64,000 nucleotides of DNA from Paraspadella gotoi (Eukaryota > Animalia > Chaetognatha). Position numbers and translations under genes: made by a program. The DNA lies in contig CM119265.1 of NCBI GenBank assembly GCA_051294375.1, positions 8,254,772 to 8,318,771 of the forward strand, in the 5' to 3' direction. Within the stretch, counting starts at the first letter, position 1, and each line of letters begins with the position of its first letter. The notes under the pieces are model-generated. The model had not been told where the DNA came from, ran no database searches, and saw only the letters and a list, made by a program, of their open reading frames with translations. Shown piece after piece: positions 1 to 64,000 of the stretch.

Positions 1-470
1 GCTCAAGTCCAGCTTCAGGTTTGGTACTTTTGTTTTGTGGCACAGTATAAATTGTGAATTTCGTTCTGTGAATGTTTTTTATCTAGAAATTTTCCCTATT
101 CTCTTTAGCAACGACCTGGCAACCGTGGGTGTCGCCGTATCTGACAACCTCTCGTCGGTCGAGGCCTCGGCGGTTATCAACCGTAACGGGTGGGTCGCCG
201 GTTTTCTATCCAGCGTCGACCCCAGAAAACCCTCCTCGCTGCAAGGCTCTTGCGCTCTGGGATTCCGAGGGCCTGACTTTCAGGTGGAAAGAGAACAATA
301 GAAGAAATGAAAAACCTTTGGATTGTTNNNNNNNNNNNNNNNNNNNNNNNNNTGATAACCGCCGAGGCCTCGACCGACGAGAGGTTGTCAGATACGGCGA
401 CACCCACGGTTGCCAGGTCGTTGCTAAAGAGAATAGGGAAAATTTCTAGATAAAAAACATTCACAGAACG
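1..470. other. Duplicated VDAC gene fragments around an N-gap (probable assembly artefact)
   Basis: 1-326 is the reverse complement of ~6017-6367, and 353-470 repeats ~6194-6306 in the same orientation; both copies flank an N-run. Confidence 0.8.
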
Positions 471-559
471 CAAAGCCTGTCCAAAGTCAGGGGCAAGATA
501 GCTTATTTATTAAATGAATGAATATTTTTTATATTGGTTGTACCAATTTTATAAAGAGA

Positions 560-890
560 AAAAAAATAAAAAAAATAAAGAAATATCTAATGAAGAAAGA
601 AAAAAAGACACAGAAATAAAGGCACAGAAAAAAAGAAAAAACATAGAAAGAAAAACATTGAAAGAAATAAAGATAGAAAGAAATAATTTTAAATAATTTT
701 AAAACATAGAAAGAAAAACATTGCAAGAAATAAAGATAGAAAGAAATAATTTTAAAAGAAAAAGAAAATAGGGGAAAAAAAGGGGAAAAAACTGGAAAGA
801 AAAAAGGGGGAAAAAAAACGGGAAAGAAAAAACGGAAAAGAAAAAAAGAAAAAAGAAAAAGAAAAAAAGAAATAAAACAAACAAACATCC
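560..890. repeat. A/G-rich low-complexity tract with a ~60-bp direct duplication
   Basis: AAAACATAGAAAGAAAAACATTG(A/C)AAGAAATAAAGATAGAAAGAAATAATTTTAAA occurs twice (~637-693, ~700-755), followed by a purine run. Confidence 0.8.
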
Positions 891-904
891 CGTCGTCTAA
901 AAGA

Positions 905-1966
905 CTAACCGATCAACTTTTTATTTTCCTCGGCTGAGTCGACTTCAACTCTTTTCGTCAAAACGAGAGGAGTCGAGGAATTTGAATGAGACTCTGAAAT
1001 CGACTCGTCCGACGAACTCTTCGGGGATTCGCCGTCGTAATTGCCGTCCACATTCTCGTCAATCTTTTGCTTGGGAGAATTGAGAGAAAGTCGAGAACGA
1101 TCTTTAGACACAGAACGACGGTGCTCGATGTCCGACCTAAGATGACAAACCAATTTTTTAAAGAAGCTAAATGGATCGATTAATTTCCCTTTTCATCAAT
1201 GAGGTAGCACCTTTGGGTCTTTCCCTTAAAGGATACTCTGAAGTGGCGGAGTTTCATGTGATTCCTTTTGTGTTGAAGCGAAGAGAAGGAGACGTGACAT
1301 TTTTTGCATTCGCGCAAAGGACCTCGCATTCGTCTTCCAACGCCGAATTCGATGGCCAGCTGTTAATGTAATGGTTATTAGTTAATTCAAGTAAGAGGAG
1401 CCAGTGAATCCTCTTTTCTTATCATATAATAAATTCTCTGGGAAACTAGAGAGCTTTGGTGACCGACCTGCTTGCCCTGGTGATCGGTGTTGAAATGTTG
1501 TTTGGCTCGGGAAAAATTCTCGCACCATAAACCGCAGAGCTTGCAGTGACAGGTATTGTTTTGGGAACCTTGCCCAGGGTGAAACTTTTTTTTATGCTCA
1601 TAGAGCTTACTCCTACATGTAAATTTAAGAAATAAAATGTCTATAATTTTTTTGCGCACCGCGGAGGTATGTGCATTGTGCAATTGAGCAATATTACCTG
1701 GAAGTAAATTTTTGATCGCATATTGGACAGAGCCATGACTGGATAGAGTATGCAGGATGTTCACGTCTGTGACAATCTCGAGCCTGGTAAGTCTTAAAGG
1801 TCTGTCCACAGACCATGCACGGCCAATCGATTTTCAAGTGAACCGCGTAGTTGTGGCTGGCGCGCTTTTGTGAGTTAATGAAGGTTTCTCCGCAAACTTC
1901 GCAGGGCCACGTTTTTTCTCCGGATTTGGGTTCAGACTGGATTGACAGAGAAAGAATGCGCGACCT
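905..1966 (-). CDS. Multi-C2H2 zinc-finger protein (3' exons; 5' end uncertain, possible further exon near 2880-2970)
   Basis: Minus-strand translation gives WPCEVCGETFINSQKRASHNYAVH, WPCMVCGQTFKTYQARDCHRREH, LCPICDQKF and CKLCGLWCENFSRAKQHFNTDH, then a Ser/acidic tail ending at 905. Confidence 0.7.
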
Positions 1967-2248
1967 CTTTAGAAGAAATTCAAATTTTATAAGTGTGCTC
2001 TATAAAAGTCTACCATAATGTTTACAATTAATTTTATGTTATTCAAAGCAATACAGAACATTGTCCTATAATCCATTTTTGGCTTATTTTTACATTCGCC
2101 GACCGGGATTTTTCGCTTCTTATGAGCGACGTATATAGAAATCTCTAGAAAAAAACTTTTTTACAAATTCCTAACCACCCCTGATCCCTAACCAACCTTA
2201 ACCCAATTGCAAACCGTTTAAAAAATATAACACAAGCATTGTTTTTCT

Positions 2249-2516
2249 TTGTTTGTTTACGTACAAATTTGATTAAGAAAACTAAATTTCGGATATTTTT
2301 CAGCTTCAATGTAAACCTTCATCAACGCAAAAACGAATTGATTTGTAAAAAATATTTTCACAGACTTTGTGTCAAGTTTGAAGAGTGAGAAAAAGAAAGA
2401 GTCAGTAAAATATTTGTTTCACAAATCAATTCGTTTTTGCGCTGATGAAGGCTTACATTGAAACTGAAACATGTCCCAAATTTGATTCTTTATAAAACTC
2501 GTACGTAAACAAACAA
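2249..2516. mobile_element. Small foldback (inverted-repeat) element with a degenerate minimal hammerhead motif in each arm
   Basis: Arms ~2249-2360 and ~2405-2516 are reverse complements (ends TTGTTTGTTTACGTAC / GTACGTAAACAAACAA). The right arm has CTGATGA-AGGCTT-ACATTG-AAACT-GAAA-CATG-TC. Confidence 0.7.
2442..2475 (+). ncRNA. Minimal type I hammerhead ribozyme-like motif (degenerate)
   Basis: Core CUGAUGA...GAAA, palindromic CAUG loop and a GUC cleavage triplet; stem II is imperfect and stem I weak. Confidence 0.5.
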
Positions 2517-3713
2517 TTCATTTTCTTCCTGAAACATAAAAATAGCAATTAAAATAAATTTAAAACAATTATTATATATTATAAGATTATAAAATTTGTA
2601 TTACTGAATAAAAAATAATGTATATCATTGCGCAAAGTGAGACTCGACGCTAGAGGGAAAGCAAAATTAAATGGATTAAAAAAGCACCGACCGGTGGTAC
2701 CTAAGGAATCCTTAGTAAGGATGGTTGCGGACATCGAATAGTAAAGTTACCCACATTTTTCTAGACGCTCTGACTTGCCAATTTGTTGACAATAATTTTT
2801 TTTTTACTTTTTAGGACTACGACAAAACTCGTTTAATGTTTATTGTGATTACCTTATTTGGTGTTGGGTTTGAGGTTACCTTCTTCTTTGGCTTATCACT
2901 GTGAAACTGTAAAACATGTTGACGACGGTTCTCAGAGGTCGAAAACGTTTTTTGCAAACTTTGCACCTTTTAAACAAATATGTTGAGAGATAATAAATAC
3001 ATGTACGTAAAAATAAATAAATACAAGGTAGTTTTATATTATGAAATTGGTACAACCAATATGTATATACCAACTTATGAAATTGGTACAACAAATATAA
3101 AAATTATATTATATTATGTACCACACCATAGGCATAGCATGTCGAAAGTCAAAAAGCGAAAAAGCAAAAACTTACTTGAATAGATCGCGAAAAGGCATAG
3201 TTAAAGTCTGTAACTAAACCGAAGGGAAAAAAAATCTTGCGAACTGGTCGGGAGAGATTTTATCAACTTTATCTTTTCAGTTAGAGAGTTAAAGGAAAAC
3301 AAAACATTCGACAATTATTTTTTTCGCCGTTGAGTGAGGGAATGGAAAAAGAAACGAAAGGCACTCGAGTTGAAGTTAATGTGGATGAGACTTGGCTCGG
3401 TTCACAGTCGCATTTTTTGGCCAAAAAATTTGTGAATAAAAGCTCACGAAGACCTCACCCCTCGGGAAATCAAATTGGGTGGAGATAAGATTCACGTTCG
3501 GGTTTTAGGGGATCGACATCGACCAATCGGGATCTCTCAAAAATGATCGGCTATTTGTGTTCCGTTTCGGTGAAACCACGTGACGGTTTCTGGAGACAGT
3601 TGGACACAGGTGCTGCATGATCCATTGTCCTCTTTAGTATAGGTTATTTCGTGTCAAGCGAGCTCAACGCGAGACTCTAACATTTCTTTTTTCAGAACAT
3701 TTTTTAAAAAAAG

Positions 3714-3930
3714 TTATGGACTAAAATCCACCAACCGTTCATCAGCGGCCATAGGTGCCGGAGGCAAGTCATTCGCCTCCCAACCCAAAGGTCCGGGGTT
3801 CTAGCCCGGTGGCTGCCTAGGAATTAAGAGGGACGGGGCGCTTAACATGGTGTTACAGCCTGATCCGAAGCTCAGGGACTGCTTATATTGAACGGTTCTG
3901 TCATTAACACATATCAATAATTACTGCACT
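3714..3930 (+). mobile_element. tRNA-derived SINE-like repeat, copy 1
   Basis: Near-identical to 60039-60272. The tRNA-like head 3745-3817 has acceptor stem GCGGCCA/TGGCTGC, B-box-like GGTTCTAGCCC and a Gly(CCC)-like anticodon region TTCGCCTCCCAA. Confidence 0.7.
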
Positions 3931-4359
3931 TCAAATTTTAAATTTCGGTAGAAATAAATAAAACTCAGTTTTTACCAACTTAGAGGCTTAAACTTGCTTA
4001 ATGCTTAGTGGGACATTCATATGGACACTTATTTAGCTAAATAGTTATTCAACGATACTGTTTCGTAAATTAGGGAAATTTAACTTCTCCAAATTATAAT
4101 TCAAACGAATGACGTCATTGACATGAAGTGAAAGTTTGGAATCAAAAATTTAGCAGTTATATCTTGTATTTATTATTTTTATAAATATAATAACCCAGTC
4201 AGCTTATTTTGTATATAGTACTAACCTTATATAATATCAAAATAGCTTTTTTTTTTAATTTTGAGAACATCTTTAGATTCTTGTAAAAAGTTGATAAAAG
4301 AAAATATAAATCTTTTTTCAAAAATTATGTCATTAAGTTAAAATTATAAAAACTATAAA

Positions 4360-4782
4360 TTATCTTGCAAGTGTGATGGAGGCCTTTAACCACCAAAGCC
4401 TGTCCAAATTCAGGGACAAGAAAGCTTATTTATTAAATGGATGGATAATTTTTATATTGGTTGTACTAATTTCATAAAATTCAGCTCCTTGTATTTTAAT
4501 GCTAGTGCGGAGTACAATATAGTATTCCCCGATCTTTTCACATAATTGAAACATTCTTTGAAATATTATACCACTTCATTGATAGGGAAGCCAGGTTCAC
4601 TGGGAGTGAATAAACAAGTCTGTGAGAGAGGCTTGATTAAAAGCTTGCAGAAACCTGTTATTTTATTATCTTGCAAGTGTGATGGAGGCCTTAAACCACC
4701 AAAGCCTGTCCAAAGTCAGGGACAAGATAGCTTATTTATTAAATGGATGGATAATTTTTATATTGGTTGTACCAATTTCATA
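4360..4782. repeat. High-copy dispersed element family B (partial copy plus near-full copy)
   Basis: Core CAAAGCCTGTCCAAAGTCAGGG(G/A)CAAGATAGCTTATTTATTAAATGAATGGATAATTTTTATATTGGTTGTACCAATTTCATA. Other copies lie at ~471-550, 3040-3100, 7640-7701, 17923-18220, 21677-21878(-), 25993-26030(-), 49890-50433, 60006-60318(-) and 61289-61348(-). Confidence 0.85.
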
Positions 4783-5557
4783 CTTATTACTATATATAAA
4801 TAATATTAAATAGAGCTCACTGGTACTCACTAATATATAAAATAATAAAAAATAAATTTAAATATTTTTATTAATTTTTATATTTTATATGCTAAATTTT
4901 AATTTTTTAAAAGAGTCAGTAAAAATTTAAAACTTTAATGAACATCTATTCTAGACTAATTGCGTTTTCTCAAGAAATGAACAAAAGTCAAATCTTTTTA
5001 ATTTGGCATTTTTTATTTGACATATTCTAAATATAACATTTATTCACGATACAGAATTAAACCTTATGTCTATAAATTAAAAAGTAGTACATATCACAGT
5101 ATGCAACAAAAATTTTAATGGATAATTACTCGCAAAAAGTTTCTAAACAATATGAAATCCCTCAGCAAGATTATGCGAAAATGTTGTCTTGTCTCGAGCT
5201 AGAAGCCGACAACGACCAAGACAAACCTTGGCGCATGCAGCATAAGACACATTAAAATGGTTTTATCAATGTAAATATACATAACAAATAAAAAAAGAGC
5301 AAAAACAAAAAATATCAACAAGCGATGACTTTTCGCTTCAAATCGCGATTAAATTTACTACTGTAATTAATAGATGCGCTAGAGTATAATAGGCTATTTT
5401 AATGGAAGCGATGCGGCGGTTTTTAATGAACGCGCGACCACAAACGAGTAAAAAAAAATTTAAGAATGAAATTAAGCCAAGTCAATGTCCCACGATCACA
5501 CTCGAGTTTTTTTTCCACGAAGCGACTTTAAACGAAATCGAGTCAATTAGCGTTCGA

Positions 5558-7168
5558 TCACGCGTCGACTACGAGGCCGACGCCAAAGTCGTTGGGACCT
5601 GCGGCGACGTTCATGGCGTTGACTTGACCAGAGACGTTGAGGGAGACGCCGTCGCGGAGGCGCGTGCTGTAGGCGACGGAGAGAAGGGAGGAGTTGTCGA
5701 TTTTCACTGCCGGGGTACAGAAAAGGTGAGGGGTGGTGGAGATATATTGAAATGGAGGTTTAACAAAAGGGGAGGTTCGTGCAAAAATAAAGAAAGCCAA
5801 TAGTTGTCAACTCCCTTACCCGCGACGGACGAGATTCCGCTGAGTGCGACTTTATGTGAGAGGGCGAGGGAAGGTTTGTCGCCGGGTGTCGCGTTGAGCT
5901 CGACGCCCAGTTCCGCGTCGGACGACAATTTTTGGTAAACCTGAGCGTTGACCGCCTTGTCCGCCGCCAGCGTCGTCAAAAGCTATATAAACATAACGCA
6001 GAGCACAACGAATTAAACAATCCAAAGGTTTTTCATTTCTTCTATTGTTCTCTTTCCACCTGAAAGTCAGGCCCTCGGAATCCCAGAGCGCAAGAGCCTT
6101 GCAGCGAGGAGGGTTTTCTGGGGTCGACGCTGGATAGAAAACCGGCGACCCACCCGTTACGGTTGATANNNNNNNNNNNNNNNNNNNNNNNNNACCGCCG
6201 AGGCCTCGACCGACGAGAGGTTGTCAGACACGGCGACACCCACGGTTGCCAGGTCGTTGCTAAAGTGAATAGGGAAAATTTCTAGATAAAAAACATTCAC
6301 AGAACGAAATTCACAATTTATACTGTGCCACAAAACAAAAGTACCAAACCTGAAGCTGGACTTGAGCCCCAAGTTGAGTTTGCCCGTGTCGGGGGCGAAG
6401 ACCGACGTAAGTCCGACGTTGAGACCGGAAACGACGAAGTCCTTGACCGACAGGGATTCTTCCAAGACGCGGGCGCTGGTGTAACGCATCGTGAAATCCG
6501 CTCCCTAGATGCAAAAAGGCGAACACAGTCTAAACTACAGCAAATTCCTTGGAGTATCCATTTTTTTTTTCAATCCGACGAACCCAAAAGACATGAGAGG
6601 ATTCCAAGGCGCTGGTGACGCTCTTGGGACCCGTTTGCATGGACAGATTCCCTCCGAATTTGGAGCCGGTTTTCGTGGCAGTCGTGAAGTCGAGAGAAAA
6701 GGCGCCAGCGTTGAAGGGGGCGTGCAGCACGGCGTGGGAAGGAGACGCCAAATCTGAAAAATAAGAAGCGACGTTTTTTAATATTACGCAGTGAGTTAAG
6801 GATGAAAAGCCGTACCTTCGAAGGCCGGGATCGGGACGGACTTGTCTTTCAGTTCGGTGGACGAGCGGGACTTGCATCCGCAACACTGAGGGGGAAACAC
6901 GAAAGGATCTCAACCTAAAGAGTCAGTCGACTCACACCAACCCAGCTTTTTCTACTCGGTTCTTACTTCTTTTACAGCGTTGTCGTTGGTGTTGGCGGCG
7001 GCCGTCTCGACAACGTCCGTCAAAACTAATAGAAGAAAAATTCCTCTTTGGCTTCCGAGTCTCATCTTTTGAAAATCCCCTTCTCCACTTACCCGCAGCG
7101 GAGGGAAGTTCCGGGAGGGCGGCTTCCAATACCGCCGCTGCCTCCTTTGCCTTGAAAGCATCCCCCAT
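5558..7168 (-). CDS. VDAC: Divergent voltage-dependent anion channel (porin) with a ~70-aa N-terminal extension
   Basis: Spliced translation PIPAFEDLASPSHAVLHAPFNAGAFSLDFTTATKTG...VTSALESSHVFW aligns by eye to the VDAC N-terminus. It also has VDAC-like LNVGLTSVFAPDTGK, INRNGWVAG, AQVYQKLS and a C-terminal beta-signal FGVGLVVDA*. Confidence 0.85.
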
Positions 7169-7270
7169 GATGGAACCAGCCGAAAATAAAGAGTTTATAT
7201 CACGTTCAAGTAAAGTCGAGAGTCGAGACGCTGCAATAAAATGTTTGAACAAATATACTTTCGATAAACT

Positions 7271-7419
7271 AATTTTACTTTCGCCGACCGGGGTTAGGGA
7301 GGTAGTTAGGGTTAAGAGGGTTTAAGGTTAGGGTTAATGGGTAATAATTTTTTTTAAAAATAAGTATTTTGAAATGGTTTTTCAAAAGACGCCAAAACCG
7401 CAGTCGGCTAAAGTAAAAT
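7271..7419. mobile_element. ~150-bp MITE-like element with internal degenerate TTAGGG repeats
   Basis: TIRs AATTTTACTTTCGCCGAC / GTCGGCTAAAGTAAAATT; interior GGGTTAGGGAGGTAGTTAGGGTTAAGAGGGGTTTAAGGTTAGGG. A related partial copy lies at ~2085-2205. Confidence 0.65.
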
Positions 7420-8629
7420 TTAGCCAACTATGAAACGCATCACAATAATTGAATAAACGGAGAAAGTGTGGCAAGTATAAAATTTGGTACGACAGCACTT
7501 AATATTAGTAAACAATTCTCTGTTTCGTAAGGACAGGAAGTGATCTTTTGTTCTTCAAAGGGATAATGCGATGGTGGTAGAAACGGAAACCTTTTCTCTG
7601 AACAAAAGATTCACAAATATCTTATTTATTATAATATAAAGTCAGGGGCAAGATAGCTTATTTATTAGATGAATGAATAATTGGTTGGTACCAATTTCAT
7701 AAGTTCATAGGTCATTTGCTATAAAAAATAGAATTGTCGGTTTCTAAAACCGTTTCTAAAATTTAATGAATCAAGTTTGAGAAATTAATAGTTTATGGTT
7801 TATTTTCTTTATAGTGCTGAGGATTCAAAATAAACGAAGAAATGTCGCAGCTTAATTTGTGGATTATTTCATTTGCATATTGTCGTATTCCGATTAAGCT
7901 TTGATAAATTTTTATTCTATTGCCCTAAAGATTTAATATTGACATTTTACATATGTTTGTTTATGGTTCAATTAATAACTAAATAATTAATGATTTAATT
8001 ATAATAATTACTTATTTAAACTTTTAACTATTCTTGTGATTCCAGCTGTCTTTTCTACATTTAGTAAGAAAGATATATTCTCAATGAATTATCCTTTGGT
8101 CAGCTAGAATTACTATTATTAGCGTCTCTTTGTTTATTAGCGTCTTTGTTTTTATTATTATTATCATTATTCTTATTAGCATTAAAAAAAAAGAATTACA
8201 CTATGACTTGGATATCCTGTCACAGGTCTCTACTTGAATACTTTCCAGGCCTAGCACTCTAGCTCTTACAAAGAAGCCAGTCAAGTAGCCTTCAAACCAT
8301 TAAGTAATTAATTCTCCACTGAACTTATATTAATCGATGTTATGATTAATCAGGGTAACTAAATATATATATACCATCCTGTTATAGGTGCATCTACATC
8401 AATGTTTACTTACTTCGTACTCTAGCTGTGTTCAGATGTAACCTAACAAACTACTCGATATCTGCTAAGCATAAAAAAACTTAAAAATTATAATAATAAT
8501 AATAATTTTTATTAGGACGCCCTCGTGGGGAAGTAGAAAAACAAATAAAAGGAAAAATTCAACAAACTTTAGAGTCTAACTACGCCAATTCTCTCAATTT
8601 AAGTTCAGTCCCGTCAACGTTCGACGTCG

Positions 8630-10270
8630 TCACACGATTCTGACGTCCTGCACGCTGGCCTTGACGAGATTGAACAACGTCTTGTCGTCGCGCCGATATC
8701 GGCAAAGCACGACCGCCTTGAGCTGTTCGAGAAAGACGTCGAGGTCGTCCTCGAGACCACGGTGATCCAAGTCGGTCACGTGACGCAACGCGTCAACGCG
8801 TTTGAGCCTGGCCTGGATCTGCGCGCGCACGTGGTCGTAGTACCGCTTCAAATAAGAGTTCTTCTCAGCGCGTTCGCGGTTTTCCTTGAGCGACTTGGTC
8901 ACCTCCGCTTCCATGGTTTTAAGCTTTGACTGCGGGGGTAGTATGGGAGATAATATGATCCGACATGATTACTGATTGGATAAACAATTTCAAACATGTC
9001 AAATATATCCTAAATTTTTCCAGCGACGAACTTGAAAATCCGAGTAGCCAGACTCGAGCTCTTTATTTTCTTTGGTGAGCCTTTCAATCTCCTGGTCCAA
9101 TTTTTGAAGTTCGCCGTCCGTACTGAGTAAATCGATCCCGGCGCAAGCCTTTTTGTGAATTTCCTGTTTTGCAATATTAAAAGGCGAATTATTAAACTTT
9201 GGTAACTGTGATAAGGCCTTTTTTTCTTGTAACCAGAAATTCTTGGACCTCACCTGCATGACCTCTGAGGTAAGTTTAGCGCGCTTCATGACATTGGTGG
9301 CCCTCGGACACCCGGACAGAGAGCGGTGCGACGAGTAAGTTCCGACCGCGTTACCGCTTCCATCGCAACCTGGCGTCGGGCACGTCTCCCATCTAGTTTA
9401 AAATAAAATTATTATGTTTAAATTGTAAATATTAAATTTTTAAATAAGATTAAAATGCTGCTCATAAAACTAAAACCTCGTTCCCACCTGGCAGTGTTGC
9501 TGGTGAGCCCGAGAACCTCACAAGCTTTGGCCGAACAGTCAGAATGAACAACCGAGGGTGGTCGGAAAGAGGCCTGCAAAAAAAGAAAATATCAAAGAAA
9601 TGGAATCCCTATCCGCCAATTTTGACCGAAAGTCATCTCCACTCACCGTCGGGCCGTCTCCCTTGAGATAAACTATCCTCGGTGCCACCGGTTGAGACGA
9701 TAACAATTCAAATTGCGTCGACACGCCTTTCGAGGAAAGTTTCGTGGAGCAATCGGTGGTTGCGGCAGTTGTGTCGGATGCCTCGGGTGCGGCAGAAAGG
9801 GAGATGTTTTCCGTCGATGCGGATTCCAAATCGTCACATGACGACGGGTTAGCCGGTTCGTCGAAGAGCTCGCCAGAGTTTATCGGACCGGAAGAAGAGG
9901 CGGAGGAGTTGGCGTCGATCAAGGTGGAAGACGAGGAAGATAAAATCCCGGCGTCGCTTATGAGAGTTTGGTTGGATCGGAGCGGCGGCGCAGAGTCGGC
10001 GGAAGGAAATTGAGCGGAGAAGACGGAAAGCGGCGCGGGAGGAGTCGAGCCTCGAGAGGATCGTCCCGGCGCTGACGACGGCGTCGGGGATGAACGACGC
10101 TCGTAAGTTAAAGGCCGTTTGGAGCCAGCGCGAAAGTGAAGAGGTGGATCCGGCGTTGGAAGGACAGGAGTCGGTGACGCCGAAAGAGACGAAGCGACGT
10201 CCTTCATATCGGCGACGTTGTTGTTTACCGAAGCGATGGAGATCATGACGGGATCCGCGCCTGACGCCAT
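8630..10270 (-). CDS. MYT1/ST18-like C2HC zinc-finger protein with C-terminal coiled coil
   Basis: The exon at ~9250-9390 encodes [28 protein letters not shown]. The C-terminus [16 protein letters not shown]...[12 protein letters not shown]...[15 protein letters not shown] resembles the MYT1 family tail; the N-terminus is Ser/Pro-rich. Confidence 0.75.
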
Positions 10271-10936
10271 CGTCAGATTAAAAGTTCGTTTTTCTCTAAT
10301 ATGCAAACAGAATTAAAAATCAAACAAAAAAAGGAAATGTATTTTTTTATAAATACATATCATATACGCATATTGTTGAAAACGTCAATAACGCACGGTT
10401 TTTGGAAATAAACTTTTTTCTTTTAATAATATACGACTGGATATTACTAATCTTTAACATCACTTAGAACTTTACATTTTGTCTTACTATAACGTGCAGT
10501 ATTGCGGAATAAATACGTATTACATATGTATAAAATATGGTAGGCGTTTCCGTTTGCGCATGTGCACAACGTGGTGACTAGATTGTGTTAATGATGATAA
10601 ATATATGTCGTAATAGAAGTATTCATTGAATTAGTAATTTTATCCTTAGATGAAAGCTTTGACAGTAAAAAATACGCAAACAAACAAGGCAAGACAGACA
10701 AAAAAGTATTGGCCACTCAAACCGAGCGGTCAGGCGTAACACTCCCGAAAAATCAAGCATCTACGAATTTGAAAAAAACACACTAAGACAGTAACAGAAA
10801 TTTTGAGTAAATGAATGGAGTTCAAGAAAATAAATAAATAACGAAAAAAAAGCCTCCGTTGCTTTTTTTTATGGCCAAATGTTTAGTACGTTGGCCAAGT
10901 TTCACCCTCGAGGGCCTCGCGAGGCGGAGGGACGGT

Positions 10937-11306
10937 TTAATCGTCATCGTCATCCGGCACGAAAATATCGTTCTCCTCGAGAAAGGCGGCGCCTTCTCGA
11001 GCGACCGTGGCGCCGATGTAGATGCCGGGAATGGCGCAACCAAGGACTTTGACCACTCCCAGGCGGTTCACTTCCGGTTTCGGCAGAAACGCGCCTAAAA
11101 AAAAAGTTGAAGGGAATGGGAACCCGTTTCATTTTCCTCACACGAAACATTTCGGATGTTTTTCGTTTTCGTAGTTTTTTACCAGTTTCCGTGGTGACTG
11201 CCGTCCTCGCCGTTTGAACTCCGGTCGATTTACTCAGCTCGAGCAACGCTTTGTCGCCTCCCTTTTTCAGCGCCAAAAGCGACATCTGCCTCAGGCTGGC
11301 CGCCAT
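10937..11306 (-). CDS. SMDT1: Essential MCU regulator (EMRE), 2 exons
   Basis: Mitochondrial presequence MAASLRQMSLLALKK...TTETG spliced to AFLPKPEVNRLGVVKVLGCAIPGIYIGATVAREGAAFLEENDIFVPDDDDD* (TM helix with GxxxG plus poly-Asp tail). The second exon frame is not in the ORF track. Confidence 0.92.
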
Positions 11307-11911
11307 AATTTTAGTTTGTAAAGTTTATTATGGTTCTTATACTCAACAACGGGGCTATCTAAATAATTTCTCGAATCTCCCTAGGGTGGAGTGATGAAAG
11401 TATTAAGCGAGTTAATATTTTTTTTGCTGCCTTCGTATAGGTAAATAATAGGAGAGCAAATTGTATTTTCTTTGTAGTAATATCCTTATAAATTTGTAAA
11501 ATTTCAAAATGATTTTTAAAAGAAATGAAGGTTTAAGAGGGAAAAAGAGAAAGAAATAATAGATAATACATTGAAGCAATATACAACAAAATTAAATGTT
11601 AATCATTGAAATTTATCCACAATTAACTAATAAATAAAATTAATAGTTTGAAAAATAAAATGAGTTAAATTGATTTACAAAGCGATTTACAATAATGAAA
11701 ATCTAAGAATTTATATAGTTAATCAAAATCTAAAATATTTTTATATTATTTGCAGTCAACAGTTTACGATTTTGTCTTCATTTTAAGAGGGTGTTTGATG
11801 TAACTAGATTGGTATCCTTGGTTTAATCCTTTCTTTTCGTGTTGTTTTTAGAGATTACAAGTAATTTTATTGAATTTGTGAACAACGATTTTATTTTACA
11901 TAGCATAGGCA

Positions 11912-11946
11912 GACATGTTTCGACTCACAATTCGAGTCTTCATCAG
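11912..11946 (-). ncRNA. Minimal type I hammerhead ribozyme motif (left arm)
   Basis: Exact reverse complement of the motif at 12592-12626. Confidence 0.65.
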
Positions 11947-12591
11947 CGAGACCAAAAGAGTGGTCAGAGATGAGGACAGGTTAAGTTCAAGACAGATGTA
12001 ATTTAGTTTGTGAAAAGAAATGAAGTTTTAAGAGAGGGAGAGAGAGAGAAAAAAATAGTAGATAATACATATAGGCCATGTACAACAAAGTTAAATATTA
12101 ATTAAACTAAAGTTTTTGAAATTTATAAACAACTAATAAATAAAATAAATAGTTTAAAAAATAAAATTAGTGAGATTAAAATTTGGAGAATGAAAAAGGA
12201 TAGCTAAGCAAAAGAAATAATAAAATTAAGAGTGAAGAAAAAGCTCAAACATCAGGAGCTGTCTATTGGGCAACCTGTGCTGGGATAAGCAACCAGCCTT
12301 GCACAGCAGCATACTCTTTTGTTTAGCTATCCCTTTCCATTCTCCAAATTTCAATCTCACTAATTTCATTTTTCAAACTATTTATTTTATTTATTAGTTA
12401 ATTGTTGATAAATTTCAAAAACTTTAGTTTAATTAACATTTAACTTTGTTGTACATGGCCTAAATGTATTATCTACTATTTTTTTCTCTCTCTCTCTCCC
12501 TCTCTTAAAACTTCATTTCTTTTCACAAACTAAATTACATCTGTCTTGAACTTAACCTGTCCTCATCTCTGACCACTCTCTTTTGGTCTCG

Positions 12592-12626
12592 CTGATGAAG
12601 ACTCGAATTGTGAGTCGAAACATGTC
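12592..12626 (+). ncRNA. Minimal type I hammerhead ribozyme motif (right arm)
   Basis: CTGATGA-A-GACTC-GAATTGT-GAGTC-GAAA-CATG-TC: intact core, perfect 5-bp stem II, and a 1-bp stem III with palindromic CATG loop. Stem I pairing is weak. Confidence 0.65.
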
Positions 12627-13498
12627 TGCCTCTGCTATGTAAAAAAAAATTGTTGTTCACAAATTCAATAAAATTACTTGTAATCTCTAAAAACAACGAA
12701 AAGAAAGGATAAAACCAAGGATACCGATCTAGTTACATCAAATACCCTCTTAAAATGAAGACAAAATCGTAAAATGTTGACTGCAAAATAATATAAAATA
12801 TTTTAGATTTTGATTAACTAATAATAAATTCTTAGATTTTCATTATTGTAAATCGCTTTACCCCCTGAAATTGTAATTTTTTTTTTTGCTACATCCACCA
12901 GAGGTTTTAATGTTTTTTCTGAAACAAAGAACAGTCCCATTAAATTTCTTTAGGTTTTGACCTTATTCAATCAGAGGGCTCTACAAACAAGAAAGCCTTT
13001 TGTAAGACAAAGGAACATTCAAAATAAACTTCATCTGCACCCACTAGATCTTCACTTGCACCTGCTCTTCAACAAAATATCAATTGTTTCTTTAAAATTT
13101 TTATGTATTATTTTTATGTATAGGCGCAGCCACTGGTTATTATTATTATTACTTTATAACGAGGGGGTATCTTCCATTAAGATACAAACTTTAAAATGTA
13201 ATTTAATGTAAATTAGGGACAGGGAGTCTTTTAAAAATAATGTTTTTTTAATTCGTTGAAATTGGTTTCTTGAACTTTCTGTGACTCCATATCGATAGAG
13301 GGCCGATGAGTTGACGCCGCCATATCTTAACGTGTGTTCGTAGAGTTAATATTTAGGTACAAATTACTTGGACTGTAACTAAAGAAAACAAGTTTCAATT
13401 GTTTCAATATCTTTTGAAACAAAGCATGAAAACAAATTTAAAGACTAAATTTCTAACGAGCACTAACACTAACAACAATCGCAAATATAACCAGAGAG

Positions 13499-15719
13499 TC
13501 AGGAAACCCAGTTGCGTTCAAACTCTTCCATTTCGTCTTCGCACAAATCCCCGTCTCCAAAAGACGCCGGAGAGTCGTAATCGTCGTCTTCGAAGTCCGA
13601 TTCAAAGTCGTCATAACGCGCAACCATGTTTTGGTCCTGACGAAGGGAGAAAATGGAGCCATCGAACCATAAGAATTTCCATGGTTTCGTGGCGTCGGAA
13701 TCGACGGCATGAGAGATCTCTGAACCTCCGGCTTTAATATCGAGCGGGGCCTCGCGGCGGCGTTTGTTTATCGGTACCGGTTCGGATCCGATGCCAAACC
13801 AACGCCATACGAACTTGTCAGTCACACCATAATCGCCGCTAATATCGAGATAATTCAAGGCGGGGCACCCGGCCACGACCTTAATGAGTTTATCATCGTC
13901 GATGCCCGGCGTCGCCGTCAAAACCAGCGTCTCCAGCTCGGGATAAACCACGGGAAAATAAAAATCATCCGGTAACCGTATGTAACCGAGATTGAGATAT
14001 TGCAATCTCGGAAGTTTGCCAATGCAACTCTCGGAAAAAAAATGAGTGTTATTGAGTGAATAACAGCACGATAGGTTGAGACGCTTTAGCATGACGCAGT
14101 GGTCGAGGATTTGGCGCAGGATCTGTGCGTCGACGCAACGGTTCTGGGAGAGGTCCAGGTCATTTAATTCGGTATCCGCGTTGAAGAGGGGCGCCAACGA
14201 AACTTCCGGTATCATGTTCATCTGGCTGAGTTTTAGGACGCGGAGGTGGCAGAGCCTCGACAGGTGTAAAAAACCGTCGACGCTTAGGCCAACGCAGTTG
14301 GACAGGTTGACCACTTTAAGATCAGGACACTTCTCGACGATTTTCTTGACGCTGTCATCCTTGAGTTTGTTACATCGCTCGAGATTAAGTTCGACTAATT
14401 TTTCGTTCGCCAAATGAAAAAAGTTGCCGACGATTCTAGAACAGCCGCGCAGGTCGAGAGACTCGAGCTCGCGGCAATCCTTGAGGAAGTACCAGGCCGC
14501 CTTTTCCTGTAAATCGAGACCATCCCTAATAATCAGACGCTTCAAGCCTTTGCATCCACCGCTTATGTGACGAATGGCGTCAAGAGTCATCTGAGCACCA
14601 CTGGGAGAAAATAAAAAACCTAAAATACTAAGTCGTGAGTAAAGAAAACTGAAATCAAACTAGGATTCACCTTATATCCAACTTCTCTAACTTGGGACAC
14701 AAGTCTCCGATGGCCTTTAATGCGTGATGTCTCAATCCGCTCCTCGAGATGTCGAGATGCCGCAGACCCGTCTTGTTCGTCTTCCAACCTCTCATCCTTT
14801 TGAGAAGGCCGACGAAGGTGAAATCGTTGATAGCAGATCCGAAAGAGTAAAAAGCTGGGAAATCGGGCAAAACGAAGGAAGTAAGCAAGGACCAAGAGTC
14901 TCGCGAGAGGCGTCGCCAGCGTTGGCAGACTCGCTCGAGACGAACTCGTTCGCGAAGGTCGAGCAGAGAAAAGACGCGAAGGAGGACGAGGTCTGGCAAG
15001 AAGTCCCCGGGAGACGGAGCAGAGTCTTCGCCGTCGTCGGAATCCTCCAATTTAAGACCCTCCAATGACGAACCCTCCGCCACGTCGTCAGCGATTCCCT
15101 CACTCAACGCCTTTATCTTATCAAAACCACGCGCAATCTCGACGCGCGCCTGACGCCCGCGTAAGACGAGGTCCTCGTCGGCTGCCGCAAGCGCCGCCTT
15201 CACGCCGGCTTCGTCCTCGAAAACGACGAAGCCGAAGCCTTTGGAGAGGCAGCGTCGCCCGAAAACGCCGGGTTTGCGGATTATCTGGCCACTTTTGACG
15301 CGACCGAATTTGGAGAAGAATTCCTCGAGTTCTTCCTCGTTGACGTCGTAGTCGAGGCGAGAAACGTAAACGCGATTCTCTTTACCGCCTCGGAGTCGGT
15401 TGATGCCGACGTCACGGCCGTCGCTGCGGAAGCGGCGTGGGTAGGCCCCGAGGGAACGGTTTCGACCACCGCGGGCTCCACCGCGTGGGGGCCGCGCGTC
15501 TCCCCATGAGTCCTGGGCGTCCGGAACGGCATCTGGGGGGGCATCCTTGGTGGCGTCGGGAGCAACACCAGCGTCAAGAGCAGCGTCGGTAGCAACCCCG
15601 GTGTCAGGAGCTGCGTCTGGAGCAATATGGGGTGAAATTTTGGGGCCGCTATCATTATTTTCAGCTCCCTCGGCGAAACACAACGCGGCTCCACCCAGCG
15701 CTCCTGATTGACAACTCAT
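13499..15719 (-). CDS. RRM + F-box + leucine-rich-repeat protein (2 exons)
   Basis: RGG segment, RNP2 (VYVSRL), RNP1 (KGFGFVVF), F-box (LPDLVLLRVFSLLDLRERVRLERVCQRW), about 10 cysteine-containing LRRs and an acidic tail; intron ~14602-14670. Confidence 0.9.
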
Positions 15720-15925
15720 TTGTGCGAACTGCAGCTTAGGAAAAGAGACAGAACTGATTCAATTAAATGACAACAGCGAATCGTGTAAGAAGCAAAACAC
15801 GAAATTGAAACGAAACGATGATTTATTTTAATCTAAATGAAAAACTGTTAGGTATCGAATAAAAAATAAACTGAGATGGCGGTGCGAGATGGCAGCAACG
15901 ATAAAAGGGCAAAGGGCAACGCGTG

Positions 15926-17469
15926 TCAATCTTGTTGCAGGAAAGGATTGGGAATGGTTTCCATGCCGTCTGCGGGGCAGATGAGGACGACCGATGTTCC
16001 GCGACAAACGACCAGGCCCAAGTTTCGAGTCTCGTCCGTCAACTTGAAGGGATCATCCGGGTCTCGGATATACTCGGTCGTCCCGTCCAGCACCTTCCAA
16101 GGAATAGTTACGTGTAAAAACAAAAATGGTTTAATATGAAGATTTCATTAAAAAAAATCTTAAAAGCATAATATAAGGATCGTCGCAATCGAATAGAAAA
16201 ATCTGGATTGACAAATTTTGATACTAAAAAAAATCAAATTTGAGAAAAGAAAATTAATTTATAAACAGAAAGAAAAATTATATTTTGCGTTAAAGTTAAA
16301 AAAATTTAATTATCAAAATCTTAAAAGAATAAGGATCGTCGCAATAGCATAAGAAAAATCTGGATTGACGACAAATTTTGATATTAAAAAAAAGAAAATT
16401 TGAGAAAAGAAAATTAAATTATAAACAAAGAAAAATTCTATTTTTCGATTGTCAATAAAAAAAATAATAAAGTACGGAAGAAAATTAAACTTACAGTTTC
16501 TGAAAAAAAAGCAAAATGATAACATGCATGAATGCGATGCCTAATTTTACGAGTTCAATCCTAATTGAATTTTTTTTTTTTAATAAAAACGCAGAAAGAG
16601 AGAGAGAGAGAGAAAAGAGAGAGAAAAGAAAGAAATCAAAAGGCAGTAGCAGAAGCAGCAGGAGAAAAGAGAGAAAAAAAAAGAGCCACTGCAGAGCCAG
16701 CTGCAGGCTCGTTTTTTTCCCTATGATTATGAATCCGTGACTAGGGAAAAGAGAGAGGGAGAGAGACATGTAATTAAAAGAGAAAAGAGAGAGAGAAAGA
16801 AATATGAAAATAAAAGAGAAAATTTGTTTGTTTTGATAAAACGTAAACAAAACATATTTAATAACTGTCCAGACTCAATTTTAAGCACATCGATGATGAG
16901 AAGCTGTATATAAATTTTCAGCTTCATACACCCAAATTTAATCATAAAAAAGGCGATCTATAATTTGGAACGCCGACGACAACGACGACGACGCCACTTA
17001 TGGGCAAAAGCGATACAATATCGTCGCAAACGCTTAGCGATTGCGACGATAAAAAGGCCATCGATATGTTGGAACGCCGACGACGACAACGACGTGAAAA
17101 TTGTGTGAAATTTGTGGACTCGAGCTCGATAGATCCAATCGAGCTAGGCACATGCGACGACAGCATTAAGAGTGAGGCAGTCCCTCGTAGGACGAACGCC
17201 TGTCAAGTGAAGTCAAGACGACGACTACGCCACTTATGCGCAAAAGCGTTACGAGATCGTCGCAAACGCACCCTCACGGCTCAACTCACCAAATTGAGAA
17301 GAGGGTCGAACCCCTTCAACACCCCAGAGGATTCTCTTCCGCCGGAGAATTTGACACGGATGGTTTTGTCTAAGTATTTGGAGAGATCGAGGATCGATTC
17401 TTTTTTTTTCTTTTCTCCGCCTCCGCCACCCTCGCGGGGCTTTTTGTTGTCCTCGTTGGCTCCGGACAT
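15926..17469 (-). CDS. LSM7: U6 snRNA-associated Sm-like protein LSm7 (2 exons)
   Basis: KKKKESILDLSKYLDKTIRVKFSGGRESSGVLKGFDPLLNL | VLDGTTEYIRDPDDPFKLTDETRNLGLVVCRGTSVVLICPADGMETIPNPF. Confidence 0.97.
16155..16440 (+). repeat. Dispersed repeat family A, two tandem copies in the LSM7 intron
   Basis: TAAGGATCGTCGCAAT...AAAAATCTGGA...AAATTTTGATA...AAATTTGA; also at ~29580-29680 and, split, at 49870/50435-50500. Confidence 0.7.
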
Positions 17470-17922
17470 TGTTCAAAGTTTCGGTGGAGTCCGATCGCGG
17501 TTTAAATTAAGCTTTCGGTCGCTCTGGGACAATTTGATGTAAAGCAAAAAATCAAACAATTCACTTTGGTTTTCGTTATCATAATGACGACGCAAAAATT
17601 CCCAAAAATAGAAATATGTAGAACAATACATATATATAGACTTTGGTCTTTTCTTGAAACGAACGCTGTCATGGTGAAACATGAACGATACAAAATATTT
17701 TTCCCGTGGAAGATTTGAAGCTTTACATTCTGCAGTAAGTCACTTTAAATTTTAACTTTTAGTGCTTAAATCCGATTATACACAGTCCTTCGACAAAAGT
17801 CGATAAATGGAATAAATCAAGCTAAAATTGGGAACATAATTTTAATAAAACTGCATTATGTATTAATTTAAGAGCCGAGGGGGGAATTCAATCAAAGACT
17901 TAGTATTCTAAAAGTTATATAC

Positions 17923-18220
17923 GTGCGGAGTACAATATAGTATTCCCCGATCTAATACTTAAGGGAGTGGTCTTTTCATACAATTGAAACATTCTTTGAA
18001 ATATTATACCACTTCATTGATAGGGAAGCCAGGTTCACTGGGAGTGAATAAATAAGACTGTGAGAGAGTCTTGATTGAAAGCTTGCAGAAACCTGCTATG
18101 TTATTATCTTGTAAGTGTGATGGAGGCCTTAAACCACCAAAGCCTGTCCAAAGTCAGGGACAAGATAGCTTATTTATTAAATGAATGGATAATTTTTATA
18201 TTGGTTGTACCAATTTCATA
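17923..18220. mobile_element. Longest copy of repeat family B (non-autonomous, terminal hairpin; Helitron/Helentron-like)
   Basis: One end is the hairpin GTGCGGAGTAC-AATATA-GTATTCCCCG, shared with 4505-4531; the other end is fixed at ...GTACCAATTTCATA. Confidence 0.65.
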
Positions 18221-19124
18221 CAATCATTTGTAAGCTAAAATCACAATTATGATTAACATAGCCGAGTCTACAGTTTTAGGGTAGAAAAAGTAATTGTAAC
18301 TATCGTGTCTTCATATTCCGTGCTCATATTTACGACGATAAAATTCAAGAACCCTGCACTTGCACGGTTTCTAAAAATTTTGAGAAAATTCGATGACTAG
18401 TCGAAGTGGGATGATTCTTTACAGGACTCAAAAGAAGCGTATTTAAAAAGAAATAATTTAAATCAAAGTAACAAATATTACTAAAGGTAAAAAACATAAT
18501 GGTCGAGACCTCAACATAAACCTATCTCCCTTTCGCAAGGGCATCATTTTAAAAACATTTATAAAAAATACTGCAGTGATAAAAAAATTTAATGAACTTG
18601 AGATCCATGTGTTAATGTTTTGATTGTAAGACGAGATACTGTCGATTTTAAATCCAAAGACAATACCATTAGCGCTGGGACTTATACCGAATTCGAAAAA
18701 ATCATATACGGCTGGAGCCTCAATAAGAAATAAATAAAAATAAAGTTTTGAATGAGTGATTGGGTTTTTTCGTTTTGTATTTTTTTCTCACCAAAATCCA
18801 TTGACTGCGTGCTTCAAAAACTACAACTAAAAATAAGCAATTTCGCTATTATAAATCAACTTTTAAAAAAAAAAGCGGAATCTGAAAGAAGTCCTACACG
18901 GAAAAACCTCAAAAAAAAAAAATTACGTCCAATTTCCCTCAAAACTGAAAGAAAAGCCTTGAGGCGGCGAAAACCAAAAGGTCGAAAAATCTCTCAACAA
19001 CTAAGACTAAAAGAGACAATGTAAAGCAGACGAGGACGATATAGTTGAGGCGGGAAGGGTCCGGTGGTTGTTGTTGTCGTTGGAGTCGCGGCCGGCACGC
19101 GTCAATGGATTCGGTGACGCATCG

Positions 19125-22100
19125 TCATTTGGAGACGAGGCCTTTAGCTTTGGGGAAAGCGTCGTTCGACGCTTTGGAACTTCTCGTCTTGGAGGATTTG
19201 GAGCGAGATCCGGAAGATTTGCTCTCCCTCCTGAAGACGTCGGGGATCGTCTCCGAATCGAGAGAGGTCTTCGACTTTCGACCTGACAATGCGAAACTCA
19301 TGATCAAATCAAGGGACAAAACCAATCTCAAAAAGCAGGGTTCTCTCACCGCCGAAAGAATCACCGACACCGGTGAGCTCGAGGTCGCCCTCGTCGTCGT
19401 CTTCTTGCAGAGCGGCGTCGAGCGCGGCTTGAACCCGAGGCGCCACCGTCGGGCCCTCCCACTCTCTCGTCGTCCGGCCAGGCATGTCGAGCTCCAACTG
19501 AATATAATTTTTTTTTTTCTGACTTCGACGTTCAGTTAGCATAGGACCTTAATAACTCACCTGCAGAATATTTTCCCCCTTGTAGCGAGGGTTTCCGCCC
19601 CGAGCCGCCATTTTGGCGTATTCGGAAGTGGGTCGGCGATGCCCGGCGGCGGAGACTGGTCGCTTCAAAACCCCATCACCACCGGCGGCACCGAGCTCCC
19701 CAGCCGCCTGTTCATTGATTTCTTTTAACTTCCAATTGTCGTCGTCCTCGTCGAAAAAAGCGCGCTTCATTACCTGATCGGAGATCGGAAACAATGCTAG
19801 TCGTTAAAAAGAAAAAAAATACTTTTTGGATACATACTCAATAAGGCGGGTTAAATTCGATCCCTTTTTATCATTAGAAGTTTTGTCATATAAAATTAAT
19901 TTGTCCATCATATACTTAATCAATATTTACTATCACTTTCATAACTAGTGAAGCACAGTATAACATTGAAGTATTTATAAATGCATAGGCAATGAAATAA
20001 ATTTTTTGCAAAAATTTATTTTTTTAAGAACGGATTCAGATAGCCCATAAAAAGTTGTCTACACAAAGTATAATGCGTTTTTCAATATTTCGATGATAAA
20101 TGGGTCAAATAAGGGAAAAACCCTTAAAAATCATCATCATCATACCATAATTTTTATAGTTTTTGCTAATTTTAACCAATAAAACATAAAAATTTGGAAT
20201 TCTTATTATAATATTTTTTTATTCATTTTTGCAAGCTCTACCCGAATCCGTTTTTAAAAATTCTGAATTTGAAATATAAGCTTTTGTCTTGATATCGAGT
20301 ACACATATGGCTACTCCCCCTTCGGTAAGCCATTGCTCTACGACCAATTTTGGGACATCAGAACTTATTGTAAAAAGATGCTTCAGCCAGATTTGAACCT
20401 GAAACCTTTTCGTAACGTTGAAATCCGGCGCGCTAAGCACTCGGCCAAATGATTTTCAAAAAAATTTTGTACAAATTAAATTATATAAAGCTGTAGGTTC
20501 GCTTTTAATTTTTTGGGGGAAACAAAAAATTCAACGTTCGAAGGCAGAGATTTCGACATCCGAGTCCCAAGTTTCCCGATTCGTGACGACGATTAATACG
20601 AAGAAACCGAATATCTGGCTTATTTTTAATGTTTGAAATTGAGGAAAAGTCAGTTGCTTCTTTAAGCCGCGACATTGAACATTTTCACCTTGCTTTTAAG
20701 GTGTTTTATTAAGTGTTTTTAACTAGTTGCTTATTGTATCAATATTAATAAATAGGCTAATGATTGAGAGAATGAAAGAATGAAATCGTTTCAAAAATGG
20801 AATAATCTAAGTTTTTGATTTGCATAAAAACAAGTTTGAGCAAACAATGTCGGATCTGCCTACAATAATTAAGCAGTAATTAGCTAATACGATGATAATT
20901 GTTGGTAATGTTTTCTGACTTTCAATTTGTGATCTTAACCAATCATAACATGTTGTAACATAAACAAGTTTGAGCAAACAATGTCGGATCTGCCAACGAT
21001 CATTATCGGTAATTAATTAATTAATAATTAAGTTAATTAATTAATTATTTTGATCCAAAATGTTTTTTTTGATTGATTAATTGACTGATTAATTAATTAT
21101 TGATTAATTAATTGACTTATTGATTAATTAACTGATTAATTATTTGATTAATTAATATATGTATTTATATTTAATAAAAAAGCATAATCAATTAGTGAAA
21201 CACGTTTTTTTGTTTTTTTCCATTTAAACTCATTTCCACTCAAACGATTCCATCGAAACTTGATTTCCAGTTTTAATCACACACTTTTCTACCCACATAC
21301 AAAATTTCAAGTTAATCTCCCCATCCACTCATGAGTAATTGGTGTTCAAATAGTGAAATATATTTTTTTTCCAGATCAGAAAAGAAAAACCAAAATTTAT
21401 ATTGAGGTTTTTGAATTTTTTTTTTAAATAACGAGATGGCCGAGTGGTTAAAAACTAAGACTTCGACGCAAAATGGAATGGTAGGATTCGAATCCCACTC
21501 GAGGTAATCTTTTACAATAAACTGCTATGTCCCAAAAGTGGTCGTAGAGCAATGGCTTACCGAAGGGGGAGTAGCCATATGAATACTCGATAACAAGACA
21601 AAAAGTATCTTTCAAATTATCATTTGTACTCGAGTTACAGAGCTTGCCGTCTCAGAAGTTCTAGACGGATGCTACTGTACAACCAATATAAAAATTATCC
21701 ATTCATTTAATAAATAAGCTATCTTGCCCCTGACTTTGGACAGGCTTTGGTGGTTTAAGGCCTCCATCACTCTTACAAAATAATTACATAGCAGGTCCCT
21801 ACAAGCTTTCAATCAAGACTCTCACACAGTCCCGTTTATTCACTCCCAGAGTACCTGGCTTCCCTATCAATGAAGTGGACAGTGAAGATTTTTTTTTTTA
21901 ATATCGTTATCCCACAGGGATGCTCTAACGTTATTTATATGACAGAACTCTTAGTTTTTACCTTGTTCCGCCTTAATACTCAAGCGAAGACTACGCTTAC
22001 TTTGGCCTTTTCCTCGGGTGGAATGAAATTTTCGATGATTAAAACTTTGAGCTTTAATTCCCGCGTCAACTCCATCTGCGTTTGTTCCAATTCTTGTCGC

Positions 22101-25100
22101 TCTTTCACGTGCTCCTCTTGAAGATCAACGATTTCTTGCTTCGTCGCCTTGAGAGGGCGGAACACTTAACATTAACAATAATATTTTTGAGGAATAATAT
22201 TTCCTAAAGCCTATACCTGCAATTTGGCAAAGAGCTTTTTTAATCGCTTGGTTTTGACTTCAACTTCCTGCTGCAAAGACCCGAAGGTTTCCTCGAGCTT
22301 GGATGCCATCTGAGATAAAAGATCCAATTTATCGCATTTCGAAAAGTTAATACAACGAAGGACAAAGGACTCTTTGATATATTTTTCGCCCAACGTCGCT
22401 GGAGGAGATAAGACTTTGGTATAAAGTGGGCAACGTGAATAAAAATAACTAGACTTTATCTTTCAAACATGGAGAATAATTTAATCCTTGGCCTTGTATT
22501 TTATGTGGCGCTCGCAGCAATTTACGGAGAAGCGAGAGAAGATGACGTCGTCGTTGACGACATGGTGTTTGGTCGGCATCAATACCTCAAAACCTATTAC
22601 AACATCAGGAAAGTCAATCTTCGGAAATTATTATTAGTTGTAAATCTATAATATATACTATTATATAGTGGGTTGGCCGGGGCCGGAATGTCAGATCGAA
22701 AGTGGCGTTGGCCAAAGCGAATCATCCCTTACACCATCGGGGCCGAGTACAGTGAAAGGAGGAAAGCAATGATCCGTGGGGCGATGCAGGAATGGATGGA
22801 CAAAACGTGCATAGTCTTTGCCGAGAAAGGCAGCGCCAAGGCAGCAGCAGCCGGTGAATACGGCTTAACTGAATTTTATTTCAAGACTTAATATCAATTA
22901 TTCTATATCTATCCAAAGGTCACTCCCACGCAATAAACATAGGAAGCTTCGCAGGATGCTATTCTTACGTTGGTTACCAAGGTGGCCACGAGATTAAATA
23001 ATAATTACTATCTCTGAGTAGGAAAACGTTTTAGGAATATCTTATCATTAGGGAAGGATCACCCTGTCTCGTTGAAGCTGGGAAGTTGCACAATTCACAG
23101 AATAGCGCTTCACGAACTCGGGCACACAATCGGTAGGAAAATCCCGATAAATTGAAAACACTAAAACATTAATGCAAGTACATTTCGTCAAGGTCTGCAC
23201 CATGAGCAATGTCGTCAAGATCGCGATCTGTATGTTAAAATAGTTTATGAAAACGTTCCGGCTGTCAGGTACGAACAAAGATTAACTTTCAAGTGTGGCC
23301 ATAAATTTTTCGATATTTTTTTATCCAGAAAATTCAACTTTGACAAAGTCAAAGGGACGTCCAACTTTGGGATACCGTATGATTATTGCAGTATTATGCA
23401 CTACGGAAACATGGCGTACAGCTCTGATTACAAATACACCATATTGACAACAGATCCAAGTACAGAGATTCACTGAATGATATTGTTAGTCCTAAATATA
23501 TATATTAATGTGTATAGCTCATTATTTAATGTTAATAACTATAGATTACCAATTTCGTATTGGGGAAAGCCAGCATTTGGCATTTTCAGACGCCAAAATT
23601 GTCAATCTGATGTACGAATGCAATAGTAAATGCACCGAGAATCCTTCATGCAAGGTGAGTTTTTGAGGTTCGAAATTATGCCAACATCAATCATAAAGCA
23701 AATTGTAAACTAGCGCGTTTTGTTTTAGTGTTGGAAGCAGAATCTCGCGAATGGAAATCGGATTCTCGTAGAAACACTTATGTAAACTAGCGCGTTTTGT
23801 TTTAGGATCCTTGCTACGTCAACCATAAGTGCCAGTGCGAATGTCCAACAAAATGCGACCCAGTTCCGTGCAGTAACCTCAATCCTTATTGCGAAGTAAG
23901 TTCAAGTCTGATGATTTTTTAAAATTTTGCTTAAAGTTAAAACAATGGATATTTTTTCCCCGAACAGAAAAATGCGGCGAGAGGTTTATGCAAATTAAAC
24001 TACGCCAACATGAAAAAGAATTGCCCATTGGTTTGCGGATTCTGCGAAGAGATTGAAAATTTGCGAAAACAATTCGGATTTTAAATTTGAAAAGAATTTT
24101 TGAAAAATAAAAGTGTAAATTTTTTTTCTTTAAAATTAAAAAAAGGGAAATATATAAATATATTTTTTCGTTCACCTCCTCCTTCGTTTCCAAGTCTTGC
24201 TGCAACACCCGCTCAGTTTTATTCTTCTCCGCGATGAGTTGCCGTCTCTGCTCTAATTCTCGCTGTTGCTCGTTGGTGTGATCGAGGATGTTTGTGCCGC
24301 CGGACAAGAGCTTGCTCTCCATCGCCTTTATCTTGGCCTCAAGCTTTTTTTTCTGCTCCTCTGCTTTCTTCATCTCCTTCTCCTTTTGCTCTATCTGCTC
24401 CAGCATGACCTTCCGCTCTTCTGCGATGATGGTCTGGTCGTTTTTCACCTTGTGCTTTTCTTCCTCCAACTTGGCCTTTTGCTCCGCCGCAAACTTCTCC
24501 TGTTCTTCCTACGAGATGGAAGAAGTTTGTGATTGATTAATCGATTGCTTCTGACTAAATATTTTACCTGCTCATTTACGGCGTCGTCTTCATTCTCCGA
24601 ATCTAGGTCAGCCTCGTTCTCGCCCTTTTCTCGTTTTCGCCGCCCCTTTCCCTTTTTCCCGCCCTTTTTCATCAAGTCTCCCTTGAGACGCGCGATCTCC
24701 TCTTGGAATTGGCGCAATAAGGCATCTTTGGGGTCTTCGTTGATTCGCGGGTTGTTCTTGATGTTCTTGGCGCGGTTAGCGTAGCTGACAAGGAAGGCAA
24801 AAGAATTATAAAAGATCTGTGACGTCGAGAAACTTGGAATCGTCAGGTTCCGACTTACCGCAACGTCGTGATCGTCTCGTCAAAATTGTAAGAGGCCGGA
24901 GAAATTGTGGCCACCATGATGGTTTTCGCGTTTCCGCCCAGCGAATCCTGGAGCAGCCGCGTTAACTTTGAGTCTCTGTAGGGAATGTGAGAGGTTCTTC
25001 CATCCACCAAGGCGGAAATTACGTTTCCTGAAACCAAATTTGTGAATTTTATTAAGTTTTTCATAGATTTTACCTAGTTATTACCTAGCGCAGATAGAGA

Positions 25101-26512
25101 GAGATTGATTTTGGTCGCCTCTTTGAATCGGTCGCCGGTAGCGCCAGTCTTTGACTGGCGCTCGCTGCCAGCCAGGTCCACCATATTGAGCTTGCCGACT
25201 CGAATGTGGTTTTCGCCGTCGACGGCAGACATCTCGCTGCATTCCACGGTGATCACGAAAATCGCATGAGATCTAAAAGCAAAGTATAAAGAAATAAAAT
25301 ACTTCAATAATTTTTGGGAGAAATTAAATCAACAATGTCAACTACTGAACTCGCCTAGAAGAATGTTCGTTCATGTTGGTGGCGCCGACGACGCGATTCT
25401 GGTTCCCTACGTGCATGACGTGTTCGATTTCCTTAACGCTTTTGGTGACAAAGGAGGATAAGTCTTTGACGTAGACCCCGGTGTCGGGACGTTCCTGTCG
25501 ACGAAATAAAAGAGTCGATCACGATACATCACAGAAAACACCAGGTCGCTTTCCGTTCCTGTCGATTACCTTGAGTTCAAGGCGCTTGTTCTGATCCTTA
25601 GCGAGAAGATCGCGGATTTCCTCCTGATAGATCTCCAAGTAGGAGGCGCGGACGAGGTACTGCTGGTGTTCGCTGCGCGCGATGTGCGAAAAGACGTGAT
25701 TGAAAGAGTTGGGGATCACACCCCGCAACTCCTCGTTCTCTTTGACTCCCTGTGAACGAGGCGATCGTTTCATGAGAAGTATAACAAATACATGGTCAAT
25801 GATCAGTTTATTTTTCAGGAGAAAAAAAATCGATATCGGAAATGAAAATTAACGATTGAAAAAGTGCAAAAAGTAACTTTTTGTATTAAAATGAATTAAC
25901 TGTGGTTACCGAGTCGGTTCGATTCCGTCTTTCAGCGAAATTTTCCTGACAATGGAATCTATCTTTAATAAAACAACGCGAAAAATAATTAAATGAAATT
26001 GGTACAACCAATATAAAAATTATTTTATATCTGATATCAATATTTATCTCCGATTCGCAAGTAATTATTCAAATCGCCAAAAAGGGCGGCCGTAGGAGCC
26101 AACCTGCATGGTGAAAGTCTTCCCGGTTCCCGTCTGTCCGTAGGCGAAGATTGTGCCGTTGAATCCTCCAAGGACGGAGTCGACGAGATCACGAAAAGTC
26201 TCGTCGTAGAGATCCATCTGCTTCGACTGTTCATCGTAGACCGCGTCGAATGTGAAAGACTTCGGAGGCTCCGTTGGCGGCTGGGGAAAGTGGAAGTTAA
26301 AAAAATGAAGTTGGAAAAGATTAACACAATTATTACATCAAAATTATTTCCTTCGACTTCCTCAAACACACCTTGTTGGGATTTTTGATGTCGATGACGC
26401 CTCGCTTATTGTGAATTGTGGTAATGCTTTGGTGATTTTCGGCGATTTCTTTGGAGCTCATGGGGCGACATCTGACGACGACCCGAACCGTCTCGTCCTT
26501 TTTCTTAGACAT
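19125..26512 (-). CDS. KIF3B: Kinesin-2 motor subunit KIF3B-like (multi-exon)
   Basis: [17 protein letters not shown]; P-loop [11 protein letters not shown]; MNEHSSRSHAIF; [23 protein letters not shown]; [23 protein letters not shown]; stalk [28 protein letters not shown]; tail [24 protein letters not shown]...PKAKGLVSK*. Confidence 0.95.
20231..21647. mobile_element. ~1.4-kb non-autonomous DNA transposon with ~120-bp terminal inverted repeats in a KIF3B intron
   Basis: ...TATGGCTACTCCCCCTTCGGTAAGCCATTGCTCTACGACCA (20306-20346) is the reverse complement of 21539-21580; similarity extends out to GCAAGCTCT / AGAGCTTGC. Confidence 0.75.
21431..21504 (+). pseudogene. Degenerate tRNA(Ser)-like sequence / SINE head
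   Basis: A-box ACGAGATGGCCGAGTGGTTAA and B-box GGATTCGAATCCCAC resemble eukaryotic tRNA-Ser, but the anticodon and variable arms are disrupted. Confidence 0.55.
22469..24084 (+). CDS. Secreted astacin-family metalloprotease with C-terminal Cys-rich/ShK domain, nested antisense in a KIF3B intron
   Basis: Signal peptide; [10 protein letters not shown]...[13 protein letters not shown]; GCYSYVG; zinc motif HELGHTIG|[11 protein letters not shown] split by an intron; Met-turn [11 protein letters not shown]; ShK-like [12 protein letters not shown]. Confidence 0.92.
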
Positions 26513-26892
26513 TGTGTAACGGGTTGCTCAGGGAAGGGAGTAGGAGGGAAAAGTAGGGCTACGAAACGAAAGGCTTTTTCTTTCTCGACCAAAACGCAAT
26601 AAATATATTATCCATCTTCATCTTGGTTTCTATATCCAGTTTTTCATTTACATATTCCTGAAAACAAAATCAATTTACAAATCATCAATGAAACGACGCA
26701 ACCGGATAAGCTTCGGTTTCTAGCTACTGTAAATTATTTATTGAAAAAAAAAATGACGTAGAATGCGGGTTTGGGTGGGAAGGAGGTCAAGATAAATAAC
26801 ATGGAGTATGATGGAGAAATGAAAAAAAAAAAATCGAAAAATCGATTCATTAGTAAAACGTCTCCCACAATCGCCGAGCGAATAAAATGGGA

Positions 26893-28747
26893 TCACGACG
26901 ACAACTTGATCCTTTTAGCTTCGTTCTGTGCCTCCGAGTTGGTGGTGGCGTGGAGCGTCGCCAGAAGACGGAACGCCTCCAAGACTAAATGAGGGTGAGA
27001 GGATTCTAAAGAACGGAAACTCGACGTAGCCATCACCTGAGAGAGGGATAAGGAGGGTTAGTGTTTAAGTTAATGAAGTTTTGGTTATGATCATTTAACT
27101 TTTCGCATTACACCTCATTAGCCTTGTTGATAAGAAAGTCGAGGGCTTCCTTCCTAAGGAAAGGGGAGTTGTGTGTGTCGGCGGCGACGAGGACTTCGCA
27201 GACATTGTTTACGTTCAACACGTTGGAAAGTTGTTCTTCGCACAGGAGTTTTAGTCGTAACAACTCGTACTATGGATGAAATATGAAGGTATGTCACATT
27301 AATTAAAATATTTTATTTATACGCTGCTAACCTTATCCGCAGCGACAAGCAGTTCCAAGGCCAAGGATTCGAGGTTCGGCGCTTTTCCTGAGTAAATAAA
27401 ATGGAGTAGGTCGTCCATGACTTCGGCGGAGACATCGAGGATGTCGACGCGCCTTTGTCGAGATTCCAACATCTCGTGGTCGAACATGGCGTAGAAAACG
27501 CGGGATCTGGAAAGAAGCAAGAAAATGACAAAAGTTGATTGACGACGTGCAACCGAATTTGTCACAAACTAAAATTGCACCTGGCAGCCAAAACGTTCTG
27601 GTGAACCGGGAATTGGCGGCCGCCGACGCAGAGTGTCACGTCAGAGAAGCGCGAGGAATCGAGGAGCGAGGAAAGATCTTCGGCGATGGAGCAAGATGGA
27701 ATCTAGAACAGAGAGTAGTTGTGATTGAGCAGAGGGGCCGGAGACCCACGAACAACGCTACTCGCCTTGACTTTGTTGAGCGTTCCCATCCAACTCTGAG
27801 TGTCGAGCATAACGACTATTTGGCAGTTGACTGTCAGCTGATCATCGTGGAGAATCTCGGAGAGGAACCGGCCCCGGCGCGACGGGTCCATGGAACGAAG
27901 AGTAGGACCGCACCTTTAAAGAATATGGATAAATTTATGACTACCTCAAATATATTTCACTCGGCCGATCTCCTAATCACTCACTTCTTGCCCGCGGTGA
28001 ACCTTCGGCTCTGCGGCCGCGCGGCGATACATTCCTGGTGATTCTCGTTGACGATTGAAAACTTATACTTGGCCCAAACCTCGGGCTTTTCCGACGACAA
28101 GAGACACAGCCACAGAGAGATGGATTCATCGGACAGAGGAGCCGAGGAGGGCGGGGGACGGGCCTCCTGTACTGGTGCCGGCGCCGGCTGTTGAGCCGCG
28201 TTATTATTAACGGCGTTGTTGCCAGCCTCGGGAGGCTGCGGATGGCGGTAGGGGTGATGATGGTGCTGTTGTTGCATCATCACAGGCGGCAGCGGGTTGG
28301 GGATGTTGTAGTTGTGATCGGAAGCGGCGTTGGGATCGCCTGCGGCGCCGCCTTCCCGAAAAGAGGCACTTGAAAAATTGATCAGTGGACGCGACATATC
28401 GAGTTTGAGGCACCATCGAGTATCATCAGTAGGGTCGCCCGAGGTGAATACGCTGCTCTCTAGACCGAGTCCGCGCTCAAAGTGAAGGCTAAAGTTGTGA
28501 ATCGTCCAAGTAATGCTGTCAAAGATGTAAAGAACCGCGTCAATAATATTTAAGCAAAGGTTCTGTACATTGTTCAATTTTTAATTCATGTTCACCCAAA
28601 TTTGAGAAGCTTCGATTTAGTGGAGCACCAGTTTTGAACACCGGAGATTAAATCGTTTTCCTCTAGTATGACGTTGGAAGCGCTCGTGGACTGCGAAGCC
28701 TGCTCGAATTCCCGAGGAATCAGAGGTGGAACGATCGGTTCCGCCAT
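26893..28747 (-). CDS. SPOP: Speckle-type POZ (MATH-BTB-BACK) protein
   Basis: NWCSTKSKLLKFG|ITWTIHNFS MATH start; FSDVTL...VHQNVLAARSRVFYAMFDHEMLESRQRRVDILD...FIYSGKAPNL BTB; YELLRLKLLCEEQL; C-terminal HPHLVLEAFRLLA...KRIKLSS*. Confidence 0.88.
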
Positions 28748-28990
28748 ACTGATATTTGTTGGAAGCGAGGGGGGGGAGGGAGACCTCGGTGTCTTGTAAA
28801 GTCGAAAACACCTCGGTTCACATCATGACCGAATTAATCTTAAAACGAAAACAAAAACAAACAGCAATTAATGCTGAAAAATGCACACGAGTTCGCTTCG
28901 CGAATGTTTAGAATGGAGATTGTCTAATGTCTAAATATCACATTCGTGCATCGACAATTTAAGTTCAGTTCTGTGTTTGTTTGTTTTTTC

Positions 28991-31900
28991 TTATCGACCG
29001 AAAGGGGATTTTTTTTTCTGAGCTAAAAACGCTTTAAAATCATCTTCCATTTGATCATCGAACCACGTCGGTTTAGACGTATTTTCAAAATTCCGCCGCT
29101 CCCTAGTAAATCCACTGGCCCGACTCGATCCACTGGATCGATTCGACACTCTCGAACCACTCGCTCGACTCTCGTAAAATTCTTGATCAAAATCGTCGTC
29201 AAAATATCGCCTGAGATTCGCAAGAAAGGATGAGGGTGTTAAAGGAAGCCATAAAGACAAAAAGAGATTGAGCGTCTCACCGACTCCTCGTCGTTTTTCT
29301 CTCTCGGTTCCTTTGAAGACCGTCTCCAAATCGCACGCCCCGATGATCCGTTTTCGGGTCCTCGTTTTCGGGTCCTCTTGGTGCGGCGTCGAGCTCGACC
29401 AGCCCTTTGACTTTTTTCCGCAGAGACTCGATGAATTCTTGCTCTTGGCGAGATGACGAGTGAACGAGGACAGCTAGACCGGCCTTACCAGCGCGACCAG
29501 TGCGTCCGGATCGGTGGAGGTACGTACTGACACCTTTGGGAAGTCCAATCTAAATTGGGTAAATGTGTGAGGCGAGAATTAAAAATCTTAAAAGCATAAG
29601 GATCGTCGCAATTGCATAACAAAAAACTGGACCCATAAACTTTGAAACTCAAAAAATCAAATTTGATACAGGAACACTAAGTTGGTTTAATATATCAAAA
29701 AAAATGAAATAAAAGAATTAAATGAAAAGAATTGAATGAATAAATGAATTAAATTTAAATTTAATTAATTTAAATAACTGAAAGATTTGAGATAAATAAA
29801 TTACATTGGATAAATAAATTTAAAAGTATAAACTGAAAAAATTAAATTGAACGAATTTATTTAATTTAATTAAAGAAATTGAATAAATGTATGAGAGATA
29901 GTGGGTACTATAGGGGGAGAGAAAGAGAGCGAGCGCGAGTTGAGAGGGCATAGGCGTTTGTCGAAGCGTACCCGAAGTTGGCAGGTTATAGGCGTTTGTC
30001 ATAGCGTACCCTGTGAAGGTTGCGTGTTCGATAGTAGGGCTCACCACTTATGGCAACAGCTGGGTTGCCTGTGATGCCTATTGGGATGGGGCATCTCACT
30101 GTTGGTTTTGGGGGCTTCCGACCCTCAGTGACGGCTCCAGTCACTGGCGCGGTTACCCTAGGACGGTCTCGCTTTGCCAAATCAGAGGGAAACCGTAAGT
30201 ACTGTGGATGGAACACAACGCCTGGGATGGTGTGTTCCCCCTCAGAGCCAATGGGATTGGTTGAACGATGATGGACGTGAGCCGGAGTGAATATACCGCC
30301 ACAATATGATATTTTAATGTTGAGAAAGGTTTATTATTATTGTTAACCATTGTTTGCCATTGATAAGCACATAACTAAGAAAGCAAGCAAGCTGGACTAC
30401 TGGGAGTTCAAAAATAAAAAACGTCAGCGATTTTTTGACTAGGGTACAAAATCTGAAGTTGCTTTTACAAATAATTTAGCCACAGTATTTGATCATTTCA
30501 TTTCACTCCCATTTGAAATCCGTGTAATATGTTTTATATTCTTGGTCTAACTTTTTAATAAAAATTTCCAAAAAAAATTTATAAGGATAATACTATAAAT
30601 ATATTGTATTTTACTTTTCTGTTCCCGAAACAATATTAACAAAATACTTTTTGTAATCATTTTTGTACTATCTCGCATAAAATTATTATTGTTAATTGAC
30701 TCAAATCAATTTTTTTTTCTCAAGTGCTCCACTCTAATGTCCATGGAGAGCGACGACAATGAGCTGAAAAGTCTTGCGATTCAAAACCAGTTGAGGAAAA
30801 AATGGAAAGAAGAAAGAGAAATTATGGACAGTTGTTCAACAGTGAATAAGTGGTTTTTCATGGATGATGGAGCTCCTGGAAACAAAGCCAAAGCTACCTA
30901 AAAATAGCATGATGAAAACGGGATCGAGGTGCTAGAAACTCGCAAGACTGCAACATCAAAAAAGTCTGGTCAATGATCAAGAGAGACGAAATCAAGAAAT
31001 CAAGAAACTCGTAAAATGCGTTTGGTGGGAGCTGAACCCTTCATATTTGTGCAGCCTTTACGACTTTCTCCCTCATCGCATGGAAGCGGTGCTGGAAGTT
31101 AATGGTGGTCCAACAAAATATGAAGTTATTAAGTCCTAAAAATTATTTTTTTGCACACATGTGTAATATAAAAAAAGTAATCTATAATTTTGAACAACGA
31201 CAACGACCACAAAATTGTCGGAAGCGCGAGAGATTGCGACGATAAAAAACTCTCGAAAATCTTTAAAATGGGGACTGGGATCAGGCGAACGAACCTGAAC
31301 GATGAGCTCGACTTGGGGAATGTTAAGTCCGCGGGCGGCGACGTCGGTGGCGACGATGGTGGGAATCTTTCCCTTACGAAAACCGTCGATGACAAAATCG
31401 CGTTGCCTTTGGGTCATGTCTCCCTGAAGAGTCTGGACGCCGCGGATGCCGAGTTGGCTAAGACGAGTGGAGAAGTAGGATGTGGCCCGCCTAAAAAAGT
31501 TACAAATCAAAAGTAACCAGTAAAAATAATACTTCATCATTAAGGGGAATGATGACCCACGACTAACTTGGTGTCGACAAAAATGATGGTCGACTCAGAA
31601 TTGTAAGTTTGCATAATGTGCTTGATCGTTTGGATTTGCCTGACGGGCGGCGCGTAAAGAGACAAATGCTTGACGGCGCTGGGTGCATTATCCTCGGCGT
31701 CTTCAGCAGTTATACGAATTTTCTAAGGAAATAGAGAAAAAGAAATTAAATGAATAATATCGTCCCATTTTGTATCTTTTTTACGGTTTACCTCTATATC
31801 TCTGGCGAGAAATTCATTGGCCATGTCATAGAATTCCTTCGGCACGGTGGCGCTAAAAAGCATCACCTTTGAAGATGATTTAAAAAGGTAAGTTTGATTG

Positions 31901-33133
31901 CAGTAAAACGCCATCAGAGAACTATTCAAAATATTTAATCCGTCGTTCAACCTGTTTTTCTTTCGGAGAGTCTTTGAGAATGTTCTCCAAGTCTTCCATC
32001 CAATCCTCCTTCAACATTTCGTCGGCCTCGTCTAGAACGAGCATGTTTAGATTGGCGACGGACAACGTCTGTCTCGTGATGTGATCCCGGAGTCTGCCAG
32101 GGGTGGCGCACACGATGTCCGCACCTCGCCGGAGGGCTTCCAAATCTGTCATCGGAACCGAAGATCAAAAATAATATCCGAGGTAAATCGTTTCCAAAAT
32201 ATTTTTTCAAAGAAATAAATAGCAGGATTGGTGCGAGCTCACCTCGGTTAATAGGAATACCCCCGTACAAATTGATACATCGTAACTTAGGATCCAACCG
32301 AGAAATTTCTGACGCTATCTAAATAAACAACAAAATGTCGGTAAAACCTTATTCAAGAATCCAGTGACTATTCTTTATTACGAACTTGGTTACAAAGTTC
32401 CCTAGTGGGCGTCAAGACCAAAGCTCCAATGAGGGGAACTCGATCGTTTCCTTTTACGAATCGAGGCGACCCTTTCCGTTCTCCCTTCAGCACGTTGACA
32501 ATGGGCAAAGCAAACGCTAAGGTTTTCCCACTTCCCGTCACGGCCTAACGAAAAAGCGATTTTTCAACAAAAATGTTGAAAAGTTGAATACTTTTTTTTT
32601 CACCAAAACCTGTCTCCAGGCGTCACCTGCCCTATGACATTTTTTCCCTCCAACAACGCCTTTAACGTTCTCGCTTGAATCTCGAAGGGCGACTGGTAGT
32701 CCAACTCTTTCAATCTCTTTAACAACTCCGGGTGAAGGTCAAAGTCCTCGAAGGCGACGCCATCAGCCGAGTGTTCCGACCGCTCCTCCGTGAGTCTCTT
32801 GTCGTGGTCGTTGGCGGCTGAGCGCCAATCGCGAAGGAAAGCGTCCAATTCCGGCGTGGACAAACCATCGGTTTTTTTCTCGTAGACTTTAAATTCGAAA
32901 TCGTCAGGGTCGTCCTCGTATTCGTTAAACACATCAGCGGGTAACACTCTGTTTTTTTGCGTGGAGACGGAGGAGGCGGCGAAAAAGCGGACTGTTGGGC
33001 AGAGGACTGACGGGCGATGCAAAGTCGATTCCCACAAGAGGCAGCGAAGCGTGGGCGAAGCACGATGAATGGATAGCTCTGCATTGTCTAAAATCGCCTT
33101 GAGACAAGTGGTCAAATATCTTGAGCGAATCAT
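28991..33133 (-). CDS. DEAD-box RNA helicase with probable mitochondrial presequence
   Basis: Q motif FEDFDL...[62 protein letters not shown], and motif [12 protein letters not shown] in the exon at ~29480-29550. The N-terminus is Arg/Ser/Leu-rich. Confidence 0.9.
29945..30300 (+). other. GC-rich, multi-hairpin intronic element of unknown class
   Basis: Short direct repeat ATAGGCGTTTGTC..AGCGTACCC x2, B-box-like GTGTTCGATA, then at least five hairpins enclosed by GGCTCAC (30038)/GTGAGCC (30277). Confidence 0.45.
30735..31166 (+). pseudogene. Decayed Tc1/mariner transposase fragment in the DEAD-box gene intron
   Basis: [25 protein letters not shown] (second catalytic Asp region), C-terminal [16 protein letters not shown], then a Tc1-like end TTTTTGCACACATGTG-TA; contains stops and frameshifts. 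Confidence 0.75.
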
Positions 33134-33397
33134 GACGCAAGACGGTATTTGTTATTAATGTACTTACTAGAAACGGAAGAAATAAAAATGCAAAAAATAA
33201 AAGCGAATTTCCAAATAGGGAGTTATATCTAGTAACGTAAAAAACCGTGAACGTTACAAACATGATTGCTCAAAATAAAAAAGGGAAGAAAAGATTATGC
33301 ATAATAAGCGGACCATCACAAAACTTTATCCAAGGCGTCCATGGCGAAATTTTGACTACTAAGCATTTAAGACAGAGCATTTTTTTAAATCTTATTT

Positions 33398-33806
33398 TTA
33401 CGTTTCGATGGGATCTTCCTCGGTTTTTCCGAAGTGCACCTCTGCATCCGGGTGCAGCTGCGGGGGTTCGTTGGTGTGGGGCAGCGGGCGGAAAATCTTG
33501 GCATGAACGAACCCGTCGTTAGAAGAATATATTTGAATCTTCATCAAAAAGTTCGTCCCCGCGACAACTTGACTGAGGAGACAGAAGACAAAATTTAGTA
33601 GCCATTTTTGGTACGACATTAGAAAAGATTTTATATACATAACTAGATAAACTTAAGCTTGTTTCTCACCTTTTATAAGAGACGACATTAAACATCTCGA
33701 AAGGTTTGGGCGCTTTGACCTCCAGCGCCTCTCTAACGGAGTTGGCAACTTCTTGCTGCTCGGCCTCTGCCTTCTTGGTGTCGGGCGTCATACCTCCGCA
33801 TAGCAT
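33398..33806 (-). CDS. Type 1 cystatin (stefin), 2 exons
   Basis: MLCGGMTPDTKKA...VSYK | SQVVAGTNFLMKI...FVHAKIFRPLPH; contains the QVVAG inhibitory motif and has no signal peptide. Confidence 0.92.
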
Positions 33807-34005
33807 TTTCCTTTTTAGATTTTGTTCGAGCGCGAAGACGAAAAAGGGATGGGCTCTTTAAACAAATAAAAAACTGGCTAAAGAATTCGATAGTTTAACT
33901 GACGGTGTAAACATAAAAAGAGCAACAAATAGCAAAATCAACTCATACATACAGTAAGAGCTCGATACTGAAAGTTCTATAAAAAACCGCTCTTATTTTT
34001 GTTTT

Positions 34006-35050
34006 TCAAAGTTCGCGACTTCCGCTCGTGTCTGAAGGATCACAATCATTTTCATTCTTTTTACTTTCAGCTTCTTCACTTTCAGCTTCTTCTTCCTTCT
34101 CATCTTCCTCTTCTGAAATGTCAAAGGGATCCCAGTTTTTCTCCTCCTCTTGTTCAGTTTTCAGTCGGTCCATGTACGCCTCCTGCGCCGCAATGACACC
34201 CTTGGCGTCCTCGGCGGCGGCGTACATGTCGAGAGCTTCCCCGTTGACATCGCGGAAGCCCTTTCCCCACTTGAACTTGGCGAGGAGGCGATCGGCGAAG
34301 TCGTCGAGGCCGACGATGCAGAACGCCGCCGCCAACGCCTCTACGCAAGAAAGTTTAGATGGTCGGCCGTAGTTGACTGGGTTAACGGCGACTGTAAAAT
34401 TCAAAGTAATTAATTAATTATTAAGACAAAGCAGCCTTGCTCTAAACCATGCATTTCGTACCAACCTAAAAAGGGCAAAAGACGCGGATTTCCGCCCTTC
34501 ATCTTATTGACGGGCAACTCGGAGATGCGATTCCAAGAACAGTCGATGACAGCGAGTCCGTGCGTTTGTACGAGCTCTTTGTCAGCCGGGGAGACGGTTC
34601 TCGTGCCGAGCGGCGAAAGGATTATTCCATTGAAGCGCTGCCGCGAAAAATCGAGACAAAATTCGTAAATCGTTATTTCCATCTAAAACCTATTCTCTCC
34701 GACACCTGTCCCAGCTTTAAAACTTTGACGAGTCCCTTCCGTGCCAATTTTCGGCCAGAGCATCGGCGAGGATCGCAATGATTAAAGTCCCACATGGCCA
34801 GCGGAATGGGGATGGGTGGGTCATCTTGCTCTTCGTTTTTATCGCCTTCTTTGTCCTCAACAGAATCCCCGGCTACATTCTCTTCGTCGGAATCAGCGTC
34901 TTCGTCGCTTTGTTTGTCTCCACCGACGGCGAGGTTGGCCAAACGGCCCTCGACATCGAATGGGTCTACACTCTCTTCGTATTTTTCATTTCGATTATGA
35001 TGACATTTCGCGAGTCTTTCCTTTTTGGCGTAACCCCGCTTTTTGCCCAT
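34006..35050 (-). CDS. TSR3: 18S rRNA aminocarboxypropyltransferase (3 exons)
   Basis: [47 protein letters not shown]|[30 protein letters not shown]. Confidence 0.96.
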
Positions 35051-36182
35051 CTGAGGTTTTGAATATAGGATATAAGACGAACGGCACTGAATGAGAACTC
35101 AGTATGCAGACACGCTGCCTGTTAGCGAACGGAAAAGATACAAGATCAAAGCGGTTGCACAACATTCAAAAATATCACTTTAATTTTAAATCACGTTTAA
35201 TTAAAATTGTTCGGGTACTGCAGGAAACGAGAAACAAACAAATAAAAAATAAAAAGGTATTAAAAAAATAACAGTCAAAAAAGTAAAAAAAAAATCGAGG
35301 AGCAAGCTTAACAGAAAAAATATTTCAGTAGCTATAGGGGGAAAATAAAAAGTCGACAGAGAAAGATATCTATGAAGACAAAGAAAAGTTGATGGGGAGA
35401 AAGCGATAAAAGGAAAAAAATAATAAAAAGCATTGTAAATGTAAAAAAAAACATGAACAAAGTTAACAGCTTAGCGTGCAATAGGTTATAGCTTTCCTAG
35501 CCACTACGCATTATATTTTGCGTTGCGTAGCAGTTAGGTACAAGAAGAAAACAAATTAATTGCGTTTGTAACAAATGGAATGCTCTATAGTTTACTTCTA
35601 ATAAAACATACGTCCAAAATAAGATTGCACAGGACATGAATTCAACATCAACGTTGAAACGCGTTAAATAAAAATCGAGGATCACTGAAGTGAAAAATGA
35701 CTATAAATATCGCGCAGTCGCGAAAACAAAAATCGGAAAAATTCGATTACGAAGCTTTTTTAGCTTTCCTAACAAGTGCACAGGAGGAAAGTCAGGATTA
35801 GAGTCGTATCATTTCAAACAATAATGGGCACAGCGATTATAAGAAACAAACTGGCTTAGTAGTTGGTAGAAATCGATCAAGCGGTGAACTGGTTACTAAA
35901 CATTAAGTGCAGTATCCGGTTAAAGGGACATGTAGGACATTTTTATTTAGTATTTACTAATTCCTATATTATCCGAATACCGTGTAATAAAACATACAAT
36001 AAATTCGCCCATTTTAACACAAGCAACGCGAAAAAGTTACACAAACAAACACTCAGAATTAGGTTTGACGGTGTCATCCAAAAAACCACACCCAGTTCAT
36101 TTTCTTCATTTTTTCCAGGGACGATCGATTTCACTGCCGCATCCGGAGATCTCGTCACCGACGTCCCGGCGCGGCGCTATGC

Positions 36183-36308
36183 TCACTGATTGCCGTCCAC
36201 GATCTGGACTTCGGCTTTCTTCCGGTTATTCTCGGCGTCGTTGACGGCGGCGTTTCCACCACCAGATCGACCACAGAAGATTGTGTAGCACTGACGGTTA
36301 TCCGCCAT
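36183..36308 (-). CDS. Candidate 41-aa small ORF (unknown)
   Basis: GC/CpG-rich island. AAAC-ATG-G start ~24 nt after the acceptor TTCCCAG, which follows a long pyrimidine tract; MADNRQCYTIFCGRSGGGNAAVNDAENNRKKAEVQIVDGNQ*. Confidence 0.4.
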   Translation of the reverse strand: MADNRQCYTIFCGRSGGGNAAVNDAENNRKKAEVQIVDGNQ

Positions 36309-36813
36309 GTTTGAATCGTTCAATAATATCACCTGGGAATTGGCCTGAGAGAAAAAGGAGGAGAAGAAAAAAGAGAAGAAAAGAAAAAAGTAATAAAGAA
36401 AGAAAACGTAAACAAGAAAAAAAGAGAAGGAGATAAAAGAGAAGGAGATAAAAGAGAAGGAGATAAAAAATAAGAAGAAAAAAAAGGTAAGAAAAGAATA
36501 GAATAAAGAAAAAAAGAAAATAAAAGAAAGCTGTGGGTTTAAATATCGCGTATCGGCGACAAAACTTTTGATTCGAAATGGTAGCTTTTGTTATTCGTCT
36601 TTTCTTGATTGCTATTTATTTCTGAGCAATAAGATCCTCTAGTAACTAGAGCTACAAAATAAATGCAGAATCAAAACAACAAACCAGTGCCACAACAAAC
36701 ACCATATATAATCGGTTAAGAACGAAATGAAAGAATACGGGCAATAACAACAAAGACACCTCGGTCAACATCTTAAATTGGCGAGACTGAGGCGCAGGTT
36801 TAAGCAACGAAAA

Positions 36814-39157
<2,344 letters not shown>

Positions 39158-39324
39158 TTAAGCCGGCAAAAGATGGAAAAACATCATCCCGCCTTTCTGG
39201 GGGCGACTTAGGAAAACCTTTTTTATGATTGACGAAAAACCTTAACGTTGCGAGGCAAAATATAAATAACGACAGTAATAAACAAGAGAAGTTAGCTTTA
39301 AAATTAAAGAAAACAAAAGATTAA

Positions 39325-41035
39325 TCAGAGTCGTAATTTGTCAATAATCTTTTCTGCGATCCCGAGATAAACTGCAGCCTGCGGCGAATCCGGACGTGAG
39401 ATGACGATGGGGCGCCCACCGTCCGAACTCGAGCGGATATCGACGTCGAGGGGAACGTCTCCGAGGAGGTCCAGGTCCGAGTCTTCACACATGCGCTTCA
39501 CGCCGTCCTCTCCTGTAAAGAGAAACAGCCATTTAGGATTCATTCACATTTGAAAGGCTTTTCAATCATCATAAGCTTCACCAAATATGTGCGACAGATG
39601 GTTGCATTTCGGGCAGACGAACGAAGACATGTTTTGAACTAATCCCAGAACGGGGACGTCCACCTTGCCAAACATTTCGGCGCCGCGTTTCGCGTCAATG
39701 AGGGACAAATCCTGAGGGGTCGAGACTATCACTGCGCCTGTCAAAAAGTTTTTAAAAGTAAAACAAAACATAAATACTATACTGATACTGTTAAGCAAAA
39801 GTTCATGAGTTTGACTGAGTAAGAGGATAACGTCAAGTTATCAATGCGAATTAGCGAACCTGAAATCGGCAAGTTTTGTGAAAGCGAGAGCTGCGTGTCA
39901 CCAGTGCCAGGAGGCGTATCAATAACCAGCACGTCCAGGGGATCCCAACGTACTTTATAAAGGAGTCTTTCAATCCATTGCATTACCATCAAGCCTCGCA
40001 GCACCACGGGAGATGTCGGACCAACGAGGAAACCCACGGACATTACCTAACAACCGAAGAAGTAATACATAATTTTCTATAAGATTTCTTGCGCTACTGG
40101 GAAAGAGCTCATTGCAAACCTTGAGGCCGAAATTGTTGAGGGGCAACATTATTTGTTGGTCGTCGATTTCGGGCGAATCGTCGAGGTTCATCATCGTGGG
40201 AATCGACGGTCCAAAGACATCGGCGTCAAGAATACCGACCTGAAGATTACGACTCCTGTAGCGAGCGATCATATGTGTCGACGCTTGACTTATTTTAATT
40301 TATTTTCATTTTTTTTTTACCACCAACCTAGAGCTGGAGAGGGCAAGCGCGAGATTAACGGCTGTCGTGGATTTACCCACACCCCCTTTGCCGGAAGCGA
40401 CGACGATGACGTTGGAGACCCCTGAAGATTGAAATAGAATTCTGAAAATAGCTTCATTGCACTTGAGAACAAAAATTTGATTTGAGGCAATTAAAAATTA
40501 TATATTATATGATAAACCGTTTTTATCGTTTTTTTGCATTAAATATTTTAACATTAAAGTATCATATAACATATTTTATAAAAGTTTTTTTATTTTTTTC
40601 TGACGAATCTGAATTTGTTATTAAAATTTATAAAAAATTAATTTGAAATTTTACAAATTTATTATTATAAAGAAAATACAATTTGTTATACTGTTATGCT
40701 AAAATATTTTTTAAAAAGCATGATTTTCTTTAATTACAAATACGGAAGCAGCAAAAAAATTGTTAACTCGCTTAATCTTTTCATCACTCCACCCTATTGA
40801 ACATGCGCAAGGAATAATAACAATGAAACAATCACTTACCGGGAATGGAGCGTTTCGCCGGCAATCCTCGCGACTGAATCTCTTTTCTCCTCTCCTCGAT
40901 TTTCCGCGCTCGCTCTATCTCCGCATCATTCTCTTCCTCTCTCGTTTTTCTTTTCCAAAAATCTCTTCGAGCATCCCATCTTTGCGGAGAAGCGAGGAGG
41001 TTTCGTGACGCAGCGTTTAAAATACATTTATTCAT
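39325..41035 (-). CDS. NUBPL: Mitochondrial Fe-S cluster carrier NUBPL/Ind1 (Mrp/NBP35 family)
   Basis: [11 protein letters not shown]|[64 protein letters not shown]. Confidence 0.95.
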
Positions 41036-41161
41036 TGTCGCTTTGATATTTAAAGGACGATAGAGTTAAATCCAGTCCGCCTCATTTTATTGAGGTGTTA
41101 TGATACCCATTGCTATTTATTTAAAATTAAAACAACAAAAACGATAACAATGACTTTTCAC

Positions 41162-42547
41162 TCATTCCGACATTCGTAAACTCTTCGTCTTTCTCGGTTC
41201 TTCCGTCGCTTCTTCCCTTTTCTTGAGGTCCGATGGAGGCTCATGTTCATAGGAGGAGATCTTTTCCCGGTAACTATCCCATTGATCTGTCTCTATCGCT
41301 GTTCTCACTCGAGCGAAGAATTTTGTGTAGTGGTAAAGGTTGTGGGCGGCGAGAAGAACTGTGCCCAACAGTTCGGAGGCGTCGAGGAGATGGTGGACGT
41401 AGGCCCGAGTGTGGGATCGGCAGGTGTAACATTCGCAGTTTTCGAGAAGAGCGGAGAAGTCGGCCGCAAAGGCAGGAGCTTTAAGGTCGACTTCAATATA
41501 TTTGTTCCCAGAGGTTTTCTCCGACGAAGAGCCGACTTCTTGAAAGTTTGCCTCTAAAGCCTCGAGCTCACAGTCGAACACCAAAGCTCCACCCCGCTCG
41601 GCGACGACGATGGGGAAGGAAGAGTCAAAGAGATCGATGCCAGCGTCTACTGCGTCAACAATAAAGCCTGGTGTCGCTGGCCGAGGGGCGAGCCGCGGAA
41701 GACCCTCAGGAAGATGAGGAACGACGAGCGAAAGGGCGGTCACGGCGTTATTGACGTCGTCAGTAGTCTCCGCCACCCGAACGTCGATCGGTGGACGCCA
41801 GCCGTCAAAAACGAAACCGGAAAGAGAGGGAATCTTTTCGAGGAGGTTTTTTAAGTACGTACAGGTCCCTGTCTCTCCCAACCCGACCAATACCGTGCCC
41901 CACCATCGTTCTCCACTTGCACCATCTCTATTTGTCAGAGCGGCGATCCTGTCGGCAAATCCTAGTGATCGTTTCTTCGCTTTCTCCAATCTCTTCCTCG
42001 TTGTTTCCTCGTCGTGGAAAGCGACGTCGGCGTCAGCTATGACCTGCGAGGCGTCGCAACCCGCTGCCCGCGCAAGGGCGACCGCTTCGTCGGGCATCAC
42101 GTCCGCCTTTCCGGCGAAAGTCCAAGCGGCGACTGATTTTATTGTGTTGTGTCCGGGAGGATGGGCGACAGCGGGGTCGTTCTGAAGAAGAACGGAGAGA
42201 GTGTCGAACGAAGATCTAGAACCGTTGTAGCCTACAACGCCGTCACCAGAGGCTTCCAAGGTGGCTCGACGAAGACGCACGTCGCCCAACGTAAAAATCA
42301 TGGGGACGACAGGTTTGCTCTGATTCATGTTGTCTTGATATACGGACTGAGATAATATGTCATGGGTAAGATGAGGCACGCAGCAGCCAGCAGTGTAAAG
42401 AAAGCAAGCGGGAGTCGGCAGAACCACATCCTTATTGGGTTCTTTGACCTTCAAGAGTCCGAGACGTCGACCTTTGACGGTTTTCGTGATCGAAAATTCC
42501 ATCACGGAAAAGTTGCTTCGAGAAGATGCAAAAAAGCTTCCCTTCAT
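41162..42547 (-). CDS. QTRT2: Queuine tRNA-ribosyltransferase accessory subunit (single exon; start 42547 or 42502)
   Basis: RLGLL...TPACFLYTAGCCVPHLTHD, GIDLFDSSFP, zinc site CECYTCRSHTRAYVHHLLDASELLGTVLLAAHN. Confidence 0.92.
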   Translation of the reverse strand: MKGSFFASSRSNFSVMEFSITKTVKGRRLGLLKVKEPNKDVVLPTPACFLYTAGCCVPHLTHDILSQSVYQDNMNQSKPVVPMIFTLGDVRLRRATLEASGDGVVGYNGSRSSFDTLSVLLQNDPAVAHPPGHNTIKSVAAWTFAGKADVMPDEAVALARAAGCDASQVIADADVAFHDEETTRKRLEKAKKRSLGFADRIAALTNRDGASGERWWGTVLVGLGETGTCTYLKNLLEKIPSLSGFVFDGWRPPIDVRVAETTDDVNNAVTALSLVVPHLPEGLPRLAPRPATPGFIVDAVDAGIDLFDSSFPIVVAERGGALVFDCELEALEANFQEVGSSSEKTSGNKYIEVDLKAPAFAADFSALLENCECYTCRSHTRAYVHHLLDASELLGTVLLAAHNLYHYTKFFARVRTAIETDQWDSYREKISSYEHEPPSDLKKREEATEEPRKTKSLRMSE

Positions 42548-42663
42548 GTACAAACTGAATTTAAAACAATTCAAAGAGTAATTGAAAATTATCGTCAACT
42601 GCTAATCGATGTTGTATCTCGAATAATGTTTTATAATAAATAGTATATTATTTTTGCAGGGTT

Positions 42664-44028
42664 TTAATCTCTCTTAGATGCCAAGTCCATTTCGAGTTTG
42701 TAGGAAAAAGGATTAGTGCCAGCTCGACTATGCTTTTTGAGCAGCAAGCCGCAATCATCGATAACGAAGTCGTAAAAGAGAAGCGGGAGTGGCGCCGTCG
42801 AAAAGTGCCAAAGAGCGTGAGAATCTACCGCCCAAAAGATTGGAGGAAAATCGAGAGTCTCGAGTAGGGCGGAGGCGGAGAACCAGATAGTGGCGATGAG
42901 AGCTTTCCAGAAGTGAGTGTAGCCTGCAACCAAGGGAAAGAATTCGCTTTTATAAATTTCTTCATGTGACCGCGCTAATTCTATTCTATTCTGCAAACCT
43001 CACCCTTAACGATCTGCAGAACGGTGTACGAGGTCCAGACGAGCACGAAGACGCCGGCAAAAAAGATGTTGACTTTCATATTGTACCCGTAGTCGAAGTC
43101 GACGAAAGACATCGTGAGACAGTGATGGAGAAAGATGCCGCCAAGGACAAAGCCGATTGAGGCCGGAAGTCGAATCGGGGATTCGCCGACGATGCGAACG
43201 AGACTACAGAACAGTTGCACCAGGATTAAGCTAAAAAGGAGAAATCGAAGAATATTAAAACTTTTGAAAAAAATTATATTCTAAAAAAAACTAACAAGAA
43301 TCAGAGCAAAGTCTGAGACCTAAACGCGGAAAAATAGTCGAATCTCTCCGTCCACGGAGTGTCTCTGACGTGAAAAACGAAAGACCAGACCCAAGCGTTG
43401 ATGCAGACGACTGAAAAAAGCCGCCAAAGGTTGAAAAAGGGCGTGGTGGACGGAACGATGCGAGTGAAGCGCCGCAGCATCAGAAAATGGCAAACGCCGT
43501 TGAGGACGGAAGCAATCGCAGAAGCCGGCTCCTGAAAAAAATGTTCTTGTATACAGAGTATTTATCAAGAGATTCAAGACTGCTTAAAAATCATCCCTTA
43601 TTGCATCAGTGACCTCAAGTGGGTTTTACCTGCACGCCAATGACACGGACAAAGGGCCATTTGCCATCAAATTGGGGCACAGCTTCTCCTTGGGACGCCA
43701 ACACGTCGACGGCTTCCCACATGCAGTCGTAGCCGCATTCGGCGCGACAATCCCAGCCGAGCAAAACCAGCGGCCATGGTTGCGAGGAGAGAAAGTTATT
43801 TTTGGATGCGGGGGTCGAACAGCGAGCATCTAAGCAAATCTAATAAGCAATACTATATTAGTATATTATTATATTAGTCGATAATTGTTTTAAATTTAAC
43901 GAAAAATGTGACAACGTCCATACTTGTAAGCATTTTCTGTATGCAAGGGTGCGGTCGCCGTAGGATCCCCCACAAGAGGAAATGAAAGACCAAAGAGCGA
44001 GAATCCACAAGGTCCAACTTAATATCAT
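42664..44028 (-). CDS. PGAP3: Post-GPI attachment to proteins factor 3 (Per1 family)
   Basis: Signal peptide plus SYGDRTLAYRKC, WDCRAECGYDCMW, QFDGKWPF, EPASAIASVLNG, INAWVWSFVFHVRDTPWTERFDYF, FDYGYNMKVN, LETLDFPPIFWAVDSHALWH. Confidence 0.95.
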
Positions 44029-44280
44029 GATGAGATCGTTTACAATGCCCGAGTTTTCGTTCAGTCAGTTATTGGACTGTAACTAATATAATTAGGCACG
44101 ATGCAAATAAAATCAAATCCAATTTCTTTGAGATAACATAAATGACATTTTCACGAAGTAAATAATTGAAGGCACGTCTTGGGACAAAGATAAAAATGTA
44201 GTATAAAAGACAATGTATTACTTAGTACAATTAACAAGTTAATGAAAATTTTAAAAAATAAAAACAAGTAAACAAAGTGA

Positions 44281-45114
44281 CTACATTTCGTTAATACCTT
44301 TTATATTGAGAACCATATCAGAACGGTACGTCATCATGGGATAGTTTTCGGTCTCCCCTAGGCCCTCGTCCTCCCAATCCATCACATCGTCCTCGGCGGC
44401 GAGCTCTCTCCTCTGCTCCGCCACCTTCTTTTCCGCCTCCTCGACCTCCCGCCGCAGAGCCAAGATATCCTCCGTCGATCCGCCCTTCAAAGCGCGCCCC
44501 GTCTTCTTGGCCGCTTTCTTCATCTTCTCCCGTTTCTCCTCGGCGACGCCGGCCTCGGCGACGAGCCTCTCCGCTTCGAGCAGAATCTTCTCCGTCTCCG
44601 CCTTTTCCGCGACGGCCTCGTCGATGATGCTGCGCAAATCTCGTTCCTCTGAGGATTCGCCTTGGGCCAGGGCGTAGTATGAGGCGTCATTGTCATTAGT
44701 CGTTTGCTTAGATTCGTCCATATCCTTATAAGAATAATTATAAGGGGTCAACTGGATGACAGTCGGATAGACGTAGACATCAAAAAGGCCTAAAAGCAAG
44801 AATATAAAAGAAATAAATTTTACCGTGACTGAGGCCGAGAGTGGTGCCACTGTCACGTCGATGTTCCTCCAGGATTCGCTGCACCAAAGTTTTTCACAAA
44901 TTTTAAACCCGGCTAACTTTCCGATGTCCGCCCCGATGAGCTTTTTGATGTGGCCCACCATTTCCGAGGAGACTTGTTCCGACTCCTCGAAAGACTTGAA
45001 AAGAGTTTTGGTAGAAGTCGACTGGTTATCCACGGGCTGACGTTCGAGATTCGTCAATTCGCCCAACTCTTGGCGAACTTGGGTCAGTTTTTTACCCAGC
45101 AACTTCGACGTCAT
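44281..45114 (-). CDS. Uncharacterised charged coiled-coil protein (exon structure ambiguous; possibly two cistrons)
   Basis: 277-aa open frame with two exon-like GC-rich blocks separated by AT-rich intron-like sequence; the C-terminal block is E/K/A-rich. Confidence 0.55.
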   Translation of the reverse strand: MTSKLLGKKLTQVRQELGELTNLERQPVDNQSTSTKTLFKSFEESEQVSSEMVGHIKKLIGADIGKLAGFKICEKLWCSESWRNIDVTVAPLSASVTVKFISFIFLLLGLFDVYVYPTVIQLTPYNYSYKDMDESKQTTNDNDASYYALAQGESSEERDLRSIIDEAVAEKAETEKILLEAERLVAEAGVAEEKREKMKKAAKKTGRALKGGSTEDILALRREVEEAEKKVAEQRRELAAEDDVMDWEDEGLGETENYPMMTYRSDMVLNIKGINEM

Positions 45115-45644
45115 TTTGGGTTGACTTAAATTAGCTTGTCAGTCTTAATATCCTGATAAGTGTTGAGTAAATTCGTTACAATAGAATTTTTATTAGGTAC
45201 ATGATATAGTAATAATATCTCGCTCTAGTTTTATCAGTCATCCAAAACAAAATACAAAAAACGCAAGCTAAAATTTTTTTGGCGGTTTTTCCAAGAAACA
45301 AACGCAAGCAATACTTATTTGTTTCGATTAATTCTCAATATCCGCCAACAACCAGTAATATACGTAAAAAATAAGGTACGAAACAAATATAAAAAAAAAA
45401 CAATAAAATTAAAGCTTTACCGCAAAATCTCCGGAAATAAATAGTGCATCTTTGTTTTTAATCGAAAGAAGGGAAGTTCCAAGAGTGTCAATATAGGTGA
45501 GTATAAAAGAAAAAAAGGGTAAGCTCGGGTCCAAAAAGACTACCTCTTCAAGCGTAGGATCGTGACTAGTAAACAATATAATTATCTCTTTGTTCAAATA
45601 ACAAAAAACGAAAAAGGTGCGAGTATCACTCAAATTTAACAGAA

Positions 45645-47270
45645 TCAGTGGCCGGTTTTTTTTCGGTGAAACCACATGGTTTGGCGACTGTTGAACGCCA
45701 TGTTACAGACGTTGCAGTGGAGGACTTCGCGGAAGTGGATTCTCTTCAGATGTTCGCGGCAGGTGTCCTTGCGGGTGAAAGTCTTTTTGCATAAAGAGCA
45801 GGTGAAGGGTCTGCGGTTGTGTGTCGGTTTTTGACCTGAAAATATACTCGGAAGAATTACTACCAAATTTGCAACACAATTAGTAGTTTGTATATTTTAA
45901 GCGATACCTCTCCGATTCTCCGATTCTCCTTTACCCTTGGCTTTTTGAGTCTTAGACCCTTCAGCCTCTTTTTTCTCCCCATTGAGGTTTTTAGTGACGA
46001 ACTTTTCCTCGTCACCCTCGTTGACCCTGGTCGCCGAAACCGCAGCCGCGGCCTTGGCTTTGTTGCCGGTCGAGGCGAATGGACCGGGTACGGAGCGACC
46101 CGTCGACCGATAGTGTCCATCGCCTTCGGAATCGTCGGGAGGCGACCTGGTCGGTGGTCCTGACGGCGGCTGTTCTTTGTTTCCCCGCGGCGACGGGGGA
46201 GTAAAGTGGGACATCATGGCGAGAAACGAATGAGTGATATTCTCGTAGTAATCTTCCTTGGGACCTGATATGGCCGAGGAAGATGATGCCGAAGCATCGG
46301 AGACCCTGCAGTGCGGCGGATTCGGCGGCGTGGCGACGTGCCTGGACTTTTCCGAGGGCGTCAAGTCCAGCGCTGTCCCTTCAGCCGGCCCTTCGAGCGG
46401 ACCGACGGTATCAGCGGACGGAGGAGTCGAGGCAGACCCTGGCGGCGGCGGCGGCGGCGGCGTTTCGACAATCCCGTCGATGAGATTGTCGACTTTGTCG
46501 TCGTCGGATATCAAGTTGGATTTCGGTTCTGAGTTAAGGTTGAACGGATTGGAGGAAGACCCTGATTGGAGCCGAGGCGAGGAAGCACACGGCGACGGAA
46601 GACGGAAGACGGTACCGTCCGGCAAAGACGAGAGAGGGAGAGAGGAAATCATCGACGCCGAAAACGGCGAAGGAAGCACGTAGGCGAAGGCGCCGTCAGA
46701 GACGGAGTCATCGCCTACGTTATCGGGCGACGGGCTCGCGGTCGGACGATCGAAGACTAAGTTAAGCGGATTTCGATCGAAGTCGATGCGAGAGAACTTC
46801 GGTTTTAAGCGCGTCTTGTGCTTGGTCGGCGCCTGGCGCTTTCGACGTGAAGGGAGCGGAGCGGTGTCGCGGACGAGCGGCGTTTCTATTTTATAATCGA
46901 TAGGGGCGTCGAATTTGAAGTCGGCCTCGGAAGCGACACCAAAATCGTCTTCGACCTCGCGTCGCGAAACGGAGAACGCTTCTTCCTCGGGTCGCTCCGA
47001 ATGAACATCCCTCGAAAACCCCGAAGAAGCGTCTTCGTCGTGGTGATCTAGGGGCGCGGCGAACTCCACGTCATTCTCGCGTGGATGGAGACCGTCTCGC
47101 AGAAACGCCGAGCGAAGCGTCGTTCCGCCGGTCCATATACGACCGCCGTCACCCTCGCCAGAGGCGTCGACCAGGACGAAGACGTCGGCGCTGACAATGT
47201 CGGCGAGTTTCATCGCTGACTCCAACAGGAACGACGTCAGGCGCGACTCCAACTTCCCTTGAGTCTTCAT
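45645..47270 (-). CDS. Protein with a long disordered region and two C-terminal C2H2 zinc fingers (2 exons)
   Basis: Long exon 47270-~45908 spliced to GQKPTHNRRPFTCSLCKKTFTRKDTCREHLKRIH...HCNVCNMAFNSRQTMWFHRKKTGH*. Confidence 0.85.
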
Positions 47271-48059
47271 CGTCGCTTTTTATTGCTTTTAATTTCGAAG
47301 GTGGCTTAACCCCGTTGGCTTTAGCGCGGAACAGGCATCGGGGAAGAAAAGGGCGGCGCGGACCACAATCACAGGAAAGTTAAAAAAAAAATCTGATTTT
47401 AAAAAACACGGAAAATAAGAAAGCGTTAGGAGTCGGAAACGCTTGGCGGTGATTACAAATAAACAATATTTTCACTAGCTAATAATAGGATTATCTTTGC
47501 AACAGAGATTCATTATGACTGGCTCTTAATCCCTCATGATATGGGTAAGAAAAAAGGACCATTGATGAATTGTATTTGATGAAATCAAAATGTGTTATTA
47601 TCTCCCGTACCGAAATGCACTGTCTCAGCGCAGACTAGTGACGGTTTTCAGTCGCAGATTAATGTACGTAGACAGTTCATGATTAAAGAAGTCACAGAAT
47701 TCCTCATTCTTTTCACAAGAATAAGAAACTTCGGTCCTGCCCATAATGTGACTCCGGTTAAATAAAATGCACGCATTTTAGTTAATTAATCAAACTAATT
47801 TAAAAAGCATTATCTTAATATAGAAATTTTAAGGAAATTTCTTTCAACTTCAGGATTAAAAATGAATACCGCGGGCTTTCAGGCAAATCTTAATTCGTGT
47901 TTCTCCCTCTTGCAGTGGGCAACCGATAATGCAAAGAAAATAAAAAAGCAAAAATAAATTCATTCACAAAAGAGAAGCTATCACGCATTACAGTTTCTTT
48001 TTTAAAAAGAAATATTTGCGAAGGGATAAAAAATTTTTGGTCTAGTCAATCCGAAGATG

Positions 48060-49769
48060 TCACTCGACACCATGAGCAAATATCATTACTAGGCCCGGCT
48101 CCAAAATCATATCGGGACCCATATGTCGGTTGTCACAAGCAGTAATGACGACGGCTTGTTTTCCGGGGATACGCTTTGGGACATAGTTTTCGTAATTTCG
48201 ACGGTTGAGTTGCCGCGTCTCCAGAGTATTCAGCCGCGACGGCCATTTCCGCTCATGGGCGTTTTCCATCAGTTCCATAGCGATCGTCGAAGGGCATCCG
48301 CTGTCGAGAAGGGCGCGCTTCACGACCGCTTGAAGCGTCGTGTCGGGCGTCGATATCATTCCGCCCCAACGAGTCACTCTTGAAAATAGGATGAGGATTT
48401 AAGGGAAAGATTAGGAAGGTCACAAGGAAAAGTGTTTCAATCCAGACACTCACCGCGCCGGACGAAGCGACGCCACCCAATCCATAAGATCTTGGTTCAT
48501 GGAAGAACTCAACGAGTTCGCTTCGGCCGCAGCGGAAGTTGCGGCGGCGGCGCCGGCACCGGCCTGGTTCGACAGTTGCATGATTAGCGCCGCGTCGGAG
48601 GCGTTGTGACCCGAGGCCATCGTAGCGATGGTCATGATAACCTCGTTATCGTCGCTCGTACTGGGAAATTAAGAAATATAAATTAAACTTTTCTAAGTTG
48701 ACAAGATAACAACAAGAGAAACCTGGTGTTGTGAGGAGACATGGGCGATCTGATGGAGAGAGGAGACGATTCCGTGTTCATGGGCATCACCGCCGAAGAA
48801 GAAGATCGCGACTCGAAACTGAAGAAAGGAAAAGCGATGAGTCAGACCTCGTTGAAGACGAAGCAGTCAACGTCAATCGCCTTCATACAGAGTGGGAAGA
48901 GTCTGTCCGCGGGGAAGGAGATTTTGAACGGTATCGCGAATGATGTCGAGGTTGCGTCTCATGTCCGAATTGAGGAGTTTTTGTTCTCCGAGTTCTTGCT
49001 ACGGAGATGACAAAGTAAGAACGATTTTAACGTACCGTACATTACTGCATAGCAAAGTTAGTTGTAAAGAACCTGCATCATCGATATTCTATTTTGTTGT
49101 TGCTGCAAGAGAAGCCTCATTTCTCTCACACAGTTGTGCTCCTTAAGCTCGTCTTTCGGAATCACGATGCCGCAACCCTGTTCAGAAAATTAGTTACTTT
49201 TAGATTGCTCAGTTAATCTAAAATGACGAGGCGATTATAACGCTTGAATAGTTAACTGACTTGGGGGCAGGGAACTGGCCGCTTCGGGTTAAACTCGCAC
49301 TCTGAGACGTGAATTTCCAAACGATCGAGCTTCACAGTTTGCTTGGTGAAAAAAAAGTAACCAAAATAACTACACGTGTAGAAAAATAGGATGTAAATTT
49401 ACTTTACTGACCTGACAACCGTATTTAAAATTCTCGCAAGAAATATCCAATCGAGAAAGCAGATTCCGTAAAATTCTCGGGACTGGCTTTAAGTGACATA
49501 TGACTAGACGTTGACGGTCTACGGGACAAGTGGCCTGTCGAGTAAGCCATTCTGAGAAAAACAAAAATAAAACCTTTTCTAAAAAAAAAAAAAAAAACTA
49601 AAAAAAACCATCAGCGATCGCGCATCGTACAACAACCTTGTATACAGCCCATGCAAAACGCGTGTTCGCACTCTGGCGCCTGTAGCGGATCTTCCAACAC
49701 CCCGCTACAGATTGGACACAAAAGTTCTTCGTCCACTTCGCCCAAAAAACGGGCAACGTCATACCCCAT
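48060..49769 (-). CDS. RNF41: E3 ubiquitin ligase NRDP1
   Basis: MGYDVARFLGEVDEELLCPICSGVLEDPLQAPECEHAFC, TCPVDR, C-terminal USP8-interacting domain VTRWGGMISTPD...NAHERKWP...EPGLVMIFAHGVE*. Confidence 0.96.
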
Positions 49770-49933
49770 GATGGTTTAAGTGATCGTCTAAGTAAAACCT
49801 CTGCCAAAAGAAAAAAGTCAAACCCACCCAGATTTTAACTCCGTCCGCGAATGAGTTTAGCAAATAAGGATAAGGATCGTCGCAATCGCAAGGGGCAAGA
49901 TAGCTTATTTTTTAAATGAATGGATAATTTTTA

Positions 49934-50410
49934 CAGGCTTCATATTAGAAAATGCTCTTTCGCTTTTTCGAACCGAGTATCGGTTCTGACCAAATCACTG
50001 AACCAAATTTGATACGATTTTTCGTGCAGTAAAAAAAAGGTAAATTTTTTCGTGGGATCATTTTGCATTAATGTCTTAACTTTGTAAAAAAAAACATGTT
50101 AAAACTAATTTTCTAAAATTTAAATTGATTTTTCTTCTTTTGAACATTGTTAGTCCATCATTTTAGAACAAATTTTTGCTCCCCTAACGAAAGCTGGCAT
50201 GAACATCCTTTGTTCATTATCTTGGAAATAGAGCAAAAATTCGTTTTTCACAAAATTTACTTTTCTGCACAAATAGAAGTTTCTGCAACTGTTCAGGATT
50301 AATTTTTTTTATAAATTTGAAAAAAAATTGTTAATTTTTTGCCCACCTGGGCTGACCTTTTTAGGGCCCATATATCGAAAAAAAAGTATTTTCTCATATG
50401 AAGCCTTCTG
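49934..50410. mobile_element. Tc1/mariner-type MITE (TA TSD) nested in repeat B
   Basis: TA|CAGGCTTCATATTAGAAAATGC...GTATTTTCTCATATGAAGCCTTCTG|TA interrupts the repeat-B sequence GATAATTTT[TA]TATTGGTTG. Confidence 0.8.
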
Positions 50411-50690
50411 TATATTGGTTGTACCAATTTCATAGCAAAAATCTGGACCTATGACAAACTTTGATACTCAAAAAATCAAATTTCATACAGGAAGACAAAG
50501 TTTTATAAATAACAAACGACTTAATATATAGATTTTTTAAAAAATATTAGTGATTCGACGCACATATTCAACAATAATAATTACAAGCGATAGCGACGAT
50601 AAAAAGAACTTGACAAACAGAATAACAAAATCAATTCGAAGCCTAATAAAGACAACTCGATGCTATGGGAATCTACACTCCCAAAAGCAC

Positions 50691-51429
<739 letters not shown>

Positions 51430-51616
51430 TTAAAAATGGTGTGCGAAGCCCATTTACAGTACTGGTGGATACTAGCTGTAAATATGCGTCCAAACATTTC
51501 ATTTTTTAAGGAAATACCCAATAGAAAAAAGGCGATGATAGTCGAAAGGAATAATTCATTGACTAGAAGAATTCAGAGCGTGTGCTCTTTCCGATTCTCG
51601 CTCACAAGCCGAGATT

Positions 51617-54112
51617 TTATGCACTGGCGATCAGCGAAGTTTGCTGACTGAGAAGCGCCAGAGAATGTTCCGTTGAAAGCTTGTGAATCCCGAACTCGGC
51701 GAGAGAGTCGCGAGCGCCCTCCCCGCCGTCAGAACCTAACAGACCACCGGCGTTGGAGGCGTTGCGGAACGAAACTATCGTATCTTTCAAAAGACGCGCC
51801 GACCCCAGCGGCAGCGTCAAAAGGGTGAAGGCCTCCTTGACCTCCTTAAAGTAGTTTTCTGGTTTGGCCGTGAATTCGGCGAAGACGGGAAACAAGTTGC
51901 GCTCCATGTCGTACTTGAGCTGCGCCGCGCCGCCTTCGCTAAAATGATTGGGGAGGATGACTTCCTCATAAATGTACTTGTTCAAGTCCCTAGCGATACG
52001 CTGCCAGATTAGGGTCATGTTGGGGGGAGACAGATAGAGGCCGAGTATGTGAAATCGTGATTTGAGGATGAGAAGCATTTCGCACGCGGAAGACGAGAGG
52101 TTTGGGGAGACCCAGTCGGAAGTTGGAGGAATCTGCAACCACTTTTCCTTTTTGTAGGCTTGAGACCGGGATTTGACTTCGATCATGACCGCATAGACGA
52201 TGTCTTTAAGCATCGTCTTACGAAGATGATCGTATGTTTGTATGATTTTGTCAAAAATGCTCTTGGCCGTCCCGTCAGAGGGATCCGCTGCAGTAGGATC
52301 AAAGAGTAGTTTGTCTTTCAAAATTTCGCCCGACAAATCGCTGACTTTCAAGCGTTCCGAGAAAAGGGACAACGCAGAAAAAGTGTAGCTTTTGCTAGTT
52401 TCCAAGGCTGACACACTTACGTCAGTAACAGTGGCCGTGTTAGTCGTCATTTCTACCGGAACGACGCTGGTATCGGCCACCATAGAGGCGTACTGTTCAT
52501 TGTACCAGCTCAGTTGAATGTAGTGGGGATGCTCGCGCCAGTCTTGCAAAACGGTGAGAACGTAGTGAATTCCGTTGAGAACTGAAGTAAACTTGATGCC
52601 CATTGGGTTTCCCTTTTCCCCGCCCTTCACTTGCGTCATTCGGAGGTGAAAATCTTCCAAGAGATTAAGTTGCAGCTCAAGAAAGTGAAGTTTCGGCAAA
52701 GGCCCAGGTAGCATGACGCTCCGCTCCTTGAGGACGTGAAGCTGAGTCACGAAACTCTCGGTGCATTCGGGAACTCGTAAACAGGTGCCGTCATCGCTCG
52801 CCGAGAAGAGGAGAGCGTCGGCCGACGCGTCCGTTAGCACAGTCTGTGGTGACTTCCAAGCGGAGGGCGACGCCAGCATCGAGTCTATTCGCTCCTGGGC
52901 GAATTTCTTCTCCACGGTGATCCATCGCTGAAAGGCTTTTTCCTCGCAGAGAATATGGAGGACAGAAGGAAATACGGAAGGATAGTCGTAACCTTCCACG
53001 AGGGAACGATGAAAGAAGAGCGCCTCGTTGACGGTGTGACAGAAGAGGGATTCGTCGTAGAGCAATTCCGGAATGTCGGACTGGAGCTTCTCCATCACCA
53101 TGAGCGACATGCCGCGGATAAACTCCGCTTTGGCTTTGATGCGAGTTCTGCTGATCCGATCAAAGGCCGGTTGTATTATCTCGTCGAAAGTGTTTGCGTG
53201 GACACTTAGCCAGGAGAGCGCTTGGCTAAAATACCATTCCGGTTTGCTCAGATTATTGGTCGGCCGGTCACCGAAAAAGTGAAATTTAAATCTTTTCTTA
53301 AGAGGATTCAGTACGAATTGCATGGGGAGCGAGAAGGGTTCCAACGAACAGCCGAAAACCGACAACTTGTGCAGCATCGTTTTCGGGAGGCCGCAAGACA
53401 CGCCGAAGGAAGCCGGTAGCTGTACGTTTAACAATTGCGACAAAACTGTTTCGAAACTCGCTCTGTTTGCTGGCGAAACGTTTGTAACCGTCTGACCGGG
53501 GTTAGACGGACCCTCCACCACCGGATAGCCAAGAATTTTTAAATTCTTTTCCAATACCTGCGCTAGTTTTTCTTTGATGATGTCGTACCAATACAGGACA
53601 GTATCTCTAGCAAAATTGTAGAGAAAATAACACGATGTCGAGGAGAGGTGTTGACTCAAATCGACGAGTTCGGAAAAGGCATCAACGCCCGAAGTCATCG
53701 ATCCGGCTAAGAGCGAAGTTTGAATACTCGCGCTGATTTCTTCCACCTTCATTATCCAATGTAAGTATGAGAGATATTTTTCGACGTGTTGAATTTCGCG
53801 CGTTCTACCCTGCAAGCTGGGAAGCAATGGCAAGCATTTTTCCAGGTGTTGCTCGGTTCGTTGGTGAAGATATTCGCATTGATTGATGAGTTCCGCAATA
53901 GATTTCTCCGCGTCTTTTCCTTCGCTAACGGCCGAATTGATTTTGGTTGGAATCTCCTGATTTGCCAATGCCACCTGCTTTGAAAGCTGATCTCTTTGTT
54001 TTTCGAGTTCCGCTCGCAGTTTCTCTATCTTGGAAAAGGATTTGAGATCTTTTCCCAAGTTTCGGTTTATAAAGGCAATGGCCTCTCCTTTGGCGGAAGA
54101 GTTGGACTCCAT
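51617..54112 (-). CDS. RINT1: RAD50-interacting protein 1 / Tip20 (single exon, 831 aa)
   Basis: PLKKRFKFHFFGDRPTNNLSKPEWYFSQ, LFCHTVNEALFF, HFSEGGAAQLKYDMERNLFPVF...KPENYFKEVKEA. Confidence 0.95.
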   Translation of the reverse strand: MESNSSAKGEAIAFINRNLGKDLKSFSKIEKLRAELEKQRDQLSKQVALANQEIPTKINSAVSEGKDAEKSIAELINQCEYLHQRTEQHLEKCLPLLPSLQGRTREIQHVEKYLSYLHWIMKVEEISASIQTSLLAGSMTSGVDAFSELVDLSQHLSSTSCYFLYNFARDTVLYWYDIIKEKLAQVLEKNLKILGYPVVEGPSNPGQTVTNVSPANRASFETVLSQLLNVQLPASFGVSCGLPKTMLHKLSVFGCSLEPFSLPMQFVLNPLKKRFKFHFFGDRPTNNLSKPEWYFSQALSWLSVHANTFDEIIQPAFDRISRTRIKAKAEFIRGMSLMVMEKLQSDIPELLYDESLFCHTVNEALFFHRSLVEGYDYPSVFPSVLHILCEEKAFQRWITVEKKFAQERIDSMLASPSAWKSPQTVLTDASADALLFSASDDGTCLRVPECTESFVTQLHVLKERSVMLPGPLPKLHFLELQLNLLEDFHLRMTQVKGGEKGNPMGIKFTSVLNGIHYVLTVLQDWREHPHYIQLSWYNEQYASMVADTSVVPVEMTTNTATVTDVSVSALETSKSYTFSALSLFSERLKVSDLSGEILKDKLLFDPTAADPSDGTAKSIFDKIIQTYDHLRKTMLKDIVYAVMIEVKSRSQAYKKEKWLQIPPTSDWVSPNLSSSACEMLLILKSRFHILGLYLSPPNMTLIWQRIARDLNKYIYEEVILPNHFSEGGAAQLKYDMERNLFPVFAEFTAKPENYFKEVKEAFTLLTLPLGSARLLKDTIVSFRNASNAGGLLGSDGGEGARDSLAEFGIHKLSTEHSLALLSQQTSLIASA

Positions 54113-54437
54113 GTTTGCATAGGCAATCTTTAAGAAGAGTTAACAAGAAAACGATAGCGAATTTAATTGATAAATACAATCAAATCACAGTAATCAAACG
54201 TCACGGTTCCCTAGACACCCCGTAAAAGAAAATAGAAATAACCCATTTTTGAAACACAAAAAAAAAATGAAAAATATAATGTTTTTACTACATCGTAGTG
54301 AAGTCGAAAAATTCTGACCCAAGAAAGTTTTTATTTTAATTGAATTTTAAAGTTTTGTTATAATTTTTCATACAAAATAATGAGAATAGCAGCACCATGA
54401 ACTGCTACGAATTGGATAAATTAACTAAGCATCGAGT

Positions 54438-57031
54438 TCAGGTGCCTGAATCTTGTGGTTCTAAAATATTCTCCTGCGTTTCAACGACAGTTTCTTGCGT
54501 AATCACTTCCGTTTGCGGCGTTTCAAAAATCGTCTCCTCCGTTCCATCATTTCCCTCTGAAGTTTCCCGCGTTACCGCTTCGTTTTCAAGAATTTGTTTC
54601 ACTTCTGTCTCTTGGTTTTCGTTTCGAACCAAGCCGCCCATTCCCTGTCCGCTCGCTTCCTCTTCGCTTCCAAAGAGCAAGGGGGAATCGTCAAACAAAT
54701 TCGGCGACACTGACTCTTGACTTTCACTCATCTCTTTCTCCACCCACTCCATCAGAAAAGATATCAAATTCTTCTTTGAAAATTTGCCGGTGTCGACGTC
54801 GGCGGAACCGAAGAGGCTGTCGACCTCGATAAAGAACTTGAACAAAGTGCCCACAGTGACGTCGTTTTCCGTCAAGAAAGAGTGCACCTTGTGCAGGTCG
54901 CGCGCAAGCTGGACGTCGCCAAAGGTGAAGTAGGCCAGGTCCCTCCCCGTCTCCGCGGCGGCCATCATCTGGATGAGACTCTTTAGGTAAGGATCGCCGC
55001 CAAAGGCTCCGCATCCCCAGTTTCCCGTGGCGACGGCGCTAAGGTTACTCGTGTCGACACCAGGGCGGACGAAAGCGGCATATGCCTTGTTCAACTCTCT
55101 CTTGACGCACTTAAGGGCGTATTGACGGGAGGACCAGTTAAATCGCAGGGCATCCATGGCGACGACTTCCGTGCTTAGTCGGCCCCAGGCGTCGCGTCGC
55201 GTTCGATCCTGAAAATTCCCGCGCCATTCAAAAGTGTCCGCATAACCGACGTAGTTGGAGTATCTTTCGGCGCCGATGACGATAAGGCACTCGTCACCGT
55301 CCAATTCCTCAGCCACCAACTGACTGACGATGAGTTCTGGACACATAAGGAACCTGATCTCCTCTTGGACGCAGCCTTCCCCGAGGGTCCCGCCCCCTAA
55401 GTACTTGTTGGCAAAGTCGACCTGGAGAAGACCGTCCGCGCCTTCGATCGTCCCTTCTGAATGGGGAAGAGTAAAAACAAATATTTGATTGAGTTAATTA
55501 AATTCCACATAAAGTCAAATGAAACCCACCGGCAGAAACATACAAACGCGGAATTCGCTTTTCACTCTCCTTCCACTCGGGCGTCTGCGTGACCTTCTGA
55601 CGAATGAAAGTGATAGTCCCCGTCGGCTCCCTATCCGTAACCCTCTCAAAGTAGTGAAGCAGGGCTCGAAGTTTCTCGCACTTTCCCCTGGAGTTCCATT
55701 CGTCGAAAAGTCGGTTAAAGTTGATCTCGGGAAACGAGGCGAACTCGCTGGCGCGGTGCTGCGAATTTCGGCGAGGAAAGGTGCAGAAGAAAGCGTTGGC
55801 AAGCAGCGCCGCGCACTGGCGCTGGGTGAGAGTTAGACGCCGATTTCCCGCCGCGTCGAGTTTGCGTAGGAGCGGCGGCGGGGTGGTACAGACCTCGGGA
55901 AGAGAGAGGCATAGGGCGATCATCTTGGGCATAAGGGTTTGGAAGAGGGAGCGAGACTCTTCCCGCGTCAGCCTCTCGCCAAAGTAAGAGTGAAGAGAGC
56001 GAAAATTCCAACGGTCTTTGTAATGTGGATTGTAGTAGAGGATAGCTTCTTTCAGATCAAAGCTGGAGCAAAAGTTGTCGCTGAGGGACCCGACGATAAG
56101 CTCCCAACGACTTTGAAGGCCCGACTTAGTGGGGCACAAGTTTTTAGGGGAGCACGGCATGCGGACATGGTATGAATCCCACTGGTCCGAGTATTTGGAG
56201 GGAAACGGACGCGGGGGTTCGCCTTAAAAGGGGAGGAAGATTTGGGCGAATAAAGCTTTCATTATGTGATGATGTAGGTAGAACTCTCCCTGTCTCTCTC
56301 TTTCTCTCTCTCTTTTCTGAGGTTTAAACATCCCTTTACCTTGACGTATATGTGGACGGAACATGATGAAATGAGATCGGGATTCGGGCCTTAATTCTCC
56401 CAAGGGCGCGCTGCATTCCGGTGTCCTTAGGAGATCCGTCAGCGGCGTTCCGAACGTCTTCTGCGACAGAGATCCCTGCCTTAAGGAAGGTAAACTAAGG
56501 AATAATTCATACGCCCAGAGGTTAAGCATGAGCGAGCCGTCGGCACCTGTTATCCGTTTCGATCTCGAAGTCGGCCATGTCTGGTCCAGAGGAGAAATCG
56601 GTCTCTACGACCTTCGGGCTTTCCAAAAGCGGAGGGGAATTGTCGTCGTCGTCTTCGTCTTCGCGCGGGGGCGACTGGGGCTCCTCGTCCGAATCGCACA
56701 TATCGATCACCACGTGCTTCGTCAACGAGTCCTTCGAAGGCCCGGCTATCTCAGCTTCCGGCGCCGTCGCGTTGGACGAACACGCGCCAGCGACGGATGG
56801 GGCCTCAAGAGTAACAGAGTCAAGGGCTTCCGGCGCGCCGTCCCTCGGTTTAGAGATGGGCGTCTTTGTAGCGTCGGCGTTCATGGCGACGCGAGAAAGA
56901 AAAAATTTTTCAAGATTTGTCTGTTTGAGGCAATTAGAAGCGAGAGGCCCGTGCTTGGACGAGTCGCGCTTGAAGCTCTTGGCTAGATTGGCGCGCTTCG
57001 TCTCCAAAGAGGGCGGCGACAACGTCTTCAT
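54438..57031 (-). CDS. PARG: Poly(ADP-ribose) glycohydrolase (start approximate)
   Basis: WDSYHVRMPCS, LLANAFFCTFPRRN, catalytic loop VDFANKYLGGGTLGEGCVQEEIRFLMCPEL, RELNKAY, VATGNWGCGAFGGD; PIP-like KQTNLEKFF in the N-terminus. Confidence 0.95.
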
Positions 57032-57549
57032 GGTGGACGAAATCGCGGAGAGCGGACATCCCTCGGGGGCAAAGACGAAAGCGCCGCGCCCACTGCGCGC
57101 AGAGGGGATGAGAAATCGCGAGGTAGCAAAAAGAAGTGTGGTTGAAGACGATGAGACACAGAAAGGTTGGTTGGGTTTGGCGTAGCCAGGGAAAAAGGAT
57201 AACATGGAATTGAAAGAGAGGAATTAAAATTCGTCTGATTCTAACGAAAGAGAAAACCTGATAGGAGGAAGAGGATCACGTGACCGGGACAGAAGTAGAA
57301 AGAACGAGACGAGCAGAAACATGTGAACATTGTTTAGTCGGGAGGAACGCCGTCACAGCCCAGCCAAAACCGGGGCCTTCCTTCACCTTTTATACGCATA
57401 TCTTCACCGTTCGCGACTTCAAATTAATAGATTATTCAACACGGCAACATATCTTGTTAAAAGATAAAAATTTCAGGTATTTTTAGATGAATAAGTAAAA
57501 TGCGGTATAAACGCGCGACTTCGTTATTTTATAATTGTAAAATTATATT

Positions 57550-58003
57550 GGGAGATCCAGCTTTTTGGGACTGAATTAACAATTGCGTTTGGATGGGTAT
57601 TCATTGGGAATGCTGCTATTCTTAACATTATTTTTGCTGTCAGAAAATCCACAGTTCTGGAAAAGATGCGCGAGACATCCTGCTTCTCTAATCTCTATCC
57701 TACATTTTTATTATTTGGGGGGATTGTAGGAAAAAAAACTGAGCGGTTAAAAATTTAGAAATTATCATCTTCATCTTGATTTTCGCTAAAATTTATCAAA
57801 ATTTTGTATAGAACCGGGGTAAAAAAATATGATATGTTATGCAAAAAGCATCTATTGCACGAGTTGCTGCTAGAATTTCCAGACATTTTCAACATCGATT
57901 GAAAGTAAAATTAACCTAATTTCGAAATATAATCTTTTTTTCTGTTATCCTAAACCGTTTTTTTACTGTAAGTACTTGTAGTCCCAATAATGCTGGACCT
58001 CCC
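57550..58003. mobile_element. MITE with ~23-bp TIRs
   Basis: GGGAGATCCAGCTTTTTGGGACT ... AGTCCCAATAATGCTGGACCTCCC. Confidence 0.7.
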
Positions 58004-58184
58004 TTTATTGATAGATTTAATCATACGTAAATACCAAACAAGCTTCATAAAAATCATTTCTGTATCTCATACGTATATAAAAATTTGAATCGGAATATTT
58101 AACATTTTTCGGCAGATCGACTTTTTCTTATCAACAAGCCTTTTTGGGTCAGCATCTTTTCTAATTTAATACGCAAATGGTCAC

Positions 58185-58656
58185 TCTTGCATAACTACTG
58201 ACAGGACTAGAAAAAACAAAACAATTTTACTTTTTTATGGGGTGAAGTATTCACAAGAAATAGAGAAAAACATTATTTGATATTTTTTGTAATTGATGCA
58301 TAAGCCATACATGTAATCATATCTGTTTGGAATCCGGTTGGTCCATTCTATTAGTCAAATTTTTATGTGTTGAGCTGTTACAGAAAATTTATATAGTGAA
58401 TACTTCACCCCATAAAAAAGTAAAATTGTTTTGTTTCTCTAATGTTTTTCTTGCATAACTACTGACAGGACTAGAAAAAACAAAACAATTTTACTTTTTT
58501 ATGGGGTGAAGTATTCACTATATAAATTTTCTGTAACAGCTCAACACATAAAAATTTGACTAATAGAATGGACCAACCGGATTCCAAACAGATATGATTA
58601 CATGTATGGCTTATGCATCAATTACAAAAAATATCAAATAATGTTTTTCTCTATTT
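58185..58656. repeat. Combined direct and inverted duplication
   Basis: 58185-58253 is repeated directly at 58449-58518; ~58257-58435 is the reverse complement of ~58477-58656. Confidence 0.85.
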
Positions 58657-60038
58657 CCACAATTTCACTTTTCCTGGTTAGTTCTGACAACTGGTTATTA
58701 AAAAAATTAAAAGACTTAAAATCCAGGGAAAGGAATCAAAATTAAGTCCCTGTAGACTTAAAATTGAACTTAACTAATCATAAGAATAAAATCGATAAGA
58801 TTTGCCTTAGGGGTTACAACCTTTTACTTGAAAAAAATTATAGCCCTCCTTTAAAAACAACCGCTGACAAATTCACACTAAAAAAAAAAAGCATTAACAT
58901 TTTTCTGATCCTGCCTGGATTTAAACGCGTAGCATTCTAATTTAACTTTATATCTGTGGCTGCGTGTCTTCCACTTTCTAATTTTATAAATTTTTTTTCA
59001 ATCCTAGTTAAACTTTCTTTAATTATTAATTTTTAGTCAGCGTTGAAAAATTTTACAGAAAAATCTCAGAATCAACTAATTCAAATTTCAAACTTGAATG
59101 CACAATTGATTATTAGCCAAAACTAGTCAAATAACTAAATTAATAATTTTCTCCAGTTTTAAACTGTTTCTACTGTTTTCATTTTAATCTGTATGATATA
59201 ATGATAATTTTCAGAAAAATATATAATTTTTTTATATATATTATTATATTATTATTATATTTTCTATATATTCTATAAATTTATTCTATTTTCTATAAAA
59301 GGGAATGGCAAATACTAACGTCTGATCTGACTTATTATTCAAAAGTTTAAACGAGGACCGATCTGTCTTACTTTCGTCGCCTGGGCCGGCAAAGAAACTC
59401 GTCCTACTTTTTCAGCTGATCCCAGTGGCGAGTAGCCAGACGATTCAATCAACCTTTCAACTTCTCCATTCTTATCTTTCTTTTTTCTCGTGGGGGAGAA
59501 GTAGTAACTAAAACTTTAATAAGGTTACTCTGTTTTTTTTTATAAATATATCCAGAAAACCAGAATTTTGTTGGATCGATTTCGGAGTTTCGCGCGTTTC
59601 AGATCACTTTAACAACTTGCTTGGTTCAATCTTAAGATCGACGCGTTAAGGACATCCGTACTAAAATAACGAACTTATCAACTTCTAAAATCGATCAAAA
59701 GACAGACAAAATCATTTTTGTTCTAGTGTTGATTCACTTATGCTGGCCGGCAAAAAAAAAAACGAACAAAAAATCGTTAAATTAAAAAACGTGAAATCAC
59801 CTTACTATTTATTGTATGCAAAAAACAAAATTACCTGTTTCCCTATCTTTTATTTTTATATTTTTTAATATTAATATCAAGGTTTTAATATTTAATTTAT
59901 ATTATTTAATTACATGTATATAGTTTTTTTTTAATTTTTCTACTTATCTTTATATCTAATATTTTATTTTTGGGAGGGGTATTAATGGTATTAATGGTTG
60001 CATCTATGAAATTGGTACAACCAATATAATAATTATCC

Positions 60039-60272
60039 TATGGAGGACGAAAATCCACCAACCGTTCATCAGCGGCCATTGGTGCCGGAGGCAAGTCATT
60101 CGCCTCCCAACCCAAAGGTCCGGGGTTCTAGCCCGGTGGTCGCCTAGCAGTTAAGAGGGACGGGGCGCTTAACCCGCCTGTAACTCGGTGTTACAGCCTG
60201 ATCCGAAGCTCAGGGACTGCTTATATCGAACGGTTCTGTCACTAACACATGACAAATATCACTGTCTCTTCA
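60039..60272 (+). mobile_element. tRNA-derived SINE-like repeat, copy 2, inserted into repeat B
   Basis: Matches 3714-3930 and interrupts repeat B at AATTATCC|ATTC with an apparent ATCC duplication. Confidence 0.75.
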
Positions 60273-60849
60273 ATCCATTCATTTAATAAATAAGCTCTCT
60301 TGCCCCTGACTTTGGACTATATAACACAAGGTTAGAGTACAATCTGTCCTATTATATGTATAATTGGTCCTAAAAAGCTTCCATATATAGCTTCCGTATA
60401 TTATATATATGTCTATATATATGTACATAATATTGGCGATATACATTTAATAATTAAATAAAACGTTTCTTGTTCATAAATTTGGAAGGGCTACATTATA
60501 TATATACACATTAATCAACTGATAACAAAACACGTTAAAAGTCAAAGCAAAAATTATATTGTAAAATTTTATTATATGAAGTTGGTCGACCAATATAAAT
60601 ATATTATATTATCTTTCCTTACTTTTTTCAGGTATTAAGGACGTCTTTTCGATAAGCAAAATGAAATCATATAGTTTCAAGCAGATAAAAACCTCATATG
60701 GTAAGTGCTCGGAAATATTCATTGTAAGAAGAAACTAAAACGCGTTTGCAAGAAAACTGTATTCACTGCTTTCAATTGGCAGACAATGAAAAAATTTAAC
60801 GACATGGCTCCCAATCATTGGTTCGCGTTTCGTCAATAATTTGCAAAAA

Positions 60850-62703
60850 ATGGGCAACTCCAAAAGCGCAGCATTTGGGAGAAGAACTAACCGAGGTCCA
60901 GTCTATTGTGACGCAGCGTGCCTTAGGAGAGTTTGTCAAGAGATAACACCTCCTGGTAGAAAAAACCGAGTCTTATTTAAAGGTGTTCCAAATCATCAAT
61001 TTCAAGGACTAATGATTCCACAAAATCATTATGACGAAGTATACTCCAAAATTTTACTAGGTAGGTAATGTTCTGGAAATTGAAACGCGCGATTTTTTCA
61101 GTTTTTAAAAATACGATGACATAATCCACTATCAAGTTTATTTTTATAGTAAATACATAATTACATATGACATATCCCTCTCCCCGTTACATAAAATATT
61201 AAATAAATGTGTCAGGAACAAACGCTTGTGGAATCTAATACTAATAATAAATCTAATAATAAATAAATCTAATAATAAATCTAATACTTATGAAATTGAT
61301 ACAACCATTATAGAAATTATCCATTTATTTAATAAATAAGCTATCTTATGTGAGATATATTCAACTTTTATATTCATTTTAATATTTTTTTCTATTTTAA
61401 TATAATATAGTAAAACAATCTTGCAATTTTTAATAATTTTTATTATTAAACAGGCGATAATACCCTTCCAAGGCATCCTAAAGAATGTAAAGAACTAGGA
61501 ATTACTCATATATTGAATGCTGCTCAAGGAAATAAATTTGGTCAAGTAGATACGAATGAAAGCCTCTATACTCCTTATGGCCTGTATTTTTATGGTATAG
61601 AGGCGCAAGATAACGAAAAGTTTAACCTTGCATCACACTTTTATAAAGGTGAATAATAAGCAGATATTCAACAAAAAAAATTGTCAAGATTCTACTCCAA
61701 ATCCTTTTATTTAATAGGGGCCGATTTTATCGAAAGTGCATTAAGCGGAGGAGGAAAAATACTGGTCCATTGCGTTCAAGGAATTTCACGATCTGCAACT
61801 ATCGTATGTGCCTTTCTAATGATTAAAAAAGGAATGACTGCAGAGCATGCAATGAAGTCAGTGAGGTCAAAAAGGGAAATATTTCCAAATCAAGGTAATC
61901 ATTGCAGTTTATAATGATGAGTTTCTGATCAATTCATGTATTAAATAATCATCTTGATTTTAGGGTTTTTGCGTCAACTCTGTGAACTTAATGACCGAAT
62001 TCAAGCTGAGAAGTTAATAGAAAAATCGCTTAGTCGGACTCCTTCGATTTGTTCAGATCTGCTAAAACATAACTCTCAGAGCGACAGTCCTGTCAAAAAA
62101 ACAAAAGGAACTAGTAAGATTAGCCAACATTACTCGTTCTTCCTGAAAGGTTCCAGCACAACTTCACCAGGAAAAAAGCAAGGATTTATTCTCAGGAGAT
62201 ACTCGTCACAAAAAAGTAAACGATCGAAAGATAATGAGTTCAAAACTGAAAACAGCGATTTACATTTGCGAACCGAAGAGAAAATGCTGCCCGCAAGATC
62301 TTTCACATCATCAGTAGTTCATCAACTCACCAACAGTTGTGGCATCGAGGAACTAGACCAATCACCATCTTTACCGAACATAAGCGTCCAGAATCCGGCA
62401 CAAATCAAACTCGAATACCCTCCAACTCAGGAACATATTAACCCGAAGTCTTCAAATTCTCACATTGAAACTTCCAATAGTCAAATTGAAATCGATGATT
62501 TGAAACACGTAGCTATCATTCACAATCTTACGACAAGTGAAGAAGATAGTCGAAACCTAGCAAGCCATTTTCAATGTGCTGCAAGCATTAACGATCCTAG
62601 CAATCTCGTGATAGGCTCTGAAAAGAGCTCGAATCTTAAGAAAGAATCTGATTCTGCAGCGGTGAACTTTTCTCAGTCGGAAAACAGTGATAATGGACAA
62701 TGA
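60850..62703 (+). CDS. Atypical dual-specificity phosphatase (DUSP3/13/29-like) with long Ser-rich tail
   Basis: YDEVYSKILLG|D...LGITHILNAAQG, GIEAQD, catalytic ILVHCVQGISRSAT, REIFPNQ|GFLRQL; N-terminal MGNSKS. Confidence 0.92.
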
Positions 62704-64000
62704 AATTAAGTAAATGTTTCTCCTGATACTATGTCGACAAATGTGATGGACAACAATCAAGATCAATAAAATCTCTTCGTTTTTGCAGCTCTTGCCTATT
62801 CAACTACTTTTCAAATAATGTTAACTTTTTTATAGCTCAAATCGGTGATTGGGAGCTATTTTAATGATGTTCAGATTCAAACTAAACTAGTAATATTATA
62901 AATTCATTTTTTTAAAGATTTAATCGTTTATCACAGTTATACCTGCTTTGCATCAAAAATGAATAAATTGCAATAAAAAAAATCAAAAATCCATATCTCA
63001 GTATTCATATACAATTTACATACATTCATAAATCAAGGCTTCACTAGTTTCAATGCTCACTTTTTCGTTATTGTCATAGCGTTCTTTCAAAAGCATCGCA
63101 AATTGTTAAAATTTTAACTTAAGTCTTAAATAACAATAGTTTAGATAAAAAAAGATCGTACTTTCATCAAAAGTGCAATACAAAATTATTTTGATACCCT
63201 AAAGTTTACGTTTTTTATAAAAAAAAAAGATGTAGCCCTGTGTAACGAATCTAAGCCTTCTATGCATTCATTAGTAGCCTAAAAAGCTTATAAATGAAAA
63301 TAAGGACTTAGATCATACTTAATACAAGGGCTTTTATGATGGCATTTACATTATAACTAGGCTTTAATTAATATCAGTATATGGGCATTAATGTAGGCTT
63401 ACTATATTCAAGCTTTGAAACCATTCAACCTTGCATTTAGTAATGAAACTTCTAGTATTGTTGTTATTGCTTTGTATGTAATTTTTTTAATACGCTTTGC
63501 TTCAATTTTACAATTTACATAAATGGTCATTCATTAGATTTAGTCTTTGGTGCTAAAAAAAAATTAAAAAAAGCTGCTAAAGTTTTATTTTCTTATATGA
63601 ACTCCGCATGTTTAGTGTTATAGGCCTGGTCATAGTCAAGAATGAAAGAAATCTTGGCTGAACGGAATTTGAGTGGCTAATCCAACTGAATCCGCATTTA
63701 GTTAAATATACAATATATATAAGTTCAAAATTTCATTAATAGCATTATTTAAAACAAAATCTATTTAAAACTAGGGCAGAAAGTATCTTTTAACCTTGTG
63801 TTGTATAGATGCTTCCTGTATTTCCAGAAGACAACACTAACATCCCTCTCCCCATTACATTATAAAAGAATATACTTTATATAAAAAATATAATTAATTC
63901 CAATATATATTGAAATATATTAAATTTTTAAATTTTAATAAATAAATAATTAATTTTCTACCTCAAACATTTAACGCAACGAAAACAAGAAAAAAAAATC

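Follow-up and report, generated by a model that had tools for sequence, protein, structure and literature searches.

On the minus strand of the window (the whole stretch of DNA analysed, 64,000 nucleotides), 21 genes and one doubtful 41-codon open reading frame (ORF) follow one another from 57.0 to 0.9 kb, all co-oriented. The genes are not paralogues of one another, and most are of the housekeeping type. They are listed below from the upstream end of the run, each with its stop-to-ATG spacer from the preceding unit and the basis of its annotation.

57258..57386, minus: predicted cis 5'-UTR intron before PARG; donor at the 82nd and acceptor at the 94th percentile among splice sites modelled in the window
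54438..57031, minus: PARG, gene 1, 778-aa model with 3 introns; Pfam PARG_cat_N/C
51617..54112, minus: RINT1, intronless, spacer from PARG 325 bp; Pfam and model
50691..51345, minus: NAA10-like N-acetyltransferase, presumably the NAA10 orthologue, spacer 271 bp; Pfam and model
48060..49769, minus: RNF41-like RING/USP8-interacting protein, spacer 921 bp with repeat insertion; Pfam and model
45645..47270, minus: C2H2 protein (ZnF_A), spacer 789 bp, GC/CpG-rich upstream, weak acceptor; Pfam and model
44281..45114, minus: ORF_B, 244 aa, no family, spacer 530 bp; model
42664..44028, minus: PGAP3 (Per1 family), spacer 252 bp; Pfam and model
41162..42547, minus: QTRT2-like TGT, intronless, spacer 116 bp; Pfam and model
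39325..41035, minus: NUBPL, repeat in intron 1, spacer 126 bp; Pfam and model
36814..39151, minus: NMNAT-like cytidylyltransferase, spacer 173 bp; Pfam and model
36183..36308, minus: doubtful 41-codon ORF, spacer 505 bp; model, with the strongest unpaired acceptor (36345) ahead of it
34006..35050, minus: TSR3-like, spacer 1132 bp; Pfam and model
33398..33806, minus: stefin-type cystatin, spacer 199 bp; PDB sequence and model
28991..33133, minus: DEAD-box helicase, spacer 264 bp; Pfam and model
26893..28747, minus: SPOP-like MATH-BTB protein, spacer 243 bp; Pfam and model
19125..26512, minus: KIF3B-like kinesin, 12 introns, spacer 380 bp; Pfam and model
22469..23473, plus: astacin metalloprotease, antisense inside KIF3B intron 8, 3' end approximate; Pfam ORF scan
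15926..17469, minus: LSM7-like, spacer 1655 bp with repeat copy; Pfam and model
13499..15719, minus: RRM/F-box/LRR protein (FBXL), spacer 206 bp; Pfam and model
10937..11306, minus: EMRE-like (Pfam DDDD), spacer 2192 bp, 1374 bp of it repeat-covered; Pfam and model
8630..10270, minus: MYT1-like zf-C2HC protein, spacer 666 bp, weak acceptor; Pfam and model
5558..7168, minus: VDAC-like porin, spacer 1461 bp; PDB sequence and model interrupted by an N gap
906..3198, minus: C2H2 protein (ZnF_C), 5' exons and start codon not placed, spacer about 2359 bp; Pfam below cut-offs and partial model
60790..62703, plus: dual-specificity phosphatase, divergent from the run, 5' end approximate; Pfam ORF scan

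Gene models and start codons were made by hand, and 20 of the 22 minus-strand units have complete ORFs with GT/GC-AG introns; the two incomplete models are those of the VDAC-like gene, interrupted by the N gap, and of the last zinc-finger gene, whose 5' exons are missing. The PARG frame is open to 57205, where an upstream in-frame ATG may be the true start. Family matches were obtained for 20/22 units, 18 in Pfam (that of the last zinc-finger gene falling under the curated cut-offs) and two, cystatin and VDAC, to a PDB sequence. Given that ORF_B and the 41-aa ORF at 36308 match no Pfam family, the gene count is put at 21 plus one doubtful. A look-up found four window proteins absent from the protein collection, and the exact sequence of the 41-codon ORF is absent from it. 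In all, 71 cis introns were modelled in the window, with a median length of 79 nt as against 131 nt in Xenoturbella bocki, a genome of 43% GC. That species was weighed as the source of the window and is a less likely one; the main text describing its genome says nothing of operons or trans-splicing.

A Pfam scan for further genes covered 88 ORF pieces across the window (three pieces of the two unannotated units and, among the 86 off-gene ORFs with at least 58 aa, 85) and found just two genes on the plus strand, the nested astacin and the phosphatase, the latter (about 60.8-62.7 kb) sitting outside the run and bounding it upstream. The original prediction, that some 22 co-oriented genes span 56 kb and that every non-nested gene between 0.9 and 57 kb lies on the minus strand, is borne out as to strand and layout, although 22 is reached only with the doubtful 41-codon ORF. 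Runs of 22 independently oriented genes are expected 0.002-0.005 times per 10,000-20,000 genes, and at gene level the same-strand run exceeds chance. An assembly artefact was rejected as its cause: the models are without frameshifts, and N gaps are confined to the surroundings of 0.3 and 6.2 kb. The run meets those at the window edge before its 3' end comes into view.

Spacers, repeats and candidate promoters

Eleven of the 21 stop-to-ATG spacers measure 116-380 bp. Both UTRs must find room within them, and this packing, like the unrelated and largely housekeeping character of the genes, favours a polycistronic reading. The 11 distances first quoted were re-measured and every one agrees within 5 bp. 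The accompanying description of the spacers as tiny suits only about half of them, however, since the other 10 measure 505-2,359 bp; the median of all 21 is 380 bp. Transposable-element insertions had been reported in several of the larger gaps, and a self-BLAST of the window alone finds repeats in 5 of the 10 longer spacers and none in the other 5. With repeats subtracted, the longer spacers keep 505-1733 bp.

These lengths bear directly on the most far-reaching explanation, a single transcription unit of at least 56 kb and 21-22 genes, that is, a trypanosome-like directional cluster read from one promoter upstream of PARG and resolved by trans-splicing. Under such a scheme the long spacers are repeat-swollen intercistronic regions, and in Macrostomum operon spacers are indeed swollen by repeats, according to the excerpted text of PMC8629364; the repeat-free half of the long spacers and the length left after subtraction speak against it. 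Further, the 789-bp spacer before ZnF_A, its GC/CpG-rich upstream region (15 CpG in 200 nt, CpG-rich like that of PARG) and its weak acceptor make this gene a candidate for an internal promoter. The MYT1-like gene, with a weak acceptor of its own, is a second candidate, and the available portion of PMC12460157 describes developmental genes as depleted from chaetognath operons.

A spacer cut-off of 400 bp yields units of 3, 5, 5 and 2 genes, a cut-off of 1 kb yields an 11-gene unit (10 without the doubtful ORF), and the whole run divides into 6-11 units, the largest holding 5-11 genes. Chance alone should produce 5-39 series of 9-11 co-oriented units in a genome, which weighs against the single unit: once operons exist, chains of 6-11 same-strand units are expected by chance. 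Consequently, one 22-gene operon is not needed to account for the run.

A more conventional explanation is an ordinary compact genome in which the genes have separate small promoters, each placed across its predecessor's 3' end, with or without a leader added to monocistronic RNAs. Dimorphilus, with 66-bp median introns, short intergenic regions and neither operons nor leaders (PMC7854359), demonstrates that such genomes exist, and the CpG observed/expected ratio, higher in the short spacers (1.45) than in short introns (0.96), is compatible with promoters in those spacers. Yet none of nine core-promoter motifs is enriched upstream of the run genes, and the improbability of 21-22 independently oriented genes on one strand is left unexplained. 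No 5-6-mer common to the upstream regions exceeds the null, and one 7-mer upstream of four genes is borderline (z 7.7 versus 7.6 for the null). AATAAA/ATTAAA is present in just 4 of the 11 short spacers; in QTRT2>NUBPL and LSM7>FBXL it lies 45-92 nt ahead of the acceptor.

Splice signals ahead of the start codons

Acceptors were scored with a matrix trained on the 71 cis introns of the window, and a gene passed if a site in the 100 nt ahead of its ATG scored higher than the 25th percentile. By this measure 17 of the 22 genes have an acceptor, where 1000 dinucleotide shuffles give 10.8 (p=0.002), a result to be read in the knowledge that the matrix is weak and T-rich, that pyrimidine-rich start sites could mimic an acceptor and that shuffles alone pass about half of the genes. 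Control counts were 3/22 after stop codons, 5/22 antisense, 6/22 in the next 100 nt upstream and 27/85 in long-intron tiles, and other window sizes gave 14/22 at 80 nt (p=0.022) and 18/22 at 120 nt (p<0.001). The nested antisense astacin has no acceptor ahead of its ATG (score 0.6), and the non-trans-spliced control amounts to a single gene. Branch-point motifs are uninformative even within true introns (41/71 versus 38.7 shuffled). Upstream ATGs number 4 in the last 60 nt and 17 in the preceding 60 nt, a scarcity that suggests short 5' UTRs.

No strong donor occurs in the 11 short spacers, none exceeding the 18th percentile of true donors; donor scarcity is not significant against shuffles (3 versus 6.2, p=0.12). 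In eight of the 11 a good acceptor stands without a good donor; the three that fail, QTRT2 (18th percentile), NUBPL (0th) and SPOP (1st), have weak acceptors and include the two tightest spacers. An unpaired acceptor is described as a requirement for SL (spliced-leader) trans-splicing in the part of PMC8629364 consulted, and the excess of unpaired acceptors together with the lack of strong donors in short spacers favours trans-splicing. Separate promoters would leave that combination unexplained, and despite the three weak acceptors, which would suit them, we consider them unlikely.

The first gene differs from those downstream in having a strong donor and acceptor pair upstream. When donors scoring above the 25th percentile are sought in the 250 nt ahead of good acceptors, just the first gene and the last two have one, and genes behind long spacers (TSR3, LSM7, EMRE, RNF41) have acceptors too. 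Both observations are what a single unit would produce; set against the candidate internal starts and the chance expectation for chains, they leave it improbable. The same donor, at 57386, raises a further alternative, namely that the 5'-UTR exon ending at 57387 is cis-spliced to alternative downstream acceptors, giving the mRNAs of the first unit a common first exon. The downstream acceptors without local donors would fit, but many strong internal splice sites would have to be skipped over up to 50 kb, and this explanation is very improbable. We know of no animal precedent for a cis leader shared at such scale.

A probable chain of operons

The same-strand run of 56 kb is probably, albeit with considerable room for doubt, a chain of several SL operons from an animal with compact introns that is likely a chaetognath. 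The tightly packed genes of the run are likely transcribed into common multi-gene RNAs, which SL trans-splicing would separate. The original proposal offered either one very large operon or a chain of operons: the run of units fits best, and the tight clusters gain support from acceptors and donors, whereas the single-operon part fares poorly, with 10/21 spacers above 500 bp and two candidate internal promoter-bearing starts.

Co-transcription, the leader and the promoter positions are what we infer from the sequence, and the mechanism would be as follows. Transcription would start in the divergent gap (57.4-60 kb), at a promoter ahead of PARG, and also at a few promoters inside the run, placed in longer spacers and predicted by the chain reading near 47.3, 35.1, 17.5, 10.3 and 7.2 kb, giving polycistronic pre-mRNAs. 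Cleavage and polyadenylation at the 3' end would release each upstream mRNA, and an SL exon trans-spliced onto the unpaired AG 5-75 nt before the ATG would provide the capped 5' end of the downstream gene. AGs predicted to receive the leader lie at 54128, 51419 or 51374, 49801, 45153, 44077, 42555, 41041, 39197, 33874, 33167, 26559 and 15735. The putative core units are PARG-RINT1-NAA10, ORF_B-PGAP3-QTRT2-NUBPL-NMNAT, TSR3-cystatin-DEAD-SPOP-KIF3B and LSM7-FBXL, of which the first two may fuse, so that the first unit is possibly over-long, with 10-11 genes. Neither Rfam nor the published chaetognath SL2 core finds an SL RNA gene within the window, and none is expected there.

The closest protein relatives are 67-72% (RINT1), 67% (PARG) and 39% (QTRT2) identical. 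In the tree the window's proteins and their environmental relatives form an isolated clade that stands apart from sampled molluscs, annelid, ambulacrarians, arthropods, vertebrates, coral and sponge, and the Oikopleura PARG, 48% identical, is likewise apart. The hits included no sequence labelled as chaetognath, and that phylum is arrived at by elimination. Scans of metagenome contigs with the RINT1 alignment and a relative's PARG found no syntenic locus, and six gene names had 0 matches in three supplements of the P. gotoi paper, a set that does not cover its operon table. One sequencing run of uncertain kind contains 0.84 of the words sampled from 47300-57200; along 38400-44200 its filtered records covered 3 of 30 bins, all within the repeat of NUBPL intron 1, which speaks neither for nor against the proposal.

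If the chain is real, the locus is a dense operon neighbourhood whose possible 10-11 gene unit stands just above the reported nine-gene maximum, and within a small region one could probe the reach of polycistronic transcription in animals and the ways in which repeat insertions lengthen or break operons. Were the single unit true, more than 20 unrelated animal genes would be read from one promoter, more than double the largest number, nine, reported for operons of chaetognaths and flatworms, and possibly in a phylum for which no leader is recorded. Should the animal prove not to be a chaetognath, the scattered set of lineages with SL operons would gain another.

Comparison with known polycistronic systems

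Kinetoplastid directional clusters are long same-strand runs of unrelated genes that start from a divergent strand switch, features that the present run shares. Their genes are almost intronless and all trans-spliced, whereas the run has 71 modelled cis introns and several long spacers with room for promoters. The operons of C. elegans, Ciona and Oikopleura, like the run, join functionally loose genes head to tail, theirs being SL-resolved (PMC7986045, PMC11067885, as excerpted); they hold 2-8 genes in C. elegans (PMC8629364, excerpt) and up to 7 in Ciona, where next to no DNA separates the cistrons (same excerpts of PMC7986045 and PMC11067885). Macrostomum lignano is similar in having spacers near 100 bp that are widened by repeats; with the 1-kb cut-off used there the maximum in the excerpted text is nine genes (PMC8629364), against 11 for the run at the same cut-off (10 without the doubtful ORF).

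Closest in kind are the SL operons of chaetognaths, which, in the portions of PMC12460157 and PMC2481426 available, are likewise closely packed housekeeping genes in the same orientation. A Spadella cephaloptera BAC carries several such clustered genes (PMC2481426, excerpt), and in P. gotoi 18% of genes are placed in operons, defined by less than 250 bp between genes, the longest given in that excerpt having nine genes of ribosomal, ubiquitin and proteasome function (PMC12460157). The gene set of that operon differs from that of the run, which is known here from genomic sequence alone. Taken with these precedents, the locus is likely a chain of operons of a known kind rather than one giant unit.

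Gene content and limits of the run

Gene models were built by hand from a reading of the whole window, and complete reading frames with GT/GC-AG introns were obtained for 20 of the 22 minus-strand units of the run, which extends from PARG (57,031) to the last zinc-finger gene, ZnF_C (906); an N gap interrupts the VDAC-like model, and ZnF_C lacks placed first exons. Family matches (Pfam, PDB sequence) were found for 20/22 units, the Pfam scan giving none for ORF_B (244 aa) or the 41-codon ORF. Names such as QTRT2, KIF3B, LSM7, NAA10 and MYT1, in part carried over from the original prediction, presumably denote orthologues and are consistent with the domains found. The median of the 71 modelled introns is 79 nt, and two have GC donors (27765, minus strand, SPOP; 25354, minus strand, KIF3B). 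The N-terminal 85 residues of the zinc-finger protein ZnF_A (47270-47016, minus strand), attached to a C-terminal C2H2 pair, resemble MADS-box domains (atlas score 0.82, a lead only). VDAC-like exons are duplicated in inverted orientation at 1-500 and 6016-6367, beside N gaps, a duplication that is likely an assembly artefact. NMNAT intron 3 (38381-37008, minus strand) carries a GC-rich insert between 103-nt direct repeats, possibly an LTR-like element, whose ORFs had no Pfam match.

All non-nested genes between 0.9 and 57 kb had been placed on the minus strand, and so they are: the off-gene ORF scan yielded two plus-strand genes, only the first inside the run.

Inside KIF3B intron 8, plus strand: nested astacin gene
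About 60.8-62.7 kb, plus strand: dual-specificity phosphatase gene, upstream limit of the run

The window does not show the downstream end of the run. A perfect 180-nt inverted repeat (58257-58657, arms 41 nt apart) lies within the divergent gap. With independent orientation, a 22-gene run is expected 0.002-0.005 times per 10,000-20,000 genes; gene orientations are therefore not independent.

The closest matches of RINT1 are three proteins at 67-72%, the next, at 33-38%, coming from hemichordates, molluscs, an annelid and echinoderms; PARG and QTRT2 repeat this pattern, with closest matches outside named animals. In single-gene trees (RINT1, 16/19 matches; PARG, 25 of the 120 matches listed, by a quick method) the window proteins and their closest matches form a fully supported, long-stemmed clade outside all named groups sampled. 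By elimination, this placement is compatible with Chaetognatha, a host lineage somewhat more probable than not. Members of the PARG relative's cluster come from Logan, ENA and JGI/IMG, which points to an animal frequent in environmental samples; two members stop at an intron position shared with the window's PARG.

Spacers and splice sites

The description of the spacers (stop-to-ATG distances) as tiny holds for 11 of the 21 (116-380 bp, each length originally quoted being correct within 5 bp) and fails for the other ten (505-2,359 bp). Of these ten, several of which were proposed to contain TE insertions, five show repeats in a self-BLAST. A 400-bp cut-off divides the run into 11 units (3, 1, 1, 5, 1, 5, 2, 1, 1, 1 and 1 genes), 550 bp into nine, and 1,000 bp into six (11, 5, 2, 2, 1 and 1 genes). 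Co-oriented runs of 9-11 units are expected by chance 5-39 times per genome; given operons, a single-strand chain of them requires no extra cause. Between the possibilities originally raised, a very large operon or a chain, we favour a chain of spliced-leader (SL) operons as the probable reading of the sequence and consider a single 56-kb transcription unit distinctly improbable.

Acceptor and donor matrices were trained on the window's 71 cis introns with leave-one-out thresholds, an acceptor being counted if it exceeds the 25th percentile of the true ones and lies no more than 100 nt before the ATG. Such acceptors precede 17/22 genes (dinucleotide shuffles, 10.8; p=0.002), as against 3/22 windows after stop codons, 5/22 antisense, 6/22 in the next 100 nt upstream and 27/85 long-intron tiles; the excess also holds with 80- and 120-nt windows, chosen afterwards. 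QTRT2, NUBPL and SPOP have weak acceptors, and the two tightest spacers are among these three. No acceptor was found ahead of the nested astacin start, and a branch-point motif had no discriminating power. The best donor in the 11 short spacers reaches at most the 18th percentile, and eight of the 11 have a good acceptor but lack a good donor. Relative to shuffles, donor scarcity is not significant (p=0.12). PARG has a strong donor (57386) and a strong acceptor (57258) upstream, which would delimit a predicted 129-nt 5'-UTR intron. A cis leader exon common to the mRNAs, which might also account for the acceptors, seems to us very improbable.

Canonical poly(A) hexamers occur in 4/11 short spacers, and neither promoter nor other shared motifs upstream of run genes stood clearly above the null. 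The region upstream of ZnF_A is CpG-rich, resembling that upstream of PARG; ZnF_A and the MYT1-like gene, both with weak acceptors, are candidate internal transcription starts. That every gene has its own promoter is unlikely. In a chain of SL operons, transcription would begin at a promoter ahead of PARG and at a few more in long spacers, every upstream gene would be processed at its 3' end, and the SL would be added at the unpaired AG of every downstream gene.

Repeats within the run

A 251-nt dispersed repeat contains a twister-P5-like ribozyme core scoring 25.6-25.8 bits, short of the Rfam gathering score of 37.6.

4678-4720, plus strand: twister-P5-like core (Rfam)
18116-18158, plus strand: twister-P5-like core (Rfam)
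21729-21771, minus strand: twister-P5-like core (Rfam)
Near 4375, plus strand: degraded copy

Inspected by eye in the alignment, both pseudoknot partner stretches are complementary, with changes on both sides relative to the Rfam consensus; plain folding gave no signal (z -1.1 to 0.8). The repeat is plus-strand in 4/4 repeat-bearing run spacers and one downstream copy and minus-strand in three run introns. The copy within the phosphatase gene, itself on the plus strand, departs from this pattern, which hints weakly at selection on orientation.

A 140-nt element of no known kind, without Rfam match or C/D boxes, occurs in four copies, each on the sense strand.

29698-29562, minus strand: 140-nt element
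16439-16293, minus strand: 140-nt element
16277-16134, minus strand: 140-nt element
50511-50417 / 49890-49865, minus strand: 140-nt element split by an insertion of about 545 nt, NAA10-RNF41 spacer

Its core lies 61-94 nt ahead of the acceptor at DEAD intron 7, LSM7 intron 1 and the NAA10-RNF41 spacer. A 2-kb repeat-rich stretch (13324-11299) with long inverted arms is flanked on both sides by the same 9-bp word, into which the EMRE start codon falls; the ends of the stretch showed no terminal inverted repeat. If it is an insertion, the spacer between FBXL (an RRM/F-box/LRR protein) and EMRE would earlier have measured 175 bp and carried a good acceptor (8.5).

Comparison with known operons

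In the published account, about half of P. gotoi genes are trans-spliced, and operons contain 18% of genes, number at most nine genes and are depleted in developmental genes (PMC12460157). Other reports describe same-orientation clusters in S. cephaloptera, with three bases from poly(A) site to acceptor in a two-gene operon (PMC2481426); maxima of nine genes in Macrostomum and eight in C. elegans (PMC8629364) and seven in Ciona (PMC7986045); loose functional grouping without conservation in Oikopleura operons (PMC11067885); and, in Dimorphilus, a compact animal genome possible without operons (PMC7854359). No animal operon of at least 20 genes appeared in the titles and abstracts from a literature search, whose coverage leaves out most subscription papers. 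On layout and splice-site statistics, the run would belong among SL operons, whose defining features, a leader on the mRNAs and a read-through precursor, are predicted for it, and it would resemble known systems in its mode of working. Any novelty may lie in its length: under the 1-kb rule the first unit would hold up to 10-11 genes.

Follow-up and report, generated by a model that had tools for sequence, protein, structure and literature searches.

Between two minus-strand genes of the chaetognath Paraspadella gotoi lies a 1.2-kb DNA palindrome with a minimal hammerhead ribozyme motif in each arm. It sits in a stretch of 64,000 nucleotides (contig CM119265.1, positions 8,254,772 to 8,318,771) that was analysed as a whole and is called the window here. 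Which kind of element left this structure, and does its ribozyme act on RNA transcribed through it? The answer that we hold with good though not full confidence is that the palindrome is a head-to-head stub, likely of Penelope-like element (PLE) origin, with a hammerhead of the published minimal type that is predicted to be silent in place, and that its hairpin is probably an ADAR substrate. Motif and layout have been published before, and the locus is ordinary in kind. The features discussed below are listed in Table 1.

Table 1. Positions of the palindrome, its hammerheads and its neighbours in the window.
Feature	Position	Strand and orientation	Basis and remarks
Second head-to-head palindrome (78%)	2249-2516		blastn, scans; flanks unrelated
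Downstream host gene, EMRE family (PF10161)	10937-11306	(-)	Pfam; 88-nt intron at about 11094-11181
High-copy repeat bounding the third copy	11382-11517		blastn, depth; further copy at 40633-40796
Older partial third copy of the inner arm	11518-11673	(-), head-to-tail behind left arm	blastn
Left arm	11679-12215	(-), hammerhead sense on minus strand, 3' end outward from centre	blastn, alignment
Identical hammerhead, left arm	11910-11948 (core 11946-11912)	(-)	Predicted cut after C at 11912
Spacer, 99 nt, unpaired	12216-12314	No strand	Folding and contig depth
Right arm	12315-12859	(+), hammerhead sense on plus strand	blastn, alignment; ends 233 nt beyond predicted cut
Minimal type I hammerhead, right arm	12590-12628 (core 12592-12626)	(+)	Pattern scan; predicted cut after C12626
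High-copy repeat, right flank	About 12890-13120		Depth 37,146 and 100,464 in two X3 bins
Upstream host gene (RRM + F-box + LRR)	13499-15758	(-)	Pfam; RNA contig extends down to 13050

The genomic setting is a run of minus-strand genes. The left neighbour matches PF10161, which we take to be the EMRE family, and the right neighbour combines RRM, F-box and LRR domains, both on the minus strand as an earlier reading of this DNA from its letters (the sequence-only reading) had stated. The RRM precedes the F-box within one frame (14667-15758), upstream of the LRR frame. Apart from one astacin frame, every Pfam-matched frame from 8.6 to 57 kb is on the minus strand, and this housekeeping run (8600-57300; LSm, F-box/LRR, EMRE, zf-C2HC, kinesin, helicase, TGT, Per1, NAT, RINT1, PARG and others) appears to be operon-like. 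A sigma-70 promoter scan, irrelevant to an animal, returned nothing usable. In protein searches the best matches reached 42% and 39%, with no close named relative among them. The high-copy repeats on the two sides of the element are unrelated to the palindrome and form separate units. The left one reaches a depth of 118,837 in the bin 11407-11507 of DNA run X3, about 600 times single-copy depth; it lies directly upstream of the EMRE start, and the EMRE RNA contig enters it up to 11425. The right one has no second copy in the window.

Several other repeats lie farther away. A palindrome at 58257-58657 (94%) has a perfect direct repeat of 70 bp (58185-58254 and 58449-58518) spanning its centre, and scans found no hammerhead core at 58185-58657. 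Inverted copies 5.7 kb apart at 1-327 and 6016-6367 (with 59-473) are each broken by a 25-N gap beside a local inverted repeat and are possibly a hairpin element that is hard to assemble. Repeat copies at 3718-3934 and 60045-60273 are 88% alike, GC-richer and SINE-like in look, and ARAGORN found no tRNA in them. A dispersed family has many copies in both orientations (4359-4783, 17923-18224, 21677-21878, 471-555 and 61282-61347).

The palindrome itself is well preserved. A blastn search of the region against the window aligns 11679-12215 with 12859-12315 over 548 columns at 94.3% identity (830 bits), and global alignment separates the arms by 16 substitutions and 8 indel events. Inverted arms of about 540 bp, each with a hammerhead motif, had been described in the sequence-only reading, together with an older partial third arm and the absence of an open reading frame. 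All three statements hold: the motif is identical in both arms, the third piece is 79.8% identical to the right arm and 76.3% to the left, and stop-to-stop frames in the element span 65 codons at most (frames of at least 50 aa were listed). The third piece has the orientation of the left arm, comprises the inner 156 nt of an arm and ends short of the hammerhead, which gives a unit of about 505 nt. With z of -0.61 and +1.18, the fold of the spacer is not unusual. Other contigs of the organism contain part of it again, with a depth of 4053 against about 200 in X3 and of 705 against about 13 in DNA run X5; this recurring part thus stands at about 20-55 times single-copy depth, above that of the arms. 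The best flanking repeat that could serve as a target-site duplication (TSD) is 6 nt long and was equalled or exceeded in 232 of 300 shuffles, and no one-sided tail of 30-40 nt was identified at the palindrome, whose ends are judged from its single full copy. Both features are optional in PLEs.

The motif reads CTGATGA-A-GACTC-loop-GAGTC-GAAA-CATG-TC at +12592..12626 and at -11946..11912, and both copies point outward. Its pattern matches three times in the window (the third at +2442) and not once in 100 shuffles. In RNA it consists of CUGAUGA, an extra A, GAAA, the palindromic ACAUGU and the cut triplet GUC. Helix II has five Watson-Crick pairs and a G.U and is closed by G10.1-C11.1, with the extra base between A9 and G10.1 as a PLE-type hammerhead requires. 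The loop of helix III is only 2 nt, and two ACAUGU strands would pair with -4.6 kcal/mol in a helix III dimer. Helix I consists of 2 bp, a G.U and a C-G, so the caveat of the sequence-only reading that stem I pairs poorly was well placed. The published consensus of the minimal PLE hammerhead is CUGANGAH-G..C-GAAA-palindrome-UH (PMC4209133 supplement). PLE hammerheads typically have 4-5 bp in helix I, and the D. virilis Penelope variant combines a small palindromic helix III with a helix I of 2 bp (PMC4209133). By its letters, the core in both arms fits this consensus, including the variant with the 2-bp helix I. Scoring against Rfam models, a check that the earlier reading had called for, gave no hammerhead match (E<=1 on 9000-15000 and E<=10 on 12500-12720). 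Weak matches to TLS-PK5 and other Rfam models were treated as chance, and matches of CTGATGAA at -3745 and -60072 were set aside as they have neither GAAA nor helix II. Between the two arms the core is not significantly spared from change (P 0.18).

The same core is abundant elsewhere in the genome, and the arms around it are not. Contigs of four runs were placed on 10700-13700 at 80% likeness; the summed depth is no copy number. At the core, X3 has a depth of 48,000-59,000 where the flanking genes have 199-233, and X5 has 1,650-2,450 against 10-25, which suggests a few hundred loci. Among the 24 of 469 rows covered, loose contig ends pile up at the core edges (6-25 contigs per row, agreement 0.49-0.62) and also at 11882, some 30 nt beyond the cut site, where the sequences then become unlike. 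Depth and loose ends together confine the shared part to about 11882-11948, and its flanks are many and unlike. The consensus of the loose ends behind 12626 starts with CG in 4 of 4 runs (agreement 0.53-0.56) and is complementary to the CG before the core. Because the two would pair, the family form likely has a 2-bp Watson-Crick helix I, judged from these letters, and the copy here is likely slightly degraded. In the 12 of 104 indel rows covered, CUGAUGA and GAAACAUGUC are free of indels. Outside the core, the depth of the arms is at most about 4.5 times single-copy in X3, where records were filtered and holes may be artefact; the palindrome is therefore not of a prolific subfamily. Some joints in the DNA runs connect inverted cores with 8 or 22 letters between them; their sides measure just 30 and 21 letters, and they were not counted.

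A second head-to-head palindrome in the window, at 2249-2516, has only the core in common with the first. Its core at +2442..2475 is intact with a damaged helix II, and the core of its other arm (minus strand, from 2325) has decayed; helix II of the two arms bears opposite single changes. The pair of palindromes bears on whether the element could be a DNA foldback transposon or MITE that holds the motif by chance. Long inverted arms, no reading frame and further palindromes in the window are what such an element would offer, but the motif is the sole part common to two unrelated palindromes, its helix II is perfect and shuffled sequence never produced it. The outer ends of a MITE should moreover be high-copy, and here they stand at about single-copy depth. 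We consider this origin very improbable.

An abundant core in rare arms can be explained by many diverged PLE families. Families that share only their ribozyme are the published picture (PMC4209133), and a cassette that carries host DNA would also fit. In its strict form, this second explanation makes the hammerhead cassette alone (the core and about 30 nt) the mobile unit, with a PLE protein acting in trans that would copy any host RNA bearing it and write head-to-head duplications of host sequence. It draws on the narrow shared segment with its many unlike flanks, on the two palindromes of the window that agree only in their cores, and on the pLTR-driven capture of unrelated sequence in trans described for Adineta (PMC3846280). 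Diverged families that keep the ribozyme alone would give the same picture (PMC4209133), however, and no donor locus is known for the arm, so that we think the cassette unlikely to be the whole mobile unit.

The core is also found beyond this genome. A motif scan of metagenome contigs gave at least 113 loci, and many AT-rich metagenome contigs carry the core in head-to-head palindromes of 250-550 bp, often several per contig. Among the matches listed, an inverted partner within 1.5 kb lies upstream (head-to-head) in 35 of 114 and downstream (tail-to-tail) in 0 of 114; 1 of 28 stemless matches has an inverted copy upstream. Across 101 distinct instances, pairs 2-5 of helix II and pairs 1-4 of helix I beat all 2000 partner shuffles. 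These instances were chosen by the core alone and show several pair types per position, and the statistics ignore kinship. Where helix II has at least 4 bp, helix I has 4-6 bp in 30 of 44 metagenome instances. Pfam found no PLE reverse transcriptase (RT) or GIY-YIG domain in 47 of 162 long frames from these loci, a scan that omitted bacterial-looking loci and the shortest frames. Two RT matches in metagenome frames appear LINE-like. Viral contigs gave 0 matches.

The one-sided orientation weighs on a further explanation, in which a DNA-level fold-back duplicated local intergenic DNA that already held one hammerhead repeat, so that the link to PLEs would be limited to a cassette of about 70 nt. 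Arms that are near single-copy outside the core would follow naturally from such an event, the TSD is absent and an older copy of the inner arm adjoins the palindrome. The arm past the cut site is also longer here (233 nt) than in 27 metagenome palindromes (9-105 nt). Against this, the copies stand head-to-head in this palindrome, in that at 2249-2516 and in all 35 oriented metagenome cases among the matches listed, and random fold-back would produce tail-to-tail pairs as well. We regard a fold-back as rather unlikely.

Head-to-head is the most frequent arrangement of Penelope elements (PMC3846280; PMC8557442), and by motif and layout the palindrome is likely the stub of a PLE end. The claim that it is a non-autonomous Penelope-like foldback stands in so far as each arm has a PLE-type hammerhead, the arms are head-to-head and no reading frame is present; its weak side is that no PLE RT or GIY-YIG domain was found by Pfam in the 121 frames of the window. 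Rough motif patterns, written from recall, likewise found none in the window or in the metagenome loci. For a stub, the absence of such a frame from the window is as expected. Since neither a PLE reading frame nor a TSD was found, membership rests on motif and layout.

Likeness to known elements is closest for the minimal PLE hammerheads of D. virilis type as PMC4209133 presents them. Shared are CUGANGA with the extra base, G10.1-C11.1, a long helix II, the small palindromic helix III, the 2-bp helix I and AT-rich flanks. Such hammerheads are many per genome, with opposite-strand pairs about 100-700 bp apart; here they are many as well, and the pair is 646 bp apart. The examples given there are mostly Watson-Crick at G2.1/U1.1 whereas a wobble is found here, and the copies here have no linked reading frame (PMC4209133). 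EN+ Penelope elements with an inverted pLTR share the head-to-head copy at the 5' side and the partial tandem behind one arm, but the locus here is without reading frame, TSD or recognised tail, and its third copy is 20-24% diverged (PMC3846280; PMC8557442). Adineta pLTRs measure about 180-220 bp against arms of 540 bp here (PMC3846280; PMC8557442). PAc, a Poseidon PLE of Anolis, likewise has a hammerhead near its end in an AT-rich setting; its reading frame starts at helix II (PMC11167929), whereas here all three frames behind the core soon close. Animal non-LTR retrozymes share the non-autonomy, the low GC, the type I hammerhead and a head-to-tail step (about 505 nt here). PMC7229834 describes them as arranged in tandem arrays of 150-450 bp; their hammerheads are canonical and their circular RNA is abundant. 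The locus here differs in having one minimal motif per strand in inverted order and only low RNA depth. Tandem repeats that each hold a canonical hammerhead, as in retrozymes, were not found, as the third copy stops before the motif.

For the PLE stub that we prefer, the following origin can be proposed. A PLE reverse transcriptase encoded elsewhere would have copied a hammerhead-bearing pseudo-LTR and added an inverted copy at its 5' side, with the insertion falling beside, or in tandem with, the older copy at 11518-11673. By analogy with what is established for the family, the motif would work in the parent RNA only as an ACAUGU dimer or with the element's protein. In its present place, the hammerhead would be a passenger.

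A different role had been foreseen in the sequence-only reading, namely that the hammerhead in a minus-strand read-through transcript could cut the polycistron. In such RNA the left-arm motif is the sense copy. Folding of the through-transcript gives a minimum free energy of -806.5 kcal/mol. The antisense copy (nt 255 of the folded stretch) precedes the sense core (nt 935). The sense core is computed to pair with the antisense arm with a mean probability of 0.9995, and helix II has a probability of 0.0. Because arm pairs with arm in any through-transcript, helix II is not expected to form: the arm duplex over the motif is worth -93.3 kcal/mol against the helix III dimer given above. Helix III also needs a second sense copy, and the read-through RNA has one.

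These values argue against the notion that the hammerhead at 11912-11946 cuts read-through RNA between the F-box gene and EMRE and helps to resolve a polycistron. Both cores are intact, read-through is likely and the strand of the surrounding Pfam-matched genes is nearly uniform, all of which speak in favour of it. Yet transcription reaches the antisense arm before the core, which that arm is predicted to bury, the sense copy is single, helix III has a loop of 2 nt and helix I is 2 bp long with a wobble. Experiments on related motifs point the same way: a tested minimal hammerhead monomer was not cleaved (PMC4209133), and the PLE ribozyme of Anolis required protein to cut, was dispensable for insertion and, in the results cited here, had no read ends at its site (PMC11167929). 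From these models and precedents, the hammerhead probably does not cut in place; the polycistron claim was not borne out, and we hold it to be highly unlikely.

RNA contigs speak to whether the read-through transcript is made. Data sets X6 and X7 consist of RNA, as the EMRE intron is skipped in their contigs, and appear to be a single data set under two entries. The change listing covers 40 of 136 rows, so that the T>C changes are only presumed to lie within the arms, and the comparison DNA comes from other samples. In X6, T>C accounts for 38 of the 90 changed places and A>G for 6; in X7 the figures are 41 of 97 and 7. The DNA runs have 8 of 63 (X3) and 5 of 47 (X5), or 13 of 110 together. The T>C excess of X6 over X3 and X5 has a Fisher p of 1.3e-6 and the strand bias a binomial p of 9e-7; both values are optimistic because the places are not independent and some places in X3 and X5 are common to both owing to repeats. 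Seen from the minus strand, on which the flanking genes are read, a plus-strand T>C is an A>G, and placing one arm on the other accounts for no more than 4 T>C. Over 11605-12346, three RNA contigs carry 12, 12 and 13 other letters (37). Their depth is about 3; that of the flanking genes is 179-296. Such letters number 0 in the contigs of the flanking mRNAs, and 0 and 1 in DNA contigs over 12063-12471.

The T>C excess is likely minus-strand A-to-I editing, as seen in one RNA data set, and the minus-strand read-through and its hairpin are probably made. The expectation that a minus-strand read-through would form a duplex of more than 500 bp is in this way supported indirectly, by folding and by the RNA T>C excess. 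On this single data set, low-level read-through from the F-box gene toward EMRE may form a duplex that is edited by an ADAR-type enzyme. In C. elegans, hairpins formed by repeats are well-known targets of A-to-I editing (PMC4317174). The edited inverted repeats reported there share clustered edits in non-coding repeat hairpins, which range from 20 bp to 1 kb; they are mostly DNA transposons, unlike the palindrome here (PMC4317174). A limited search found no literature that joins hammerheads, A-to-I editing, ADAR and Penelope. Two further candidates were rejected. For excision of the hairpin from RNA, as in SOS splicing (PMC12779559), the 15 of 19 joint rows covered contain no such joint. Six A/G differences between the arms, considered as a genomic fossil of editing, are one-sided; the third copy covers 3 of them and agrees with the right arm at 2.

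A wider conjecture, to which we assign a low probability, is that the cassette of about 70 nt, rather than a whole pseudo-LTR, is the cis-signal for a Penelope-type RT. It would have seeded hundreds of loci whose flanks are unrelated and duplicated adjacent host sequence head-to-head, giving rise across the genome to ADAR-edited hairpins in operon-like clusters, and the hairpin here would tune EMRE RNA derived from read-through. As read here, the locus would be a natural case in which a retroelement ribozyme is kept silent by the mirror copy beside it, and probably by editing from the host as well, within a gene cluster. That the core is abundant and the arms are near-unique bears on how PLEs make head-to-head insertions and on what minimal signal they need.

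What the first reader, a model, noticed from the sequence alone, without database searches (positions are those of the whole stretch)
15720..54170. Apparently unpaired 3' splice acceptors just upstream of start codons, often ending in AAG
Seen on the minus strand: RINT1 TTAACTCTTCTTAAAG|ATTGCC..ATG; NAA10 TTTATTTTCTTTTAG|CAATC; QTRT2 TTTTAAATTCAG|TTTGTACATG; NUBPL CCTTTAAATATCAAAG|CGACAATG; TSR3 AAAACCTCAG|ATG; cystatin TTTTTTATTTGTTTAAAG|; DEAD TTTCTTCCGTTTCTAG|; SPOP TTTTTGTTTTCGTTTTAAG|; F-box TCTGTCTCTTTTCCTAAG|. These sit a short way after the upstream gene's stop codon, and I saw no clear upstream non-coding exon, though I did not exhaustively exclude donors. About half end in AAG. Inference: these are trans-splice acceptors, possibly with a consensus distinct from cis sites.
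Basis: partly seen in the sequence, partly recalled or inferred. Interest (0 to 1): 0.7.

Follow-up and report, generated by a model that had tools for sequence, protein, structure and literature searches.

The report
Likely trans-spliced operons in unplaced animal
Twenty mostly housekeeping genes of an unidentified animal lie head-to-tail on one strand, and over half have a splice-acceptor-like site with no matching donor just before the start codon, which likely means shared transcripts cut up by leader (trans-)splicing, a known mechanism, though no RNA data could confirm it here.

Summary
All nine motifs are present as described. They lie in a 52-kb run of 20 modelled genes, all on the minus strand; 9 of 19 stop-to-ATG gaps are 330 nt or less. 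Against a matrix from 66 modelled cis introns, the best AG within 100 nt of the ATGs beats dinucleotide shuffles (3 of 1000 reach it). Only 1 of 20 has a donor at normal intron distance, against 54 of 66 cis acceptors. T content drops at the AG, and a branch-point-like motif is as common as in introns. A distinct AAG consensus is not established: cis introns use AAG too (8 of 66), and chance AGs are 34% AAG. Best reading: spliced-leader trans-splicing resolving operon-like blocks (about 0.65). Main rival: separate compact promoters with chance AGs. No leader sequence, SL RNA gene or RNA read was found, and the animal could not be placed in a phylum. This is a known kind of system; it matters more if the lineage has no trans-splicing on record.

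The parts
5558..57031 (-). Run of 20 co-oriented modelled genes (PARG, RINT1, NAA10, RNF41, C2H2 zinc-finger gene, unknown gene, PGAP3, QTRT2, NUBPL, NMNAT, TSR3, cystatin, DEAD helicase, SPOP, KIF3B, LSM7, RRM/F-box/LRR, EMRE-like, MYT1-like, VDAC-like)
   Evidence: Gene models; Pfam on exons; gaps. KIF3B, cystatin, EMRE, MYT1 and the zinc-finger gene are named from their translated sequence (recalled family features).
50691..57031 (-). Tight block PARG-RINT1-NAA10 (stop-to-ATG gaps 325 and 271 nt); candidate operon
36183..45114 (-). Tight block unknown gene-PGAP3-QTRT2-NUBPL-NMNAT (gaps 252, 116, 126, 173 nt); strongest candidate operon by spacing
29277..35050 (-). Tight block TSR3-cystatin-DEAD helicase (gaps 199, 264 nt); candidate operon
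13499..17469 (-). Tight pair LSM7-F-box (gap 206 nt); candidate operon
54128..54143 (-). RINT1 acceptor-like site (AAG), score 7.0, 15 nt before the ATG; an out-of-frame ATG lies between them
51374..51388 (-). NAA10 acceptor-like site (TAG), score 6.5, 28 nt before the ATG
49801..49820 (-).
45153..45172 (-). Acceptor-like site (CAG), score 6.8, 38 nt before the ATG of the unknown gene
42555..42566 (-). QTRT2 site (CAG), weak (2.6); no GT between the PGAP3 stop and 55 nt upstream of it; it also reads as an initiator-like TCAGTT
41041..41056 (-). NUBPL site (AAG), weak (-0.5), 5 nt before the ATG
39197..39216 (-). NMNAT acceptor-like site (CAG), score 7.7, 45 nt before the ATG; a short upstream ORF follows it
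35051..35138 (-).
33856..33893 (-). Cystatin: two acceptor-like AGs, AAG at 33856 (6.1) and CAG at 33874 (6.8)
33167..33182 (-). DEAD helicase acceptor-like site (TAG), score 8.3, 33 nt before the ATG
28839..28857 (-). SPOP acceptor-like site (AAG), score 7.0, 91 nt before the ATG
26658..26677 (-). KIF3B candidate acceptor (CAG), score 9.2, 145 nt before the ATG
15735..15752 (-). F-box acceptor-like site (AAG), score 7.7, 15 nt before the ATG
11381..11400 (-). EMRE-like gene acceptor-like site (TAG), score 8.5, 74 nt before the ATG
22369..22891 (+). Internal control (one gene): start of an astacin gene nested antisense in a KIF3B intron; TATAAA 49 nt before the ATG and no acceptor-like AG (best score 0.9)

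Best explanation
The donor-less AG sites before these start codons are likely spliced-leader trans-splice acceptors, and the tightest blocks of co-oriented genes are likely operons whose single transcript would be cut into separate mRNAs. Inferred mechanism: Pol II runs through a block; each upstream mRNA is cleaved and polyadenylated in the short T-rich gap; the spliceosome recognises branch point, pyrimidine tract and AG; with no cis donor in reach it joins a capped leader from an SL RNA encoded elsewhere. Genes behind 0.5-2 kb gaps may instead have their own promoter and an outron. Shown: the motifs, gene order, gap lengths, acceptor excess, missing donors and the composition step. Inferred: splicing at these AGs, the leader RNA and co-transcription.
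For: (1) 20 of 20 modelled genes from 57031 to 5558 are on one strand (naive p=2e-6; the region was picked after the fact). 9 of 19 stop-to-ATG gaps are 330 nt or less and 5 are 250 or less, although they must hold both UTRs. (2) Best AG within 100 nt of the ATG: mean 5.70 against 4.17 for dinucleotide shuffles (3 of 1000); median 6.7 against 3.4 in 173 other non-coding windows (p=3e-4). (4) T falls from 0.40 upstream of the tract to 0.28 after the AG (13 of 16 genes, p=0.002); decoys go from 0.39 to 0.37; swapping AG distances between genes matches the step in 217 of 5000. (5) YTRAY (recalled branch-point consensus) 12-45 nt upstream: 11 of 20 sites, 33 of 66 cis, 21 of 82 decoys (p=0.013). 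(6) No excess of TATA, DRE, CCAAT, GC-box or TCAKTY in the gaps, while the nested antisense astacin has TATAAA at -49 and no acceptor (one gene). (7) Coding CpG observed/expected is 1.28, which implies little gene-body methylation; PMC12460157 (passages) notes that state in trans-splicing phyla. (8) Weak: an unnamed relative's RINT1 record (P0038) reads upstream through a peptide compatible with a tract plus CAG about 21 nt before its Met (43% of back-translations score 5.1 or more, against 19% for shuffled peptides).
Against: No leader sequence or SL RNA gene was seen: Rfam gave no SL family among 5 weak hits, and a donor-plus-Sm-site scan gave 2 hits, both at intron donors. The acceptor excess is modest: about 8 of the 12 strong sites are expected from composition alone, and few genes are significant alone. 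The two shortest gaps (QTRT2, NUBPL), where trans-splicing is most needed, have the weakest sites. Donors are not depleted below shuffled sequence (3.52 against 3.80, 56 of 200). Upstream ATGs are not clearly cleared from the leaders (6 in 897 nt against 21 in 2100 nt upstream). TCAGT, an initiator-like word, is somewhat enriched (7 against 2.7, 3 of 200 shuffles, at 200 nt; 14 of 200 at 120 nt; one of 10 motifs tried). A T-content step is also expected at a transcription start. The QTRT2 relative P0022 showed no acceptor-like excess (0.33 against 0.33). The matrices rest on 66 hand-curated introns without RNA support.
Confidence: 0.65

Rival explanations
1. Each gene has its own compact promoter in the short gap. 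The T-rich stretch is 3' UTR or terminator plus promoter, the composition step marks the transcription start, and the AGs are chance or initiator-like (TCAG/T).
For: Shuffles give about 8 of 20 strong AGs by composition alone. TCAGT is somewhat enriched, and the QTRT2, cystatin and F-box regions hold TCAGTT. Upstream ATGs survive behind the AG in RINT1, NMNAT and SPOP.
Against: It does not explain 20 of 20 co-orientation; compact genomes without operons usually pair housekeeping genes head-to-head (general knowledge). Acceptor scores and branch-point-like motifs exceed controls. Gaps of 116-126 nt would have to hold a 3' UTR, a promoter and a 5' UTR. No known promoter motif except TCAGT is enriched.
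Confidence: 0.2
2. The AGs are ordinary cis acceptors of 5'-UTR introns whose non-coding first exons lie further upstream, possibly inside the previous gene's 3' UTR.
For: Good donors exist far upstream of RNF41 (score 11.5 at 546 nt) and PARG (9.3 at 294 nt), and at 58 nt for VDAC (6.6). One apparently unpaired strong AG (36345) turned out to pair in frame with a donor in NMNAT, which shows the risk.
Against: 0 of 13 strong sites have a donor in the 57-125 nt range typical here. In the 109-250 nt gaps there is no room for a promoter, an exon and an intron, and QTRT2 has no upstream GT at all.
Confidence: 0.1
3. Trans-splicing is real, but each gene is transcribed alone with a short outron, so there are no operons.
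For: 10 of 19 gaps exceed 330 nt. [quoted passage not shown]
Against: Uniform orientation and gaps down to 116 nt favour shared transcription for the tight blocks.
Confidence: 0.05

Closest known systems
SL-resolved operons of the chaetognath Paraspadella gotoi (PMC12460157, passages read)
   Same: Co-oriented housekeeping genes; that paper calls operons at under 250 bp spacing, which 5 of 19 gaps here meet even stop-to-ATG; genes there lack body methylation, and coding CpG here is not depleted.
   Different: There the leaders are shown by RNA, and the longest operon has nine genes. Here there is no leader or RNA evidence, the co-oriented run is 20 genes, and the organism is not shown to be a chaetognath.
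SL trans-splicing and operons of Macrostomum lignano (PMC8629364, passages read)
   Same: Unpaired acceptor before the first exon; about 100 bp modal spacing, inflated by repeat insertions; conserved genes preferred.
   Different: The trans acceptor there is YTNCAG, close to the cis motif; no AAG preference appears in the passages seen.
C. elegans operons and SL1/SL2; Ciona and Oikopleura single-SL operons (PMC7986045, background section and passages; PMC11155486, passages)
   Same: About 100 bp intercistronic DNA in nematodes; U/AU-rich outrons; trans acceptor is the first acceptor and lacks a strong donor.
   Different: Acceptors here are a loose pyrimidine tract plus YAG/AAG, not the strict nematode TTTCAG (recalled; T at -5 and -6 in only 53-59% of cis sites). 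Gaps are longer than the 1-33 bp medians of tunicates.
SL trans-splicing in the acoel Symsagittifera roscoffensis (PMC9911081, passages read)
   Same: Shows the mechanism in Xenacoelomorpha (30.2% of genes).
   Different: A large, repeat-rich, AT-rich genome; the word operon does not occur in its main text; kinship with this window's animal was not shown.

Membership tests
SL trans-splicing | Acceptor (branch point, tract, AG) near the 5' end with no cis donor upstream | tested here: met
   Met statistically for the set, not for each gene: 12 of 20 strong sites against 7.7 expected; 1 of 20 with a donor; YTRAY 11 of 20.
SL trans-splicing | U/AU-rich outron or intercistronic sequence ending at the acceptor | tested here: met
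   T 0.40 before against 0.28 after, 13 of 16 genes; decoys show no step; permutation 217 of 5000. Also compatible with a transcription start.
SL trans-splicing | Common non-genomic leader on mRNA 5' ends joined at these AGs | not testable with these tools
   Needs RNA reads of this organism; see Tried and rejected.
SL trans-splicing | SL RNA gene (leader, GT donor, stem-loops, Sm site) in the genome | tested here: inconclusive
   None in the 64-kb window; no whole genome was held.
SL-resolved eukaryotic operon | Co-oriented adjacent genes with short intercistronic DNA | tested here: met
   20 of 20 on one strand; 9 of 19 gaps 330 nt or less.
SL-resolved eukaryotic operon | Polycistronic pre-mRNA from one upstream promoter | not testable with these tools
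   Needs long reads, RT-PCR or chromatin data. Only indirect: no promoter-motif excess in the gaps except TCAGT.
SL-resolved eukaryotic operon | Gene order kept in relatives | tested here: inconclusive
   Two metagenome scans returned no usable relative locus.
   Matrix-picked 5 of 20; cis 8 of 66; chance AGs 34%.
Cis 5'-UTR intron | Donor at normal intron distance upstream of the acceptor | tested here: not met

The most novel reading that the evidence does not exclude
The animal belongs to a lineage with no trans-splicing on record (for example a Xenoturbella-like or other small unannotated group; its RINT1 forms an isolated clade with unnamed relatives), and most of the 20-gene, 52-kb run is transcribed as one or a few very long polycistrons, longer than the nine-gene maxima reported for chaetognath and Macrostomum operons, with relaxed AAG-tolerant acceptors.
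Probability: 0.15. Interest if true: 0.75.

Novelty: new member of a known kind. Interest (0 to 1): 0.45.

Why it matters
SL trans-splicing and operons have a patchy distribution in animals, and whether they arose many times or were lost many times is still open (PMC7986045 background; PMC12460157 passages). A further lineage with operons and unmethylated housekeeping genes would test the proposed link between loss of gene-body methylation and trans-splicing. In practice, annotation of this genome should expect fused gene models and leader-bearing 5' ends. If the animal is a chaetognath, flatworm, rotifer or acoel, the finding is an ordinary instance.

Tried and rejected
RNA: no RNA holder listed (3 runs listed, 1 holds the stretch). 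Contigs of those runs were laid on 27000-44200 only, so the RINT1, NAA10 and F-box sites were not examined. Run X1 covered introns and repeats, gave no exon-exon joint and no leader-like loose end among the rows shown (115 loose ends were not shown), and left the acceptor sites essentially uncovered; this is no evidence either way. No whole genome was held, so no genome-wide logos and no SL RNA search. Relatives' DNA: two metagenome scans with RINT1 alignments gave nothing and one 15-residue spurious match. Lineage: RINT1 is 67-72% identical to three unnamed proteins and at most 37-38% to named animals. A FastTree tree of 67 rows gives a fully supported clade of the window plus those three, at an unresolved position among animals (an IQ-TREE run did not finish; names). 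QTRT2 and PARG searches and the Atlas did not place it. Xenoturbella was considered from the deuterostome-leaning hits and 43% GC but is untested; the X. bocki genome paper (PMC11521371, passages) has 0 occurrences of trans-splic, spliced leader, operon or polycistron in its main text, and it reports genome methylation, which sits uneasily with CpG o/e 1.28. Searches 'Xenoturbella + trans-splicing' (3 papers) and 'Xenacoelomorpha + spliced leader' (2) listed no report for Xenoturbella; the library lacks most subscription papers, and two survey papers were not held. A 41-codon ORF at 36308-36183 first counted as a 21st gene was dropped: its acceptor pairs in frame with an NMNAT donor; still include it, one search does not. 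The unknown gene's intron was left out of the 66. No shared intercistronic 5- or 6-mer stood out (best p=4e-4 uncorrected). Supplements were not consulted.
Full report
Observation. All nine motifs occur once each on the minus strand at the stated places. I built gene models by coordinates and checked exons against Pfam (19 of 24 pieces hit a family). Twenty genes from 57031 to 5558 are on the minus strand: PARG, RINT1, NAA10, RNF41, a zinc-finger gene, an unknown gene, PGAP3, QTRT2, NUBPL, NMNAT, TSR3, cystatin, a DEAD helicase, SPOP, KIF3B, LSM7, an RRM/F-box/LRR gene, and EMRE-, MYT1- and VDAC-like genes. The only plus-strand genes I found are an astacin nested in a KIF3B intron and a dual-specificity phosphatase at about 61-62.7 kb, divergent from PARG; I did not search the longer gaps exhaustively. 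Stop-to-ATG gaps are 116-2192 nt, median 380, with 9 of 19 at 330 or less and 5 at 250 or less.

Reference set. The 66 modelled cis introns have a minimum of 57 nt and a median of 80; 59 are 122 nt or shorter. They end CAG 39, TAG 19, AAG 8. From them I built acceptor and donor matrices with leave-one-out score distributions. These introns are curated from reading frame and protein plausibility, not from RNA; the MYT1-like and VDAC-like models were set partly by hand.

Is the signal more than chance? For the 20 genes, the best AG within 100 nt of the ATG scores 5.70 on average against 4.17 +/- 0.62 for dinucleotide shuffles of the same regions (3 of 1000 reach it; 5 and 14 of 1000 for 80- and 160-nt windows). 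Twelve genes reach the lower-quartile cis score against 7.7 expected (33 of 1000). Other non-coding windows reach it in 52 of 173. The excess is real but modest.

Are they unpaired? Over up to 300 nt the donors are no weaker than in shuffles, so they are absent rather than actively purged. Distant good donors exist for PARG and RNF41, which follow long gaps. One strong apparently unpaired AG (36345) proved to be a likely alternative last exon of NMNAT and was removed from the count.

Intron-like context. T content is 0.40 at 21-70 nt upstream of the AG and 0.28 between AG and ATG (13 of 16 genes with long enough leaders, p=0.002). Decoys show 0.39 and 0.37. At matched distance from the ATG the values are 0.39 and 0.30 (p=0.01). 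Permuting AG distances among genes matches the step in 217 of 5000. YTRAY precedes 11 of 20 sites, 33 of 66 cis acceptors and 21 of 82 decoys. TATA, DRE, CCAAT, GC-box and TCAKTY are not enriched in the gaps; TCAGT is somewhat enriched. The nested astacin has TATAAA 49 nt before its ATG and no acceptor-like AG, the pattern expected of a gene with its own promoter. Against the reading: upstream ATGs are not clearly cleared (6 in 897 nt of leader against 21 in 2100 nt upstream), and the two shortest gaps carry the weakest sites.

AAG. A distinct consensus is neither shown nor excluded.

Organism. The proteins are animal. RINT1 is 67-72% identical to three unnamed proteins and at most 37-38% to named animals. 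In a FastTree tree these four form a fully supported clade at an unresolved position, outside the named arthropod, mollusc/annelid, hemichordate/echinoderm, chordate and cnidarian rows; one gene cannot place a phylum. Coding CpG observed/expected is 1.28, so the housekeeping genes are probably not body-methylated; PMC12460157 (passages) notes that state in ctenophores, chaetognaths and nematodes, all of which trans-splice.

Mechanism. Shown: gene order, gap lengths, acceptor excess, missing donors, composition step. Inferred: the tight blocks (PARG-RINT1-NAA10; unknown gene-PGAP3-QTRT2-NUBPL-NMNAT; TSR3-cystatin-DEAD; LSM7-F-box) are co-transcribed; 3' end formation occurs in the T-rich gap; a capped spliced leader is joined at the unpaired AG. 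PMC8629364 (passages) cites experiments that an acceptor without an upstream cis donor is the only requirement for SL trans-splicing in an organism that has it. I put this at 0.65, separate compact promoters with chance AGs at 0.2, cis 5'-UTR introns at 0.1, and trans-splicing without operons at 0.05.

Comparison and novelty. It works like the SL-resolved operons of chaetognaths, Macrostomum, nematodes and tunicates (PMC12460157, PMC8629364, PMC11155486 passages; PMC7986045 background section and passages). The defining features, a leader on the mRNAs and an SL RNA gene, could not be shown: no whole genome was held and none lies in the window. Membership is therefore likely, not proven. SL trans-splicing is reported in an acoel (PMC9911081, passages); searches listed no report for Xenoturbella, which is only one untested candidate lineage.

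Verdict. Observation partly confirmed; trans-splicing likely; distinct AAG consensus not established; new member of a known kind; interest 0.45.

Noticed in passing
window 22469 to about 23600, + strand: Apparently intact multi-exon astacin metalloprotease gene (signal-peptide-like start, zinc-binding and Met-turn motifs in later exons, TATA box) nested antisense in a KIF3B intron.
   Followed up: partly
window 36345-36183, - strand: Likely alternative last exon of NMNAT: a donor at 36864 joins it in frame to give a 301-aa isoform with another C-terminus; reminiscent of alternative last exons of Drosophila Nmnat (recalled).
   Followed up: partly
window about 38370-38170 and 37265-37065: Two direct repeats of about 200 bp with TG...CA ends flank about 900 bp inside NMNAT intron 3: looks like a small non-autonomous LTR element.
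   Followed up: no
window about 29870-30443: High-copy repeat inside a DEAD-helicase intron (summed contig depth over 20,000 against about 60 in the NMNAT intron in run X1).
   Followed up: no
window 27765 and 25354, - strand: Two modelled GC-AG introns (SPOP, KIF3B) among 66.
   Followed up: no
window 51617-54112 and 41162-42547: RINT1 and QTRT2 are single-exon and NAA10 has one intron, while several intron positions in other genes look unlike the human ones (recalled): possible heavy intron turnover.
   Followed up: no
window 1-460 and 6000-6360: Pieces of the VDAC-like gene recur, partly inverted, at the window start beside runs of N; probably an assembly artefact.
   Followed up: no
window 4678-4720, 18116-18158, 21729-21771: An interspersed repeat gives weak, below-threshold Twister-P5 ribozyme matches (E about 0.3) at three copies.
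   Followed up: no
window 13499-15719, - strand: The F-box/LRR gene also carries an N-terminal RRM domain.
   Followed up: no
window 44281-45114 and about 900-3200, - strand: A gene without Pfam match (about 260 aa, charged C-terminus) inside the tightest block, and a further multi-zinc-finger gene on the same strand that was not modelled.
   Followed up: no
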